From Nitrospirota bacterium (GTDB lineage: Bacteria > Nitrospirota > Thermodesulfovibrionia > Thermodesulfovibrionales > JdFR-86): 64,000 nt of DNA. Numbering within the stretch: the first letter of the stretch is position 1; the number at the start of each line of letters is the position of its first letter. Below are positions 1 through 64,000 of the stretch, piece after piece. The notes beneath the pieces are model-generated. The model was given only the letters and a program-made list of their open reading frames with translations, had not been told where the DNA came from and searched no databases. The DNA lies in the NCBI GenBank assembly GCA_963721805.1, contig CAVRJY010000002.1, forward strand, positions 384,001-448,000. Direction: 5' to 3'. Both the position numbers and the translations under genes were made by a program.

Positions 1-580
1 GCATGAGCGTAAGTACGGGCTCCTGAGCGGGTATCCCAAGCGCGGCCTTCGCGGCTGATTTCTCCATTGGGAGCGTCGCGAGCTCGTCCGTTATCGGATG
101 CCCGACGAACTCGCACTGAAGCCCCGAGCCCCGGTATACGTCCTCCTCAAACGGGAGCACCGCGGCCATGCGGTCCGCTACGCGGGCGAGCGTCTTTATC
201 CTGCCGCGCCTCCACGCCCAGACCTGAGGGCTGACGTAGTAGAGCACCTTAATGCCGAGAGCCTTGGCCGCGGCCGCGACGCGGAAATTGAAATCGGGAT
301 AATCTATACAGACGACCACGGCCGGCCTGAGGCTGCGCATCGCATCGACCGTCTTTCGCAGCGTCTCGCGCACTGTTTTGATCGCCGAGACCGCCTCTAT
401 GAGCCCGAAGACCCCGGCGATGCCCGCTATGAGCTCGACCCCGGCCGCGCGCATCTTCTCGCCGCCGACGCCCACCACCCGCACGCCGGGCCACGAGGCT
501 TGCAGCTCCCGCGCCAGCATCGAGCCGTAAAGCTCTCCAGAGCTCTCCCCGGTGACGATCATGACGGTCCTCTCAGGCAC
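1..580 (-). CDS. lpxB: Lipid-A-disaccharide synthase, N-terminal part (runs off the window edge)
   Basis: Not in the ORF track. Manual minus-strand translation from GTG at 580 gives MPERTVMIVTGESSGELYG..., the LpxB N-terminal motif. VYIDYPDFNF and YVYRGSGLQCEFVGHP follow. Overlaps the stop of the upstream aminotransferase. Confidence 0.88.
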   Translation of the reverse strand, partial: MPERTVMIVTGESSGELYGSMLARELQASWPGVRVVGVGGEKMRAAGVELIAGIAGVFGLIEAVSAIKTVRETLRKTVDAMRSLRPAVVVCIDYPDFNFRVAAAAKALGIKVLYYVSPQVWAWRRGRIKTLARVADRMAAVLPFEEDVYRGSGLQCEFVGHPITDELATLPMEKSAAKAALGIPAQEPVLTLM

Positions 581-1661
581 GCCTGATCACGGAGGAGATC
601 AGCTCGATATCCGAGGGGTTGAGCTCCGGGCATATCGGCAGCGAGAGGACCTCGGAGGCGGCGCGTTCGGCCTCCGGGAGGTCGCCCTTTTTGTAGCCCA
701 GCTTGCGGAGCGCCTTTTGCAGGTGCAGGGGCACCGGGTAGTAGATCATCGATGAGATGCCCTCGGCCTTGAGGGCCTGCTGCAGCGCGTCGCGCCTGGG
801 GCTCCGCACCGTGAACTGGTGGTATACGTGCCTGTAGCCCGGGCGCTCGATGGGGCACTCGACGCTGTCTCCAAGCAGCGAGCGGTAGAGGGCGGCCTTC
901 TGCCTCCGAAGCTCGTTCCACTGCTCTATGTGCTTGAATTTCACGAGCAGTATCGCGGCCTGTATCTCGTCCAGGCGGCTGTTGATGCCGATGACGTCAT
1001 GGCGGTAGGTCTTGGACGAGCCGTGGTTTCTGAGCATCCTGACCACATCGGCCACGGCGGGGTCCTTTAGCGTGACCAGCCCCCCGTCGCCGACCGCGCC
1101 CAGGTTCTTGCTCGGATAGAAGCTGTAACACCCGGCATCGCCTATCCCCCCGGTCATCAGGCCCTTGGCGGTCGCGCCGAAGGACTGCGCGCAGTCCTCG
1201 ACCACGAGCAGGGAGTGCCGCTTCGCGATGTCCATGATGCGGCCCATCTCGGCCGGGTGGCCGAATATGTGCACCGGCAGGATGGCCTTCGTCTTCTTGG
1301 TTATGCGGGCCTCGATCTTCTCGGGGTCTATGTTCATCGTGTCATGCTCGATATCGACCAGCACCGGCCGCGCCCCAAGATAGCAGATCGCCTCGACGGT
1401 CGCGAAAAACGTAAACGGCGTGGTGATGACCTCGTCGCCGCGCTTCACTCCGAGGGCCTGAAGCGCGAGGTGCAGGGCGTCTGTGCCGGAGGCTACGCCG
1501 AGCGCGGAGCCCGCGCCGACATACTCGCGCACCTTCTCCTCGAACTCGCGCACGCGCGGCCCGAGGACGTATGCGCTGCTCTCTAACACCGCGGCCACGG
1601 CCTCCATGACCTCGCCCCGGATGGACTCGAACTGCTTATGAAGGTTTATCATCGGTATCAT
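573..1661 (-). CDS. DegT/DnrJ/EryC1/StrS PLP aminotransferase, GnnB-like
   Basis: SGTDAL, VVEDCAQ, SFYPSKNLGAVGDGG and NSRLDEIQAA motifs; lies between a Gfo/Idh/MocA gene and lpxB. Confidence 0.9.
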   Translation of the reverse strand: MIPMINLHKQFESIRGEVMEAVAAVLESSAYVLGPRVREFEEKVREYVGAGSALGVASGTDALHLALQALGVKRGDEVITTPFTFFATVEAICYLGARPVLVDIEHDTMNIDPEKIEARITKKTKAILPVHIFGHPAEMGRIMDIAKRHSLLVVEDCAQSFGATAKGLMTGGIGDAGCYSFYPSKNLGAVGDGGLVTLKDPAVADVVRMLRNHGSSKTYRHDVIGINSRLDEIQAAILLVKFKHIEQWNELRRQKAALYRSLLGDSVECPIERPGYRHVYHQFTVRSPRRDALQQALKAEGISSMIYYPVPLHLQKALRKLGYKKGDLPEAERAASEVLSLPICPELNPSDIELISSVIRRA

Positions 1662-1668
1662 GTTGTTT

Positions 1669-2592
1669 TTACCTTGACAGGGCCGATATGCGCCCGGCGA
1701 TATCTATGGCGTACTTTAGAGCACGCCTCGCGTCCTCGCCCGATACCCTCGGCCTCCTCCTTGTTTTTATGCAATCGATGAAATCGATCAGCTCCTCGCG
1801 GAGCGGTTCCCTCTGTTCTATGGTTATGGACTCGGCCATGACCTCGCTGCCGGACTTCCTGTGGCGCGTGATGGTCGCCTTCTGGTAGTCGAGCTCGTAG
1901 GCGTCGTCAGCCTCGATTACGCTCAGAAGCCTGCGTTTCTCTCCAGCGACGCGGCTTGCGCTCAGGCGCGCCGTCACGCCGCCCTCAAACTCGATCCATG
2001 CGCTCGCGCTGTCGATGCGGCCGGTTATCACGCTTGCCCCCGCGGCCCTGATATCGAAGATCTCGCGCCCGCCGACAAGGCTGAAAACTATGTCGATGTC
2101 ATGGATCATGAGGTCCAGCGTTATGTCCACGTCCGCGCCGCGCCCGAGAAAGGGCGATACGCGCTCGGCCTCGATGAAGACCGGCTCGCGCACGAGTTCC
2201 ATGAGCCTTACCACCGAGGGGTTATACCGCTCGAGGTGCCCGACCTGCAATATCTTAGCGCGGGCTGCCGCCTCGGCTATGAGTTCGTCGGCCTCATCCA
2301 CGGTCGCGGTGACAGGTTTTTCGACCAGCACGTCCACCCCGGCCCGTAGGCAGTCCATAGCGACCGCGTGATGAGTCGTCGTCGGCGTTACGATGCTCAC
2401 CGCGTCTACGTCCCCCAGCATCGGGCGGTAGTCCGTGACCGGCGTTCCGCCGAATTTCCCGGCGGCCGCGGCCGCGGCATCGGGGTTCGCGTCGGCGATG
2501 AAGGCAAGCTCCACGCCGTTTATCGAGGAATATATCCTCGCATGGTGCGCCCCGAGGTACCCGACCCCTATGACTCCGACCTTTATCGCCAT
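1669..2592 (-). CDS. Gfo/Idh/MocA NAD-dependent oxidoreductase, GnnA-like
   Basis: GVIGVGYLG Rossmann motif, VLVEKP, QVGHLERYNP, DLMIHDID. Confidence 0.9.
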   Translation of the reverse strand: MAIKVGVIGVGYLGAHHARIYSSINGVELAFIADANPDAAAAAAGKFGGTPVTDYRPMLGDVDAVSIVTPTTTHHAVAMDCLRAGVDVLVEKPVTATVDEADELIAEAAARAKILQVGHLERYNPSVVRLMELVREPVFIEAERVSPFLGRGADVDITLDLMIHDIDIVFSLVGGREIFDIRAAGASVITGRIDSASAWIEFEGGVTARLSASRVAGEKRRLLSVIEADDAYELDYQKATITRHRKSGSEVMAESITIEQREPLREELIDFIDCIKTRRRPRVSGEDARRALKYAIDIAGRISALSR

Positions 2593-2739
2593 ATATATCC
2601 TATATACATAAGTTCATAAATACCCAATATTTTGCACGATAGGGATATGGATTTACAAGCTTGCGGCTACGCCTGACATAGCCGATATGCCGCCGCCCTG
2701 CCGGCCGGCAGGGCGGCGGCTCGGTGCTCTGCTAGTGCG

Positions 2740-3927
2740 TCAGAATACCGGCGTCGGCACGCTGCCCCACCCGGTATCGGAGGGCAGGTCCCTGATCTCG
2801 AGGATTTCGGCCTCGTGGACCTCGACGTCGGCCATGAAGCGCGGGGTCCTTTGTGCGCCGATAGAGAGCAGATCATATGGGTCATCGGACGCAACGCCCT
2901 CGATCTGCAGGAATATTATCCTGCGGACGGTCTGCCCGCCCATGCCTTGCTCCGGTGCCTGAGGCCCGCCATGGTGCATCATGTGGTGGCCGCCGCTGAG
3001 GTGGGCGAAGGGGTGCAGGATCCAGTCAGTGATCATGCCCATGGCGTGGTGCTGCTTATAGAGCCTCCAGTCGCCCCCGGTGTCCGCGATAAGCCCCTGC
3101 ATGATGTAGTCGCGCGGGATGAAGTACGCCAGGTACCGTTCGCCCGGTACCAGCCTCTGGCTGATCTCCGGCGAGGCGAGCAGGGTGGACATCCGGTGCT
3201 CGAGCATCGGCATATCGGAGGGGTCTATCGCCAGCACCGCCACGCTGCCGCCATCGGACCACAGCGGCAGGTGCCTGATCGTGTACGCCCTCAGCCCGAA
3301 GGCCCCTCCAAGCGCAAGCGCGCACAGAAGGACGAAAAACGCGGCCCGCCCGGCAGCGCCGGATGGAAATATCGCGCGCTCCACCCTCGCGGGCAGGAAC
3401 ATCCCCGTGCCTGCCATGTATTCCCTGTAAGTTTCGGGATACTCGGCGAGCATCCGGCGCTCCTCGTCCTTCGCGAGGGCATAGTAAACCAGCGCCATCG
3501 CAAGCCAGAGTACCACGACGAGCACCCTCGGCCAGAGGATCGCGAGCCCCGCCCCTGCCGCCGCGAGGCCAGCGTACTGCGGGTGCCTGATCACGGAATA
3601 CAGCCCCTTAAGCGCCGCGCCGCGCCTGCGGAGCTTGTTGGAGTATACCTGGGCCGCGCATATGAGGAAGACCCCGAGCCCGCCCAAAAACAGCACCGAG
3701 CCCGCCACCCGCACTGCCTTAAGCAGGGCGTCGGGGGGCACGACCATGTGGGGGAGGAAGAACACGCTCAGCCATCTGGTGGCCGGGTATTTCGCGACCG
3801 CGAGCAAAAAAGGGTTGAAGGCCGAGTAGAAAAACCCCGCAAACGGGCTTATCATAATCAGGACTTCGAGGGCGATAATGAAATAGAACACTATCGCGCC
3901 CTTAAAGACCGCGCTGGCCTTATTCAT
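2740..3927 (-). CDS. ICMT/PEMT-family membrane methyltransferase-like protein with a His/Met-rich C-terminal domain
   Basis: Several TM segments; GLYSVIRHPQY and EERRML...YREY motifs; C-terminal HHAMGM...HHMMHH tract. Confidence 0.7.
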   Translation of the reverse strand: MNKASAVFKGAIVFYFIIALEVLIMISPFAGFFYSAFNPFLLAVAKYPATRWLSVFFLPHMVVPPDALLKAVRVAGSVLFLGGLGVFLICAAQVYSNKLRRRGAALKGLYSVIRHPQYAGLAAAGAGLAILWPRVLVVVLWLAMALVYYALAKDEERRMLAEYPETYREYMAGTGMFLPARVERAIFPSGAAGRAAFFVLLCALALGGAFGLRAYTIRHLPLWSDGGSVAVLAIDPSDMPMLEHRMSTLLASPEISQRLVPGERYLAYFIPRDYIMQGLIADTGGDWRLYKQHHAMGMITDWILHPFAHLSGGHHMMHHGGPQAPEQGMGGQTVRRIIFLQIEGVASDDPYDLLSIGAQRTPRFMADVEVHEAEILEIRDLPSDTGWGSVPTPVF

Positions 3928-4049
3928 ATACAGATTATACCCCGTGAGAGCTGATCCTGCTCTCCGGCGATGGGGCGCGGTGCCAGAAGCCGATTTGACT
4001 TTTTTGGCCCGGATTCTGTTTAATTATTACTTCGCAAGGAGGACGAGAA

Positions 4050-4364
4050 ATGTACGCATACATAGAAGAGGGCGGCAACCAGCACAAAGTCGAGGCCGGG
4101 ATGATCATAAACGTCGAGAAGATCGACGCCGAGGCCGGTTCTGAGGTCAAGCTTAACAAGGTGCTCGCGGTCATTGGCGACCAGAGCGCGGTATTCGGCA
4201 CCCCGTACGTCCAGAACGCCTCGGTCACGGCCGAGGTCATTGGCACCGCGAAGGGCAACAAGGTGCTCATATTCAAAAAGAGGCCGAGGAAGGTCCACAT
4301 GAAGCTCCGAGGCCACAGGCAGCTGATCACGACTCTGAAGATCAAGGAAATCCAGGGGGTATAA
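4050..4364 (+). CDS. rplU: 50S ribosomal protein L21
   Basis: MYAYIEEGGNQHKV...GHRQ; GGAGG RBS; upstream of rpmA. Confidence 0.95.
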   Translation: MYAYIEEGGNQHKVEAGMIINVEKIDAEAGSEVKLNKVLAVIGDQSAVFGTPYVQNASVTAEVIGTAKGNKVLIFKKRPRKVHMKLRGHRQLITTLKIKEIQGV

Positions 4365-4370
4365 GACACC

Positions 4371-4634
4371 ATGGCGCATAAAAAAGGCGTAGGAAGCTCA
4401 CGTAACGGCCGCGACAGCGAGTCCAAGCGTCTCGGCGTAAAGAAATACGGCGGCCAGGCAGTGCTCGCCGGCAACATCATCATCCGCCAGCGCGGCACCA
4501 AGGTCCACCCCGGCAACAACGTCGGGCTCGGCCGCGACCACACGCTCTTCGCGCTCATCGACGGCGTGGTCACATTCGAGCGCTTCGGCAAGCTCAGGAA
4601 AAAAGTCAGCGTATATTCGGCCGCGACCGCCTAA
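4371..4634 (+). CDS. rpmA: 50S ribosomal protein L27
   Basis: [24 protein letters not shown]. Confidence 0.98.
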
Positions 4635-4663
4635 GACGGCCCGCGTTACACATCCGACGATCC

Positions 4664-4693
4664 AGGGGCGGCTTATGCCGCCCCTTTTTTTTT
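4664..4693 (+). terminator. Rho-independent terminator after rpmA
   Basis: AGGGGCGGC-TTAT-GCCGCCCCT stem followed by a T-run. Confidence 0.85.
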
Positions 4694-4761
4694 ATTAATC
4701 AGCCTAACCCCGGAATCCGGCTACGGATACGGGTGAAACGAGGATTCTTGAAGTGAATACC

Positions 4762-5763
4762 ATGCAGTTTATCGATTACGTAACCATAGATATCAAGGCC
4801 GGCCACGGCGGCCCGGGCAGCGTGAGCTTCAGGCGCGAGAAGTTCGTTCCGCGCGGAGGGCCCTCGGGCGGCGACGGAGGCAAGGGCGGCGACGTCATAT
4901 TCGAGGCCCGCACGCGCCTCAATACGCTTTTTGACCTCAACTACCACAAATCCTACGTCGCCGAAAACGGCGAGGCCGGGATGAAGAAAAAGATGCACGG
5001 AAGCGACGGCGCGGACGAGGTCATCCCGGTCCCGGTCGGGACTATACTTAAGGACGCCGAGACCGGCGAGGTCCTGGCCGACCTGACCGAGGACGGCGAG
5101 AGTTACATCGCCGCGCACGGGGGCAAGGGCGGCCTGGGTAACTCGCACTTCGCCACGGCCGTGCGGCAGGCCCCCCGGTACGCTCAGCCCGGACTGCCGG
5201 GCGTCGAGCTCACGATTACGGCCGAGCTCAAGCTGCTGGCCGACGTCGGGATCATCGGGCTTCCGAACGCCGGGAAGTCCACTCTGATCTCTGTCATCAC
5301 GGCCGCGCGGCCGAAGATCGCTGACTACCCGTTTACCACATTGATACCGAATCTGGGCGTGGTGAAGTTCGAGGACCGCAGGAGCTTCGTGATCGCGGAC
5401 ATACCCGGCCTGATCGAGGGCGCACACCGCGGGGCCGGGCTAGGGTTTCAGTTCCTGCGCCACGTCGAGCGCACGCGCCTGCTGGTGCACCTGGTGGACG
5501 TCTCGGAGATGTCCGAGACCGACCCGGTCGAGGACCTCCTTACCGTAAACCGCGAGCTTCAGCTCTATAGCCCCGAGCTTGCGCTTAAGCCTCAGTGCGT
5601 CGCCGCATCGAAGATCGAAATCAAAGGCGACGGCGCGAAGCTTGACAAGCTCGCGGATTATTGCAAGACTAATGGGATCGTTTTTTTCGGGATCTCGGCC
5701 GCAACGCACCTTGGCACGCAGGAATTGCTTGAGTACCTGACCGATCAGATGGAGCGGCAATGA
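4762..5763 (+). CDS. obgE: GTPase ObgE/CgtA
   Basis: FRREKFVPRGGPSGGDGG, GLPNAGKST, YPFTT, DIPGLIEGA; ATG 4762 preferred to GTG 4753. Confidence 0.97.
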   Translation: MQFIDYVTIDIKAGHGGPGSVSFRREKFVPRGGPSGGDGGKGGDVIFEARTRLNTLFDLNYHKSYVAENGEAGMKKKMHGSDGADEVIPVPVGTILKDAETGEVLADLTEDGESYIAAHGGKGGLGNSHFATAVRQAPRYAQPGLPGVELTITAELKLLADVGIIGLPNAGKSTLISVITAARPKIADYPFTTLIPNLGVVKFEDRRSFVIADIPGLIEGAHRGAGLGFQFLRHVERTRLLVHLVDVSEMSETDPVEDLLTVNRELQLYSPELALKPQCVAASKIEIKGDGAKLDKLADYCKTNGIVFFGISAATHLGTQELLEYLTDQMERQ

Positions 5764-6854
5764 GGATAGTCGTAAAGATAGGCAGCAACATACTGGCCGG
5801 GGCGGGGGGGATCAACTCGGCCCGCATACGCTCGATCGCGCGCACCGTCTCTGCACTGCATGATGCGGGGACCGAGATCGTTATCGTCTCGTCAGGGGCG
5901 GTCGCGGCCGGGATGAAGCGGCTGGGACTAAAGAGCAAGCCCAAGGACATCCAGCTTAAGCAGGCCGCCGCGGCGGTCGGGCAGCCCGCGCTCGTATGGG
6001 AGTATGAGAAGGCCTTCACCGAGCACCGCAAGACCGTGGCTCAGGTGCTGCTTACGCGCGACGCCCTCTCTGACCGCGGCATGTACATCAATTCCAAGAA
6101 CACCTTGATCGCCCTGATCGAGCGCGGCGTTATCACGATCATCAACGAAAACGACACCGTGGCCACGGACGAGATCAAGTTCGGCGACAACGACCGCCTC
6201 GCGGCGATGGTCGCCTCGCTGATCGAGGCCGACCGCCTCGTGATCCTCTCGGACGTCGACGGCCTGTATACCGCCGATCCCAAGGCCGACCCCAAGGCCG
6301 AGCTGATAAGGCAGGTCCACACTATCACGCAGGAGCTATTAGACCGCGCCGGGGGGGTCGGAAGCGCCGTCGGAACCGGGGGGATGTACTCAAAGCTCCT
6401 GGCCGCGCGCATGGCCGCCAGGTGCGGCATCGCAACGAGCATAATAAGCGGACGCAGGCCCGCGCTGCTCGGCCGTTTGATGGACGGAAAGCAGGTTGGC
6501 ACGGAGTTCGTGCCGTCGGCCGAGAAACTCTCCTCGCGCAAGGGCTGGATCGCGCACGGGATCAGGCCCAAGGGGACACTCGTGCTCGACGCCGGTGCGG
6601 TGCGCGCGCTTACTGCCTCTCAAAAGAGCCTCCTGCCCTCCGGCATCACGGCGGTGGATGGCGAGTTTAAGGCGGGCGACGCGGTCTATTGCGTGGACGG
6701 CTCTGGCAGGCGCATCGCCAAGGGGCTTACGAACTATTCCTCTGAAGAACTCGTTAAAATTCGCGGGCTTAAGACCTCGGAGATCGAGCGGGTGCTCGGA
6801 TATAAATACTCAGACGAGGCGATACACCGCGACAATATCGTCATCCTCGACTGA
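5760..6854 (+). CDS. proB: Glutamate 5-kinase with PUA domain
   Basis: VVKIGS, NENDTV, FGDNDRL, GTGGMYSK, IHRDN. Confidence 0.97.
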   Translation: MRIVVKIGSNILAGAGGINSARIRSIARTVSALHDAGTEIVIVSSGAVAAGMKRLGLKSKPKDIQLKQAAAAVGQPALVWEYEKAFTEHRKTVAQVLLTRDALSDRGMYINSKNTLIALIERGVITIINENDTVATDEIKFGDNDRLAAMVASLIEADRLVILSDVDGLYTADPKADPKAELIRQVHTITQELLDRAGGVGSAVGTGGMYSKLLAARMAARCGIATSIISGRRPALLGRLMDGKQVGTEFVPSAEKLSSRKGWIAHGIRPKGTLVLDAGAVRALTASQKSLLPSGITAVDGEFKAGDAVYCVDGSGRRIAKGLTNYSSEELVKIRGLKTSEIERVLGYKYSDEAIHRDNIVILD

Positions 6855-6885
6855 CCCGCGCCTGACGCTGTGAGTTGCACCTTCC

Positions 6886-6914
6886 TTGAATTCCAGCCTG
6901 AACGGTCGTATAAT
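6886..6914 (+). promoter_or_regulatory. Putative sigma-70 promoter of the M6 protease gene
   Basis: TTGAAT-17 bp-TATAAT. Confidence 0.6.
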
Positions 6915-7036
6915 TAATAGTAGGGTTGCTTGGCGGGCGATGCGGCCATATCGCGTTCGCCCAAGCCTATCTGGTTCGTACGCCGTGCACATACCAGGTT
7001 CCCGCCGCTAAGATGGGAGCCGCAGGTCACCAAAAC

Positions 7037-10000
7037 ATGAAATCAAGACCATACCTCACACGTATCTCGCTGGCTGTCCTGATCCTGTCGGCTTTTCTTG
7101 CCTATGGCACGACCGCCTATTGCGTCCCGGCCTCCCCGTTTAGCAGCGAGGTGACGCAGGCCGACGGCACGAAGGTCAAGGTGCACATCAAGGGCGACGA
7201 GTGGCAGCACCACGTCGAGACGACCGGCGGCTTCACGATCGAGAAAAACGACAAGGACCACAACTGGTATTATGTCGACCACTACGACAAGGGCAAGCCC
7301 GTACTGAGCAATACGCCTGCGCATCTTGGCCCGCCCTCGGGACTGAGGAAGGGCATCCGGCAGGACATCCAGCCCCAGAGGCTAAATCTCAACGCCCCGT
7401 CAGGTTCGTCCTTGTCCTTATCCGTGTCGGGCTCCTCCGGGACCGGTTCGGCAACGGTTTCCGCATCGTCTTCGAACCTCTCGCCGCCCGTTGGGAGCTT
7501 CAACGGCAAGGTCTTGATTATCCTCGCTTCATTCAGCAACAGGGCAGGCACTTATTCCGAGGCGCAATTCGCTAATTACCTGACACAGATAAGCACATAC
7601 TACAATACGGTGACATATGGCAACGTAAAACTCTCTCCGGCCACCGAGACATACGCGCTCAACAACGGCACGGCCAACGACGGCGTCGTAGGCTGGCTGA
7701 ACCTGGGCTATAATTATCCGAACACCCTCTCTAGCAACCAGACCACCGCCAACACCGCTGTCCAGCAGATCGCGCATGACGCGATAACCGCGGCCGAGCC
7801 ATACGTAGACTTCGCCTCGTTCGACACGAACCATGACGGGTACGTGGACTCGACCGAACTCGCGATACTGATAGTAGTTGCCGGCTATGAGGCTTCTTAC
7901 GACAACTCAACTCCGGCCATCTGGGCCAACACCTGGAACCTTGGCGCATATGTCCCGGTCGTGACCGTAAACGGCGTAACCGTGGGTTCCGGCCATAACG
8001 GGCTTTCATACTCCGAGATCGGCGAGATGCAGGGCAGCCACATGGCCACGGTCGGCGTCTCGGCGCACGAACTCGGCCACGAGATGTTCCAGTACCCTGA
8101 CCTCTACGACACCTCAGGGAATACCGAGGGCGACGGCGACTATTCCCTCATGGCAGCCGGAAGCTGGGGGACTTCCAACTCTGACACATACTACGGCCAG
8201 ACCCCGGTTGCGATAGACGCCTATCTCAAGCGCAAGAGCGGCTGGATCACCCCCGTGGCCGGAGCCAGCAGCGTGTCGCTCGAGGCGGTGGGCGATACAT
8301 CCGCGAACGCGACGAACACTGCCGCGATCATCAACACCTCCGCCTCCAACGAGTTTTTTCTCTTCGAGAACCGGGGCGACTTCGGGTATGACCGGGGTTT
8401 CGAGCGGCTGATACCGGGCTTCACCGGCGGGCTCGCGATATGGCACGTCGACACTAACAAGGATACCGGCAGCTATGCCGCCAACAATACCGTCAACACC
8501 GAGGCCTGCTACCCGCCGAACAACTGCGCTACGACTCATTATATGCTCGCGCTCGAACAGGCCGATGGCCACTGGGACCTCGAAAACTCCACGACGACAT
8601 ATCTCTATGACAACCGCGGCGATACCGGGGACCTCTATCCCGGATCGACGAACAATACGATATTCAATTCGACATCAACCCCCAACAGCAACATGTACAG
8701 CGGCGCATCCAGCGGGGTCCATATTTCAGCCGTATCTTCTCCGTCTTCGTCCATAACGATACACTTCAACGATAACCCCGTTACGACTGCCTCGGCCACC
8801 GGATACGCCTTCGGCGCATGGAGCAACTCGGCTTCGGTCGCGGTCACGCTGATCGCAAACGACCTGAGCGGCTTGGGTATCGCGGCCGGGTATCCGAAAT
8901 ACTGCGTCGACAGCTCAAACGCCTGCACGCCCTCGACCTCGTATTCCGGGGCGTTAGACGTGACCTGCGCCTCGGGCAGCGCATGCACGCAGTACGTCCG
9001 GTATTTCGCCCAGGACAACGACGGCGACACCGAGAGCGTAAAGAGTTCGACTGTCAGGCAGGACCTCCAAGCCCCTGCAACCACGCCTTCGGCAACCGGC
9101 TATGCGTTCGGGAACTGGTCGTCCTCGGCCTCGATCAGCGTGACTCTATCGGCAAGCGACGGCGCGGGCTCTGGCGTGGCGTCCGGTTATCCGAGATACT
9201 GCATCGACAGCTCGAATGCCTGCACGCCTTCCACGCCTTATTCCGTGGCGCTTAACGTGACATGCCCGGCAGGCGGAGTCTGCACCCAGTACGTTCGGTA
9301 CTACGCCCAGGACACTCAAGGAAACGCGGAGGCCGTGAAAAGCTCGACCGTGAACCAGGACCTCCAACCCCCGGTCACCACTGCCACGCCATCGGGCTAC
9401 GCGTTTGGAAGCTGGGGCTCCTCTGGCTCGATAAGCATAACTCTGTCGTCTGACGACGGCGCGGGATCGGGCGTGGCCTCGGGCTACCCGAGGTACTGCG
9501 TCGATACAGCGAATACCTGCACGCCAGTGACCGCATATTCGGTCCCGTTTAACGTCACCTGCGCCTCGGGCAGCCTCTGCACCCAGTACGTGCGGTACTT
9601 CGCGAGGGACGTAGCGAGCATCAACGAGGCCGTCAAGAGCTCGGTCGTCAAGCAGGACGGCCAGCCGCCTGCTACCTCGGCCTCCTCGGCCGGGTATACT
9701 TTCGGAACCATTTCGCACTCCGGTTCGGTCGGCGTTACGCTTGCGGCGTCTGACGGGGCCGGCTCTGGAGTCGCCGCGGGCTATCCGGTATACTGCGTGG
9801 ATATTACGAACACATGCGCCCCGGGGACCGCATATTCCGGCGCGATCAGCGTGACATGCGCGGCCGGGATCGCCTGCACTCAATACGCGCGGTACTATTC
9901 CGTCGACAATGCCGGGAACGCCGAGGCAACCAAGAGTTCAGCCGTGATACAGACCGTGCCGCTGGAAGTTGGTTCGGTCAGCATCAATAACGGTGCAACA

Positions 10001-11500
10001 TATACCACTAGCAAATCCGTCAGCTTACGCCTGTATGCGACTGACAACGTACCGATCACGGGTTACTACAAGTCCAACTCGGCCACTCCTCCGGGCGCGA
10101 AGGCGAACTGGAAGTCCGTGACGCCGGCCACGATCATCAACACGACCGTAAGCCATAAGCTGGCCGGGACTGCTGGGACTAACACGGTCTACGTATGGTT
10201 CAAAGACAGCGCAGGGAGCATCTCGGCCGTGGCCTCCGATTCGATCATTTATGACAAGAGCGCGCCGGTCAACGGGACGGTGGCCGCTACGCCCGGCAAC
10301 GGGCTGGTGCAGCTTGCGTGGAGCGGGTACAGCGACGCGCTTAGTAATATAGCGGGCTACAAGATAGCCTTCGCAACCGGCAAAAAGGCCCCGAAGAACT
10401 GCTCGAATGCCCAGTTTACGACCACGGATACCTCGTACGCCCACACCGGGCTTACGATGGGCAAAAAATATTCTTATCGCGTCTGCGCGGTAAACGGCGC
10501 TGGCAAAGTCTCTAAGGGCGCCACTAAGAGCGCGACCGTGAAGGCCGACCTCGTGGGCACGTGGGTGATGCACGAGATCAACACCGACGGGATATCCAAC
10601 ACGATAGGCACTTGGTCGGGGGCCCAGTTCGCTGTGAACTCCGCAAGCGCGGTGGCATGCTCGAGCTATCGTGACGGCACCGGGGGTGCCAGCTGCAGCG
10701 CGTTTGAAGGCGGCTCGGGGCTGATGCTGAACCCCGACGGGACGCTCCACATCGCGGCCTCATCGGGCGGCGGGCTGATCAAGAAGACGAACAACATGAT
10801 GGCGTGGGTCGCGACGGACGGAAGCTCGGGGCTTGACATGATGCTGCTTACGAAACTCGGGGCGTCATACTCCATAGCGAACGCGGCCGGGACATGGGTT
10901 GGGTATGGCATAAACGCGGACCCCAACTATGCGAAGTGGTACGGTCTGGGGCAGATAATCAACTCTACAGGGGCCGCGGCGTGCACCGGGTATGCTGACA
11001 GCAACGGGGGCACGGACTGCGCGGACTGGGGCATAGGCAATTACCCCATCATGACGAACGGCGTCGTAAACGGCATCGTAAACGGCACAGGGGTGATGAA
11101 CGCAAACAAGGACGTGATGACGGTAGTGCGCAGCGCACCCACCGGGGGGTATGAGCTTGCGGTGCTGACGAAGGCCGGCGGGACGTTTGCGCAGGCAGAC
11201 ATGGCAGGGACCTGGATGGCGTACGGGATAAAGGTGAGCGCGGACGCGCCGCTGTGGTATTACGTCAAGCAGACGATAGACTCGCTCGGCAACGCGACGT
11301 GCGTTGCGTATCAGGACAGCGCCGGGGTGACGGACTGCGGGGGGTGGAACGGGCTTGCGTACCTGCTCGGCACTGACGGAGCGATCACGGGCCTGTCATC
11401 CGGCGGCGGGGTGATGAACCCCGGCAAGGACATGATGACATGGGTGACGGACGACGGCGCGGGCGGATACGACCTCATCATTTTTGAGAGGATGCAGTGA
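7037..11500 (+). CDS. Secreted M6 (immune inhibitor A-like) zinc metalloprotease with Cys-rich repeats, an FN3-like domain and C-terminal repeats
   Basis: Signal peptide; TQADGT...GDEW prodomain; HELGH...PDLYD...YSLMAAGSW; FLFENR; GGLAIWHVD; LEQADG. ATG 7037 chosen as start. Confidence 0.88.
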   Translation: MKSRPYLTRISLAVLILSAFLAYGTTAYCVPASPFSSEVTQADGTKVKVHIKGDEWQHHVETTGGFTIEKNDKDHNWYYVDHYDKGKPVLSNTPAHLGPPSGLRKGIRQDIQPQRLNLNAPSGSSLSLSVSGSSGTGSATVSASSSNLSPPVGSFNGKVLIILASFSNRAGTYSEAQFANYLTQISTYYNTVTYGNVKLSPATETYALNNGTANDGVVGWLNLGYNYPNTLSSNQTTANTAVQQIAHDAITAAEPYVDFASFDTNHDGYVDSTELAILIVVAGYEASYDNSTPAIWANTWNLGAYVPVVTVNGVTVGSGHNGLSYSEIGEMQGSHMATVGVSAHELGHEMFQYPDLYDTSGNTEGDGDYSLMAAGSWGTSNSDTYYGQTPVAIDAYLKRKSGWITPVAGASSVSLEAVGDTSANATNTAAIINTSASNEFFLFENRGDFGYDRGFERLIPGFTGGLAIWHVDTNKDTGSYAANNTVNTEACYPPNNCATTHYMLALEQADGHWDLENSTTTYLYDNRGDTGDLYPGSTNNTIFNSTSTPNSNMYSGASSGVHISAVSSPSSSITIHFNDNPVTTASATGYAFGAWSNSASVAVTLIANDLSGLGIAAGYPKYCVDSSNACTPSTSYSGALDVTCASGSACTQYVRYFAQDNDGDTESVKSSTVRQDLQAPATTPSATGYAFGNWSSSASISVTLSASDGAGSGVASGYPRYCIDSSNACTPSTPYSVALNVTCPAGGVCTQYVRYYAQDTQGNAEAVKSSTVNQDLQPPVTTATPSGYAFGSWGSSGSISITLSSDDGAGSGVASGYPRYCVDTANTCTPVTAYSVPFNVTCASGSLCTQYVRYFARDVASINEAVKSSVVKQDGQPPATSASSAGYTFGTISHSGSVGVTLAASDGAGSGVAAGYPVYCVDITNTCAPGTAYSGAISVTCAAGIACTQYARYYSVDNAGNAEATKSSAVIQTVPLEVGSVSINNGATYTTSKSVSLRLYATDNVPITGYYKSNSATPPGAKANWKSVTPATIINTTVSHKLAGTAGTNTVYVWFKDSAGSISAVASDSIIYDKSAPVNGTVAATPGNGLVQLAWSGYSDALSNIAGYKIAFATGKKAPKNCSNAQFTTTDTSYAHTGLTMGKKYSYRVCAVNGAGKVSKGATKSATVKADLVGTWVMHEINTDGISNTIGTWSGAQFAVNSASAVACSSYRDGTGGASCSAFEGGSGLMLNPDGTLHIAASSGGGLIKKTNNMMAWVATDGSSGLDMMLLTKLGASYSIANAAGTWVGYGINADPNYAKWYGLGQIINSTGAAACTGYADSNGGTDCADWGIGNYPIMTNGVVNGIVNGTGVMNANKDVMTVVRSAPTGGYELAVLTKAGGTFAQADMAGTWMAYGIKVSADAPLWYYVKQTIDSLGNATCVAYQDSAGVTDCGGWNGLAYLLGTDGAITGLSSGGGVMNPGKDMMTWVTDDGAGGYDLIIFERMQ
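8777..9960 (+). repeat. Four in-frame tandem 297-bp (99 aa) repeats inside the protease gene
   Basis: Units start at 8777, 9074, 9371 and 9668; each has GYPxYC(V/I)D...CxP...VTC...CTQY(V/A)RY. Confidence 0.9.
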
Positions 11501-11528
11501 GGCGCGCCGCCTGTCGCCGCAGGGACAT

Positions 11529-11879
11529 ATGAGCCTTAAAAGAATGACCACGCGGAGGCGGCTTTATCTGATCGCCGCGTTCGTCCTTCTGGCAGGCCTG
11601 GGCAGCGCCGCCGCAGTTTATCTCACCGCGGGCAGCGACCAGCTTAACGCCCTGGGGTACGAGATCAGAGGCGGAGAGATATACAGCCTCCAGCCGGACA
11701 AGATGTATATCCATAACCTCGAGGTCTATGGCGGGAAGATGGCCGTGCTCGCCGACGAGCTCTCGCGCTGGCTCGCGAGGCTCTGGCACGGCAGGCCTCT
11801 GGCAGCGACCATAGCGTGCATCACCATCGCCGTATCCTCCTGCCTCGTATTCGCCGCAACCCGAACCCGTGACTCGTAA
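11529..11879 (+). CDS. Small two-TM membrane protein, unknown function
   Basis: Two hydrophobic segments, GGGA RBS, host-like codon usage. Confidence 0.6.
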   Translation: MSLKRMTTRRRLYLIAAFVLLAGLGSAAAVYLTAGSDQLNALGYEIRGGEIYSLQPDKMYIHNLEVYGGKMAVLADELSRWLARLWHGRPLAATIACITIAVSSCLVFAATRTRDS

Positions 11880-11974
11880 AATCGTCCGCCCCGTTGCTGA
11901 AGGCCTTTGAGCGGGTAGCGCCCGTGGCGCCCGCCCGTTGACATCGCCCTCGGCCGAGTTTTAACATATTAGCC

Positions 11975-12889
11975 ATGGTACCTAAGACAAAGATGATATG
12001 GATGGACGGGAAGCTGGTCCCCTGGGACGAGGCGACGGTGCACGTGCTGACGCACTCGCTGCACTACGGGCTCGCGGTCTTTGAGGGCATACGCTGCTAC
12101 AAGACCCCGAAGGGCTCTGCCGTATTCCGCCTGAGGGAACACATCGAGCGCCTGGTGAACTCCGGCAGGATATTCATGATGGAGATCCCCTTCAGCGTGG
12201 ACCAGATCTGCGAGGCGGTGCTCGAGACGATACGCGTCAACAAGCTCGATGAGTGCTACATCCGCCCGATAGCCTATATCGGCCTGGGCGCGATGGGCCT
12301 CAACCCGAGGAACAACCCGATCAAGCTCTCGATCTCGGTCTGGCCCTGGGGGGCATACCTCGGCGAGGACGGGATCACCAAGGGCATCCGCGTGAAGACC
12401 TCCTCGTTCATCCGCGCGCACGTCAATACCAACATGACGATGGGCAAGGTCAGCGGCTATTACGTGAACTCGCAGCTGGCCAAGATGGAGGCCCTAGCGT
12501 GCGGCTACGACGAGGCCGTGCTCCTGGACACCGAGGGCTACGTCTCGGAGGGCTCGGGCGAGAACGTGTTCATCGTGCGCGGCGGCAAGCTCAAGACCAC
12601 CCCGCTTACGAGCATACTTGAGGGCATCACGCGCGACTCTGTCATGACCATAGCGCACGACAACGGGATCGCCACGCGCGAGGACCGCTTCACGCGCGAC
12701 GAGGTCTATATCGCCGAGGAGGCGTTCTTCACCGGCACCGCGGCCGAGGTCACGCCGATACGCGAGCTCGACGGCCGCAAAATAGGGACCGGCTCGCGCG
12801 GCCCTGTGACCGAAAAGCTCCAGTCCGCATACTTCGACGCCGTTCACGGCAAGACGAAAAAATATTCCGGGTGGCTCACTAAGCTCTAG
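11975..12889 (+). CDS. ilvE: Branched-chain amino acid aminotransferase
   Basis: [35 protein letters not shown]; upstream TTGACA-18-TAACAT. Confidence 0.97.
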
Positions 12890-12940
12890 GGGGCAGCGCC
12901 CCCGCGCAAATATTCGCGGTGCTAAAGCACCGCTCACTTA

Positions 12941-12968
12941 AAAGGGGCCGATAGGCCCCTTTCCTTTT
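12941..12968 (+). terminator. Rho-independent terminator after ilvE
   Basis: AAAGGGGCC-GATA-GGCCCCTTT followed by a T-rich tail. Confidence 0.75.
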
Positions 12969-13058
12969 GTTTGTAACTCTTATCAAAGATTTTGACCGCT
13001 CGCACGATTATGCGGAGGAAACTTAAAGCGCGAGAAATCGTGTCAGACAAGGCAGGGC

Positions 13059-14153
13059 CGCGGATTGTAATGTGAAGTGCAACACCTGTGAAAGAAAAAG
13101 CCCATCGTCATCCTGTTCTGTTAGAGTCAAGTACCAACCAGACGAAACAGAGAGGGAGGGACGATGGGCTACAGTCATTTTAGCATTGATGAGCGGGAGG
13201 GCATCGCAAGGATGCGTTATGCGGGGGTGAGCATACGTGAGATCGGGCGCCAGCTTGGCCGCTCGCCATCGAGCGTGAGCCGGGAGCTGCGGCGCAACAC
13301 GAAGAAGTCTTTCTATGGCGCGCACGCCGCAACCGTGCTCTATGTCCGCCGAAGGCATTTTGCGAGCAGACGCCTGAAGCGCTGGCCGGACGGCCTGATC
13401 GGCTATGCGATGGCGGGACTTTGCAGGCGTTGGTCGCCGGAGCAGGTGTCGGGCCGCCTTAAGCTTGACCATCCACATAGCACAGAGATGCGGATATCCT
13501 TTGCCACGCTATACAGATGGATACGGCAGGACAGGGCGATGGGGGGCTCGATGCATCGCATGCTGAGGCGTAAGGGAAGGAGCTACAGAAAAGCCCGGGG
13601 GCCTGAGACCAGGGGCCGGTTCAATGGGGCGTTGAGCATCAGGCAGCGCCCCGAGATCGTGGTCCGGAAGGGACGCTTCGGGGATTGGGAGGCGGATACC
13701 GTCTACGGGTTCGACGGGAAAACGTGCATCGCAACGTTTAACGAGCGCAAGAGCCTCTACCTTATATCGAGGAAGATGCCGAGGCCCGGCTCGGAGGCGT
13801 TGAGGGAGGCCGCCGTATCGGCGCTGGGAGGCCTGCGGCAGGGCATGCGTATGACCATGACCGTGGACAGGGGCAGCGAGTTTGCATGCTACAGGGACTT
13901 AAAATACATGATGGGGATCGACGTATACTTCGCCGACCCCTATTGCTCATGGCAGCGCGGCCAGAACGAAAACCTCAACGGGCTGCTGCGGCAGTACTTT
14001 CCGAAGGGGATCGACTTCAACACAGTAACGCAGGAGCAGCTGGATCGCGTCGTTGATGAGATTAACAACAGACCAAGAAAAACGCTGGACTACAGGGCAC
14101 CCGCCGAGGTTGCGGCAAATGCGCGCCTGTTGCACTTGGCTTGACAATCCACT
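13059..14153 (+). mobile_element. IS30-family insertion sequence, 1095 bp
   Basis: 26-bp imperfect terminal IRs (CGCGGATTGTAATGTGAAGTGCAACA / TGTTGCACTTGGCTTGACAATCCACT); 2-bp GC target duplication at 13057-58 and 14154-55. Confidence 0.93.
13164..14144 (+). CDS. IS30-family DDE transposase
   Basis: HTH IGRQLGRSPSSVSRELRRN, WSPEQV, GDWEADT, TVDRGSEF, WQRGQNENLNGLLRQYFPKG. Confidence 0.97.
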   Translation: MGYSHFSIDEREGIARMRYAGVSIREIGRQLGRSPSSVSRELRRNTKKSFYGAHAATVLYVRRRHFASRRLKRWPDGLIGYAMAGLCRRWSPEQVSGRLKLDHPHSTEMRISFATLYRWIRQDRAMGGSMHRMLRRKGRSYRKARGPETRGRFNGALSIRQRPEIVVRKGRFGDWEADTVYGFDGKTCIATFNERKSLYLISRKMPRPGSEALREAAVSALGGLRQGMRMTMTVDRGSEFACYRDLKYMMGIDVYFADPYCSWQRGQNENLNGLLRQYFPKGIDFNTVTQEQLDRVVDEINNRPRKTLDYRAPAEVAANARLLHLA

Positions 14154-14268
14154 GCGAGAAGACCGCCCGACGGTGTACTGAGATGTACTCCGAGGGCGTG
14201 TCTTTGAAGCACTGACGCAGTATCACGCGCATTTCGCACGCTTTGAAAAAGGATACCGCAACCGCACG

Positions 14269-15921
14269 CTAAATTTTGAATCCTTCCATGGTGGTTTTTA
14301 AGGTGTGGGCCGTCGTTGAAAGCTCCGACGCCGACTGCGCTATCTGCACCGTGCCTGACGACACCTCGCGCGACGAATCCGCTATGCTCGATACGTCGGT
14401 GCCTATCGTCCCGGCGACCGAGGACATCTCCTCGGTGGCCGAGGCTATCTGCTGCACGAGCCCCTGCAGGTCGCTGATGCTCGATACGATATGCTTAAGC
14501 TGCTGTCCGGCCTTTATCGACAGCTCTACGCCCGTGTCGACCTTCGTGATAGCGCCCTTCATCGAGCCGACCGACTCGTCGACCTCGCGCTGGATCGAGG
14601 CGATCATGCCGCCGATCTCCGAGGTCGCGCGCGCGGTGCGCTCGGCGAGCTTCCTTACCTCGTCCGCGACGACCGCGAAGCCGCGGCCCTGCTCCCCCGC
14701 GCGCGCTGCCTCGATGGCCGCGTTTAATGCCAGCAGGTTCGTCTGGTCTGCGATGTCGTTGATGACCTTGACGATCTCGCCGATCTGCTTCGAGCGCTCG
14801 TGCAGCGAGCCGATCACCTTCGAGGTGCCGCTTACGGCGGTCGCGATCTCCCTTATCTCTTTGACCGAGGCCTCGACTATGTGGTCGCCCTCCCGGGCCT
14901 GGTTGACGGTATTTTCGGCGCTCTCGGCGATGCCCGATGCGTTGTGCGCCACGTCCATCACGGTCTGCGTGAGCTGCTCGGCGGCGGTCGCTATCTGCTG
15001 TGAGCGCCCGGACTGGTCGTGCGACGTCGCGGATATCTCCTCGGAGCTGGAGCTGAGCTGGGTGCTGGCCGAGGCCATGGTATCGGAGGCTGACTTGATC
15101 TGGCCGAGCACGCCCCTGAGCTTCCCGGTCATATGCATCATCGCGCGCACGAGCTGGCTGATCTCGTCAGTGCCGGTAGAGTCGATCCTCACGGTGAGGT
15201 TGCCCTCCGCTATCAGCTCGGCGGCGGCTACGCTGGCGTGCAGGGGCTTCACTATGCCGCGCGTGAGCACCGCTGCCGTGACGATAGCGATTATTATTAT
15301 CAGCGCCGCCATCACGCCCAGGGCTACGAGCGACCTGCGGTAGCTTGCCTGCGCGTTATTGAAGCCCAGGTCGCTCATCTCTCGCTCGAAGTCCGAGAGG
15401 CCCTGCAGGGTGTCGATGAGATCGCCCACGGCCGGAGCGGCCTCGTCGTTTAAGAGCGCGGCGGCCTCCCTGGTGTTGCCGGAGCGGCAGAGCTCGATCA
15501 CCTGGTTGTTGAGCGGCCCGGCCTTGAGCTGCTCTTCCCTGACCTTCGCGATAATGGCCTCGGCCCTGCTTTTCGCCCCTGCCAGAGACTTGTCGTTCGA
15601 GACAAGCCCGAGGGCCTCGAGCTTATCGAAATTCTTGTTGTATACGGCCCGCCGGGCCGCTATCCTCTGGATGCCGGCCTCGACGCCGGCGGGATCGGGA
15701 TTCAGCACGAGGTCGCGGATCATCACCGCGACGTCCCTGATCACCGAGGTCATCTCGGTGACCGCCCGGACCCGGTCGTTGTTCACCGTTACGATGGCGT
15801 CGAGGTCTTTGTGGATACTGCGAATCCCATGGACTCCCACCGCTATGAGCGCGAACATAAGCACAACGAGCAGCGCGAATCCAGCGCTGAGCCTATAGCC
15901 GATCTTCATCCGTTGCAGCAT
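14269..15921 (-). CDS. Methyl-accepting chemotaxis protein (4HB sensor, HAMP)
   Basis: [38 protein letters not shown]; two TMs; ATG 15921 chosen as start. Confidence 0.95.
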
Positions 15922-15955
15922 CGTGCCCCCCCGGCCGCTGTCATTAGTTAACTGT

Positions 15956-15984
15956 ATGTTAGAGCGCAGAACGTTGGATGTCAA
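15956..15984 (-). promoter_or_regulatory. Putative sigma-70 promoter of the MCP gene
   Basis: Minus-strand TTGACA-17 bp-TAACAT. Confidence 0.55.
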
Positions 15985-16127
15985 TAGATTGTTCGGAAGC
16001 GGGCGGCCGCACCCTCTCCCCCCCCGCTCCGAATCAGTGCATTCGGCCGCTTAGGGCTATCCATGAGCCGTGCGCTCCCGGGGGCGTTGCTTATTTATGT
16101 TATAACGGGCTTATTTCACGCGCGCAT

Positions 16128-17270
16128 ATGATAGAATTATCGATGTTTTCAGGCGGGCTCAGGAGGCTGAAAGACGCGGGACTGCTGCGGACGCTCACGG
16201 AGCGGGCCTCGGCGCAGGGGCCGCACATAACCGCAGGCGGACGCGAGCTCATAAACTTCGCATCCAACGACTACCTTGGCCTCGCCTCGGACCCGAGGCT
16301 CATCGATGCAGCATGCAGGGCGGCCGAGCGCTATGGCTTCGGCGCGGGGGCATCGAGGCTGCTTGGCGGCGGCACACCCGCGCACGCACAGTGCGAGCGC
16401 CGCGCCGCGCGGCTTAAGGGCTCGGAGGCCGCGCTGCTGTTCGGCTCGGGCTACGAGGCCAACACCGGAGCGATACCGGCCCTCGCGGCCGGCGAGATAT
16501 TCAGCGACGAGCTCAATCACGCGAGCATCATCGACGGCTGCCGCCTCGCGCGTGGCCGCACGCATATCTACCGCCACCGTGACATGGGACACCTGGCCGA
16601 GCTGCTGTCCTCATCTGGCGCAGCCAGAAAGCTCGTAGTGACCGATACGGTCTTCAGCATGAGCGGCGAGATCGCGCCTGTACGGGAACTCTGCGCGCTA
16701 TGCGAGCTGCATGGCGCGGTGCTGTATCTGGACGACGCGCACGCAACCGGGGTGCTCGGCGCCGGGGCGCTCGCCCACTTCGGGCTGCGCGCCCAAGACT
16801 GGGTCGTGCAGATGTCGACCTGCTCCAAGGCCCTCGGCGGGCAGGGTGCGTTCGTCGCTGCATCGGCTGATACCGTAAGCTGGCTGGTAAACTCGGCCCG
16901 CAGCTTCATCTACTCGACAGCGCCATCGCCCGCGGCGGCGGCAGCGGCACTGGCCGCGATAGAAATTTTAATGTCTGCCGAGGGCGAGCGCCTGATGGAA
17001 AGGCTCCATGACAACCGCGGTGCGCTGACAGACAAGCTGCAACGGGCTGGCATAAGCGCCGCCTCAGCCGGGACGCCGATAATACCGGTCTTCATAGGAG
17101 GCATCGAGCGGACAGTGGCTGCAGCCGCGGCCCTTATGGAGCGCGGGATATACGCCCCCGCGATCCGGCCCCCGACCGTTGCCGCGCCGATGATACGCCT
17201 GACCGTCACCGCGGCGCACTCCTCCGGGGATATCGATACCCTCGTCCGCGCGCTGGGCGAGACTCTATAG
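16128..17270 (+). CDS. bioF: 8-amino-7-oxononanoate synthase
   Basis: FASNDYLGL, GASRL, DELNHASIIDG, DDAH, TCSKALG, AIRPPTV; start 16128 or 16143. Confidence 0.9.
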   Translation: MIELSMFSGGLRRLKDAGLLRTLTERASAQGPHITAGGRELINFASNDYLGLASDPRLIDAACRAAERYGFGAGASRLLGGGTPAHAQCERRAARLKGSEAALLFGSGYEANTGAIPALAAGEIFSDELNHASIIDGCRLARGRTHIYRHRDMGHLAELLSSSGAARKLVVTDTVFSMSGEIAPVRELCALCELHGAVLYLDDAHATGVLGAGALAHFGLRAQDWVVQMSTCSKALGGQGAFVAASADTVSWLVNSARSFIYSTAPSPAAAAAALAAIEILMSAEGERLMERLHDNRGALTDKLQRAGISAASAGTPIIPVFIGGIERTVAAAAALMERGIYAPAIRPPTVAAPMIRLTVTAAHSSGDIDTLVRALGETL

Positions 17271-17480
17271 CGCCGCGAGCCTGGCTTCGACCTCTGCGAT
17301 CTCGGCCCTGAGGTCCGAGAGCGTCTCTTCGTCGGTCGCGACCTGCCCGGCGTTTATGTGCGCCCTCGTGTGCGTGAAGTTAAACTCAATCGTCTCCTGG
17401 ATGTCCTCGAGGTCGAGCCTCAGCCTCCTGAGCGCCTCCTCGAGCCCCGCCCTGTCCATCGACGCGTAATCCCTGGCCAT
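17265..17480 (-). CDS. Small hypothetical protein, coiled-coil-like
   Basis: 71 aa, GGAGGG RBS, host-like codon usage. Confidence 0.6.
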   Translation of the reverse strand: MARDYASMDRAGLEEALRRLRLDLEDIQETIEFNFTHTRAHINAGQVATDEETLSDLRAEIAEVEARLAAL

Positions 17481-17611
17481 CGAGCCCTCCGTGAAATCGT
17501 TGTTTTCTAATTATAGCTCAAACAATCCGGGTGCCTTTGTCCCTGTTTTTTGTTAATATAACTAACCATATGTATTACGCCTTAAAAACCATAAACAGCA
17601 AGTAAGGGGAA

Positions 17612-19045
17612 ATGGGCAGGAAACTCTTCATACTGGCCGCACTCGTGGCCGTGGGCGTCATGCTCGGGTTCGCGGCCGTGCGGTATAAAGACTACGTGCT
17701 GCCACTGCTGGGCATGCACGCCAAGGATACCGCTGCGCTGGCGGTCAGGGAGCCCTCCGCGGCCGTCAACCCGCTTCGCGGCGGGTCTGACTTCGCCTCG
17801 CTCGTCCAATCTATCTCCCCCTCCGTGGTCTCGATTTCGGCCAGCGGGGGCGGGACGGACTACTCCAGGGGCGCAACGTACGAGGAACTCGGCGCTGGCA
17901 TCATAGTCTCGGCCGAGGGCCATGTCGCGACGAGCGCGCACCTCGTCTCGGGGGCCGAGAGCATTACGGTAACGCTCGGCGACCGGCGGTCGTTCAGCGC
18001 CCGCGTGGTCGGGCTCGACAGCCTGACCGACCTCGCGGTGGTCAGGATCGACGCCCCTGCCGGGCTTATGCGGCTTGCATGGGCGGACTCTGACCGGGCG
18101 CGCGCCGGGGATTTCGTGCTTGCGGTCGGCAACCCCTTCGGGCTCGAGCATTCCGTGACGCTCGGGATAGTGAGCGCGCGCGGACGGGCGAGGATAGGGC
18201 AGCTTGACGAGGAGTTCATCCAGACCGACGCGGCTATAAACCCGGGCAACTCCGGCGGCCCGCTGCTGGATAGCTCCGGCGCGGTCCTGGGCGTAGTGAC
18301 CGGGGCATACCCTCAGTCCGGCACGTATCCGGGCATAGGGTTCGCGGTGCCGTCCAATACCGCCCGGCCTGTGATCGAGGCGCTCATGCGCGACGGCCGC
18401 GTGCGGCGCGGCTGGATAGGGGCTGCGTCCGAGGACATGACGCCGGAGCTCGCGGCCGCCTTCGGGTATAAGGGTGACGATGCCGCGGGCGCGGTGCTCA
18501 CGGACGTGGCACCCGGCGGCCCGGCCGAGCGGGCGGGGCTTAAGCGCGGGGATATCATAATCGAGTTTGGAGGTCATAAGGTCGAGTCCTCATCCTCTTT
18601 GGGCGGGCTCGTTGCGCTGACGCCTCCGGGCGAGAAGCGGCAGGTAACGCTCTTCCGCTCTGGGCGCAAGTGGGGCACGGCTCTCGATGTGGCCGAATCG
18701 CCCGAGAGCACCGCAGCGGAGCACAGGGCACCGCCCCCATCCGCTAACGCCCCGACAGGGCCGTTCTGGGGCCTGGGGGCCTCGGCGCTCACCGAGGACA
18801 TCTCGCGGCAGCTCGGCCTCAGGTCGGCGGACCGGTACGGCGTCGTGGTCGCCTCCGTGGCCGAGGGCTCACCCGCCAGCCGCGCCGGGATCAGGCGCGG
18901 CGACGTGATCCAGAGCATCGGCGGACGCCGCATCAATACTCCTTCGGAGTTCAGCCGCGTGGCGGGCGGGCAGAGGGCGTCCTCGCTGGTGTTCGTCAAC
19001 AGGGGCTCCGCCGGGATGTTTTATGCGATCTTATCCGCCCGCTGA
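17612..19045 (+). CDS. HtrA/DegP/DegQ serine protease with two PDZ domains
   Basis: SAHLV, TDLAV, IQTDAAINPGNSGGPL; two PDZ-like repeats. Confidence 0.93.
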   Translation: MGRKLFILAALVAVGVMLGFAAVRYKDYVLPLLGMHAKDTAALAVREPSAAVNPLRGGSDFASLVQSISPSVVSISASGGGTDYSRGATYEELGAGIIVSAEGHVATSAHLVSGAESITVTLGDRRSFSARVVGLDSLTDLAVVRIDAPAGLMRLAWADSDRARAGDFVLAVGNPFGLEHSVTLGIVSARGRARIGQLDEEFIQTDAAINPGNSGGPLLDSSGAVLGVVTGAYPQSGTYPGIGFAVPSNTARPVIEALMRDGRVRRGWIGAASEDMTPELAAAFGYKGDDAAGAVLTDVAPGGPAERAGLKRGDIIIEFGGHKVESSSSLGGLVALTPPGEKRQVTLFRSGRKWGTALDVAESPESTAAEHRAPPPSANAPTGPFWGLGASALTEDISRQLGLRSADRYGVVVASVAEGSPASRAGIRRGDVIQSIGGRRINTPSEFSRVAGGQRASSLVFVNRGSAGMFYAILSAR

Positions 19046-19094
19046 CGGGCGGCGTTATCATATTTTTCATACATAGGAAAGGGGGGACGCAATC

Positions 19095-20096
19095 ATGCTG
19101 ATGGGATTTCGGATTTTGGTGCTTGCCGCGGCCGTCGTGGCCGGGCTTTACATGGGACGCAGGATGGACCAGCCCGCCGTGGGTGCGATGCTCGGGGGAC
19201 TGGCCGGGATACTCGCGATACTGTTTGAGTGGAGGCTCAAGAAACTCCCGCTGGGCTCGATAGTGGGCGGGGTGCTCGGGCTCGCAACAGGCGTCGGCAC
19301 CGCGGCGCTCTTCATGCTCCCGATCAAGGGGCTGCTCGGGATGGACGCGGCCGCTGTGTCGTTCCTGCTCGGGAGCCTGCTCGGTTACGGCGGGCTCCTG
19401 TTCGGCATAAGCAGGGGCGAGAGGCTGAGCTTCAACTCCATGCTCAGGCTGGCCAAGGGGCAGGGGCCGGAGCTGTACCTCAAGCTCCTCGACACGAGCG
19501 TGATCATCGACGGCCGCATAGCGGACGTCTGCGAGACCGGGTTTCTGGACGGCGTCTTCGTAGTGCCGCAGTTCATCCTGCACGAGCTTCAGTACGTGGC
19601 CGACTCCCCTGACCCGCAGAAGCGCTCGCGCGGCAGGCGCGGCCTCGACATCCTGCACCGCATCCAGAAGATGGCCCACATCACGGTGAAGATCGTCGAG
19701 GACGACTTCCCGAAGATCCGCGAGGTCGACGCCAAGCTCGTAGCGCTCGCCAAGACGCTCGACGCCAAGATCATCACGAACGACTTCAACCTCAACAAGG
19801 TCGCGGAGCTCCAGGGCGTCTCGGTGCTGAACGTCAACGAGCTCGCCAACTCGCTCAAGCCGGTCGTGCTCCCAGGCGAGGCCCTGCGCGTCTTCATCCT
19901 CAAGGAGGGCAAGGAGCAGAACCAGGGCGTGGCGTACCTCGAGGACGGCACCATGGTGGTCGTCGAAAACGGCAGGAAGCTGATCGGCAAGAACGTCGCG
20001 GTCGCGGTGACCAGCGTGCTCCAGACCACGGCCGGGCGCATGATCTTCACCAAGACGCGCGAGGACTACGACCGCGACGGCGGACAGCGCGAATGA
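19095..20096 (+). CDS. PIN/TRAM domain membrane protein, YacL-like
   Basis: LLDTSVIIDGRI, RGRRGLDIL, TNDFNLNKVA, YLEDGTMVVVE; upstream of ispD. Confidence 0.93.
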   Translation: MLMGFRILVLAAAVVAGLYMGRRMDQPAVGAMLGGLAGILAILFEWRLKKLPLGSIVGGVLGLATGVGTAALFMLPIKGLLGMDAAAVSFLLGSLLGYGGLLFGISRGERLSFNSMLRLAKGQGPELYLKLLDTSVIIDGRIADVCETGFLDGVFVVPQFILHELQYVADSPDPQKRSRGRRGLDILHRIQKMAHITVKIVEDDFPKIREVDAKLVALAKTLDAKIITNDFNLNKVAELQGVSVLNVNELANSLKPVVLPGEALRVFILKEGKEQNQGVAYLEDGTMVVVENGRKLIGKNVAVAVTSVLQTTAGRMIFTKTREDYDRDGGQRE

Positions 20097-20105
20097 GGGC
20101 TGCTG

Positions 20106-20840
20106 ATGCCTAACCGCAAGGTCATAGCCATTGTGCCTGCCGCCGGGCTCGGGCTCAGGTTCGGACGCACGCCGGGCAGGCATAAGTCCTCGCAATTCCC
20201 GGCCGCGAAGCAGTACGCGATGTTCGGCGGCAGGCCCCTGCTGCTGTGGGCGCTTGAGGTGCTCGAACGCTCGCCCCTGATCACCGAGATCGTGCCCGTG
20301 CTCCGAAGCGGCGACGAGCCGCTCGGGATGTCGCTCGCGCACGAGTACAAGATCAGGAAGGTCAGCCATATCGTCAGCGGCGGAGCGGAGCGGCAGGACT
20401 CGGTCCTGAATGCCCTGCGCGCCATCGAGGGCTTCATCGGAACGGTGCTCATACACGACGGCGTCCGGCCGTTTCTGACAAACGCGATCATCAAGCGCAC
20501 GCTCGAGGGCCTCAAGGGCGCTGACGGCTCGGTCGCCTCCGTCGCTCCGAAGGACACGATCAAGGAGGCGGACAGCGACGGCATCGCCGTAAGGACGCCC
20601 GCGCGCGACACGCTCAGGATCATACAGACCCCGCAGGTCTTCGGGTACGAGATCATCCGCGACGCGTACGAACGCGCAAAGCGCGAGCGCGTGCGCGCGA
20701 CGGACGACGCCACGCTCGTCGAGCGCATAGGCGGCCACGTGCGGCTCGTCGAGGGCGCATATACGAACCTGAAGGTCACGACGCGTGAGGACATGCTGAT
20801 CGCCGAGGCTCTCGTCGGGGAGGGGCTGTGGGCGACATAG
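20106..20840 (+). CDS. ispD: 2-C-methyl-D-erythritol 4-phosphate cytidylyltransferase
   Basis: PAAGLG, GGAERQDSV, IHDGVRP, QTPQ, TDDA, NLKVTT. Confidence 0.95.
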   Translation: MPNRKVIAIVPAAGLGLRFGRTPGRHKSSQFPAAKQYAMFGGRPLLLWALEVLERSPLITEIVPVLRSGDEPLGMSLAHEYKIRKVSHIVSGGAERQDSVLNALRAIEGFIGTVLIHDGVRPFLTNAIIKRTLEGLKGADGSVASVAPKDTIKEADSDGIAVRTPARDTLRIIQTPQVFGYEIIRDAYERAKRERVRATDDATLVERIGGHVRLVEGAYTNLKVTTREDMLIAEALVGEGLWAT

Positions 20841-21310
20841 GGCTGCGCGTCGGGATGGGCTATGACTCGCACAGGCTCGTCGAGGGACGGCCCCTGGTTC
20901 TCGGCGGCGTGACGGTCCCGTTCGACCGCGGCCCGCTCGGCCACTCCGACGGCGACGCGCTCGTCCACGCGGTCATCGACGCGATCCTCGGCGCGATGGG
21001 CGAGGGCGACATAGGCCGCATGTTCCCGGATACCGACCCGCAGTACAAGGGAATCGACAGCATGGCGCTTCTTGCTCGCACGACCGCGCTCGCGCGCGAG
21101 CGCGGCTGGGCGGTGCAGTGGGTTGACGCCACGGTCGTGATAGAGAGGCCCAGGCTCGCGCCATACATCGAGGCCATGCGCGAGAGGATCGCATCGGCGG
21201 GGATACTCGGGGTCAGCGTAAAGGCCAAATCGGACGAAGGGATGGGGTTTGTGGGGACCGGGGAGGGCATCGCCGCACACGCTGTGTGTCTCCTCACGCG
21301 GCTCAAGTAA
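20828..21310 (+). CDS. ispF: 2-C-methyl-D-erythritol 2,4-cyclodiphosphate synthase
   Basis: GMGYDSH, GHSDGD, GDIG.FPD. Confidence 0.95.
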   Translation: MGDIGLRVGMGYDSHRLVEGRPLVLGGVTVPFDRGPLGHSDGDALVHAVIDAILGAMGEGDIGRMFPDTDPQYKGIDSMALLARTTALARERGWAVQWVDATVVIERPRLAPYIEAMRERIASAGILGVSVKAKSDEGMGFVGTGEGIAAHAVCLLTRLK

Positions 21311-21311
21311 C

Positions 21312-21490
21312 CCTTTTTCAAAGCGCTCCAAATCGCTTGATACGTCGTTGGGCATCGAAGACTCGCCCTCTATGTACGCCCAAGTACACCATCGGGCGGT
21401 TTCCTCGACCTTCCTAGTCTGACGCGATTTATCGCGCTTTGCGAAGTGCGCGGCCCAGCCGCTGCCTCCGCGCCTCGTGGTCAACGGCAT
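21312..21490 (+). repeat. Palindromic intergenic repeat, copy C
   Basis: CCTTTTTC + core 21320-21440 + 38 nt + GGTCAACGGCAT. Confidence 0.9.
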
Positions 21491-21557
21491 GATCGGGATT
21501 CCGCCCATCGGCTTACTATAGTTACGCATACCGCGCGCGCGCCTTTTTTTTTATAGC

Positions 21558-21672
21558 GTTCGGATGTTTGAGGCAAAATCAAGGCTAACCCGACGAAAAA
21601 CAACGATTTGCTGACCGAAACCTCGTTCGGATGTTCGGATGTTTTTGGCCGAAACCCGGGCGATGTTCGAAT
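21558..21672. repeat. Cluster of GTTCGGAT direct repeats plus two CCGAAACC
   Basis: GTTCGGAT at 21558, 21625 and 21633; variant GTTCGAAT at 21665; CCGAAACC at 21615 and 21649. Confidence 0.7.
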
Positions 21673-21770
21673 CCAGTCTGATATTAGTTTAAGTGCGTAA
21701 ACTTTCCGGATCTCTAGGCCAGCTAAATATATCTCTATACACATCGTGCGCGATGATAAACCAACAGGGC

Positions 21771-21828
21771 GGAACTGCGCCATGGGAACTGGTTCCTAGG
21801 AACCGGTTCCATGGAACCAGTTCCTAGG
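21771..21828. repeat. 14-bp-period tandem array of the palindrome GGAACCGGTTCC; continues after IS481 to 23046
   Basis: Units at 21785, 21799 and 21813, a degenerate unit at 21771, and GGAGTCGGTTCC at 23035. Confidence 0.85.
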
Positions 21829-23028
21829 TGTAAAGGTTACGCTCTTACCGGACAGTATCAGGCTGGAAAAAGCAGGCGGCAGCCAGCCCTTCCATCGGTT
21901 AGAATGTTTCACCACAAAACACAGACCGAAGGAGGAAGGGCATGACTGCCAAAGAAAAGATATCACAAGGGAGGCTTTCAATGCTTCAGCTGGCCGAGAG
22001 GCTCAGGAACGTGTCGGAGGCCTGTCGCCGCCGGGGGGTGAGCCGCAGCCAGTTTTACGAGTACAAGCGGGCGTTTCAGGAGCAGGGGTTTGCGGGGCTC
22101 GCGGACCTTCCGCCGATAGCGCGTAGCTGTCCCCACAAGACGCCTGAGGAGGCCCGCAAGCGAGTGATCGAGATGAGCCTTGCTCACCCCCGGTGGGGGA
22201 AGCAGCGCATCTTCGAGCACCTGCTTCTGGAGGGCATATTGGTGCGTCCCTCAACTGTGTATCGCATCCAGGTTCGCGAGGGGCTGGAGTCGAAGGCCAA
22301 GCGCATCCTCCGGCTTGAGCAGGAGGCTAACGGCAAGGAGATCGAGCTAACGGAGGAGCAGGTCAAGCTCATCGAGCGGGCCAATCCGTGCTTCAGGGAA
22401 AGGCATGTGGAGAGCGCATATCCGGGCTATCTGCTCAGCCAGGACACCTTCACGGTGGGCAAGCTCAAGGGCATCGGGACCGTGTATCTGCAGGCCGTGG
22501 TGGACACGTACGGCTCTTATGCCTTCGGCAAGCTGTACACGTCGAAGAGGCCCGAGACGGCGGCCGACGTGCTCTACGACCGCGTGCTGCCGTTTTACGA
22601 GGACCATGGCATCAGGGTCCAGCATGTCCTGACGGACAACGGCTCGGAGTACTGCGGCAAGCTGCTGCGGCATCCGTACGAGCTGTTTCTGGCGCTTCAC
22701 GACATCGCGCATCGAAGGACGAAGGTGGCGACACCGAGGACAAACGGATTCGTGGAGCGGTTTAATCGCACCATCCTGGACGAGTTCTTCTCGGAGACGT
22801 TCAGGTACCGGTTCTACGCATCGCTCGATGAGCTGCAGTATGACCTCGACCGGTGGCTGCACCACTACAACAACGAGCGCCCTCACAAGGGCTATCGCAA
22901 CATGGGCAGACGGCCAATAGAAACTATCGAGCTGGGCAAAAAGCTAAGACAGAAAGCTGAGGAGGAGGCCGCCTGATCAGTGCGACCGATGAGATGGAAA
23001 ACTGTCCGGAGAGCACTGGACTTTTACA
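21829..23028 (+). mobile_element. IS481-family insertion sequence, 1200 bp
   Basis: TGT...ACA ends with ~28-bp imperfect IRs (TGTAAAGG...CCGGACAGT / ACTGTCCGG...TTTTACA); 8-bp duplication TTCCTAGG at 21821-28 and 23029-36. Confidence 0.92.
21942..22976 (+). CDS. IS481-family transposase
   Basis: NVSEACRRRGVSRSQFY HTH, LSQDT, LTDNGSEY, PRTNGFVERFNRT, YNNERPH. Confidence 0.95.
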   Translation: MTAKEKISQGRLSMLQLAERLRNVSEACRRRGVSRSQFYEYKRAFQEQGFAGLADLPPIARSCPHKTPEEARKRVIEMSLAHPRWGKQRIFEHLLLEGILVRPSTVYRIQVREGLESKAKRILRLEQEANGKEIELTEEQVKLIERANPCFRERHVESAYPGYLLSQDTFTVGKLKGIGTVYLQAVVDTYGSYAFGKLYTSKRPETAADVLYDRVLPFYEDHGIRVQHVLTDNGSEYCGKLLRHPYELFLALHDIAHRRTKVATPRTNGFVERFNRTILDEFFSETFRYRFYASLDELQYDLDRWLHHYNNERPHKGYRNMGRRPIETIELGKKLRQKAEEEAA

Positions 23029-23119
23029 TTCCTAGGAGTCGGTTCCGTTGATCTATGAAACCCAACAGCGGTGCGTGTTTAGCTTGCCAAGGGAGAGGGC
23101 AGGGGGCTATTTTAAATCA

Positions 23120-23284
23120 ATGCCGTTGACCGCTCGCACGATTATGCAGGTGCTACATTAAAGCGCGCCCAAATTGTCTTCAGACTAGGAACGGCGAGAA
23201 GACCGCCCGATGGTGTACTGGGATGTACATAGAGGGCGCGTCTTCGCAGCCGTGACGACGTATCAAGCGATTTGGCGCGGCTTT
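23120..23284 (-). repeat. Palindromic intergenic repeat, copy B
   Basis: Core 23160-23284 overlaps the nuoM stop codon; ATGCCGTTGACC at 23120-23131. Confidence 0.9.
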
Positions 23285-24791
23285 AGAAGATGGAGCTAAT
23301 AAAGGATTGCGCCAGATTCAGTTCCTGCGGGCGAATGTTGACGCGCGATAGCAGATGCTCCACGCTCGGGTGCAGGAACCCCAGGAACGCGTTTGGATAT
23401 ATGCCGATCCAGAATATCAGCACGATCATCGGCGCGAGCGTCAGGATCTCGCGGATGTCGATGTCCTTCAAGACCGAGACCTTGGGCGTCACCTCAAGGA
23501 AGAAGACCCTCTGATAGAGCCAGAGCATATAGCCCGCGCCGATGATGACGCCGGTCGCGGCGAACGCGCCGGCCATCTTCGAGGCCGTGAAACCGCCCAG
23601 CAGGATCAGGAACTCGCCTACGAACCCGTTCATGCTCGGAAGCCCGATCGAGGCCAGAGTGAAGATCAAAAACAGCGCTGAGAAGACCGGCATCACGGTG
23701 GCCGTCCCGCCGTAGTCCGCGATGCGGCGCGTATGCGTGCGCTCGTATATCGCCCCGACCGAGAGGAAGAGCCCGCCGGTCACGATGCCGTGGTTGACCA
23801 TCTGGAGGATGCCGCCCTCCATGCCCTGCGTGTTGAGCGAGAAAATACCTAGCGTCACGAACCCCATGTGGCTGACCGAGCTGTACGCGATCAGGCGTTT
23901 TAAGTCGGTCTGCGCGAGGCAGACGACCGCGCCGTAGATGATCGCTATAACCGAGAGCGTGAGCATCACAGGGGTCATGGCCACCGTGGCGGCCGGGAAG
24001 AGCGGGAGCGAGAAGCGCAGGAAGCCGTATGCGCCCATCTTGATCAGCACCGCCGCGAGTACGACGCTGCCCGCTGTAGGGGCCTCGGTATGCGCGTCGG
24101 GCAGCCAGGTGTGCACAGGGAACATCGGCACCTTCACGGCGAAGGCCGCGAAGAAGGCCCAGAAGAGCCAGAACTGGAGCTTGTAGGAATATGCGTGCTC
24201 GGCGAGCTCGCGTATGTCGAGCGTGTGGCTGACGCTATAGAGCGTGATAATGCCGACGAGCATCAGGACGCTTCCGACGAGCGTATAGAGGAAGAACTTG
24301 ATCGCGGCGTACACGCGGTTCGGCCCGCCCCAGACGCCGATAAGGAGGAACATCGGGATCAGCATCGCCTCCCAGAAGATGTAGAACAGGAAGAGGTCCA
24401 TTGCGCAGAACACGCCGATCATCGCGCCTTCGAGGATGAGGAGCGCCATGTAGAACTCCTTGACCTTCTTCGTGATCGCGTTCCATGAGATCGTGATGCA
24501 GAGGATCGTGACGAGCGTCGAGAGCAGGACGAACAGCACGCTTATGCCGTCCACTCCGAGCGAGTAGCGGACGTTGAAGGCATCTATCCAGGGCGCGGAC
24601 TCCTGAAACTGCATCGCGAACGTCGTGGTGTCAAACGAGCTAAACAGCGGCAGCGAGAGCAGGAACGTTATGAAGCTCAGCGTGAGCGCCGAGTATTTGA
24701 TCGCGGCCTCGTTGGAGCGCGGGATCATGCCTATGACCAGCCCGCCGACTATCGGCAGGAAGATCAGCGCGCTCAGTATCGGATAACCCAT
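23283..24791 (-). CDS. nuoM: NADH-quinone oxidoreductase subunit M
   Basis: FYIFWEAMLIP, AVKVPMFPVHTWLPDAHTEAP, KRLIAYSSVSHMG. Confidence 0.95.
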   Translation of the reverse strand: MGYPILSALIFLPIVGGLVIGMIPRSNEAAIKYSALTLSFITFLLSLPLFSSFDTTTFAMQFQESAPWIDAFNVRYSLGVDGISVLFVLLSTLVTILCITISWNAITKKVKEFYMALLILEGAMIGVFCAMDLFLFYIFWEAMLIPMFLLIGVWGGPNRVYAAIKFFLYTLVGSVLMLVGIITLYSVSHTLDIRELAEHAYSYKLQFWLFWAFFAAFAVKVPMFPVHTWLPDAHTEAPTAGSVVLAAVLIKMGAYGFLRFSLPLFPAATVAMTPVMLTLSVIAIIYGAVVCLAQTDLKRLIAYSSVSHMGFVTLGIFSLNTQGMEGGILQMVNHGIVTGGLFLSVGAIYERTHTRRIADYGGTATVMPVFSALFLIFTLASIGLPSMNGFVGEFLILLGGFTASKMAGAFAATGVIIGAGYMLWLYQRVFFLEVTPKVSVLKDIDIREILTLAPMIVLIFWIGIYPNAFLGFLHPSVEHLLSRVNIRPQELNLAQSFISSIF

Positions 24792-24801
24792 GTGTCCCCC
24801 T

Positions 24802-26727
24802 CTATTGCCAGAACAGCGCGATGGCGGCCGCGATCAGGAGCCCGACCGCCATGGCCGAGCCGTAGTGGTGCAGCACGCCGGTCTGCGCCTTGCGCAGCAC
24901 GCCGCTTAAGGCCCCAATGCCGCGCGGGACGCCGTTTACGATGCCCTCGATGATCCGGCCGTCCGTGACCCTGACGATCACGTTCTCGGCCACCCACATC
25001 GTGGGCCTGATGACCGTGAGGTCATAGAACTCGTCCACGTAGTACTTGTTCCAGAGCACGCGGTGCACCCCGCGGAAGTTCGCCAGCACGCGCTCCGGGA
25101 TCGAGGTGTCCCTCAGGTAGACGTAATACGCCCCGAAGATGCCGATCACCCCGCACATTATCGAGATGAACATGACCATCATCTCCTCGGCGTGCGTGCC
25201 GTGGGCCTCGGGCTCGCCGAGCACAGGGGCGAGGAACGCCGCGAACTTGTCAGCGTGCTCGCCGCCAAGGAGCGGCGAGATCCCGATCCAGCCTGCCGCT
25301 ACGGCCCCTACCGCCAGTATCGCAAGCGGGATGGTCATGTTCTTTGGGGACTCGTGCAGGTGGTGTTCCTGCTCGTGCGTCCCGCGGAACTTGCCGTGGA
25401 ACGTGAGGAAGAAGATCCTGAAGGAGTAAAATGCCGTAATGAGCGCGGTGATCGTGCCAAGCACCCAGACGAACTTGCCTACCGCGCCTCCGTTGTATGC
25501 CTGCCAGAGTATCTCGTCCTTGCTGAAGAACCCGGCGAACCCCGGCACCCCGGAGATGCTCAGCGAGGCCAGCAGGAACGTCCAGTAGGTCCAGGGCATG
25601 TACTTCCTGAGCCCGCCCATCTTCTGGATGTCGAGCACCCCGCCCATCGCGTGCATGACGCTGCCGGCCCCCAAAAACAGGAGGGCCTTGAAGAACGCGT
25701 GCGTGTAAAGGTGGAATATCCCCGCCGCATACGCCCCGACGCCGCAGGCCACGAACATGTAGCCGAGCTGGCTTATCGTCGAGTACGCGATGACGCGCTT
25801 GATGTCGTTTTGGACGAGCGCGATGGTGGCCGCAAAGAGCGATGTCACCGCCCCTGTGATCGCGACGACCATGAGCGCCTTTTCGGACAGCCCGAAGATC
25901 GGGTTACACCGCGCGATCATAAACACGCCGGCCGTGACCATCGTAGCGGCGTGGATCAGGGCGCTGACCGGGGTGGGGCCTTCCATGGCGTCCGGCAGCC
26001 AGACGTGCAGCGGAATCTGCGCGGACTTGCCGATCGCGCCGCAGAACAGCAGCAGCGCGATTACGGTGATGAGGTCATAATCCGTCCCGAATATGTTGAT
26101 CGTGTGGCCGACGAGGTTCTTGACCCCTATGAAGGCCGGGGCGTAGTGTATCGTGCCTACTGAGAGGAACAGGAGCATGATGCCGAGCCCGAAGCCGAAG
26201 TCGCCGAAGCGGTTGACGATGAAGGCCTTCTTGCCCGCGTCAGAGGCCGATTTCTTTTCGTAGTAATACCCGATCAGGAAGTACGAGCAGAGGCCGACGG
26301 CCTCCCAGCCGAAGTAGAGCTGCAGGAAGTTGTTGGCCATCACGAGCATGAGCATCGAGAAGGTAAACAGGCTGAGATATGCGAAGAACCTGTAGTAGCC
26401 CTCCTCGCCGTGCATGTACCCGATGGAGTAGATGTGCACGAGGCTCGATACCGTCGTGACTACGATGAGCATCACGCACGTCAGCGGGTCTACGAGGAAC
26501 CCGACCGTCGCCCTGAACCCCCCTGAGTTGATCCACTCAAAGAGGTCGACGTTATAGGTGTGGCCGTTTATGACGCTTAGGAGCGTGGCCAGCGAGATCA
26601 GCCACGAGGCCACGACGGCCGGGACTGCCACCAGATGGGCGTTGTGGCCGATGTAGCGCTTGCCGAAGAGGATGTTAATGGCGAAGGCCAGAAGCGGTAT
26701 AAACGGTATCAGGATGAATGCGTTCAT
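24802..26727 (-). CDS. nuoL: NADH-quinone oxidoreductase subunit L
   Basis: GKSAQIPLHVWLPDAMEGPTPVSALIHAATMV. Confidence 0.97.
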   Translation of the reverse strand: MNAFILIPFIPLLAFAINILFGKRYIGHNAHLVAVPAVVASWLISLATLLSVINGHTYNVDLFEWINSGGFRATVGFLVDPLTCVMLIVVTTVSSLVHIYSIGYMHGEEGYYRFFAYLSLFTFSMLMLVMANNFLQLYFGWEAVGLCSYFLIGYYYEKKSASDAGKKAFIVNRFGDFGFGLGIMLLFLSVGTIHYAPAFIGVKNLVGHTINIFGTDYDLITVIALLLFCGAIGKSAQIPLHVWLPDAMEGPTPVSALIHAATMVTAGVFMIARCNPIFGLSEKALMVVAITGAVTSLFAATIALVQNDIKRVIAYSTISQLGYMFVACGVGAYAAGIFHLYTHAFFKALLFLGAGSVMHAMGGVLDIQKMGGLRKYMPWTYWTFLLASLSISGVPGFAGFFSKDEILWQAYNGGAVGKFVWVLGTITALITAFYSFRIFFLTFHGKFRGTHEQEHHLHESPKNMTIPLAILAVGAVAAGWIGISPLLGGEHADKFAAFLAPVLGEPEAHGTHAEEMMVMFISIMCGVIGIFGAYYVYLRDTSIPERVLANFRGVHRVLWNKYYVDEFYDLTVIRPTMWVAENVIVRVTDGRIIEGIVNGVPRGIGALSGVLRKAQTGVLHHYGSAMAVGLLIAAAIALFWQ

Positions 26728-26734
26728 GGCGCGG

Positions 26735-27058
26735 TTACCCCTTGAGCTCCGTCATCTCGTCCACGTGCGCGGTCTCCTTGTTGCGGTAGACCGCTATGAT
26801 GATCGCCAGGCCGATGGCCGCCTCGGCCGCCGCGACCGCTATGATGAAGAACGCCAGTATCTGCCCCCGCAGGTCCTGCATATAGTGGCTGAAGGCCACG
26901 AGGCTTATGTTGACGGCGTTGAGCATCAGCTCGACCGACATGAACATGATGATGATGTTGCGCCTCAGGAGGAAGCCCGCCACCCCGACCACGAACAACG
27001 CGGCCGAGAGCCAGATATACCAATCCAGTGGGACGTAGTACAAGGTATCGGGCCTCAT
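26735..27058 (-). CDS. nuoK: NADH-quinone oxidoreductase subunit K
   Basis: SVELMLNAVN, VAAAEAAIGLA. Confidence 0.95.
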   Translation of the reverse strand: MRPDTLYYVPLDWYIWLSAALFVVGVAGFLLRRNIIIMFMSVELMLNAVNISLVAFSHYMQDLRGQILAFFIIAVAAAEAAIGLAIIIAVYRNKETAHVDEMTELKG

Positions 27059-27570
27059 TTCGACTTGAACTCCTTCTTCGCCAGCACCAGCGTGCCTATG
27101 ATGGCCACCAGCAGGATCAGCGACGCGACCTCGAAGGGATAGACGTAATCGGTATAGAGCACCAGGCCAATGGCCTTAAGGTGCGTAAGCTCCGTGATCT
27201 TCTGTATGCTGTAGGGGCCCATGTGGCCGATCTCGATGTAGCGGAGGCCACTAAACATGAAGCCCGCAAGCGCGGCTATAAATATGATCGCAGTGGGCCA
27301 CTGGAGCGTGAACTGCCGCGTGGCGGTCTCGTACTTGAGGTTCAGCAAAAGGACGACAAACAGGAACAGCACCAGTATGGCCCCGGCGTAGACGATCATC
27401 TGTATCGCGGCCATGAACTCCGCGTTCAGGAACAGATAAAGCCCCGCGACGTGGAAGAACATCAGGAGCATCAGCAGCACGCTGTGCACCGGGTTTCGCC
27501 GCGTGATGACCAGCACGGAGAGCACCGTGATCATCGACGCGAAGTATATGAAGAACCCCTGCGGGATCAT
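27055..27570 (-). CDS. nuoJ: NADH-quinone oxidoreductase subunit J
   Basis: NPVHSVL, QMIVYAGAILVLFLF, PFEVASLILLVA. Confidence 0.95.
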   Translation of the reverse strand: MIPQGFFIYFASMITVLSVLVITRRNPVHSVLLMLLMFFHVAGLYLFLNAEFMAAIQMIVYAGAILVLFLFVVLLLNLKYETATRQFTLQWPTAIIFIAALAGFMFSGLRYIEIGHMGPYSIQKITELTHLKAIGLVLYTDYVYPFEVASLILLVAIIGTLVLAKKEFKSK

Positions 27571-28127
27571 GACTTTCCACCGCCTTTGCGCCTGAAAACC
27601 GGCTGGTCCTCGTGGCCCGCGAAGTCCTCGGCCTTGGGCCGCCAGTATTTCTTGAGGTAATCAATGCCCTTCTCGCCGGGCATGTACTTGTCCCAGTTCG
27701 CGAGCAGACGCTCCTTGTCCATCAGGAGTTCGGCGCGGGTGTATGCGGAATACTCGTAATGCTCGGTGAGCACGATCGCCCCGACAGGGCAGGCCTCGAC
27801 GCACAGCGCGCAGAACAGGCATTTTAAGACCTCTATCTCGTAGCGGTCCAGCACGCGGCCCTCGTCCGGCCCGACGCTCGTGTGCAGGGATATGCACTTA
27901 GAGGGGCATACCGCGACGCACAGCCCGCAGGCGATGCACTTCTCCTTGCCGGTCGATGCGTCCCTGACGAGCGCGTGCAGGCCCCTGAAGCCTTCGGCGA
28001 CCTTCTTGCGCTCCTTGGGGTACTGGATCGTGACAGGCTTTTTAAACAGCATGCGGAGAGTGAGCATCAGCCCCTTGATGAGCTCCATGAAAAACAGCGG
28101 CGGATATGACCTGCGGTTTTCGCTCAT
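27567..28127 (-). CDS. nuoI: NADH-quinone oxidoreductase subunit I
   Basis: TIQYP, CIACGLCVAVCP, CLFCALCVEACP. Confidence 0.95.
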   Translation of the reverse strand: MSENRRSYPPLFFMELIKGLMLTLRMLFKKPVTIQYPKERKKVAEGFRGLHALVRDASTGKEKCIACGLCVAVCPSKCISLHTSVGPDEGRVLDRYEIEVLKCLFCALCVEACPVGAIVLTEHYEYSAYTRAELLMDKERLLANWDKYMPGEKGIDYLKKYWRPKAEDFAGHEDQPVFRRKGGGKS

Positions 28128-29128
28128 GCGAACATCCTTATGCACGCCGCCAGCACTATGTTGGCGAGCGAAAGCGGGATCAGGACCTTCCAGCCTATCG
28201 CCATGAGCTGGTCATAGCGGTATCTGGGATAGGTCGCGCGCACCCAGTAGTAAACGAAGAAGCAGCCGTAGACCTTCAGGAACAGCCAGATAAACGGCAG
28301 GTAAGGGATCTGGAACGGGCCGAGCCAGCCGCCCAGGAAGCAGATAGAGCCGATAAATGACATGATGATCATGGCCATGTACTCGGCCACGAAGAAAAGC
28401 GAGAACCGCATGCCGCTGTACTCTGTGAAATACCCGGCGACGAGTTCGGTCTCGGCCTCGGGCAGGTCAAACGGCGAGCGGTTCGTCTCGGCCATCGCCG
28501 CCAGTATGAATATGACCATGCCAATTATCTGAGTAGGCAGGAACTTCCAGGGGTAGGGCGACTGGGCGTGCACGATGTCGGTCAGGTTCAGCGAGCTGGA
28601 CATTATCATCACGCTAACGAGGCTCATGCCCATCGCTATCTCGTAGCTGATGATCTGGGCCGAGGCGCGCATGCCGCCCAGGAACGCGAACTTCGAGTTC
28701 GAGGACCAGCCGGACATCACGACGCCGTATGCGCCCATCGAAGAGAGCGCGAGGACGTAGAGTATGCCGATGTTTATGTTCGCGAGCTCGAAGCCGTCGA
28801 AGAACGGGAGCACCGCGAGCGATGATATGCATGCCATGGTAAATATGATAGGCGAGGCGTAGAACACCGCCCTGTCGGCCTGGGCCGGGACGATGTCCTC
28901 TTTGAATATCAGCTTGACGAAGTCCGCAAACGGCTGCAGCGGGCCGGGGCCGACGGCCAACGACGGGCCGAGGCGGGCCTGCATGTGGCCGATCACCTTG
29001 CGCTCGAAATACGTCGCGTAGGCTACGTGCAGCATGATGACCGTAAATATAATGACGAGCTTAAGGAGTATGAACGCAACAGTCCCGGCAAGCCCGTATG
29101 CCGTGAAAAACGCCGCTATCGCCGCCAT
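28124..29128 (-). CDS. nuoH: NADH-quinone oxidoreductase subunit H
   Basis: ERKVIGHMQARLGP, AETNRSPFDLPEAETELVAG, PRYRYDQLM. Confidence 0.97.
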   Translation of the reverse strand: MAAIAAFFTAYGLAGTVAFILLKLVIIFTVIMLHVAYATYFERKVIGHMQARLGPSLAVGPGPLQPFADFVKLIFKEDIVPAQADRAVFYASPIIFTMACISSLAVLPFFDGFELANINIGILYVLALSSMGAYGVVMSGWSSNSKFAFLGGMRASAQIISYEIAMGMSLVSVMIMSSSLNLTDIVHAQSPYPWKFLPTQIIGMVIFILAAMAETNRSPFDLPEAETELVAGYFTEYSGMRFSLFFVAEYMAMIIMSFIGSICFLGGWLGPFQIPYLPFIWLFLKVYGCFFVYYWVRATYPRYRYDQLMAIGWKVLIPLSLANIVLAACIRMFA

Positions 29129-30318
29129 TACCGGTCACACTCCCCGAGCACTATGTCCACGGTCCCGATGTTGGCGATGACGTCCGCGACCATGCCCCCG
29201 ATGCAGAGCTTCGGAAGCGCGGCAATGTGGATGAACGACGGGGAGCGGAAGCGCATCCTGTAGGGCTTGCCCTTGCCGTCGCTTACGAAGTAAAACCCGA
29301 GTTCGCCCTTGGGCGCCTCGATAGGGGTGTAAAGGTCTCCTACCGGTGCGTTGATCGGGCCTTTTATTATCATCACGAAGTGCTGGGCCATCGTCTCCAT
29401 GGACTGAAGCACGGTCTCTTTCTTTGGGAGTACGAACTTCGGCGCGTCCGGCGTGAGGATCGGGCCGCGCGGGAGCCGCTCGATGCACTGGCGGACTATG
29501 TTGTTGGACTGGCGAAACTCAAGCATCCTGCAGCGGTACCGGTCGTAGACGTCGCCTGCGACTCCCAGCGGCACGGTAAACTCGACCTTGTCGTACGCGT
29601 CGTAGGGGAAGGCCTTCCTGACGTCGTAGTTCACCCCCGAACCCCTCAGCACCGCTCCGGTGAGGCCCATGCTGACGGCCTCCTCGGCCGTGATCTTGCC
29701 GATGCCTACGGTGCGCTCGAGCCATATCGGGTTTTGGTCGATCAGGGTCTCGTACTCGAGAATGCGCGCCGGGAACTCATCGGTGAAGGCGTAGGCGCGG
29801 TCGAGGAACTCCTGCGTGACGTCGATCTTCACCCCGCCGATGCGCGGGTACGTGACCGTGAGGCGCGCGCCGCAGAGGATCTCGAAGAGGTCCAGTATCG
29901 TCTCGCGCTCGCGGAAGCAATATAGGAATATCGTCATCGCGCCTATGTCGAGCGCGTGCGTGGCCAGCCACAGAAGGTGGCTGGATATGCGGCTTAACTC
30001 CGAGACCATAGTGCGGATGTACTTCGCGCGCTCCGGGGCCTCGATGCCCAAAAGCCGCTCGACGGCGAGGCAGTACCCCACGTTGTTGGTCATGCTCGAT
30101 ACGTAATCGAGCCTGTCCGTAAGGGGCAGGGCCGAGAGGTAAGTCCTGTTCTCGCCGAGCTTCTCGGTGCCCCTATGCAGGTATCCGACGTGCGGGGTGC
30201 AGCCGACGACTATCTCGCCGTCTATGTCGAGTTCGAGCTTCAGCACCCCGTGCGTTGCCGGGTGCTGCGGGCCCATGAAGATCTTGAGCAGGTGTTTTTG
30301 TTCGTCTACCTGTTCCAC
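29128..30318 (-). CDS. nuoD: NADH-quinone oxidoreductase subunit D
   Basis: [37 protein letters not shown] 30318 chosen as start. Confidence 0.95.
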
Positions 30319-30845
30319 CCGAACTCCTTGAGGCGCTCGGATTTCTCGAGCACCTCCTTGTATCCCTTCCATTCGGCCTCCGGGCCGGGGCCCTTCAGCG
30401 GGTAATCTTTCCTTAAGGGGTGGCCTTCCCAGTCGTCCGGCATCAGGACGCGCCGCATGTCCGGGTGGCCGTCGAAGCGGATGCCGAACAGGTCGAAGCA
30501 CTCGCGCTCGTGCCAGTTGGCGCCGGACCATAGCGGGGTCACGCTCTGTATGTGGCAGTCGGCCTCCGGCACGTGCGCCCTGATCCTGATGAAATGGCCG
30601 TACTTGATAGAGTAGAGGTTATAGACGACCTCGAAACGGTCCCCGGCGCGTCCCATGTAGTCGACGCCGCAGAGGTCGTTGAGGTGGTCAAATTGCAGAT
30701 CTTCGGTCTGCTTGAGGAATCTCAGGATCTGCGCTATCTTGCCGCGGCGCACAGAGACGGAAACCTGCCCGTGGTGGTCAGTGATCTCGAGGACCTCCTC
30801 CGGGAAGTGGCCGCTTATGCGCTGGGCTATCTGAAGCGGCTCCAC
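30306..30845 (-). CDS. nuoC: NADH-quinone oxidoreductase subunit C
   Basis: [23 protein letters not shown]. Confidence 0.95.
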
Positions 30846-31336
30846 CTGTATGACTCCTTATTGATCTTGTCTTGGAGCTTCATGATGCCCTCAAGGAGGG
30901 CCTCGGGCCTCGGCGGGCAGCCGGGGATATAGACGTCCACCGGCAGGAACTGGTCGACGCCCTGCACGGTGCTGTATGTGTTGTAAACGTTGCCGGTGCA
31001 GGCGCAGCTGCCCATCGCTATGACGTAGCGGGGCTCGGGCATCTGGTCATAGACGGTGCGGACGACCGGGGCCATCTTCTTGGTCACGGTGCCGGCGATG
31101 ATGATAACGTCGCTCTGGCGCGGGGAGGCGCGGAAGATGATCCCGAAGCGGTCCAGGTCGAAGTGCGCCGCGCCCGCGGCCATCATCTCGATGGCGCAGC
31201 ACGCAAGCCCGAACGTCATCGGCCACATCGAGCCGGTCCTGCCCCAGTTGACGATCTTGTCGACCGCGCCGATTATCACCGGCGTCCCCGGGATTACCTT
31301 TACTCCGGGCTCGACCTCTACGAGGGTGGATATCAT
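30827..31336 (-). CDS. nuoB: NADH-quinone oxidoreductase subunit B
   Basis: [27 protein letters not shown]. Confidence 0.96.
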
Positions 31337-31337
31337 A

Positions 31338-31712
31338 TTACTTGCTCCATACGAAGGCGTCCTTCTTCCATGCGTAGACGTATCCGACAAGCAGTATCAC
31401 TATAAAGAGGATCATCTCGACGAAGGCGTACATCCCTATGCGGTCCATCACCACGGCCCAGGGATAGAGGAATACGGCTTCCACGTCGAACACCACGAAG
31501 AGCATCGCGACCACGTAAAACCCTATGGAGAACCTCATGCGCGGCTCGCCCACCGGGGGGTTGCCTGATTCGTAAGGGGTGAGCTTCTCGGGATACGGCC
31601 GCCGCGGCCTCACGAACCAGCTCAGCGCCAGCGAGCCCAAACCGAAGCAGAGCCCCACGATCATGAAGATCAGGATGGGGAGATACCCGCTTGGTATGTA
31701 TGTACCCGGCAT
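31338..31712 (-). CDS. nuoA: NADH-quinone oxidoreductase subunit A
   Basis: [20 protein letters not shown]. Confidence 0.95.
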
Positions 31713-31865
31713 GCTCAGTAATATACGGCATAGTACGTGCGGCTGTCAACGAAATTTTATTATCCTATGAAAATAATTAATCAATAGCCTATTTGGTAAT
31801 TCGCGATTGACTTTCAATTAAGGATAAATGTAAATTTTTTCCATGCCCGCGGAGGTGCCTAAGCC

Positions 31866-32895
31866 ATGAAAGTCGCGATGTACTATTCAAACGATGACGT
31901 GCGGCTGCAAGATGCCCCGATGCCGGTGATCGGGCCGGGCGAGGCCCTCGTGCGCATACACTCAAGCGGGATCTGCGGAAGCGACGTGATGCAGTGGTAC
32001 CGCGCCGGGAAGACCCCGCTCGTGCTGGGCCACGAGATCTCGGGCGAGGTAGTGGAGGTAGGCGAGGGCGTCTAGCCGCATCAAACCCGGCGACCGCATA
32101 GCCGCATCGCACCACGTCCCGTGCAATACCTGCTGGTACTGCCGAAGCGGCCACGATACCGTATGCGATACCCTGCGCACGACGAAATTCCACCCCGGCG
32201 GGTTCTCTGAGTACCTGCGCCTGCCCGCGATCAACGTAGAGCGGGGCGTCTATGTCCTGCCCGAGTCCATGTCTTACGACGAGGCGACGTTCATTGAGCC
32301 GCTCGCCTGCGTGCTCAGGGGCCAGAGGAAGACAGGCATGAGGCTCGGCTCATCCGTGCTGGTGATCGGCAGCGGCATATCCGGGCTGCTGCATATAAGG
32401 CTCGCGCTCGCGCTTGGCGCAGGGCTCGTCGTATCGACCGATATAAATGAGTACCGCATCAAGGCGGCTAGGCAGAGCGGGGCGCATGCTGTGCTGAGTG
32501 CCGCATCCGATGTGCCTTCTGAGTTCAGGAAGCTCAATAACAATAGGGGCGCGGACGTAGTGATACTCACGGCCGGGGCACCGAAGGCGATAGCGCAGGC
32601 GACAGAGAGCGTCGACCGCGGGGGGACCGTACTGTTCTTCGCCCCGGCATCGGGGGATGCCAGCTTCCCGCTGCCTGTAAACAAACTCTTCTGGCGCAAT
32701 GAGATAACGCTTACCTCAACCTATGCCGCGAACCCGGCAGAGCACTTCGATTCGATGGAGCTGATACGCTCCGGCCGCGTGAAGGTCGCAGACCTGATAA
32801 CCCACCGCCTGCCGCTTGAGCGCACGGTCGAGGGGTTCCGGCTCGTAGCGGGTGCCGGGGAATCCATAAAGGTTATAATAACGCCTCAACTTTAG
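31866..32895 (+). pseudogene. Zn-dependent medium-chain (sorbitol/threonine-type) dehydrogenase, +1 frameshift near 32073
   Basis: GICGSD and GHE in frame 1. Removing one base continues SRIKPGDR..HHVPCNTCWYC..C into ORF 32269-32895 (IEPLAC, GSGISG). Confidence 0.85.
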
Positions 32896-32915
32896 CTGAT
32901 AAAGGAGCGTGCGGG

Positions 32916-33791
32916 ATGGCTGACATCGAAGGATTGAGGGAGATTGACGTTAAGAAGAAGCGGTCCGTGACCGCCGGGATCAAGGGCGCGTCGAACATGG
33001 ACTGGGGCATGAAGAACCGCCTCTCGCGCATCATAAAGCCCGCTTCCGGCAAGACCGTGATGCTCGCGGTCGACCACGGGTACTTCCTCGGCCCCACGAG
33101 CGGCCTCGAGGAGCCCGGTTGCGTGATAGCCCCGCTGCTGCCCTATGCCGACGCGCTGATGCCGACGCGCGGCGTGCTGCGCTCCTGCGTCGATGCCGGG
33201 GCGGCCCAGGCAACGCCGATATGCCTTCGGGTATCGGGCACCAACAGCATACTCAAGGAGCTCTCAAACGAGGACCTTATAGTCGCGATGGAGGACGCCA
33301 TGAGGCTCAACTGCTCGGCCGTCGCTATCTCCATCTACATAGGCGCGGAGTATCAGGAGCGCACGCTTCGCAACCTCGCAAAGCTCGTCGACGAGGGCCA
33401 GCGAGTCGGCATGCCGGTGCTCGCGGTGACGGCTGTGGGCAAGGACATGGTGCGCGACGCGCGGTATCTCTCGCTTGCGTGCAGGATAGCTGCCGAGATA
33501 GGCGCTAACGTGGTCAAGACCTACTACTGCGAGGGCTTCGAGCGGCTCGTCAATACCTGCCCGGTGCCGCTCGTCATGGCCGGGGGCAAGAAGCTCCCCG
33601 AGGACGAGGCGCTTCAGCTCACCTATGACGCGATCTCGCGCGGCGCGGCCGGCGTGGACATGGGCCGCAACATATTCCAGTCCTCCGACCCGGTCGCGAT
33701 GATACAGGCAGTGCGCGCGGTCGTGCACAACGGGGAGTCGCCCAAGAAGGCCTACGAGATGTTCAAGGCGCTCAAAAGGAGGAAGAGATAA
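32916..33791 (+). CDS. lsrF: LsrF/DhnA-family class I aldolase or thiolase
   Basis: DWGMKNRLSRI, MLAVDHGYFLGP, VVKTYY, GVDMGRNIFQ. Confidence 0.85.
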   Translation: MADIEGLREIDVKKKRSVTAGIKGASNMDWGMKNRLSRIIKPASGKTVMLAVDHGYFLGPTSGLEEPGCVIAPLLPYADALMPTRGVLRSCVDAGAAQATPICLRVSGTNSILKELSNEDLIVAMEDAMRLNCSAVAISIYIGAEYQERTLRNLAKLVDEGQRVGMPVLAVTAVGKDMVRDARYLSLACRIAAEIGANVVKTYYCEGFERLVNTCPVPLVMAGGKKLPEDEALQLTYDAISRGAAGVDMGRNIFQSSDPVAMIQAVRAVVHNGESPKKAYEMFKALKRRKR

Positions 33792-34216
33792 TGGCAACGG
33801 AAGTCACCGCGCACGTTAAATACATAGACGGGCTTCAGTTCGTGGGCTCCTCCGAGAGCGGCCACGCCATCGTAATGGACGGCCCGGTGAAATCAGGCGG
33901 CCACGACAGCGGGATGTCGCCGATGGAGCTGCTGCTCGTGGCGATCGGGGGCTGCACCGGGATGGACGTGGCCTCTGTGCTAAGAAAGAAAAAGCAGCCG
34001 TTTACCTCGCTTGAGGTCATCACGCACGGCACTAAATCCGAGCATGACCCGATGTGGTTCAAAGAGGTGACGATAGAGTACGTCATCAGGGGCAAGGGCG
34101 TAAGCGAGACCGCGGTAAAGCGCGCGATAGACCTCTCGTTCGAGAAGTACTGCTCCGTGAAGGCCACGTTCGAGAACTCCTCGAAGGTCGGCTTCAGCTA
34201 CCGGATAGAGGACTAG
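33791..34216 (+). CDS. OsmC/YhfA family protein
   Basis: SPMELLL...GGCTGMDV, EKYCSV. Confidence 0.9.
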   Translation: MATEVTAHVKYIDGLQFVGSSESGHAIVMDGPVKSGGHDSGMSPMELLLVAIGGCTGMDVASVLRKKKQPFTSLEVITHGTKSEHDPMWFKEVTIEYVIRGKGVSETAVKRAIDLSFEKYCSVKATFENSSKVGFSYRIED

Positions 34217-34219
34217 GGC

Positions 34220-34681
34220 TTGCCCATAGGGCGGGCCATACTCAAGCACATAGCCACGCTCGGGCCGGTGGGGTATATGCCGGTCGCGCCCGGCACCTGG
34301 GGCACGCTCGCCGCGGCGCTCGCGGTCACGGCGATGTACGGGCTATCGGACCACGCGTTCGCTGCGATAGCGGTTGGGGTCACGCTGATCGGGACATGGG
34401 CCGCGGACTCGGCCGAGCGCACGATAGGCGGGAAAGACCCCGGATGCGTGGTGATCGACGAGGTCGCGGGATATTTCGTCTCGGTCTTATACCTTCCGCG
34501 GACGGCGGCCATACTGTTCGCGGCGTTTTTTCTCTTCAGGATATTCGACATAATCAAGCCGCCGCCATGCCGTCGGCTTGAGCGCATGGGCGGCGGCCTC
34601 GGCATAATGATGGACGACGTCGCGGCCGGCATATATACGAACATCGTGATCAGGGCATGGCTGATAGCGTTTCTGAGATAG
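34220..34681 (+). CDS. pgpA: Phosphatidylglycerophosphatase A
   Basis: APGTWGT, DPGCVVIDEVAG, FRIFDIIKP, GIMMDDVAAG. Confidence 0.93.
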   Translation: MPIGRAILKHIATLGPVGYMPVAPGTWGTLAAALAVTAMYGLSDHAFAAIAVGVTLIGTWAADSAERTIGGKDPGCVVIDEVAGYFVSVLYLPRTAAILFAAFFLFRIFDIIKPPPCRRLERMGGGLGIMMDDVAAGIYTNIVIRAWLIAFLR

Positions 34682-35145
34682 CGGCCGACGTCCACCGGAT
34701 CTTTACCGAGCGCAAGCTCAGGCTCTCGGTCGCCGAGAGCTGCACCGGGGGGCTTATAAGCCAGGCGCTCACCGCCCTGCCGGGTGCGTCGGGATTTTTC
34801 GATACCGGAATCGTCTGCTATGCGATATCATCTAAGTTGAGGGTGCTCGGGCTGGACGCGGGCCTGCTGGGTAAGCATGGGGCTATCAGCGGCGAGGCGG
34901 CCCTCGCGATGGCCGAGGGCGTGCGCGGGATAAGCGGGACCGACTACGCCCTTGCGATAACCGGAAACCTCGGCCCCGAGCCGATGGAGGGAAAGCCGGT
35001 CGGGCACGTGCATATGGCCGTGGCCGCGGAAGGCAGGACGCGCTCGGCCGAGATGACGTTTGAGGGCGGACGCGGGGAGATAAGGCACGCGGCCGCCGAG
35101 GCCGCGCTTTGGGTGCTGTATAACTTTGTAAGGGAGGCCCGATGA
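34657..35145 (+). CDS. cinA: CinA C-terminal domain / NMN amidohydrolase, PncC-like
   Basis: VAESCTGG, PGAS, MAEG, ITG. Confidence 0.88.
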   Translation: MADSVSEIAADVHRIFTERKLRLSVAESCTGGLISQALTALPGASGFFDTGIVCYAISSKLRVLGLDAGLLGKHGAISGEAALAMAEGVRGISGTDYALAITGNLGPEPMEGKPVGHVHMAVAAEGRTRSAEMTFEGGRGEIRHAAAEAALWVLYNFVREAR

Positions 35146-35708
35146 TGAGGTGCTTTATAGCCATAGAGCTTGCGCCTGAGCTCAGGCAGTCGGTATGGGA
35201 TAAGACCGCCGCTCTGAGGGCCACCAGCGCGGACGTCAGGTGGGTGGCCGAGCGGAACTTCCACCTCACGATGAAATTTCTGGGCGATACGCCGCAAGGT
35301 GCGATAGAGGGCATAAGCCGGGCGCTCGATAAGGCCGTGGCCGGGCTCACGGAGTTCGACCTCGCGTTTCGGGGCTGCGGGGCGTTTCCGAACCTCCGAA
35401 ACCCGCACGTCGTATGGATCGGGCTCGTCGGGTTCGGCCGCCTGATGGCGATACAGTCCGTTGTGGAGCCCGCGATGGTCTCTCTGGGGTTCCCTCCGGA
35501 GGAGCGCGCGTTCAGCCCGCACCTGACGATAGGCCGCGTGAAGAGCCCGCGCGGGGCCAATGCGCTGGCCGATGAGGTGACGAAGCTCAAGGCCGAGGAG
35601 TTCGGCTGCTCGCACGTAAGCGGCGTGGCCCTGATGCAGAGCGAACTGCGCCCCGACGGCCCGGTATACACGCGGCTTTACGCGGCCCCGCTCGAGGGAC
35701 TTGAATAA
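35142..35708 (+). CDS. thpR: RNA 2',3'-cyclic phosphodiesterase
   Basis: Two HxT motifs (FHLTMKFLG, PHLTIGR). Confidence 0.92.
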   Translation: MMRCFIAIELAPELRQSVWDKTAALRATSADVRWVAERNFHLTMKFLGDTPQGAIEGISRALDKAVAGLTEFDLAFRGCGAFPNLRNPHVVWIGLVGFGRLMAIQSVVEPAMVSLGFPPEERAFSPHLTIGRVKSPRGANALADEVTKLKAEEFGCSHVSGVALMQSELRPDGPVYTRLYAAPLEGLE

Positions 35709-35757
35709 TATGGCGATATAGGTAAAATATAGTACCCCCTAAGGAGGACGTGCATAC

Positions 35758-36768
35758 ATGGATAAGGACAAGGTAAAGGCGCTCGACGCCGCCATATCGC
35801 AGATAGAGAAGAGTTTCGGGAAGGGCTCGATAATGCGCCTAGGCGCTGGGGGCGTGGCCGAGGGCGTGCAGGTGATACCGACAGGGTCGCTGGCGCTCGA
35901 CATAGCGACCGGCATAGGCGGCTACCCGCGCGGCAGGATAGTGGAGATATACGGCCCAGAGTCCTCGGGCAAGACCACGCTGGCGCTGCATGCCATAGCC
36001 CAGGCCCAGAAGGCCGGCGGCACCGCGGCGTTCATCGACGCCGAGCACGCGCTGGATATCAATTACGCAGGAAGGCTCGGCGTCAACGTCGAGGAGCTGC
36101 TCGTCTCGCAGCCCGACACCGGCGAGCAGGCGCTGGAAGTATCCGAGACGCTCGTGCGAAGCGGGGCGGTCGACATCATAGTGATCGACTCGGTCGCTGC
36201 CCTCGTGCCGAAGGCCGAGATAGAGGGCGACATGGGCGACTCCCTGCCGGGCCTGCAGGCCCGCCTGATGAGCCAGGCCATGCGCAAGCTCACCGCGGCG
36301 ATATCGAAGTCCAACACCACGATCATCTTCATCAACCAGATCCGCATGAAGATCGGCGTGATGTTCGGCAACCCGGAGACGACGACCGGCGGAAACGCGC
36401 TTAAGTTCTACGCCTCGATGCGCTTCGACATACGCCGCATAGATTCTATCAAGTCCGACACCGAGGTGATCGGCGGCAGGGCGCGCGTCAAGGTAGTCAA
36501 GAACAAGATGGCCCCGCCGTTTAAGCAGGCCGAGTTCGACATCTACTATAACGAGGGCATCTCGCGCCCGGGCGAGGTCCTCGACCTGGGCGTCGCGGCC
36601 GGGATCGTCGATAAGGCCGGGGCGTGGTTCAGCTACGGCGGGCAGAAGATTGGGCAGGGCCGCGAGAGCTCCAAGGCTTACCTCAAGGAGCATCCCGAGG
36701 TCATGAAGGAGATCGAAGACAAGCTTGCCTCGCCTGCGCCGGAGAAAAAGCTCGCGGAGAAGAAATGA
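35758..36768 (+). CDS. recA: Recombinase RecA
   Basis: [28 protein letters not shown]. Confidence 0.99.
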
Positions 36769-37913
36769 AAGACATCAAGGACCTCCTCAGGACCGCGGTC
36801 GAGATGAAGGCCTCTGACCTGCATCTCAAGGTCGGCTCGCCTCCTATCGTGAGGCTTTACGGCAACCTTACCCCGCTTCAGAGCGAGGAGCGCCTTACGT
36901 ACGAAGACACCCTGAAGATGAGCCTCGAGGTCATGAGCCAGGGCCAGCGAGAGGCGTTTAAAAAGAAAAACGACCTCGACTTCGCATACAGCGTGCCGGG
37001 GCTCGGCAGGTTCCGCTGCAACGTATTCGTGCAGCGCGGCGCGGTCGGGATGGTCTTCCGATCCATACCGATGAAGATCCCGACGGTCGAGGAGCTCAAC
37101 CTCCCGAAGGTGCTCTATAAGATCGCGGGCTACGAACGCGGCCTGATCCTCGTCACCGGCGCGACCGGGAGCGGAAAATCCACGACCCTCGCCGCGCTCA
37201 TCGACAACGTCAACATCAACCGCACCGCGAACATCGTCACTATCGAAGACCCGATCGAGTACCTCCACCGCGACAAGCGCGGCATCATCAACCAGCGCGA
37301 GGTCGGCACCGACACGTTAAGCTTCTCCGTAGCGCTCAGGGCCTCGCTCAGGCAGGACCCTGACGTCATACTCGTCGGCGAGATGCGGGATTTGGAGACC
37401 ATCGAGACCGCGATGATGGCGGCCGAGACCGGTCACCTCGTCATGAGCACCCTGCATACGATAGACGCGGCCGAGACCGTAAACCGCATAATCGGTTCGT
37501 TCCCGCCGCACCAGCAGTCCCAGATACGCATACAGCTGGCCTCGATAATAAAGGCGATCATATCGATGCGCCTCGTGCCGAAGGCCGACGGCTCCGGCCG
37601 GGTCCCCGCGATCGAGGTCATGATCGCTACCTCGCTGATCAGGGAGTGCATCACCGACCCCACGAAGACGAAGCTGATCAACGACATCATGGTGCAGGGC
37701 AGGCTCGGCTACGAGATGCAGACCTTCGACCAGGCGCTCTTCGACCTCTACAGCTCGGGCAATATAACCTTCGACGAGGCGCTCAAATGGGCCTCCAACC
37801 CGGAGGACTTCAAGCTCAAGGTCTCGGGCATCAGTTCAACGGCAGACGAGTCGGTCGAGCCGTTTATAAACCCCGAGCAGAACAAGCCGGAGATCGACAG
37901 GTTCGCCAAGTAG
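36765..37913 (+). CDS. pilT: PilT/PilU-family type IV pilus retraction ATPase
   Basis: [48 protein letters not shown]; start 36765 overlaps the recA stop. Confidence 0.9.
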
Positions 37914-37949
37914 CTGCCGCCCGGATGCGGTAAGGGAATTTTCCAGAGA

Positions 37950-38453
37950 TTGACAAAACAGAAGGCGTCCGGCGGGGGAGGCGACGCGGTAAGATATGCC
38001 CTCAGGCTCCTGAGCTACCGCCCAAGGAGCGAACGCGAACTCCGCGAGAGGCTGCTGCGCAAGGGGTTCGCCCCTGAGGCGGCCGACGCGGCGCTGGAGC
38101 GGATGAAGGCGCTTGGATACGTCGACGACACCGCGCTGGCCGATTCGCTTCGGCGCATCGCCTCGGAAGGCTCAAAGAAGCTCGGGGCCGCCGGGGCGCT
38201 CAGGTTCATGAGGCAGAGGGGCATACCAGAGGCGATAGCGCGCGGGGCGCTTGAGGGCTATGACGAGGCCGGGCCCGCCGAGCGGTTCGCCTCGAAGCGC
38301 ATGGCCTCGCTCTCGGGTCTCGACCCCGCAGTAGCAAAAAGAAGGCTCTCGGCCCGCCTTGCGCGCCGGGGGTTCGGGTACGATACTATACGCAAAACCG
38401 TCTCAAACTCGTTTCTAAAGGAGGATAAGACCGATGACGAAAAGGACGCTTAG
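37950..38453 (+). CDS. recX: Regulatory protein RecX
   Basis: ALRLLSYRPRSERELRERL, GYVDD, LARRGF. Confidence 0.9.
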   Translation: MTKQKASGGGGDAVRYALRLLSYRPRSERELRERLLRKGFAPEAADAALERMKALGYVDDTALADSLRRIASEGSKKLGAAGALRFMRQRGIPEAIARGALEGYDEAGPAERFASKRMASLSGLDPAVAKRRLSARLARRGFGYDTIRKTVSNSFLKEDKTDDEKDA

Positions 38454-38847
38454 CGCAGTGGCGCTCGCCGGGGCAGTGATAGTGCTCTGCGGCTGCTCAA
38501 AGGGGGTCAGGTATTCGCCGACCGAGATAGAGGGCTATCCGCCGCAGGTGCAGGAGCAGATCAAGAGCGGTGATCTTACGCTCGGGATGTCCACGACCGT
38601 CGTGCGCTATACCTGGGGCACGCCCAGCGACGTGTACGTGATGGGGCTGGACCCCGAGGGCCGCGCCCACGAGGAATGGGTATATTACTCTTTCCCGTTT
38701 TTCCACACCAGGCTCGTCTTCAAGGACAACAAGCTCGTGGGCATAGTCTCCGGCTTCGCGACCAACGACCAGATATTGCCGGATAAACGGGTCGGCAGCG
38801 CCGACGCGCCCAGGCCCGCCGACTCCCCCAAGGAGCCTGCCAAGTAA
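38434..38847 (+). CDS. Putative lipoprotein
   Basis: Lipobox-like LCGC; GMS...WGTP...EEWVY SmpA/BamE-like pattern. Confidence 0.7.
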   Translation: MTKRTLSAVALAGAVIVLCGCSKGVRYSPTEIEGYPPQVQEQIKSGDLTLGMSTTVVRYTWGTPSDVYVMGLDPEGRAHEEWVYYSFPFFHTRLVFKDNKLVGIVSGFATNDQILPDKRVGSADAPRPADSPKEPAK

Positions 38848-41492
38848 TGAAGAGCGCGGATGTCAGGAAGGCTTTTCTGGATTTCTTCGCCGAGCGCGGC
38901 CATACGGTCGTGCGCAGCTCGTCATTGATCCCACGGCACGACCCCACGCTGCTTTTCACGAACGCCGGGATGGTGCAGTTCAAGTCCGTGTTCCTCGGCG
39001 AGGAGATGAGGGCCTATAACCGCGCGACCACCTCTCAGAAGTGCATGCGCGCAGGCGGCAAGCACAGCGACATAGAGAACGTCGGACATACCGCGCGCCA
39101 CCATACGTTTTTCGAGATGCTCGGCAACTTCTCCTTCGGCGACTACTTCAAGGCCGACGCGATACGCTTCGCATGGGAGCTGCTGACCGAGGTATACAAG
39201 CTTCCCAAGGACAAGCTCTGGGCCACGGTTTACCTAGACGACGACGAGGCCGAGCGGCTCTGGCTTGAAAATACGGGCATGCCCAAGGAGCGTATCGTCC
39301 GCCTCGGGGCCAAGGACAACTTCTGGCAGATGGCCGACACCGGGCCCTGCGGCCCGTGCTCCGAGATCATCATAGACCAGGGCCCTGAGATGGGCTGCGG
39401 CAAGGACGGCTGCGCCGTGGGCTGCGACTGCGACCGCTTCCTCGAGCTCTGGAACCTCGTGTTCATGCAGTACCACCGCGACGAGAGCGGCAAGCTTAAC
39501 CCCCTGCCGAAGCCGAGCATTGACACCGGCATGGGGCTTGAACGCATATGCTCCGTGTTGCAGGACAAACGTAGCAATTTCGACACCGATTTATTCGATG
39601 AGCTGCGCGCCTCGATATCCAGCCTCACTGGCGTGGCATACGGAAAGTCCGAGGCCACGGACGTATCGATCCGCGTGATAGCGGACCACCTGCGCGCCTC
39701 GACATTCCTCATAAGCGACGGCCTGATGCCCGCAAACGACGGCAGGGGCTACGTGCTTCGGCGCATCATCCGCCGCGCCTCGCGCCACGCGAGGCTCCTG
39801 GGGATGAACGAGCCGATGCTCTATAAGGCGATGGACGCCGTGGTCTCGACGATGGGCGGGGTCTACCCGGAGCTCCAGACCGAACGCGAGAGGGCCGCGA
39901 AGGTGCTGCATGCCGAGGAGGAGCGGTTCGGCCGCACGCTGGAGCACGGCCTCCGCGTGCTCGACGAGCTGCTTGAAGCAATGCGCAAGCGGGGCGAAAA
40001 GACGATCCCCGGCGCTGAGGTCTTCAAGCTCTACGATACCTTCGGCTTCCCGCTGGACCTCGCACGCGACATCGCATTGGACAGCGGCCTGGAGCTCGAC
40101 GAGCAGGGCTTCATGGACGCGATGGACGCGCAAAAGCAGCGCGCACGCGCCTCGTGGGTTGGGGTCGAAAGCGCGGTCTCGGCGATATACAAGACCATTC
40201 ACGCCGAACTAGGCGATACGCAGTTTCTGGGCTACGACTCGCTCGACGGCGAGGCAACGGTGCGCGCGATCATCAAAGATGGCGCGGTTGCAGACAGCGC
40301 CCGGGCCGGCGACGAGGTAGAGGTAGTGCTCGACAGGACGCCGTTTTACGGAGAATCCGGCGGACAGGCCGGCGACCATGGCTCGATAAGCGCAGGTGAT
40401 CTCAGGCTCGACGTCCAAGACACCAAAAAGCCTTTCGAGGGGCTGATGAGCCATCACGTTAAGGTCGCCTCCGGAGAGCTTAAAAAGGGCATGGCGGTAT
40501 ATTGTAAGGTCGACGAGGCCCGCCGCCGCTCGATCATGCGCAACCATACGTCGACCCACCTGCTGCAGGCCGCGCTGCGCCTCACGCTCGGGGAGCACGT
40601 CAAGCAGGCCGGGTCGCTCGTCGAGCCCGAGCGCGTGAGGTTCGACTTCACGCATTTTTCCTCTCTTACCAAGGATGAGCTGCAAGCGGTCGAGGACATC
40701 GTAAACGAGCGCGTGATCGAGGACACAGCCGTCAGGACCGAGGTGCTCGGCATCGCAGAGGCCCAGGCCTCGGGCGCTATGGCGCTTTTCGGCGAGAAAT
40801 ACGGCGATGCGGTGCGCGTCGTGAGCGTCGGGGACTTCAGCAAGGAACTTTGCGGCGGCACGCACGTCAAGGCCACCGGCGAGATCGGGCCGTTTCGGAT
40901 AACCTCGGAGGGCAGTGTGGCCTCCGGAATCAGGCGCATCGAGGCGGTCACAGGAACGTATGCATACGAGATGCTCAAGCATGACCGAAACGAGCTGGCC
41001 GAGATAGGCGCAGTGCTCAAGGCCGGCGGCGAGCCGCTCCAGAAGATCCGCGAGATGCTCGATGAGCTCAAGGCGCTCCAGAAGGAGCGCGAGGCTGCGG
41101 CGAGCGCGGCGTTTCAGGACATGTCGGCAGAGATCGCCCAGGGCGCGCGTGAGATAGCGGGCGTGAAGACTGTAGTCTTCCGCCGCGACGGGATCGAGCA
41201 AAAGGCGCTCCGCGAACTTGCCGACAAGGTGCGCGACCGCCTCGGCTCCGGCGTGGTCGTGCTCGCATCGGCCAACGAGGGAGCCGCCGCGATACTTGCC
41301 GTAGTGACCAAGGACCTCATCCCCGGCTGCGACGCGGGCAGGATACTTAAGGCCGTCGCCGCTGCGTGCGGGGGTTCGGGCGGGGGCAAGCCGGGCATGG
41401 CCCAGGGCGGCGCGAAGGACCTCCAAAAACTGGACAGCGCGCTTGAATCGGTATACGATATCGTTAGGGAGCAGAGAAAAAATTCCTCTTAA
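38847..41492 (+). CDS. alaS: Alanine--tRNA ligase
   Basis: TLLFTNAGMVQFK, HHTFFEMLGNFSFGDYFK, NHTSTHLL, ELCGGTH, GGGK. Confidence 0.99.
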   Translation: MKSADVRKAFLDFFAERGHTVVRSSSLIPRHDPTLLFTNAGMVQFKSVFLGEEMRAYNRATTSQKCMRAGGKHSDIENVGHTARHHTFFEMLGNFSFGDYFKADAIRFAWELLTEVYKLPKDKLWATVYLDDDEAERLWLENTGMPKERIVRLGAKDNFWQMADTGPCGPCSEIIIDQGPEMGCGKDGCAVGCDCDRFLELWNLVFMQYHRDESGKLNPLPKPSIDTGMGLERICSVLQDKRSNFDTDLFDELRASISSLTGVAYGKSEATDVSIRVIADHLRASTFLISDGLMPANDGRGYVLRRIIRRASRHARLLGMNEPMLYKAMDAVVSTMGGVYPELQTERERAAKVLHAEEERFGRTLEHGLRVLDELLEAMRKRGEKTIPGAEVFKLYDTFGFPLDLARDIALDSGLELDEQGFMDAMDAQKQRARASWVGVESAVSAIYKTIHAELGDTQFLGYDSLDGEATVRAIIKDGAVADSARAGDEVEVVLDRTPFYGESGGQAGDHGSISAGDLRLDVQDTKKPFEGLMSHHVKVASGELKKGMAVYCKVDEARRRSIMRNHTSTHLLQAALRLTLGEHVKQAGSLVEPERVRFDFTHFSSLTKDELQAVEDIVNERVIEDTAVRTEVLGIAEAQASGAMALFGEKYGDAVRVVSVGDFSKELCGGTHVKATGEIGPFRITSEGSVASGIRRIEAVTGTYAYEMLKHDRNELAEIGAVLKAGGEPLQKIREMLDELKALQKEREAAASAAFQDMSAEIAQGAREIAGVKTVVFRRDGIEQKALRELADKVRDRLGSGVVVLASANEGAAAILAVVTKDLIPGCDAGRILKAVAAACGGSGGGKPGMAQGGAKDLQKLDSALESVYDIVREQRKNSS

Positions 41493-41507
41493 AAGGGAGG
41501 CCTGACC

Positions 41508-41819
41508 ATGGCGATGTTCGAGTACCTCAGGCGTGCGATGCTGGCCGGTTATGGGATGCAGGAGAAGTTCAACGAGTTCGTCGACGAGCTCGTGAAGAAG
41601 GGCGAACTGAGCAAGGCAGAGGGCGTGAAGCTCGTCAAGGAGTGGTCGGAGAAGGCCGAAAAGAGCGGCGGCGAGCTCTCCAAGGGCTTCGAGGACCTCA
41701 TGGCCTCTGCGCTTAAGAAGCTCAACATCCCGAACAAGGACGAGATCGAGAAGCTCGAGAAGAAGGTCCAGGCCCTGAGCGCCCGCGTCAAGGCCCTCGA
41801 AGATGCCAAGGCCGGGTAA
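41508..41819 (+). CDS. Phasin-like (PHA granule-associated family) protein
   Basis: DELVKKGELS, LNIPNKDEIEKL; adjacent to an AarF/UbiB kinase. Confidence 0.75.
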   Translation: MAMFEYLRRAMLAGYGMQEKFNEFVDELVKKGELSKAEGVKLVKEWSEKAEKSGGELSKGFEDLMASALKKLNIPNKDEIEKLEKKVQALSARVKALEDAKAG

Positions 41820-41834
41820 CGGAAGCGCGCGCAT

Positions 41835-43532
41835 TTGACCCTGCTAAGCCTCAGGAAGACATACCGCTCGGCCCAGCGGGCCCGGCAGATAGTCAACGTA
41901 TTTTTGAGGCACGGCTTCGGCAGCATCATAGACCAGATCCAGCTCGGCAGGTACATCCCCTTCAGGAAGCGCCTGAAGAGCTTCGGCCAGTGGAGCGCGC
42001 CCAAGGGGATCTCGGCCCCCGAGCGCCTGCGGATGTCGTTCGCCGAACTCGGGCCGAGCTTCATAAAGCTCGCCCAGATACTCTCGGCCCGGCCGGACCT
42101 GATAACCCCGCTTTACGCCAACGAGTTCAAGAAGCTCCAGGACAAGGTCCCTCCGTTTCCGGGCTACGAGTCGGTGCGCATCGTCGAGGAGGATTGCGGC
42201 AGGCCGATTGGCGAGGTCTTCGAGTGCTTTGACGAAGAGCCGGTGGCCGCGGCCTCGATAGCCCAGGTCCACTACGCCTCGCTGCACGACGGCCGCATGG
42301 TCATCGTCAAGGTCCGCCGTCCGAACATCAGCACCCAGATCGAGCAGGACATCGACATCCTGACCGTCGTCGCCCGCCTGATGGAAAACAACATCCCCGA
42401 AAGCAGGCACTTCAACCCCTCGGGGATCGTCAAGGAGTTCGGCCGCACGGTCAGGCGCGAACTGGACTTCATGGCCGAGGCGCGCAACTGCCAGCGGCTG
42501 GGCCACAACCTCAGGGACGTCCCGGGCGTCCATATCCCGGAGGTCATCCCGGAATACCTCTCGGAGCGCATGCTCGTGATGGAGCGCATCGACGGCGTGC
42601 GCATAGACGACGTCCCGGCCTTCGAGGCCATGGGCATAGAGCGCCACGACGTCTGCCAGAGGCTCGTCAACGTATACCTCAAGATGATCCTCGAGGACGG
42701 CTTCTTCCACGCCGACCCCCACCCGGGCAACATATTCGTCACGGCCGAGGGCACGGTCTGCCTGATGGACTTCGGCATCGTCGGCCGCGTCAGCGACGAG
42801 ACGCGCGAGGTAATCGCGAGCACCTTCATGGCCATGATTGCCCAGGATATCGACTCGCTGGTCGAGGCCCTCGTTACGCTCGGCTACCTGCCGGAGGACG
42901 CGGACGAGGCCCTGTTCCGGCGCGAGTTCCGCGACGACCTGGCGGACATCATCGAGCCACTGCACGGGGTCGCGCTTAAGGGCATAAACTTCTCGCGCAC
43001 GATGGAGGCGGTCGTGCAGACCGCGATCCACCACCGCCTGCGCCTGCCCTCCGAGATGATCCTCATAAGCAAGACGATGATGATGATGGAGGGCCTCGTC
43101 AGGGACATCTACCCTGAGTTCAACTTCGTGGCCGCGACCGAGCCTTACGCAAAGGGCATGGCGCAGCGCAGGCTGAGCCCCCGGTGGGCGGTGCATAAGG
43201 CGGGCAAGGAGCTGGCCGCGGCCGGAGACCTCCTGCTGAATCTCCCGCGCGATACGCACAAGCTCGTGAAGAAGGCCATCAAAAACGACATCGGCGTCAA
43301 GATGACCCTGCACGGGATGGACCAGCTCATCCGCGACATGGACCGCTCGAGCAACCGCGTTGCGTTCGCGATGGTCATCAGCGCGATCATCCTGAGTTCC
43401 GCCGTGCTGTTTATGAGCGGGAAGGGCCCGTCGTTTTACGGGATGCCTATTTTCGGGTTCCTCGGTTTCGGTTTCGCGTCCATCCTGGGCCTCTGGCTCG
43501 TGATCTCGATCATCAGGTCCGGCCGCATGTGA
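41835..43532 (+). CDS. AarF/UbiB/ABC1 family kinase
   Basis: LGPSFIKLAQ, AASIAQVH, FHADPHPGN, DFG; two C-terminal TMs. Confidence 0.93.
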   Translation: MTLLSLRKTYRSAQRARQIVNVFLRHGFGSIIDQIQLGRYIPFRKRLKSFGQWSAPKGISAPERLRMSFAELGPSFIKLAQILSARPDLITPLYANEFKKLQDKVPPFPGYESVRIVEEDCGRPIGEVFECFDEEPVAAASIAQVHYASLHDGRMVIVKVRRPNISTQIEQDIDILTVVARLMENNIPESRHFNPSGIVKEFGRTVRRELDFMAEARNCQRLGHNLRDVPGVHIPEVIPEYLSERMLVMERIDGVRIDDVPAFEAMGIERHDVCQRLVNVYLKMILEDGFFHADPHPGNIFVTAEGTVCLMDFGIVGRVSDETREVIASTFMAMIAQDIDSLVEALVTLGYLPEDADEALFRREFRDDLADIIEPLHGVALKGINFSRTMEAVVQTAIHHRLRLPSEMILISKTMMMMEGLVRDIYPEFNFVAATEPYAKGMAQRRLSPRWAVHKAGKELAAAGDLLLNLPRDTHKLVKKAIKNDIGVKMTLHGMDQLIRDMDRSSNRVAFAMVISAIILSSAVLFMSGKGPSFYGMPIFGFLGFGFASILGLWLVISIIRSGRM

Positions 43533-43589
43533 CCGGCATCGCAGGCGCCGGGCGTGAAAAAGGCCCGCCACCGGTTTTATAATATTTCT

Positions 43590-44228
43590 ATGTACAAGAT
43601 AGACCTGCACGTCCATACCAGCCACAGCGGAGACAACGACGCCGAGCCCGAGGAGGTCGTCCTCGAGGCCATCAGGCGCGGTCTCGACGGCCTCGTCTTC
43701 ACCGAACACTACTACTACGGGGCATCGGAATACGCCGAGCGGCTGGCCGAGCGATACCGGGGCCGGATCATCGTGATGCGCGGGGTCGAGTTCTCGGCCG
43801 CAGAGGGCCACTGCCTCGTGTTCGGGGCCGACACCGACCGGCTCGGGCTCAAACGCCCCTCGGTTACGGAGCTGACGTATGCCGTGGGCCGCGCCGGAGG
43901 GGTAGTGATCCCATCGCACCCATACCGCGGCGGAAGCGGGATAGGGGACCTCGTATACAGCGCCCCGGGGATCATCGCGCTTGAGGGCTGTAACGGGTGC
44001 AACCTCCACGCGATGAACGAGATGGCGATCTCGGCCGCGAAGATCCTGGGCGTCCCGTATACCGGCGGCTCCGACGCACATTCGCCGCAGGACGTCGGAG
44101 GCTGCTACACCGTGTTTGAGTCCCCGGTGACGCCCGAAAACTTCATCGGGCTTCTGCGCGGCGGCAGGTATACCGGCCGCGACGACCGCAAGATCAGCCG
44201 GGGGGCTGCCTCCCCATATTGCAGTTGA
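43590..44228 (+). CDS. PHP-domain metal-dependent phosphoesterase
   Basis: DLHVHT, TEH, GVE, SHPYR, GGSDAH. Confidence 0.9.
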   Translation: MYKIDLHVHTSHSGDNDAEPEEVVLEAIRRGLDGLVFTEHYYYGASEYAERLAERYRGRIIVMRGVEFSAAEGHCLVFGADTDRLGLKRPSVTELTYAVGRAGGVVIPSHPYRGGSGIGDLVYSAPGIIALEGCNGCNLHAMNEMAISAAKILGVPYTGGSDAHSPQDVGGCYTVFESPVTPENFIGLLRGGRYTGRDDRKISRGAASPYCS

Positions 44229-44260
44229 ACCAGCCGCGGCTTCGCGTATAATTAAGTCCA

Positions 44261-45798
44261 ATGACCCTCCAGCGAAAGATAATCTCGAGCTTCGTCCTGA
44301 GCGCCGTGATAGTCTCGGCTTTCGTCATCACCTCTTTCGTAACCCTCTCGGACATCCGCAGGGACATACGGTATATCGAACTGACGGACTCGATCCGGAC
44401 CAAGACGCTCCAGCTGCGGCGGCACGAGGAGAACTTCCTGCTGTACCGCGAGCAGGCCGAGATCGACGCCCTGCACCAAAACCTCGCGGAGATCAACGCG
44501 CTCATAACCGAGGGCCGCGCGTTTGACGACCGGGGCAGCATCGCGAAGCTCGAGGCCCGCACCAAGCGGTATTCGGACCTCTTCGGGGAGATCGTGGCCG
44601 GCATCGCCGCGATCGAAAACGGCATAGACGGCCAGGGCGGCGGCCCGGGCCGCGCCTCCATGATGAAGGCCGCGTTCGTCGAGCGGCCTTTGCTGACCGC
44701 CGGGTTCATCGAGCGCAGCGAACCCGGACTGGCCGCGCTCGCGCCGGCCCTCCGGAGGCTCGACGGACAGATGACCGAGCGGCGACTGATCGGCGATGAG
44801 ATCATCGACATCTCGCGCGAGATCGACAGGCGCGCCCGCGCGGAGGTCGACCGCTCGATCACGGTCGCGGCTACGGCGGCGCTCACGATCTTCCCCGCGT
44901 TTCTGATTGTAGGGTTCGCCGGGCTTTTCTTCATCAGCCGAAACGTGGTCAGGCGGCTCAACATCCTCATGCGGGCGGCCGAATCCACCGGCAGGGGAGA
45001 TTTCAGGCCGATCCCGGCGCCCCGCGATAACGACGAGGTCGGGGCGCTCATGGCCGCCTTCGACAAGATGGAGGCCGACCTCAGGGAGCGCGACGAGGAG
45101 ATCATGAACAAAAACGAGGAGCTCTTCCAGAGCCGCAAGCTCGCCTCGATCGGCACGCTCGCCTCCGGCGTGGCGCACGAACTCAACAACCCGCTTAACA
45201 ACATATACCTTTCGGCCCAGGTGCTGGTAAATGAGATCCCGGAGGGCTCGCCCCCGATGGTGCAGGAGACGGTCGAGGAGATATACTCCGAGACCCTGCG
45301 CGTAAAGCGGATCGTAAGCGACCTGCTGGAGTTCTCGCGCTCGAAGCAGCCGGAACTCGCCGAGGTCGACACGGCCGGGCTCGTGCGCGGCATCGTCAGC
45401 CAGAGGCTCGACTCGGCGAAGGCCGCCGGCGTGCGAGTTCGACGACCGGATGCCTGTGCGCGCACCCGCGATGGCCGACCGCCACATGCTCGAGCAGGCG
45501 GTCATAAACCTCGTCGATAACGCGATAGACGCTATGCGGGGCCACGGCACGCTGAGCGCCACGGCGGGCGAGGCGGGGGGCTCGGTCGCTGCTCACGCTG
45601 GCCGATACCGGCGAGGGCATGAGCGAGGCGAGCCTCAAGAAGATATTCGACCCGTTCTATACGACCAAGGACAAGGGGACCGGCCTCGGACTTTCGATCG
45701 TATACAGTATAATAGAGAAACACGGCGGCTCTATAACCGTAGAGTCCGCCGAGGGCAAGGGCACGAGCTTCCATATCACGCTGCCCAAAGGGAGATAG
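44261..45798 (+). pseudogene. HAMP sensor histidine kinase, two +1 frameshifts (~45434 and ~45575-45588)
   Basis: H-box VAHELNNPL in frame 1; N-box NLVDNAIDAM in frame 2; DTGEG/FDPFYTTK/GTGLGL in frame 3, ending TAG 45798. Confidence 0.85.
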
Positions 45799-45802
45799 GG
45801 CG

Positions 45803-47127
45803 TTGCGCATACTTATCGCTGAAGACGAGGAAATATCCTTAAAGCACATGCTCTACGCCCTCAAGAAGGCCGGCCATGACGTCACGGGCGTCGGTAACGG
45901 CCTCGAGGCGCTCGAAAAGTTCAAGTCCAGCGGCTTCGACCTCCTGATCGCGGACCTGAAGATGCCGGGCATGGACGGCATGGCGCTGCTGGCCGAGGTC
46001 AAGGAGAAATACCCGGACACCCCGGTGATGATCGTCACGGGGTTCGGGAGCATAGACTCCGCGGTATCCGCCATGCGCAAGGGGGCGGATGAATATCTCA
46101 CGAAGCCGATAAGCCTCAACGAGCTCGGCTCCAAGGTGAGCCGCGTACTGGCCAAGAGGAGCGCCGAGAACGAAAACGCGGCCGCGAGGCTGCCCCTCGA
46201 ACTCGGGATGCAGATCCCGTTTATCGCCAGGAGCCGCGCCATGAAGGCGATTGCCAACACGATCGAGGCGATCTCGGGCTCTGACTGCAACGTCTTCATC
46301 ACGGGCGAAAGCGGCGTGGGCAAGGGGCTGGTCGCTAAGCTCATCCACTACTCCAGCAGGCGCAAGCAGAAGCGCTTCGTCGCGATAAACTGCGCCCTTT
46401 TCACAGAGGAACTCCTCGCAAGCGAGCTGTTCGGCCACGAAAAGGGCGCGTTTACGGGCGCGGTAAAGCCCAAGCGCGGCCTGCTTGAGATCGCCCACGG
46501 CGGCACGCTTTTCCTCGACGAGATAGGCGAGATGTCCGTCGCGCTTCAGGCCAAGTTCCTGAAAGTCGTCGAGGAGCGGGAGTTCATGCGCGTCGGCGGG
46601 ACCAGTTCCATCGCCTCGGACGTACGGTTCATAGCTGCGACGAACCAGAACATCACGGTCGTGCTCTCGTCGGGTAAGTTCCGCGAGGACCTGTACTACA
46701 GGCTCAACGTGATGGACATATACATCCCACCGCTTCGTGACCGCAAGGACGACATCCTGCCGCTGTGCAAGTACTTCCTCCAGAAACACTCCCGGAAGAA
46801 CATGAAGACCTTCAAGGGTTTCACGAACGAGGCCCTGGAACTCCTTAAATCCTATAGCTTTCCCGGCAACGTGCGCGAGCTCGAAAACATCATCGAGCGC
46901 GCCGTTATCCTCGAACAGAAGTCTCTCGATCACCGATAGAGCACTTTCCACAGGCGATCAAGATGTTTCAGATTGAAACAATTGAACCCGGAAAGATCAA
47001 GTCCATCGAGGAGCTCAATACGGATTACGCGAAGATGGTTCTGGAGTACGCGAACAATAACAAGACAAAGGCCGCGGAATTGCTGGGAATTTCCAGAACC
47101 AACCTCTGGAGGATGCTTAAGAAGTAG
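45803..47127 (+). pseudogene. Sigma-54-dependent NtrC-family response regulator, frameshifted near 46928-46935
   Basis: REC domain, GESGVGK, GAFTGA, FPGNVRELEN; Fis HTH NKTKAAELLGISRTNLWR in a shifted frame, ending TAG 47127. Confidence 0.87.
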
Positions 47128-47136
47128 CATCATACC

Positions 47137-47242
47137 GTTTCAAACTGTTCAACACTGTTTCAAATAGCAACATCAAGATCAACCCTCCAAAAGCAATAAT
47201 TCTTTAAAATCGAATGCTTTGCCTCCTGGCACATATCTTGGA
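47137..47242 (+). promoter_or_regulatory. Putative sigma-54 promoter with upstream activator sites
   Basis: TGGCAC-N5-TTGG at 47227-47241; TGT-N11-ACA (TGTTTCAAATAGCAACA) and a repeated GTTTCAAA upstream; AT-rich spacer. Confidence 0.6.
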
Positions 47243-47254
47243 TTATGTCCAGGC

Positions 47255-47743
47255 ATGAGAGAAAAGCTCCTATTCATTACCATGAACACCGAGCAGGTCG
47301 ACGAGGGTCTCGATTACGTCCTGCAGCTCGCCACCACGATGTTCAGCGGCATAGCGATCATCCTCGTCAGCAAAAGCCCCGTCTCCTCGATATACGAAAA
47401 CCTGATCTCCTCCATAACGTCCGCCGGGAGGGCGAGGGAGACCGCGCTCCGCATGCTCCAGGGCGATGACAGCGAACTCGACGAGGCCGAGCGCACGGCC
47501 ATAGAGGCGCTCAGGGCCCGCTGCGCCCAGCACTCGATAGCGCCCTCGATACACCTGATGAGCGGTGACCCGCTGAAGGTGATCGAGACGTTCGTGGCCG
47601 CCCACAGCGGAATCGAGATGGTATTCCTGAGCCCGAGCCTCTCGGCGCGCAAGGACATAAAGAGGGTGCTCAAGCAAAATCTGCTCAAGCGGATAGACAA
47701 GCCTGTGGTCACTATCAGGCGGCTCACCGAATCCGCGGGCTGA
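47255..47743 (+). CDS. Hypothetical protein with a USP-like pattern
   Basis: EGLDYVLQLA...GDP...IEMVFLSP...KPVVTI resembles the universal stress protein fold; start uncertain. Confidence 0.6.
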   Translation: MREKLLFITMNTEQVDEGLDYVLQLATTMFSGIAIILVSKSPVSSIYENLISSITSAGRARETALRMLQGDDSELDEAERTAIEALRARCAQHSIAPSIHLMSGDPLKVIETFVAAHSGIEMVFLSPSLSARKDIKRVLKQNLLKRIDKPVVTIRRLTESAG

Positions 47744-47977
47744 ACATGAAATGGAGGGCGCTCGTTGAAGGCATGACAGTGGCGGTTCATCCGTTCGTCC
47801 GAGGCCGCGAGGGCCATGAGCGAATAGTATGGCTAATCTTGATGCACAAAAAGGAGGAAGCACCATGAAAGGGATCAAGGGATCGTCGACGGGGTTGATC
47901 CCCGTCGGAAAGCGCGCCGAGGCGGGCGCGGGCAGCACGGCGGGACAGGCCCCGGCGCATAATCGGACGGGAAGGTA

Positions 47978-48223
47978 ATGGCCATGGCAAAGAAAAAGCC
48001 GTACGTGCAGGTAGCATTCTGGGGGGCGATCTCGATAGCCATGTTCGCCGCCATGTATGTCTACGAGACCGATATCACCACCACCTTCAGCAAGGGCGGC
48101 TGGTACGCATTCCTGCCGATAGCGACCGCGTTCGCGTTCTCGTTCGTGCACGGCAACTTCACCGGCAAGTTCTGGAGCGTCGTCGGCATCGAGGCCTCCA
48201 ACAAGATCAAGGGAGGTAAATAA
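47978..48223 (+). CDS. Small two-TM membrane protein upstream of the TauE gene
   Basis: PIATAFAFSFVHGNFTGKFWSVVGIEA; RBS present. Confidence 0.75.
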   Translation: MAMAKKKPYVQVAFWGAISIAMFAAMYVYETDITTTFSKGGWYAFLPIATAFAFSFVHGNFTGKFWSVVGIEASNKIKGGK

Positions 48224-48225
48224 CC

Positions 48226-49309
48226 ATGCACGACATCGCAAGCAGCGTGGCCAATTTCATCGACCTCAATTCGATGAACATCATATACCTGTTCCTGGTC
48301 GGGTTCGTGGGCGGCCTCGTCAGCGGGTTCATAGGCTCCGGCGGCGCGTTCGTCCTCACCCCCGGCATGATGAGCCTCGGCGTGCCCGGGCTCGTCGCGG
48401 TCGCAAGCAACATGTGCCACAAGTTCCCCAAGGCGCTGGTGGGGTCGATGAAGCGGGCCAAGTACGGGCAGGTCGACGTCAAGCTCGGCGTCGTGCTCGG
48501 CATATCGGCCGAGGCCGGCGTGCTCTACGGAGCGCAAATTCAGGAAAACATCAAGGCCCGGTTCGGCGATGCGGGATCGAACCTCTACGTCAGCGCGGCC
48601 TTCGTAGTGATCCTCGCGGTCGTAGGAGGCTTCGTGCTCTATGACGCCTGGAAGACCCACCAAAGCGGCGCCACGCAACGAGGAAGAGAAGGTCTGCAAG
48701 CTCGCCAAATGGGTGCAGTCCATCAACATCCCCGGCACGATGGTCTATTTCAAGGCCATCAACGCCCGCGTGTCGATCCTCTTTACGATCCCGCTGGGGT
48801 TCGCAACCGGCATGCTCGCGGCCACTATCGCAGTGGGCGGCTTCATCGGAGTGCCTGCGATGATCTACGTCCTTGGCGCGCCGAGCCTCATAGCCTCGGC
48901 CACCGAACTCGTGATAGCGTTCGTCATGGGCGTGGGCGGCTCGTTTAAGTACGCGATGCACGGCCTCGTCGACATCAGGCTCGCGATGATCATCCTCGGC
49001 GGCTCGCTCTTCGGCATCCAGCTCGGGGCGATGGGCACCACGTACGTCAAGCCCTTCATGGTCAAGGTCGTCATGGGTGTCATCATGGTAGTCGTGCTCT
49101 TCAGCCGCGGCCTGATGGTCCCGGTCTATATGGCCCAGCTCGGCATGATCGATAAGATCGAGGACCACACGGTCAAGGTGCTCAGCTCCACGAGCTTCGC
49201 TATCATGATCTTTGCGCTGATGGTCGGGGCGGGCATCATCCTCAAGGCGATGTACGTGGGCCGCAGGGCCGAGCGCCTGAGCGCCATTGCCCAGGATGAG
49301 CGCGTATAA
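48226..49309 (+). pseudogene. TauE/SafE (sulfite exporter family) membrane protein, +1 frameshift near 48676
   Basis: GFVGGLVSGFIGSGGAFVLTP first half; AVGGFIGVPAMIY second half in the next frame. Confidence 0.85.
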
Positions 49310-50151
49310 GAAACTCCTGGTCGCGTTCGACGGCTCCGGATCGAGCCGTAACGCGCTGGTCCAGGCCTTCTCGCTCGCGCAGCGGGAGAAGGCCTGGATC
49401 AAGGTCCTGGCCGTAGTGCCCTCGTACGACGGCGACATAGACCTAAGCGGCGTAGGCGACATCGAGGCCGTGCTCAAGGGCCCCGGCGAGAAGCTTGTAG
49501 CCGAGGCCCGCCGGATGGCGGACGAGGCGAGGGTTAACGTCCTGACCGGCGTCGGGCAGGGCGAGGTCTACGAGAAGATCGTCGAGGTGGCCGGGGACGA
49601 GCGCTGCGGCCTGATCGTGATGGGCCGGCGCGGCCACCACGATATCGGCCGGATGGTGATCGGCAGCGTAACCGCCAGAGTTATCGCCCACAGCACAATG
49701 GACGTCCTCGTCTTCCCTCTTGGCACCGGGCTCGGATGGGGCCGCATCCTGCTTGCGACCGACGGCTCGGAATGCAGCCTCGCCGCGGCACAGAGGGCCA
49801 TAGCCTTTTGCGCGGCTTACGGCTCCGCGCTCTCGGCCGTCTCTGTCGTCCACGCGCCCGTCGAGATGTACGCCGAGGCCCCGAAGCTCGTCGAGCGCAT
49901 GATCGAGAAGTCCCGCTCTATCCTCGACGGCATAGCTGCCCTGGCCGGGAGGTCCGGCGTAAAGATCGAGACGCACGTCAGGGAGGGAGAGCCGGACGAG
50001 GAGGTTATCAAGCTTGCGACGGAGCTTGAGGCCGAGATGATCGTGATGGGGAGCCATGGGAGGACGGGCATCAAAAAAGTAATCATGGGGTCGGTCACCG
50101 AAAAGGTGATCGCGGAAGCCGTACTGCCCGGTATTGGTCGCAAAAGCCTAA
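49296..50151 (+). CDS. Tandem universal stress protein; probable +1 frameshift near 50121
   Basis: Two USP domains (LVAFDGS, IVMGRRG, GSVT; LATDGS, IVMGSHG, GSVT); canonical end CPVLVAKA* is in the +1 frame. Confidence 0.88.
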
Positions 50152-50179
50152 TCTTATCCAACGCATAGCTGCTATCCCA

Positions 50180-50359
50180 CCTTTATTCAAAACGCTCCAA
50201 ATCGCTTGATACTGCGTTGGGCATCAAAGACTCGCCCTCTATGTACGCCCAAGTACACCATCGGGCGGTCTTCTCGCCCTGCCTTGTCTGAAGACGATTT
50301 GGGCGCGCTTTCGGGGGGCACGGACGAAGGACGCCCCCCGCGCCCCCAAGGTCAACGGC
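50180..50359 (+). repeat. Palindromic intergenic repeat, copy D
   Basis: CCTTTATTC + core 50189-50311 + 38 nt + GGTCAACGGC. Confidence 0.9.
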
Positions 50360-50477
50360 TTAGTTTGATACTTATTAGACATGCATAATTCCGCATTAAT
50401 TCTATCCTTTGCATTGAGATGCGCATTTTTGTACAATACTAATGAACATCACTAATTAAACTTGTGAAAGGAAATAT

Positions 50478-50852
50478 ATGGCACAAGCAATGGGTTCGTT
50501 AGCTGCAATAGTAACAAGCATTGGTTCAGGTCTAAGCCAACTTATTAAAGAGTCTGCACAAGTATCTGATTCAAAGGACTTAAGCGTGATAGATAACGCA
50601 GTGAAACGGCAAACGTCGGAGCTTAAAATGGCTCATGCTCAAGCAAAAGTAGCTCAAGAGTTAGCAATTTCTGAAAGAATCAGCAATGCTAATGAGGTTA
50701 TCATTGAAGAATATTATGAGGGCGAGGGAAAAGGTAAAACTGGAGTATCAAGTGACGGCAGTAGTTTTGATATAGGTCTTTCAGTTGAGGGAAAACGTGT
50801 TAGTAAGAGGATTTATAGATTCAAAGGCTTACGCCCAATACCAAAAAAGTAA
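50478..50852 (+). CDS. AT-rich orphan hypothetical protein, probably horizontally acquired
   Basis: 124-aa ORF with AAGGA RBS; AT-rich codons unlike the neighbours. Confidence 0.75.
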   Translation: MAQAMGSLAAIVTSIGSGLSQLIKESAQVSDSKDLSVIDNAVKRQTSELKMAHAQAKVAQELAISERISNANEVIIEEYYEGEGKGKTGVSSDGSSFDIGLSVEGKRVSKRIYRFKGLRPIPKK

Positions 50853-50967
50853 CAATCATTAATCTGTTAAGTTAAGTTTTCTAGTACCAGAACTCTGGAT
50901 ACCGTCGCGTCTTGGAGATGTTATTTGACGATAAGGGCTATGGTAGGCATGCGTGGCAAGCTGGGGC

Positions 50968-51003
50968 AAAAAAAAGGAGCCTGCCCGTCGGGGCAGGCTC
51001 CTT
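50968..51003 (-). terminator. Rho-independent terminator after the outer-membrane protein gene
   Basis: AAGGAGCCTGCCC-GTCG-GGGCAGGCTCCTT with an A-run on the left. Confidence 0.85.
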
Positions 51004-51048
51004 GATATGTTCATTCAGCCGAGACCGGATACCCTCCGCTGGAGGGTC

Positions 51049-51624
51049 CTAGAACGAGAACCCTACGGTCAGGATTCCGGTGTGGAACAGAAGCGGATCG
51101 TTGGTGTGCTTGATAGTCGTAGCCTTCGCGTCGTATACCAGTTTCGTAAATAAGTTCTTCGTTATATCCCACCGGACGCCGACTCCGGCGTTATAAGAAA
51201 AATACGTATCATCAGTATCGGCTTCGTCGCTATGGACGGAGCTGAAATTGATGAAGCCGACGCCGGCGGTCAAGAGCGGGGTGATGTGGCCGTTTAAAAT
51301 ATTGTAATCGACGTTGAGGTCCATCCCAGTGAGGTTTACGTAGTCTTTATAACCCAGCACCCTGAGTTCCTTCTGGGACCAATTGACGTTTGCGTTGATG
51401 TTGAAGTTGTTCGTTATGTTGTAGCCATACCCCACCGCAACCGCTGCGGCAGGGTCGAATTTGATGTCCACATCCGAGTGTCTCGGCTCGGTCATGGCGT
51501 TGCTTGCGTACTCTGCGGAGACAAAGATCTCGTTGAGTCCCTGTCTGCTCCAGTCATCGGCGCTGCACGGCACGGATACTGCGAGAATAACCAGCGACAC
51601 CAGCAACAGCAATGCCTTCTTCAT
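51049..51624 (-). CDS. Outer-membrane beta-barrel protein (8-stranded type)
   Basis: Signal peptide, alternating aromatic strands, YNAGVGVRW, C-terminal Phe. Confidence 0.8.
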   Translation of the reverse strand: MKKALLLLVSLVILAVSVPCSADDWSRQGLNEIFVSAEYASNAMTEPRHSDVDIKFDPAAAVAVGYGYNITNNFNINANVNWSQKELRVLGYKDYVNLTGMDLNVDYNILNGHITPLLTAGVGFINFSSVHSDEADTDDTYFSYNAGVGVRWDITKNLFTKLVYDAKATTIKHTNDPLLFHTGILTVGFSF

Positions 51625-51837
51625 AGCCCCGTCCTCCTTAAATCTCTTTAGGCCTGCATGCAGCGCCTGTTTAACCGTGGCCCGAAAAGGGCCTTCGTTC
51701 CGATGCGTCCGCCCATATTGAATAATATCTATACCAGTTTGCGATGGATGTCAATACGAAACAGCCGGATCCGGGAAATGAATAACCTGATTGGAGGCGA
51801 TGCGAGACCGCGAACTGGCGCTTACCGGCGCTTTCCG

Positions 51838-52380
51838 TCAGTACCAGAACTCGGGATAACGTCTAGTCTTGGGGATGTTGTTTACGAGCAGTGCGATGAG
51901 CAGCAGTATCAATGCGCCGCCCCCGACCGGGAAGAGGGCGTACATGAATCCGAGGTTGTGGATCTTATCGCCGCCGATGACCGCGATCAAGGCGGTAGCG
52001 CCGCCGGGCGGGTGGAGCGTCCGTGTGGCGTGCATCAGGGCTATCGCTGTCGCTACTGCAACCGCCGCAGCGAGCCACAGCTCCGAGCCCAACGCCATCT
52101 GCGCGCCCACTCCGACGAGGGCCGAGAGCACGTGTCCGCCGACGAGGTTGCGGGGCTGCGCCAGGGGGCTCTTGATCGCGCCGTATATCAGCACCGCCGA
52201 TGCCCCGAACGAGCCAACGATCATCAACAGGTCGATCTTCTCAAACACGTTATAGTTCGCGTATGAGATGAGCCCTATGCCAAGGAACGAGCCGACCCAT
52301 GACCACGCGATCTCGGTGATACTCACGCGGGGCGGGCTGACCGTGGTGCCCCTCATCTTGCCGAGGTATGCGCCGAGCAT
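51838..52380 (-). CDS. HPP family membrane protein
   Basis: SFGASAVL, SPLAQPRN, LHPPGGATAL; ATG 52380 chosen as start. Confidence 0.92.
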   Translation of the reverse strand: MLGAYLGKMRGTTVSPPRVSITEIAWSWVGSFLGIGLISYANYNVFEKIDLLMIVGSFGASAVLIYGAIKSPLAQPRNLVGGHVLSALVGVGAQMALGSELWLAAAVAVATAIALMHATRTLHPPGGATALIAVIGGDKIHNLGFMYALFPVGGGALILLLIALLVNNIPKTRRYPEFWY

Positions 52381-52964
52381 TATTTGATCGCTGTCACGCG
52401 CGCACGGATGATGTCGTCGCGCGAGACGATTCCGGCGAGTTTCCCGGCGGCGTCCACGACCGGGACCCTGTTGATGTTCTTCGCCTCGAACAGGCCCATG
52501 ATCTCTTGGACGGTGGTCTCTGCGCTGACCGTGACCGCCGGGGAGGTCATGATGTCCCGCGCCAGCATCTTGCGAAGCGGCGCGGCGGTACAGCCCTTGC
52601 CGCTCAGGCATACCGCGATGATGTCCATTACGTGCGTCTTGTTGCCCATGTATTTGAGGAAGTCCTTCTCCGAGATCACGCCTGCCACGCTACCAGAATC
52701 ATCGAGCACCGGCAGCCCGGCGATACCCTTCCCGGCCATAAGAGCGGCGACCTCCTGTAGCGGGGTCGCGGTCTTTACCGAATAGACCGTGCGGGTCATG
52801 ATGTCAGCGGCCTTGAGCGAGCGGCGGATGCGGTCGAGGGCGTGGCGGAAGGCGTGCAGGTATATTTCCCTGAGATCGGCCGGGGTTACGTCGAGGTAGC
52901 CCCCTACTTCCTTCATCGCCTCGTATACGTCGGAGTCAGATACGCTTATGGGGTCATTGTCCAT
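52380..52964 (-). CDS. CBS-domain protein
   Basis: Two CBS repeats (GLPVLD...GVISEKD; RVPVVD...GIVSRDD). Confidence 0.9.
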   Translation of the reverse strand: MDNDPISVSDSDVYEAMKEVGGYLDVTPADLREIYLHAFRHALDRIRRSLKAADIMTRTVYSVKTATPLQEVAALMAGKGIAGLPVLDDSGSVAGVISEKDFLKYMGNKTHVMDIIAVCLSGKGCTAAPLRKMLARDIMTSPAVTVSAETTVQEIMGLFEAKNINRVPVVDAAGKLAGIVSRDDIIRARVTAIK

Positions 52965-53008
52965 GCCTACATCTTACACCGGGCAGGGCTAAGCCGCTAT
53001 GACGCGGG

Positions 53009-54616
53009 TCATACGGCGGGCTTGATAAACTCCCAGGGAAGGCGTTCGCTCTCAGGTTTCTCTCTGTGGATATAAAAATCAGGATCGATGCCAACGCCCT
53101 TCGCACCCTTGCGCCAGTCGTTTTTTGTGGAAGGGGTGCCCGTGGTGCCCATCGCCAGGATCGCCTCGCATACCCGGCGGTCTCCGACCGAGAAGAGCCC
53201 CTGCATGAAGGCGTACTTCGGGACGTCGTTAAACACGCTCACACCGCGCACCCGGCCCAGGGCCTTCTTGAGCGAGGCGAGCCTGCGTTTGACCACGTCG
53301 GGCCGCGCCATCGGCATGCGCTCAAACGGAGTGCCCGCCTTGGGCACGAATACGCTGAGCGTGAGCACGAACTGGCCCTGCGGCGCTGCCTCACGCATCT
53401 CGCGCACGAGCGCCGCGATCTCAAACGCCTCCCCGTCCGTCTCGGTCGGAAGCCCGATCATGAAATAGAGCCTCAGCCGCTCTATCCCCTCGACGCCGAG
53501 GATGAGCCTCGCGGCCTCGATGATCTCGGCCCGCGTGACCTTCTTGTTCACGAACTCCCGCAGCCTGTCCGATCCGGTCTCGGGCGCGATAGATACGCTC
53601 CTGACCCCGCGCAGCATCGAGGCGAGCTTCGCGCTCTTTGGGCTCGCGCGCAGCGATGTAAGCGAAAACACGACGCCCTCTTGGGCGAGCACCTCAGGTA
53701 TATCGGGATGGTCCGAGAGTGACGGCCCCACGAGCCCCACGCGCCCGGCCATGCCGCGCGCGTACTCGACCTCTGTCATTAAAGCCGCGCCTTCCTTGCG
53801 CCTTGGCGGGCGGTAGAGGTGCCCCGCGAGGCAGAACCTGCACTGCCACGGGCATCCGCGCATCGGCTCGATCAGGCACATGTCGCCGAACTCCGCGTTA
53901 GGCGTGATGATCACGCTGTGCATCGGATGGGCCGAGAGGTCGCGCATGACACGCCTCGTGATGCGCTCGGGCGCTCCGTCGTGCGCTATGCGATCCTTTA
54001 TCGTCCCGTCTGCTTTATAGCTCACATCATAAAACGCGGGCACGTACAGCCCCGCAATGCCGAGGCAGCGCTTAAGCAGGTCCTCGCGGTCTTCGGATTC
54101 CTTATAAGCCTCGACGAACTCCCCGAGCATCTCCTCGGCCTCGCCCGTAAAGCATATGTCGAAGATCGGCGCTATGGGTTCCGGGTTCGCTGACGGGCAT
54201 ACGCCACCGGCGATCACGAGCGGGTGTGAGGAGGTGCGTTCTGATGAGCGCGCCGGGATGCGCGCCATATCGAGCATCAGCGGTATAGCGGGGTAGTCGT
54301 TTTCAAACGATATCGAGAACGCGACGACCTCGAAACTCCCAAGCGGCGACAGGCTCTCAAGCGAGCAAAGCTGCTCGCCGGTGCGGCGGTATTCCTCCAT
54401 GTCCTCCGGCGAGGGCAGAAACGCGCGTTCGCATACAACGTCCGGCCGCGAGTTCAGAAGTCCGTATATCCCCTGGTATCCCAGGCTCGACATCCCGATG
54501 GAGTAGGTGTTGGGGTATATGAGGCAGACGCTGAGCTTCCCGCCACGGTCCTTGTATACCGTTCCGCGCTCGGCCTCGAGCAGGTATGCGGCGCTTTCGC
54601 GAAGCTTCCTGCTCAT
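53009..54616 (-). CDS. B12-binding-like radical SAM protein
   Basis: YPNTYSIGMSSLG, RGCPWQCRFC, APETGS, YFMIGLPTE; ATG 54616 chosen as start. Confidence 0.88.
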   Translation of the reverse strand: MSRKLRESAAYLLEAERGTVYKDRGGKLSVCLIYPNTYSIGMSSLGYQGIYGLLNSRPDVVCERAFLPSPEDMEEYRRTGEQLCSLESLSPLGSFEVVAFSISFENDYPAIPLMLDMARIPARSSERTSSHPLVIAGGVCPSANPEPIAPIFDICFTGEAEEMLGEFVEAYKESEDREDLLKRCLGIAGLYVPAFYDVSYKADGTIKDRIAHDGAPERITRRVMRDLSAHPMHSVIITPNAEFGDMCLIEPMRGCPWQCRFCLAGHLYRPPRRKEGAALMTEVEYARGMAGRVGLVGPSLSDHPDIPEVLAQEGVVFSLTSLRASPKSAKLASMLRGVRSVSIAPETGSDRLREFVNKKVTRAEIIEAARLILGVEGIERLRLYFMIGLPTETDGEAFEIAALVREMREAAPQGQFVLTLSVFVPKAGTPFERMPMARPDVVKRRLASLKKALGRVRGVSVFNDVPKYAFMQGLFSVGDRRVCEAILAMGTTGTPSTKNDWRKGAKGVGIDPDFYIHREKPESERLPWEFIKPAV

Positions 54617-55248
54617 GAGAGCATCGGCAGCACGGTGAGCATCGCCGCGGACCAGCTTATGTCGAGCGGGAGCTGATGGTCCACCGATGAGTCGAACAGC
54701 AGGTCCGCGCGCGCCGGGAATTCGTCGTCCTCGGCCCACAGGATCAGCGTGACCGGTATCCTCGGCGCGGGGTGAAGCTCTATGGCCGCATCGCCGAATT
54801 GCACGCGCCTGCCGCCAAGTGCGATGCCGCGCGCCACGAAGCCTTCGGGGTCGGAGCCCCATCGCCCGGCGAGCGCCGCAAGCGGTAGCTGGTGCGTGCC
54901 GCGATAGAATATCTGGCCGCCGCGCAGGGATTCAGGCTTGACGTGCCTGCCGGTAAGCGCGATGTCCTTGGCGAGCACGAGATACCATAGCGCGACGTGG
55001 TTGAAGAAATACCCGAGCCGCTTGATCAGGGCCTCGGCCTCGGGCGTGGGGTAGATGAAACGCCTCTCTGCCGGACATACGCCGACGTCCATATGCAGGC
55101 AGCGGAGCCGGTAGCAGCCCGCGTCATACGGGACGAGCGAGTTTCTGGCCACACCGGCCGGGTCCATTGAGGCCAGGGTCTCCCATGCCTTGTCTATGCC
55201 GGAGATGGGCCCCGGCTGCGGGGCGTCTTTATTGGCGGCGGCTTCCAT
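54613..55248 (-). CDS. DUF3786-like protein
   Basis: PRIPVTLILWAEDDEFPARADLLFD motif. Confidence 0.75.
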   Translation of the reverse strand: MEAAANKDAPQPGPISGIDKAWETLASMDPAGVARNSLVPYDAGCYRLRCLHMDVGVCPAERRFIYPTPEAEALIKRLGYFFNHVALWYLVLAKDIALTGRHVKPESLRGGQIFYRGTHQLPLAALAGRWGSDPEGFVARGIALGGRRVQFGDAAIELHPAPRIPVTLILWAEDDEFPARADLLFDSSVDHQLPLDISWSAAMLTVLPMLS

Positions 55249-55286
55249 CGTTAATTATACCCTGATAGGGTAGAATATACGCTGAC

Positions 55287-56216
55287 ATGAAGCCAGAAAA
55301 CCGCGTTATAATTTTAGTCGGCCCGACCTGCGTCGGCAAGACTTCGGTCTCGCTGCTTCTGGCCCGCGCGCTCGGCACCGAGATCATATCGTCGGACTCG
55401 ATGCAGATATACCGCCACATGGACATCGGCACCGAGAAGCCGGCGCCGGAGCAGCGCGCTATGGCCCCCCATCACATGATAGACGTGGCCGAGCCGTCGG
55501 AGGGTTTCAGCACCGGCCGATACCTCGATGCCGTGCGCCCGATCATCGAGCGCCTGCATAGCGAGGGCAGGGTGCCGATAGTCACAGGCGGGACGGGGCT
55601 ATATATCCGCGCAATGACGCGCGGGCTCTTCGAGGGGCCGGAGGCCGACTGGCCGTTGAGGGCTGAACTCGAGCGCTCCGAGACCGCCGAGCTGTACCGC
55701 CGCCTTATTGCGCTCGATCCCGAGACCGCGTCCACTCTTATGCCCGAGGACCGTAGGCGCATCATCCGGGCGCTTGAGGTATGCCTCGTAAGCGGCCGGA
55801 AGATGTCCGCGATGAAGGACGAACTGACGCAGCCCCTGCCGTACGACTTCATCAAGATCGCCCTGAGCCGCGACCGCGGGGAACTCTACCGCATGATCGA
55901 CGAGCGCGTCGATGGTATGCTAGGGCGCGGCCTGCTCGAGGAGGTCCGTGCATTGCTGGAGCTTCGGCCCTGCATCACCGCTATGCAGGCGATCGGGTAT
56001 AAGGAACTCGCCGCTCACCTGAGAGGCGAGTGCTCGATAGAGGAAGCCATCGAGAGGATAAAGCGCAACACCCGCCGGTATGCCAAGCGCCAGATGACCT
56101 GGTTTCGCTCGGAGGCTGGCCTGATCTGGGTGGATGTCACTGGGCTGAGCGATGCTGCCGGGATGTTTGCGAAGGTCGCGGATGAGCTCAGGCGCGCGGG
56201 GATGGGGTTAGGCTAG
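55287..56216 (+). CDS. miaA: tRNA dimethylallyltransferase
   Basis: GPTCVGKT, DSMQIY.MDIGT, GGTGLY, AIGYKE, YAKRQMTW. Confidence 0.97.
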   Translation: MKPENRVIILVGPTCVGKTSVSLLLARALGTEIISSDSMQIYRHMDIGTEKPAPEQRAMAPHHMIDVAEPSEGFSTGRYLDAVRPIIERLHSEGRVPIVTGGTGLYIRAMTRGLFEGPEADWPLRAELERSETAELYRRLIALDPETASTLMPEDRRRIIRALEVCLVSGRKMSAMKDELTQPLPYDFIKIALSRDRGELYRMIDERVDGMLGRGLLEEVRALLELRPCITAMQAIGYKELAAHLRGECSIEEAIERIKRNTRRYAKRQMTWFRSEAGLIWVDVTGLSDAAGMFAKVADELRRAGMGLG

Positions 56217-56569
56217 TTTTCGGCGCAGAGCTTGAGGGTGTTTTCTAGTTCCGCGAGCTTGAAGGGTTTCTTTAGCATGAGGATGCCCTTGTTGCTGAAC
56301 TCGGCAGCGAGGTCGGCCGTTATGAACGCGGAGCAGACGACGACCTTGATCTTCTTCTTGGGGTTTTCGGCTATCTCGTTGACGAGGATCGTGCCGCTGC
56401 CTTCCGGCATGCGCAGGTCCGTAAACAGGACGTCGAAGTCCCTAGAGCGCAACTGGGTGATCGCCTCCGAGGGGTTCGAGACCGAGATCACCTCATGGCC
56501 CCACTTGCTCAGCGCGCGCTCGAGGAACCACCGCACAAGCTGTTCGTCGTCAACTATAAGTACTTTCAC
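56213..56569 (-). CDS. Single-domain response regulator
   Basis: LIVDDE, TDLRMP, KPF. Confidence 0.88.
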   Translation of the reverse strand: MKVLIVDDEQLVRWFLERALSKWGHEVISVSNPSEAITQLRSRDFDVLFTDLRMPEGSGTILVNEIAENPKKKIKVVVCSAFITADLAAEFSNKGILMLKKPFKLAELENTLKLCAEN

Positions 56570-56656
56570 TGTCTCCCCGTTGCGCGTGATATGGCGTAAT
56601 TTCCGGTTCGAGAAATTATAACATTTTCCCCAAGATGAAAAAACACAAAAGACGCG

Positions 56657-58045
56657 CTAGTCCTTCTCAGGCAGGAGGCCGAACTTCTGCATCCTGTAGC
56701 GCAGGGTGTCGCGCGTGAGGCTCAGGAGCTTCGCGGCCTTGGTCTGGTTGTCCTGCGTCATGTCGAGGGCCTGGCGTATGAGTTCCTTCTCGACGGTCTC
56801 AATGTCGATCCCGCCGGGGGGGATCGCGATCCGCATGCCGCGGGCGTTGGTCGAGGCCACCTCGCGCGAGGTCAGCTCCAGCGGAAGGTGGTCGGGCAGG
56901 ATGTAGTCCTCCCCTGACTCGAGGATCATCGCGCGCTCGATCACGTTTTTGAGCTCGCGCACGTTGCCGGGCCACGAGTATTCGCGGAAGCACTTTTCCA
57001 CATCTTTGGACAGGCCCTTGACGTATTTCTTGCACTCGCGGTTAAAGCCGTCTATGAAGTACCTTGCGATTATCAGGACGTCATCGCCGCGGTCTCTAAG
57101 CGGGGGCAGGGCGATAGGTATGACCTTCAGGCGGTAGTAGAGGTCTTCGCGGAAGTTGCCCTTGCGGACCTCCTCGTCGATGTTGCGGTTCGTCGCGGCG
57201 ATGATGCGGACGTCGACGTCTATGTCCTTGGTGCCGCCGATGCGCTTAAACGAGCGGTTCTCGATGATCTTCAGGAGCTTGGCCTGGGTCGCGGGCATCA
57301 TGTCGCCGATTTCGTCGAGGAAGACCGTGCCGCCGTCGGCGAGTTCGAACAGGCCGCGCTTGAGCGTCTTGGCGTCCGTAAACGCGCCCTTTTCGTATCC
57401 GAACAGCTCGCTCTCGACGAGGTTTTCGGGCAGCGAGGTGCAGTTGATGTCCATAAACGGCCGCTCGGCGCGCTTGCTCTGGTAGTGGATGACCTTGGCC
57501 ATCAGGTCCTTGCCGGTGCCGCTCGGGCCGCTCAGGAACACGGTCGATGCGTCGCTTGCGGCGATCTTCGCTATGATGGACATGACCTTCTTGAGCGCCT
57601 CGGACTGCCCGAGCACGCTCTCGGGGCTGTATTTCGAGGATATCTGCGTGCGGTACTGCGTGACCTCGCGCCTCAGGTTAGCGGTCTCTAAGGCCTTGGC
57701 GACCAGTATCTTGAGCTTCTCCATGTTAAAGGGCTTCTCGAGGAAGTCGTAGGCCCCGAGCTTGATCGTCTTGACCGCGGTCTGCACGTCTCCAAACGCT
57801 GTGATCATGACCACAAGCGCGTTTTTGTTGATCTCCTTGATGCCCTCCAGGATGGTGATGCCCGAGACGTCAGGCAGGTGGATGTCCAGGAGCGTGATGT
57901 CCGGAGACTCCTCCTTAAAGAGGTTCAGTCCGTCGAGGCCCTTCTCGGCCGTGAGGACCGAGTGGCCCTCCTTGGTGAGGTTCTGCTCCAGCGACCAGCG
58001 CAGGAGCTTTTCGTCGTCCACGACCAGTATCTTTGCGCCTGTCAT
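56657..58045 (-). CDS. Sigma-54-dependent NtrC/AtoC-family response regulator
   Basis: REC domain, GPSGTGK, GAFTDA, WPGNVRELKN, Fis HTH. Confidence 0.95.
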   Translation of the reverse strand: MTGAKILVVDDEKLLRWSLEQNLTKEGHSVLTAEKGLDGLNLFKEESPDITLLDIHLPDVSGITILEGIKEINKNALVVMITAFGDVQTAVKTIKLGAYDFLEKPFNMEKLKILVAKALETANLRREVTQYRTQISSKYSPESVLGQSEALKKVMSIIAKIAASDASTVFLSGPSGTGKDLMAKVIHYQSKRAERPFMDINCTSLPENLVESELFGYEKGAFTDAKTLKRGLFELADGGTVFLDEIGDMMPATQAKLLKIIENRSFKRIGGTKDIDVDVRIIAATNRNIDEEVRKGNFREDLYYRLKVIPIALPPLRDRGDDVLIIARYFIDGFNRECKKYVKGLSKDVEKCFREYSWPGNVRELKNVIERAMILESGEDYILPDHLPLELTSREVASTNARGMRIAIPPGGIDIETVEKELIRQALDMTQDNQTKAAKLLSLTRDTLRYRMQKFGLLPEKD

Positions 58046-59490
58046 CTCTCACCCGCCGCGAGGGGAAGCGTGATAAGGAAGGTTGTTCCTTCTCCGGCGC
58101 GGCTGCTCACCACGAGCCTTCCGTTGTGCTTCTCGACGATGTTGTTGCTGATCGTCAGGCCGAGGCCGGTCCCCATGTGCTTGGTGGTATAAAATGGCCT
58201 GAATATGTTTTTGATCTCTTCCTCCGCGATCCCGGCGCCTGAGTCTGATATCCTCACGTCGGCCTCGCCGTCCTGGGCGCGTTCGGCGGCGCTCACCGTG
58301 AGGGTGCCCCCGCGGGGCATTGAGTGCAGGGCGTTCATCATTATATTTAAAAATACCTGTTGTATCTGCTCCGGGTCAACCTGTATGGTTATGGGCCGCT
58401 CCGGCAGCTCCACGCAAACCTCGACCGACTGCTTGCGGGCCTGCCCGGTCACGAGGCGCACGGTGCGCTCTATTATCACGTCCACCGGGATCGGTATGAT
58501 GCTCGGCTCCGGGGGCCGCGCGAAGGCGAGGAGGTCCTTGACGGCCTTGTCCAGTCGGGCGATCTCGGCCAGGACGTCGTCGATGATCTCGCGGCGGCGG
58601 TCCCCCTCCGGGAAGTCCTCGGCGAAGACCTGTATCGCCCCGCTTATGCCCGCAAGCGGGTTTTTGATCTCGTGCGCGATGGCCGCGGCCAGCTCCCCGA
58701 TAGTGGCCATCTTCTCCAGCCTCTGGACGGCCTCCATCTGGTATTCCTCGACCTGCCTGTGTGCGGCGTTGATCTCTGAGAGCATGTCGTCGAGCCCCGT
58801 CGCGATAGCCCCGATCTCATCGCCCTCGCCGTTTGAGAACCGGACGTGCATGTCCCCGGCCTCGACGCGCCTGATCGAGGCGAGCACCCGGCCGAGGGGG
58901 TCAGTCACCATAGCCGTGGTGATCGCTATCAGTATGAAGCTCAGCACGGTCACTATGACGCCGAACTCCGCGAGCGCGCCCAGGCGGCTGTCGTTGAGGC
59001 GGCGGTACGTCTCGTCAAGGGACATCGTGACGCCGAGCACCGCCATCAGGGGGCTGCCCCCGACGTGGCATACGGTGCAGCGTTTTTCCCTGTATATCGG
59101 GACGAAGATCGTCTGGGTGGGGTGGCCGTCAACCGAATTTACTATGGGGACCAGAAACTCAGCCGGGAGGTCTGACGTAGAGCGCAGGCCGTCTTCGGAG
59201 GGGTCCGAGGAAGAAAGGATGTAGCCGTCCGGGCGCATCAGGCGGGCCGACTCGAAGTCCTTGGCCGAGATCGGGCCTATGAGGCGGCGGATGTCGCTTG
59301 AGCGGCCCTCCATCATCAGGCTCACGAGGCCGTTTCTTATGATCTCGGCCGCGAGGTAGAGCTTGCTGCGCGCCCCGTCGATGAGGAGGCCCTTGTCGTG
59401 CCTGTATTTAAGGTAACTGAACCCGCCGAGCATGACCATCAGCACGCCCACGATGATCAGCGTGAACTTCGTCTTGAGGCTGAGCCTCAC
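58042..59490 (-). CDS. HAMP sensor histidine kinase with a periplasmic CxxCH motif
   Basis: CTVCH between two TMs; AHEIKNPL, FYTTK.GTGLGL. Confidence 0.92.
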   Translation of the reverse strand: MRLSLKTKFTLIIVGVLMVMLGGFSYLKYRHDKGLLIDGARSKLYLAAEIIRNGLVSLMMEGRSSDIRRLIGPISAKDFESARLMRPDGYILSSSDPSEDGLRSTSDLPAEFLVPIVNSVDGHPTQTIFVPIYREKRCTVCHVGGSPLMAVLGVTMSLDETYRRLNDSRLGALAEFGVIVTVLSFILIAITTAMVTDPLGRVLASIRRVEAGDMHVRFSNGEGDEIGAIATGLDDMLSEINAAHRQVEEYQMEAVQRLEKMATIGELAAAIAHEIKNPLAGISGAIQVFAEDFPEGDRRREIIDDVLAEIARLDKAVKDLLAFARPPEPSIIPIPVDVIIERTVRLVTGQARKQSVEVCVELPERPITIQVDPEQIQQVFLNIMMNALHSMPRGGTLTVSAAERAQDGEADVRISDSGAGIAEEEIKNIFRPFYTTKHMGTGLGLTISNNIVEKHNGRLVVSSRAGEGTTFLITLPLAAGER

Positions 59491-59505
59491 GAAGCCTCCT
59501 CTCCT

Positions 59506-60591
59506 TTACTGGCTGCCGTAAGCGTGCAGGCCGCTCAGGAGCAGGTTCACGCCGAGGTACGTGAAGATCACGGCCGTGAACCCGAGCACCGCCACTACCG
59601 CGGTCTTCTGTTCCTTCCAGCCGCGCAGCAGCCGCGCGTGCAGGTAAAACGCGTAGGCGAACCAAGTGATCAGCGACCATGTCTCCTTCGGGTCCCAGCT
59701 CCAGTAGACGCCCCAGGCCTGGTCGGCCCAGATCGCACCGAAGATCAGCCCGCCCAGGGTGAAGATAGGAAACCCTATGGCGATGCACTTGTAGGTGATT
59801 TCGTCGAGCACCGATGGGGCGATGTTGAAGCGGGATACGACCTTCCTGAGCGAGCCGCCGAAGCGCCAGACAACGAAGATGAAGGCCGCCAGCGCGGCGA
59901 AGCTCACCGCCTGTATGGCGGGCGAGGGGTTAAAGAGCGACGCCTTGAATATGCGGCTCTGGCCCATCACGCCCGCGGCCTTGCCGGCGGACTGCACGGT
60001 GAGGAAATCGAGCCCCATCAGCAGGAAGACTCCCACGAACAGCCCCAGCGCCATGGTCCAGAAGATATAGGCCCCTGAGGTGCGCTTCTCGGTCGTCATG
60101 ATCAGGTACATCATCGCGGTGCTGAAGGCTATCGCGAAGGTCGAGTACGAAAGGAAGCTCATCATCACGTGCACCAGCAGCCAGTTGCTCTGGAGCGCAG
60201 GGACGAGGGGCTGTATCTCGGTCGACATGCCCGAGAGGTCGATGAACGCCAGGGCGAGCCCGGCCACCGGGGTGACGAACGCGCCGAACGAACGGTTTTT
60301 GTACTTGAACTCCACGATCAGGTAGCCCAGGATCAGGCACCAGACGAAGAATACCAGCGACTCGTAGAGGTTCGTAAGCGGCACCGCGCGCAGTATGCCC
60401 ATCTTTCCAATGGCGTAGAACTCCGACCACCGCAGGCCGAGCGCTATCGTCTGGCACGCAAACCCGATCATCGTCAGGCCGGTTGCGGTGACGCCTATGC
60501 CGTTTTTCCTGAATGCGAGGTACGAGATATACGCGACCATCGCGGCTATATATGCGAGGGTGGATATGCCGAAGAATACCGAACTGTCCAT
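59506..60591 (-). CDS. ccsA: Cytochrome c biogenesis system II WWD-domain protein CcsA/ResC
   Basis: PLTNLYES, PALQSNWLLVH, WADQAWGVYWSWDPKETW, GLHAY; ATG 60591 chosen as start. Confidence 0.95.
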   Translation of the reverse strand: MDSSVFFGISTLAYIAAMVAYISYLAFRKNGIGVTATGLTMIGFACQTIALGLRWSEFYAIGKMGILRAVPLTNLYESLVFFVWCLILGYLIVEFKYKNRSFGAFVTPVAGLALAFIDLSGMSTEIQPLVPALQSNWLLVHVMMSFLSYSTFAIAFSTAMMYLIMTTEKRTSGAYIFWTMALGLFVGVFLLMGLDFLTVQSAGKAAGVMGQSRIFKASLFNPSPAIQAVSFAALAAFIFVVWRFGGSLRKVVSRFNIAPSVLDEITYKCIAIGFPIFTLGGLIFGAIWADQAWGVYWSWDPKETWSLITWFAYAFYLHARLLRGWKEQKTAVVAVLGFTAVIFTYLGVNLLLSGLHAYGSQ

Positions 60592-62138
60592 CACTTGCCT
60601 CCGTCTTTTATCAGGGCCAGGGCCCTGTCGATTTTCTTTTCGAGGGATTCGCGGTACTTGTGCGCGCTCGCCGCGACCGTTATGGCCACCGAGCCCTTGT
60701 CGGCCCTTACGCGCACCCATATGCGGCGGTGGACCATGAAAAACGCGAAGAACAGCCCGATCCCCATCATCAGGCAGCCCAGGTATACGATCCAGACGCC
60801 GGGGTCCTTGCGCACCTGGAGCCCGGTGTACTGAAGCCCCCATATGTCCTTCAGCTGCACGGTCACGGACGGCGTGATCGCCCAGGTCTGCGGGTAGCGC
60901 TTGGCCAGCCAGTGCGTGCTTTTCTGCGCGCCGTCCTGGACCTCGAGCTTGACGGCCGGGTTGACCATCATCTCCTCGTTATACGTAAACGCATTGCCGC
61001 TTGGGTCGAACGAGAGCGCGGGGCTGTAGTCCGTGATCTTTGCCGTCATGCCCGTGCCCGGGATCTTGAAATCCTCGTCCATGTTGACGGTGAGCTCGGC
61101 CGCCTGGCTGCCGGATGCCCCGGCGTTCAGGATGAACTTTACGTGGTCAGACCTCTGGTTGACTCCGTAGCTGGACTGGTAGAAGGTGATGCCCTTGTAC
61201 GTGAGCGGGTCGTTGACGACGATCTTCTTTGTCACGGCCCTCTGCCCGCCGTCTATGACCGAGAGGGTGCTCTGGTATGCCTTGGGCATGTCGGAATTGC
61301 CGTAGAGTTCGAGGTTGAAGGCGTCGCACCTGAGGCCGAACCCGAAGGGGATCAGGCCGAGGCGCTTCATGCGGGCCTTGAGGTGCTCAGGGTCCACGCC
61401 CAGGGATGCGGCCGCCGTGGCCATGTCGCCCTTGCTCTTGTCGTACGCGACCCAGACGGCCTCGCGCTCCTGCTTTTCCTGTGCGTTAAGCGGCACCCTC
61501 ATGAAGGCGATGTAAGCGGTCTCGCCCTCGCCGACATTGGCTGACCCCTTAAACCCGAAGAATATCCCCGCCATCGCGCCGGCCAGGATGATCAATATGC
61601 TCATGTGGGTGATATACACGCCGAGGCGGCTGACAGGGGATGTCTGAGCGTATAGCTGGCCGTCGGCCTCGCGCACGTCCCTGAAACCGATAGAGCGGAG
61701 CCCGGCGCGGAGCAGCTCCTTCACCTCGTCGGGCTTGCCCTTGACCGTGACCTCGCGCTTGATCGGGAAGACCTTGAACTGCTCGTCCAGCAGGGGCTTA
61801 AGCGGCTCTCTCGCCACCTTCCATATCGCCGGAAAACGGTCCAGAGAGCAGACCAGGAGGTTCAGCGCAAAGGCCATCAAAAACAAGATGAACCACCACG
61901 AATGGTACATGTCCATGAACCCGAGCGAGTCCAGCACGCTGTATGCCGCGGGCGCGAGGGAGTCGCCGACGATGTCGGAGAGGATCTTGACGTTCCTGGC
62001 CGGCTCCGCGCCCTGTTCGATCACAGTTCCGACCATTGAGGTGCCCGCGATGAGCGCGAATACGACGATCGCGAACTTGATCGACGAAAGCGCGTCCCAG
62101 ACCCTGTCGATTGCGTTTTTCTTTTTCTTATCTTCCAT
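60591..62138 (-). CDS. resB: Cytochrome c biogenesis system II protein CcsB/ResB
   Basis: GTVIEQ, YHSWWF, NLLVCS, THMS, VNDPL, FYQSSY, KDPG. Confidence 0.93.
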   Translation of the reverse strand: MEDKKKKNAIDRVWDALSSIKFAIVVFALIAGTSMVGTVIEQGAEPARNVKILSDIVGDSLAPAAYSVLDSLGFMDMYHSWWFILFLMAFALNLLVCSLDRFPAIWKVAREPLKPLLDEQFKVFPIKREVTVKGKPDEVKELLRAGLRSIGFRDVREADGQLYAQTSPVSRLGVYITHMSILIILAGAMAGIFFGFKGSANVGEGETAYIAFMRVPLNAQEKQEREAVWVAYDKSKGDMATAAASLGVDPEHLKARMKRLGLIPFGFGLRCDAFNLELYGNSDMPKAYQSTLSVIDGGQRAVTKKIVVNDPLTYKGITFYQSSYGVNQRSDHVKFILNAGASGSQAAELTVNMDEDFKIPGTGMTAKITDYSPALSFDPSGNAFTYNEEMMVNPAVKLEVQDGAQKSTHWLAKRYPQTWAITPSVTVQLKDIWGLQYTGLQVRKDPGVWIVYLGCLMMGIGLFFAFFMVHRRIWVRVRADKGSVAITVAASAHKYRESLEKKIDRALALIKDGGK

Positions 62139-62273
62139 TCGGTCTCCTAATAAGATAATGCAAGCCTATAATTATACCATATAGACTTTGAACGAAACGT
62201 GAACCGCTGCGGCGCGGAACCGGTTGATTATCCACGGATTTGCAAAACAGGATAAAAATGGTACACTTTAGAC

Positions 62274-62795
62274 ATGGAAACCCTACGGTACGTAAACGAG
62301 TTCTTCTACTTTGTAGTGCGCTCAGAGGGGGGCACCCTGGACGTATGCTCCGGGGTCAACATGGACAGGTTCTATCCGGTCGTAAAGGGCCGCTACGGGA
62401 TTGGCGGCAATCCGGTCACGAGCGGGCTTAACCTGATAAACCGCGAGTTCTGCGCGCTCGCTCGGGACCGCGGCGCTGTCGGCACGTTAGCAAGCGGCGT
62501 GAAGCTGGTCTATCCGCTTCAGGAGGGCGACGACGGCACGCTGCAAAGCGGGGCGGATTGCCTGGGCATCGCCCCTACGAGGGGGCACTGGTATATGGAG
62601 CGCATCCGGATTGCGGGCGCCTCAGGGATCACTGCCGCCGAGCTCGTCGAGCGTGGCGCGATGGGCCTGATAAGGAAGGTCGTCTCATGCACTAACCTGC
62701 CGTATCCCCTGCCGGTGGCCCTGCCCGCGCCGGATGAGGCACAGGCATATCTCGGGGGGCTGTGCGAGGCGATCACGTCACTTGCCGGAGTCTAA
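62274..62795 (+). CDS. Hypothetical protein
   Basis: 173-aa ORF with host-like codon usage; upstream TTGCAA...TACACT promoter-like motif. Confidence 0.6.
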   Translation: METLRYVNEFFYFVVRSEGGTLDVCSGVNMDRFYPVVKGRYGIGGNPVTSGLNLINREFCALARDRGAVGTLASGVKLVYPLQEGDDGTLQSGADCLGIAPTRGHWYMERIRIAGASGITAAELVERGAMGLIRKVVSCTNLPYPLPVALPAPDEAQAYLGGLCEAITSLAGV

Positions 62796-64000
62796 CCTCT
62801 TTTTGGCTTCCAGGACGTATTCGCGCTCGCTGTCCTTGCCGTCGCATGCATCGATATATGACTTCCATGCCCCTTTCGCTCCGGATGAGTCTTTGGCCTC
62901 GTCGAGCACATCAGCCAGGTTATAGCGGGCCTCGCAGAAGCCGGGGTTCAAGCGCACCGCATCGCGGTATGCGCCGGCCGCACGCAGGTAGTCCTTCTTC
63001 ACGCGGTACAGCGAGCCCATAGAGTTGTGGACGAAGGGGTTGGAGGGCTCGAGCGCGACGGCCTTGCGGAGTTCGTCCTCGGCCTGCGGCAGAGAGTTGC
63101 TGTTCCTCCCCAGCTCCGCCTCTTTTATAAGGACTATTGCCAGGTCCAGGTGGCGCGAGGCCTCATTCGGTCCATGTGCGAGCGCCTTTTCGTACTTCTG
63201 TTTCGCCTGCTGAAACTCGCCGATCTCTTCGAGGGCCCCCCCGGTCATTCTCATTATGTCCGCCTGAGACGCTTGCGGGCCGCCGGGCTGAATGCCCTGC
63301 GCCACGGGCCCGGCCGCCGCTGCGGACGAAAGCGCCTTTGACGAGACGCGCGCGAACAGGTCCTCGGCCTCTTTGACCCGCCCGGCCTTAAGGAGTATCT
63401 GTCCCAGGTACGTAGCGGCCATGTCGTTGCCCGGGTTGATCCTGATTTCATTGGCGAAGAAAGAATAATCATCGCGCCACCGGGGCGCATCGCTGACCGT
63501 CTCGACGCCATAGCACAGGAGCAATATCGCCATCGCGGCCGCTGGTAGCGCCTTGACGCCAGCCCTGCTGCCGATCCGCTCGGCCGCCAGTGCCGCGAGG
63601 ATGCCGAAGCCGAGCACCGGGAGGTACAGATAGCGGGGCGAGAACAGTTGGGAGTTCATCGGTACGATATTCAGGACTGGCACGAGCGGTATGAACACCA
63701 GGGTGAGCGCGAAGAGCACCCGCCTGCTCCGCCTTGCCGCGAATACCGCGGCGGCCAGGCAGGCCATGACCGCGACGCCCAGGGCGCTGATGACCCCGCT
63801 GCGGAACGATTCATCATAGAAAAAATGGACGTCATACGGGAATACCAGGTTCTGCGCAGAAAGGTAAAAAAAGCTCGGGATCCGCACGATCCGCCCCAGA
63901 AACCCGGAGACGCCGTAGTTTTTGACGGTGAGCCCCAGGGCCTCGTACCTCAGGCCCGCATAAACCGCGATCACGAACAGATACGGAACTACCCTGCCCA
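62778..64000 (-). CDS. Membrane protein with TPR repeats, TMTC-like glycosyltransferase architecture; 5' end outside the window
   Basis: TM segments, PRYLYLP motif, W..D, C-terminal TPRs. Confidence 0.8.
   Translation of the reverse strand, partial: GRVVPYLFVIAVYAGLRYEALGLTVKNYGVSGFLGRIVRIPSFFYLSAQNLVFPYDVHFFYDESFRSGVISALGVAVMACLAAAVFAARRSRRVLFALTLVFIPLVPVLNIVPMNSQLFSPRYLYLPVLGFGILAALAAERIGSRAGVKALPAAAMAILLLCYGVETVSDAPRWRDDYSFFANEIRINPGNDMAATYLGQILLKAGRVKEAEDLFARVSSKALSSAAAAGPVAQGIQPGGPQASQADIMRMTGGALEEIGEFQQAKQKYEKALAHGPNEASRHLDLAIVLIKEAELGRNSNSLPQAEDELRKAVALEPSNPFVHNSMGSLYRVKKDYLRAAGAYRDAVRLNPGFCEARYNLADVLDEAKDSSGAKGAWKSYIDACDGKDSEREYVLEAKKRLDSGK

Follow-up and report, generated by a model that had tools for sequence, protein, structure and literature searches.

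Correia elements (NEMIS) of Neisseria are long imperfect palindromes of 100-180 nt with terminal inverted repeats (TIRs) and TA flanks. They number tens to hundreds, lie between genes in transcribed DNA and fold as RNA hairpins, and we know of no cognate transposase for them. The 127-bp ERIC or IRU repeats of enterobacteria are MITE-like imperfect palindromes of intergenic transcribed regions, and in Yersinia ERIC is said to have orientation-dependent effects on neighbouring mRNA. Insertion sequences (ISs) of the IS1397 and ISKpn1 type insert into repeat loops. RU-1/2/3 are called 'small mobile sequences' (PMC2759123). The pertinent passages of PMC3733652 describe REPs as 20-40-nt palindromes with a GTAG or CGTC tag, linked to a RAYT gene. 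For the most part they are found behind ORFs, where the neighbouring genes are unidirectional or convergent; they often provide a TAG stop codon from their terminus, are targets of ISs, form mosaic clusters with other motifs and may act as RNA hairpins.

The repeat considered here, which we call E, was noticed in a 64,000-nt stretch of a Nitrospirota genome (the window). We place at about 0.7 the probability that E is a non-autonomous MITE, part of a structured family that extends across several genera of a bacterial order and that multiplied here in a burst, having taken on a derived form. The family is of the Correia/ERIC-like MITE kind; the element itself is of an ordinary kind, and its orientation and the adjoining low-GC DNA are what is unusual in this genome. 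Its likeness to Correia elements is one of features, no sequence similarity having been seen: a long imperfect palindrome, TIRs and TA flanks in the relatives of E, a copy number in the same range, an RNA-hairpin fold, an intergenic position and no transposase found. E differs in being asymmetric here, with the outer left arm lost, a variable hairpin gained and the right box conserved, and in its position against stop codons, in strong co-orientation with the gene upstream. With ERIC it shares the form of an imperfect palindrome of about 125 nt, the intergenic position and the MITE-like character, but lineage and sequence are different, and in the literature searched we did not find the low-GC polarity of E described for ERIC. 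As far as the passages cited above go, REPs and BIMEs resemble E in their position downstream of ORFs, TAG stops, IS targeting, mosaic clusters and supposed RNA-hairpin role; E, however, is a 125-nt rod whose relatives have TIRs and flanking duplications.

Copies in the window

In E, a bulged rod of 125 nt is followed by a hairpin spacer that varies between copies and by a conserved 3' box, which opens with GGTCAACGGC and extends about 10 nt further. Four copies are present where the original prediction had placed them. Copy A, on the minus strand, is in two parts. The 5' part (14156..14253) holds a short, pyrimidine-rich leader (14245-14253) and the first ~89 nt of the rod, its head lying 24 nt past the TAG of an MCP gene (14269-15984, minus strand). 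The 3' part (12977..13058) holds the remainder of the rod (~34 nt), followed by a T4-type spacer and a box (12977-12997) that is a variant of GGTCAA...TTGAT, with a sense hairpin and T-run downstream at about 12940-12965. Between them lies an IS30-like IS of 1097 bp (13059..14155, plus strand; ORF 13164-14144, HTH_38). In five of its seven genomic copies this IS occupies the same site, antiparallel to E, in five different E copies; such insertion at one exact position and orientation recalls IS1397 and ISKpn1, although both the IS family and the repeat are different.

Copy B (21311..21498, plus strand) comprises a leader (21311-21319), the rod (21320-21444), a T3-type spacer and a box with GGTCAACGGC at 21479-21488; its head is 9 nt past the TAA of ispF (20828-21310). 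It is followed by two modules, X1 and X2 (21499..21829, plus strand). X1 is a terminator-like GC palindrome with a T-run, then iteron-like repeats of TTCGGATGTT, and it accompanies about 25 E copies, co-oriented and at a fixed 22-28 nt beyond the box. X2 contains palindromes of the GGAACCGGTTCC type, one of which is interrupted by an IS481-like IS (21830..23026, plus strand; ORF 21942-22976; HTH_32, rve and rve_3) flanked at both ends by CCTAGG. All ten genomic copies of this IS are within 73-609 nt of an E. Copy C (23111..23292, minus strand) has its rod at 23160-23284, a T4-type spacer and a box with the reverse complement of GGTCAACGGC at 23122-23131, and the TAA of a NuoM-like gene (23283-24791, minus strand) overlaps the rod head. 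An overlap with the nuoM stop had been noted before but assigned to copy B; it belongs to the third copy. Copy D (50180..50369, plus strand) comprises a leader (50180-50188), the rod (50189-50313), a T1-type spacer with a G6/C6 hairpin and a box with GGTCAACGGC at 50350-50359 plus about 10 nt; its head is 21 nt past the TAG of the ORF 49287-50168. Thus all four cores do lie close behind co-oriented stops, at 0-24 nt (A 24, B 9, C overlapping, D 21), and the genes upstream of copies A-C encode an MCP, IspF (YgbB) and a NuoM-like Proton_antipo_M protein.

Extent, age and fold of the family

The description of E as a four-copy repeat reflected the window only. An nhmmer profile search of the whole genome returned 234 matches (a family of ~235), amounting to 36,163 bp or 1.30% of the genome. 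Six contigs out of nine carry them, including the four largest. The family contains subfamilies. Rods match their nearest neighbours at a median identity of 96% and at most at 99.2% (computed for 189 of 194 rods, those whose alignment to a neighbour covers 100 nt or more); no two copies are identical, whereas the ISs of the genome are 100% identical. In near-identical pairs homology begins abruptly at AAAGCGC and stops at or just past GGTCAACGGC, which indicates that the copied unit is E alone. The variable segment (27-50 nt) and the GGTCAA(CGGC) tail described originally are real. Beyond the GGC about 10 nt, roughly WTTGATTAGA, are still conserved (131 tail-bearing copies of 141 tail matches), so that copy D ends near 50369 and not at 50359. 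The leader varies between copies with 99% identical rods and may therefore represent a target preference or un-homogenised left-arm sequence rather than part of the copied unit. Rods that are 99% identical can also bear unrelated spacers, which points to recombination between E copies.

Folded as RNA, copy D reaches -72.5 kcal/mol (z -3.0), a value equalled by none of 200 shuffles; as DNA it reaches -36.6 kcal/mol (z -2.4), equalled by 4 of 200. Among 26 diverse copies from this genome, 93.4% of the cells in the rod are paired, as against 83.7% when shuffled (0 of 500 shuffles reach the observed value) and 30-49% once the partners are slid. Both-sided changes were found in 14 of the 25 rod pairs, and the proposed compensatory differences are thus borne out for the rod. 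The specific pairing CAAAT/ATTTG holds in the third and fourth copies but not in copy B, which reads ATTTA. The rods of this genome contain 20 G.U cells and 8 A.C cells.

Relatives and the search for an enzyme

With a covariance model (R1), for which 50 candidates were scored in each of 60 other genomes, full-length relatives of E were recovered from at least seven genomes, the seven being of the same order (at least 23 matches in G003, 17 in G002, 8 in G147, 4 each in G006 and G013, 3 in G012 and 2 in G024). E is ten-fold more numerous here than are its relatives elsewhere. These relatives are palindromes of ~178 nt from end to end, with TIRs: a 12-nt inverted terminal match (at most 2 mismatches) was present at 51 of 55 loci, with spans mostly of 169-196 nt. 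Pairing in 55 of these copies was 87.5%, compared with 77.4% in shuffled sequences, with 18 of 25 pairs compensatory and G.U near-fixed at two positions (42/55 and 48/55). The G002-type TIR word occurs 50 times in G002, 48 in G147 and 33 in G013, a control word 0-1 times. Counted by eye, a TA stands ahead of the TIR in 10 of 15 G002 copies and behind it in 11 of 16, and identical 4-nt A/T-rich flanks enclose 7 of 17 copies in G003. An automated duplication test on the relatives was negative (2-nt duplications in 3 of 51, with 3.0 expected), the termini overrunning into the palindromic flank. A convincing co-oriented ORF was found at 19 of the 55 loci, and at 8 of these 19 the stop ends 27-29 nt before the rod head, exactly at the TIR edge. 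Together with the TA or 4-nt A/T-rich flanks, this suggests that the stop codon was often itself the insertion site.

These data are best read as the traces of a MITE. Cut-and-paste at TA targets, carried out in trans by a transposase that is now missing, would have restored the stop by duplication in the relatives, as TAA or as TA plus the first G of the element (TAG). The burst to ~235 copies would then have involved a derived, asymmetric form, whose outer left arm had shrunk to a loose, pyrimidine-rich leader of 8-12 nt and which had gained a variable hairpin behind the rod, with the conserved box as its right end. E in this genome is without duplication or a clean left TIR. The suggestion of a MITE-like non-autonomous element was in this respect well founded, given the high copy number, the subfamilies, identities up to 99.2% and relatives with TIRs and duplications; its placing where a 3' UTR would be transcribed also stands, and its assignment to IS200/IS605 or REP-RAYT does not.

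It is very unlikely that E moves as single-stranded DNA in the manner of IS200/IS605 (PATE) or REP-RAYT elements, with a Y1 HUH transposase cutting next to hairpins. The genome does carry six identical IS200-like Y1 genes (PF01797, E-value 6.5e-42), no duplication is detectable at E, 11 of 103 copies have GTAG immediately before the leader, and REP-like arrays of short GC hairpins with a conserved linker lie behind 28 of 170 boxed copies. However, the ends and hairpin of the IS200-like element are unrelated to E, no constant 4-5-mer adjoins E on its left, and there is no replication-strand bias, plus and minus copies being balanced in most 50-kb bins; on these grounds the proposed IS608-like cut at TCAA was abandoned. 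Further, the TIRs of the relatives, with TA or 4-nt flanks, are not made by elements of these types. The REP-RAYT reading was rejected, since E lacks the features that define it: it bears no fixed tag, and the genome has no additional Y1 gene resembling a RAYT. The ends of the IS30- and IS481-like elements are likewise unrelated to E. No DDE_3 (IS630-type) gene was found in G000, G002, G003, G147 or G013, and no DDE_Tnp_1, IS110, TnpB or RT gene in G000. It had been remarked that the window holds no cognate enzyme, and this is correct for the whole assembly with respect to the families searched.

Gene context and low-GC flanks

Genes were called with a crude codon-bias caller of our own. Behind a co-oriented gene lie 143 of 211 intergenic copies (binomial p 2.6e-7), so that orientation is non-random genome-wide, although the rule that E is always 3' of a co-oriented gene holds strictly only for the four copies in the window. 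Stop and profile start are separated by a median of 8 nt. TAG stops are enriched beside E (59 of 114 adjacent genes, 754 of 2280 genes overall; p 5e-6). TA is likewise enriched at three sites ahead of the head, being found there in 28, 29 and 26 of 218 copies and in 2-17 at each of the remaining 16 sites counted. A predicted gene lies within 60 nt of the 5' end of E in 117 of 150 copies and of the 3' end in 18. A terminator-like hairpin separates stop and E in only 8 of 101 co-oriented copies, and a sense terminator follows within 140 nt of the box in 47 of 159 boxed copies (antisense, 9/159; random windows, 18/600). E is thus placed where it is predicted to be transcribed as a 3' UTR. As a MITE, it may have been tolerated between stop codon and terminator, where insertion would be harmless, and would then be transcribed as a 3'-UTR hairpin. 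TA targeting leaves the orientation of E unaccounted for. Co-orientation is most likely maintained through the RNA: the G.U pairs of the sense strand would be C.A mismatches in the antisense strand, so that the sense strand is the one that folds better; we infer that selection acts on orientation.

Another possibility, to which we give limited credence, is that E is a domesticated MITE, now mainly an RNA module of the 3' UTR that is used by the host and kept by selection rather than by insertion preference. The rod might stabilise or tune the upstream mRNA, or insulate core genes from transcription emerging from the adjacent AT-rich DNA. The conservation of the fold across genera with compensatory changes and near-fixed sense-strand G.U pairs, the excess of G.U over A.C cells here, the position between stop and terminator, the proximity of genes to the 5' end and the divergence of E copies beside identical ISs are all in keeping with such a role, for which REPs, in the passages of PMC3733652 that concern them, offer a precedent. 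But no Rfam family matches E even at an E-value of 1, 68 of the 211 intergenic copies face the promoter of a divergent gene and not a stop codon, and covariation is equally expected of a transposition substrate. This reading overlaps the MITE reading and does not exclude it.

The arrangement of a gene followed by a folded site also recalls the cassettes of integron-type systems, whose attC sites carry the core motifs GTTRRRY/RYYYAAC. A size of ~125 nt, a fold with bulges in the hairpin and a location immediately 3' of a co-oriented ORF would fit, as would the defence genes in adjoining DNA and the seven tyrosine recombinase genes of the genome. We nevertheless rejected an attC-like site as scarcely credible: E follows core genes (MCP, ispF, nuoM), inspection of the rod ends (rather than a model search) showed no core pair, cargo orientation is random, and the copies are scattered over the contigs, with neighbours inverted in 91 cases and direct in 17.

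The MITE reading does not explain the low-GC polarity of this genome. Over 400 nt, GC averages 0.50 beyond the 3' end of E and 0.60 ahead of its 5' end (n=195, Wilcoxon p 3.5e-28); 125 of 195 3' flanks fall below 0.55, compared with 5.9% of 2000 E-free gene ends, for which windows were placed differently. A low-GC stretch lies downstream of 191 of 223 copies, and 91 of the 191 are closed by an inverted E. These findings, with the recombination suggested by unrelated spacers, might mean that E takes part in the acquisition of accessory DNA, either as inverted pairs that form the ends of cargo units or as portable homology arms or landing pads that let foreign low-GC cassettes, many of them defence-related, insert alongside and persist. 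This is improbable. The 50 inverted pairs are without flanking duplication (longest common substring 4.12, controls 4.11), paired ends share spacer type at chance (9/47, 8.8 expected), and no pair interior recurs except for IS copies (repeats of at least 500 bp, at least 85% identity). Solitary 3' boxes, which might be att-like sites, are rare, the direction of the first cargo ORF is random (22 same and 25 opposite in open stretches), and 49 of 96 open stretches have no low-GC ORF of at least 80 aa. The polarity is absent in the relatives (GC 0.564 upstream, 0.557 downstream), and part of it follows trivially from the direct abutment of E on a gene. Of 254 low-GC segments, 163 are without E. 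In favour of such a role, 88 have a boundary E with its 5' end outward and 3 a wrongly oriented E alone; among segments of 1-3 kb, 36 of 58 have an outward-facing boundary E. The ORFs of the interiors, which also speak for it, include those for a KAP NTPase, a TIR effector, PDC-S32 and PDC-S59 candidates, Abi_C, MmeI, an Mtase-Mrr fusion, PLD, HNH, HEPN and NTP_transf_2 proteins.

A genome-wide family of structured repeats

All four copies of the repeat element (referred to here as E) were found in the window at the places originally predicted for them, and each lies 3' of a co-oriented gene. Copy A (12977-14253, minus strand), which is split by a 1097-bp insertion sequence at 13059-14155, copy B (21311-21498, plus strand) and copy C (23111-23292, minus strand) follow the genes for an MCP, IspF (YgbB) and a NuoM-like antiporter subunit, respectively, and copy D (50180-50369, plus strand) follows an ORF at 49287-50168. 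From the end of the stop codon to the AAAGCG head of the element the distances for copies A to D are 24, 9, 0 (an overlap) and 21 nt. Although the description of E as a four-copy repeat is correct for the window, it does not hold for the genome. The window corresponds to C2:384001-448000 of the full assembly (2.78 Mb in 9 contigs, 58-62% GC per contig, 94% complete). In this assembly, blastn with copies D and B as queries returned 207 and 218 matches, and a profile for which 99 long copies were combined matched 234 loci, each about 125-190 nt in length and spread over 6 contigs (C1 134, C2 36, C4 31, C5 27, C6 3 and C9 3), with 126 on the plus and 108 on the minus strand. In total E takes up 36,163 bp (1.30% of the genome), and a second profile round yielded only 9 further loci. 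Small contigs in their entirety are at least 85% identical to parts of C1 (C3 repeats C1:1327954-1347918, C7 and C8 repeat C1:798234-807494, and C6 and C9 repeat other parts), which may reflect assembly redundancy or recent large duplications.

Read 5' to 3', E consists of a leader, a rod, a spacer and a box. The leader is a loose stretch of 8-12 nt, pyrimidine-rich in 80 and purine-rich in 23 of 118 main-subfamily copies. The rod is 125 nt long and its own two ends are inverted repeats; compared with its nearest neighbor each rod is 79-99.2% identical (median 96%), and no two are the same. The spacer, of 27-50 nt, falls into five or more types that are unrelated to one another and include several hairpins (T1 in 56 copies, T4 in 37, T2 in 21, T3 and T5 in 10 each, others in 25, with no box found in 36), and the 3' box is a conserved GGTCAACGGC followed by about 10 nt. 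In near-identical pairs of copies the homology runs exactly from AAAGCGC to the box and the leader is not shared. Some pairs have rods that are 99% identical and unrelated spacers, and one near-identical pair shares more than 480 nt, including two modules, X1 and X2, that lie 3' of the box. X1 accompanies about 25 copies, oriented like E and always 22-28 nt past the box; within it a GC palindrome and T-run is followed by iteron-like TTCGGATGTT repeats, which in the window occur at 21540-21670. Past the box of 28 of 170 copies there are also REP-like arrays (for example from C1:382889 onward, at C1:495323 and at C1:52784, with an E-less version at C1:836820), made of a varying 7-bp GC hairpin and a conserved linker of about 12 nt with AGTGAG; the same small hairpin occurs inside T5-type spacers. 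Partial copies may be tandem, as at C1:456390-456631, where three 5' fragments recur about every 83 nt, and at C1:1057250-1057320, which holds two fragments comprising a rod end, spacer and box.

The predicted RNA fold of copy D is a long bulged rod and a second hairpin, with a free energy of -72.5 kcal/mol (z -3.0) that none of 200 shuffled sequences equalled. RNAalifold applied to all 194 rods recovered the apical stem only, owing to misalignment, and an alignment of 26 diverse copies was used instead. This gave 25 pairs, of which 14 show compensatory changes, and so bears out the covariation that had been proposed from the window copies. Paired cells made up 93.4% of this alignment, a value that none of 500 shuffles reached, compared with 83.7% after shuffling and 30-49% when the partners were slid. 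The structure of E is thus under constraint. On the gene-sense strand there were 20 G.U cells versus 8 A.C cells, an excess that hints weakly at folding of the sense strand. Rfam 15 gave no match at the gathering score over the whole window and none at E <= 1 for 9 diverse copies plus copy D.

Relatives and class of the element

BLAST-type searches found no match in 40 relatives, copy D had none in a further 389 genomes from the class, and scans of metagenomes and viruses with a head pattern of 23 specified bases were equally blank; an 18-letter pattern with 14 specified bases, scanned against a genome collection, gave chance matches in unrelated taxa. A covariance model made from the 26-copy alignment nevertheless finds full-length relatives in 7 of 60 other genomes, so that the BLAST results are false negatives for the family. 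The matched genomes represent three genera in the same family as the host and two genera in two other families, and the model thereby shows the E family in at least five other genera. Because BLAST drew a blank where the structure-aware covariance model did not, searches by sequence badly under-count repeats like E. A second freshwater-sediment metagenome held contigs about 85-90% identical to genes of window positions 11500-25500, together with E-like pieces that lack the IS30 insertion; a related organism with the E family probably exists.

The relatives are end-to-end palindromes of about 169-196 nt with clear terminal inverted repeats (TIRs), and a 12-nt terminal inverted match was present at 51 of 55 relative loci. 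The TIR word typical of one genome, G002, occurs 33-50 times per genome, versus 0-1 times for a control word. When the 55 loci were aligned by fitting to the model, which favors structure, paired cells made up 87.5% versus 77.4% for shuffled alignments, and in 18 of 25 pairs both sides had changed; a G.U pair was near-fixed at two positions. In the host genome the outer left arm is represented only by the loose pyrimidine-rich leader. E has expanded about ten-fold there, in a derived, asymmetric form.

Inspection by eye showed TA at the left edge of 10 of 15 and at the right edge of 11 of 16 copies in G002, and identical 4-nt A/T-rich flanks around 7 of 17 copies in G003. An automated test for duplications in the relatives was negative because it over-extended the termini through the palindromic flank, and no target-site duplication was detected around 50 inverted pairs in the host genome, where the sequence left of E varies (TTC 61, TTG 27, GTG 15, TTT 15 and others, n=218) and TA is overrepresented at three positions ahead of the head. 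A convincing co-oriented ORF adjoins 19 of the 55 relative loci, and the TIR edge coincides exactly with the end of the stop codon in 8 of these. The insertion target in the relatives would be the TA of a stop codon, and the first G of the element can then create TAG.

These results lead us to assign E, with a probability of roughly 70%, to a family of MITEs (miniature inverted-repeat transposable elements) of the Correia/ERIC kind. E is small and non-coding and has many dispersed copies; one frame is open through the consensus (by eye), yet 211 of 225 copies are intergenic. The suggestion of a MITE made in the original prediction is upheld by this high copy number and by the TIR-bearing relatives. 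The family has no Rfam match and is previously uncatalogued. A limited literature search for repeats that flank islets or defense cargo, or for REPs near termination codons, returned nothing matching, which is not proof that the family is unpublished. In 63 of 218 copies an NTG start just 5' of the head opens what can be read as a mini-ORF, with six codons and then TGA. Among the 225 copies with a 5' end, 14 extend more than 30 nt into predicted ORFs, for example at C4:172685-172959, C4:189260-189538 and C5:16541-16672.

A survey of resident enzymes gave 7 IS30-like, 10 IS481-like and 6 IS200-like insertion sequences, along with 7 recombinases of the tyrosine and 1 of the serine type; TnpB, reverse transcriptase (RT), DDE_Tnp_1 and IS110 had no match in this 94% complete assembly, and DDE_3 had none in any of 5 genomes searched. 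No end of the IS30-, IS481- or IS200-like elements resembles E, and among the TIR-word matches no plus/minus pair at a spacing of 1-3 kb was seen on any single contig. The alternative suggestions of an IS200/IS605 derivative (PATE) or a REP-RAYT system were not supported. The six Y1 transposase copies have a different hairpin and ends unrelated to E, there is no other Y1 gene, the left target is not a constant 4-5 nt, and replication-strand bias is absent, with plus and minus copies balanced in most 50-kb bins. One description of a REP is a palindrome of 20-40 nt with a GTAG or CGTC tag (PMC3733652). The rod of E is 125 nt long, and only 11 of 103 copies have GTAG before the leader.

Integron attC arrays consist of direct ORF-attC cassettes beside an intI/attI platform and carry R''/R' core sites. 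E copies are dispersed behind core genes with neighbors that are inverted in 91 cases and direct in 17, and no core-site pair was seen at the rod ends; an attC identity is not supported. A retroelement, considered for an A-rich tail on the opposite strand and 5'-truncated copies, was dropped because no RT was found. Site-specific integration at the 3' box was also set aside, since solitary boxes are rare and a relaxed pattern, with 251 solitary matches compared with about 180 expected, is at chance level.

Gene ends and predicted 3' UTRs

Positions relative to genes were determined with our own crude codon-bias gene caller. Of the intergenic copies with a 5' end, 143 of 211 lie behind a co-oriented gene and 68 of 211 face a divergent gene (binomial P=2.6e-7), so that the proposal that E is always 3' of a co-oriented gene is true of 4 of 4 copies in the window and becomes a strong preference genome-wide. 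For the 143 co-oriented copies the gap from the stop codon to the start of the profile has a median of 8 nt (interquartile range 2-22 nt); the 68 others adjoin -35/-10-like boxes of the gene they face (by eye). E-bearing intergenic regions are long (median 554-635 nt, compared with 19-132 nt for those without E), and the nearness to stop codons is therefore not an effect of crowding. E is enriched in convergent spacers, of which 56 of 328 contain it; among co-directional spacers the count is 91 of 1618, and among divergent ones 28 of 325 (P=1e-11).

The stop codon is TAG in 59 of 114 genes that adjoin E, compared with 754 of all 2280 predicted genes. Insertion of a MITE into TA would explain both the adjacency to stop codons and the excess of TAG, because TA plus the first G of the element forms this codon, and it would provide a simple mechanical reason for repeats to gather behind stop codons. 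TAG makes up 33% of the 2280 stops predicted by the crude gene caller, a share that seems high for a bacterium and that may come partly from elements supplying TA+G.

Only 8 of 101 co-oriented copies have a terminator-like hairpin with a T-run in the interval from the stop codon to E. Past the box, a sense terminator was found for 47 of 159 copies and an antisense terminator for 9 of 159, with 18 of 600 for random windows. Since terminators are rare before E and commoner past the box, E would, by prediction, belong to the 3' UTR. Embedding in 3' UTRs, between the stop codon and a sense terminator, is thus a prediction from sequence that agrees with the second suggestion originally made for these repeats. 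With about 235 copies of E in predicted 3' UTRs, this one genome would allow a genome-scale test of MITE hairpins on mRNA ends. In two DNA metagenome runs that contain parts of the window as short contigs, no excision-type join across E or an insertion sequence was found.

Low-GC flanks and insertion sequences associated with E

The 400-nt flanks of E differ in composition. The 5' flank has a genome-typical GC fraction of 0.60 and the 3' flank one of 0.50 (n=195, P=3.5e-28), in both positional classes. The 3' flank falls below 0.55 in 125 of 195 copies, compared with 5.9% of 2000 E-free gene ends, for which the sampling windows were placed slightly differently. A low-GC stretch (median 700 nt) follows 191 of 223 copies, and of these stretches 91 are closed by an inverted copy, 83 are open and 17 have a direct next copy. 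Conversely, among 254 low-GC segments, 88 have an outward-facing E at the boundary, only 3 have one that is wrongly oriented and 163 have none. A Pfam scan of 38 interior low-GC ORFs (20 + 18) identified many of defense type, one IS200 transposase and at least two core-gene-like proteins; 18 had no match. PADLOC candidates were matched by 4 of 19 interior ORFs. The link between E and low-GC defense cassettes is real as a statistic.

One explanation would be that the derived, one-armed E is a polar boundary element whose roughly 235 near-identical copies also offer dispersed docking or homology sites for the gain, exchange and keeping of defense cassettes. The head would then stand against core genes, at a stop codon or promoter, and the 3' box towards small cassettes of low GC in which anti-phage genes abound. 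Half of the cassettes are bracketed by inverted copies, an arrangement of arms that avoids deletion. If true, E would parallel an integron on the scale of the whole genome, with no transposase involved. Several observations speak against this. No duplication surrounds the inverted pairs, the spacer (end) types within a pair are independent, the orientation of the cargo is random, no pair interior other than copies of insertion sequences recurs among the long repeats, and the relatives lack the low-GC polarity. We regard this explanation as improbable. A composite transposon formed by inverted E pairs was rejected, for lack of a flanking duplication and because the end types are unmatched. The association with low-GC defense genes and the exact-site capture described next nevertheless make the MITE a candidate, though unproven, organizer of genome plasticity.

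The insertion sequence in copy A is IS30-like and carries an ORF with an HTH_38 domain, as found in IS30-family transposases. There are 7 full copies, six of them 100% and one 99.9% identical. Five of the 7 occupy one identical rod position, ...GGTCTTCTC^GCCCTGCC..., in five different E copies and are always antiparallel to E (window 13059-14155, C2:367111-368207, C1:387255-388351, C1:649312-650408 and C1:759625-760721); the remaining two are far from any E. IS1397 is a precedent with which this capture may be compared.

Of the 10 copies of the IS481-like element, located at 21830-23026 in the window and at nine places elsewhere, nine are 100% identical and one is 99.9% identical. Every one lies beside GGAACnnGTTCC-type palindromes (module X2; by eye), 73-609 nt from an E, and the window copy has CCTAGG on both sides. 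The IS200-like element is present in six identical copies of about 610 bp, with a 143-aa Y1 transposase and the same 20-nt hairpin near both ends (C1:42259-42687, 366595-367023, 1252007-1252435 and 1452155-1452583; C4:138501-138929 and 146466-146894). Two of these six adjoin copies of E.
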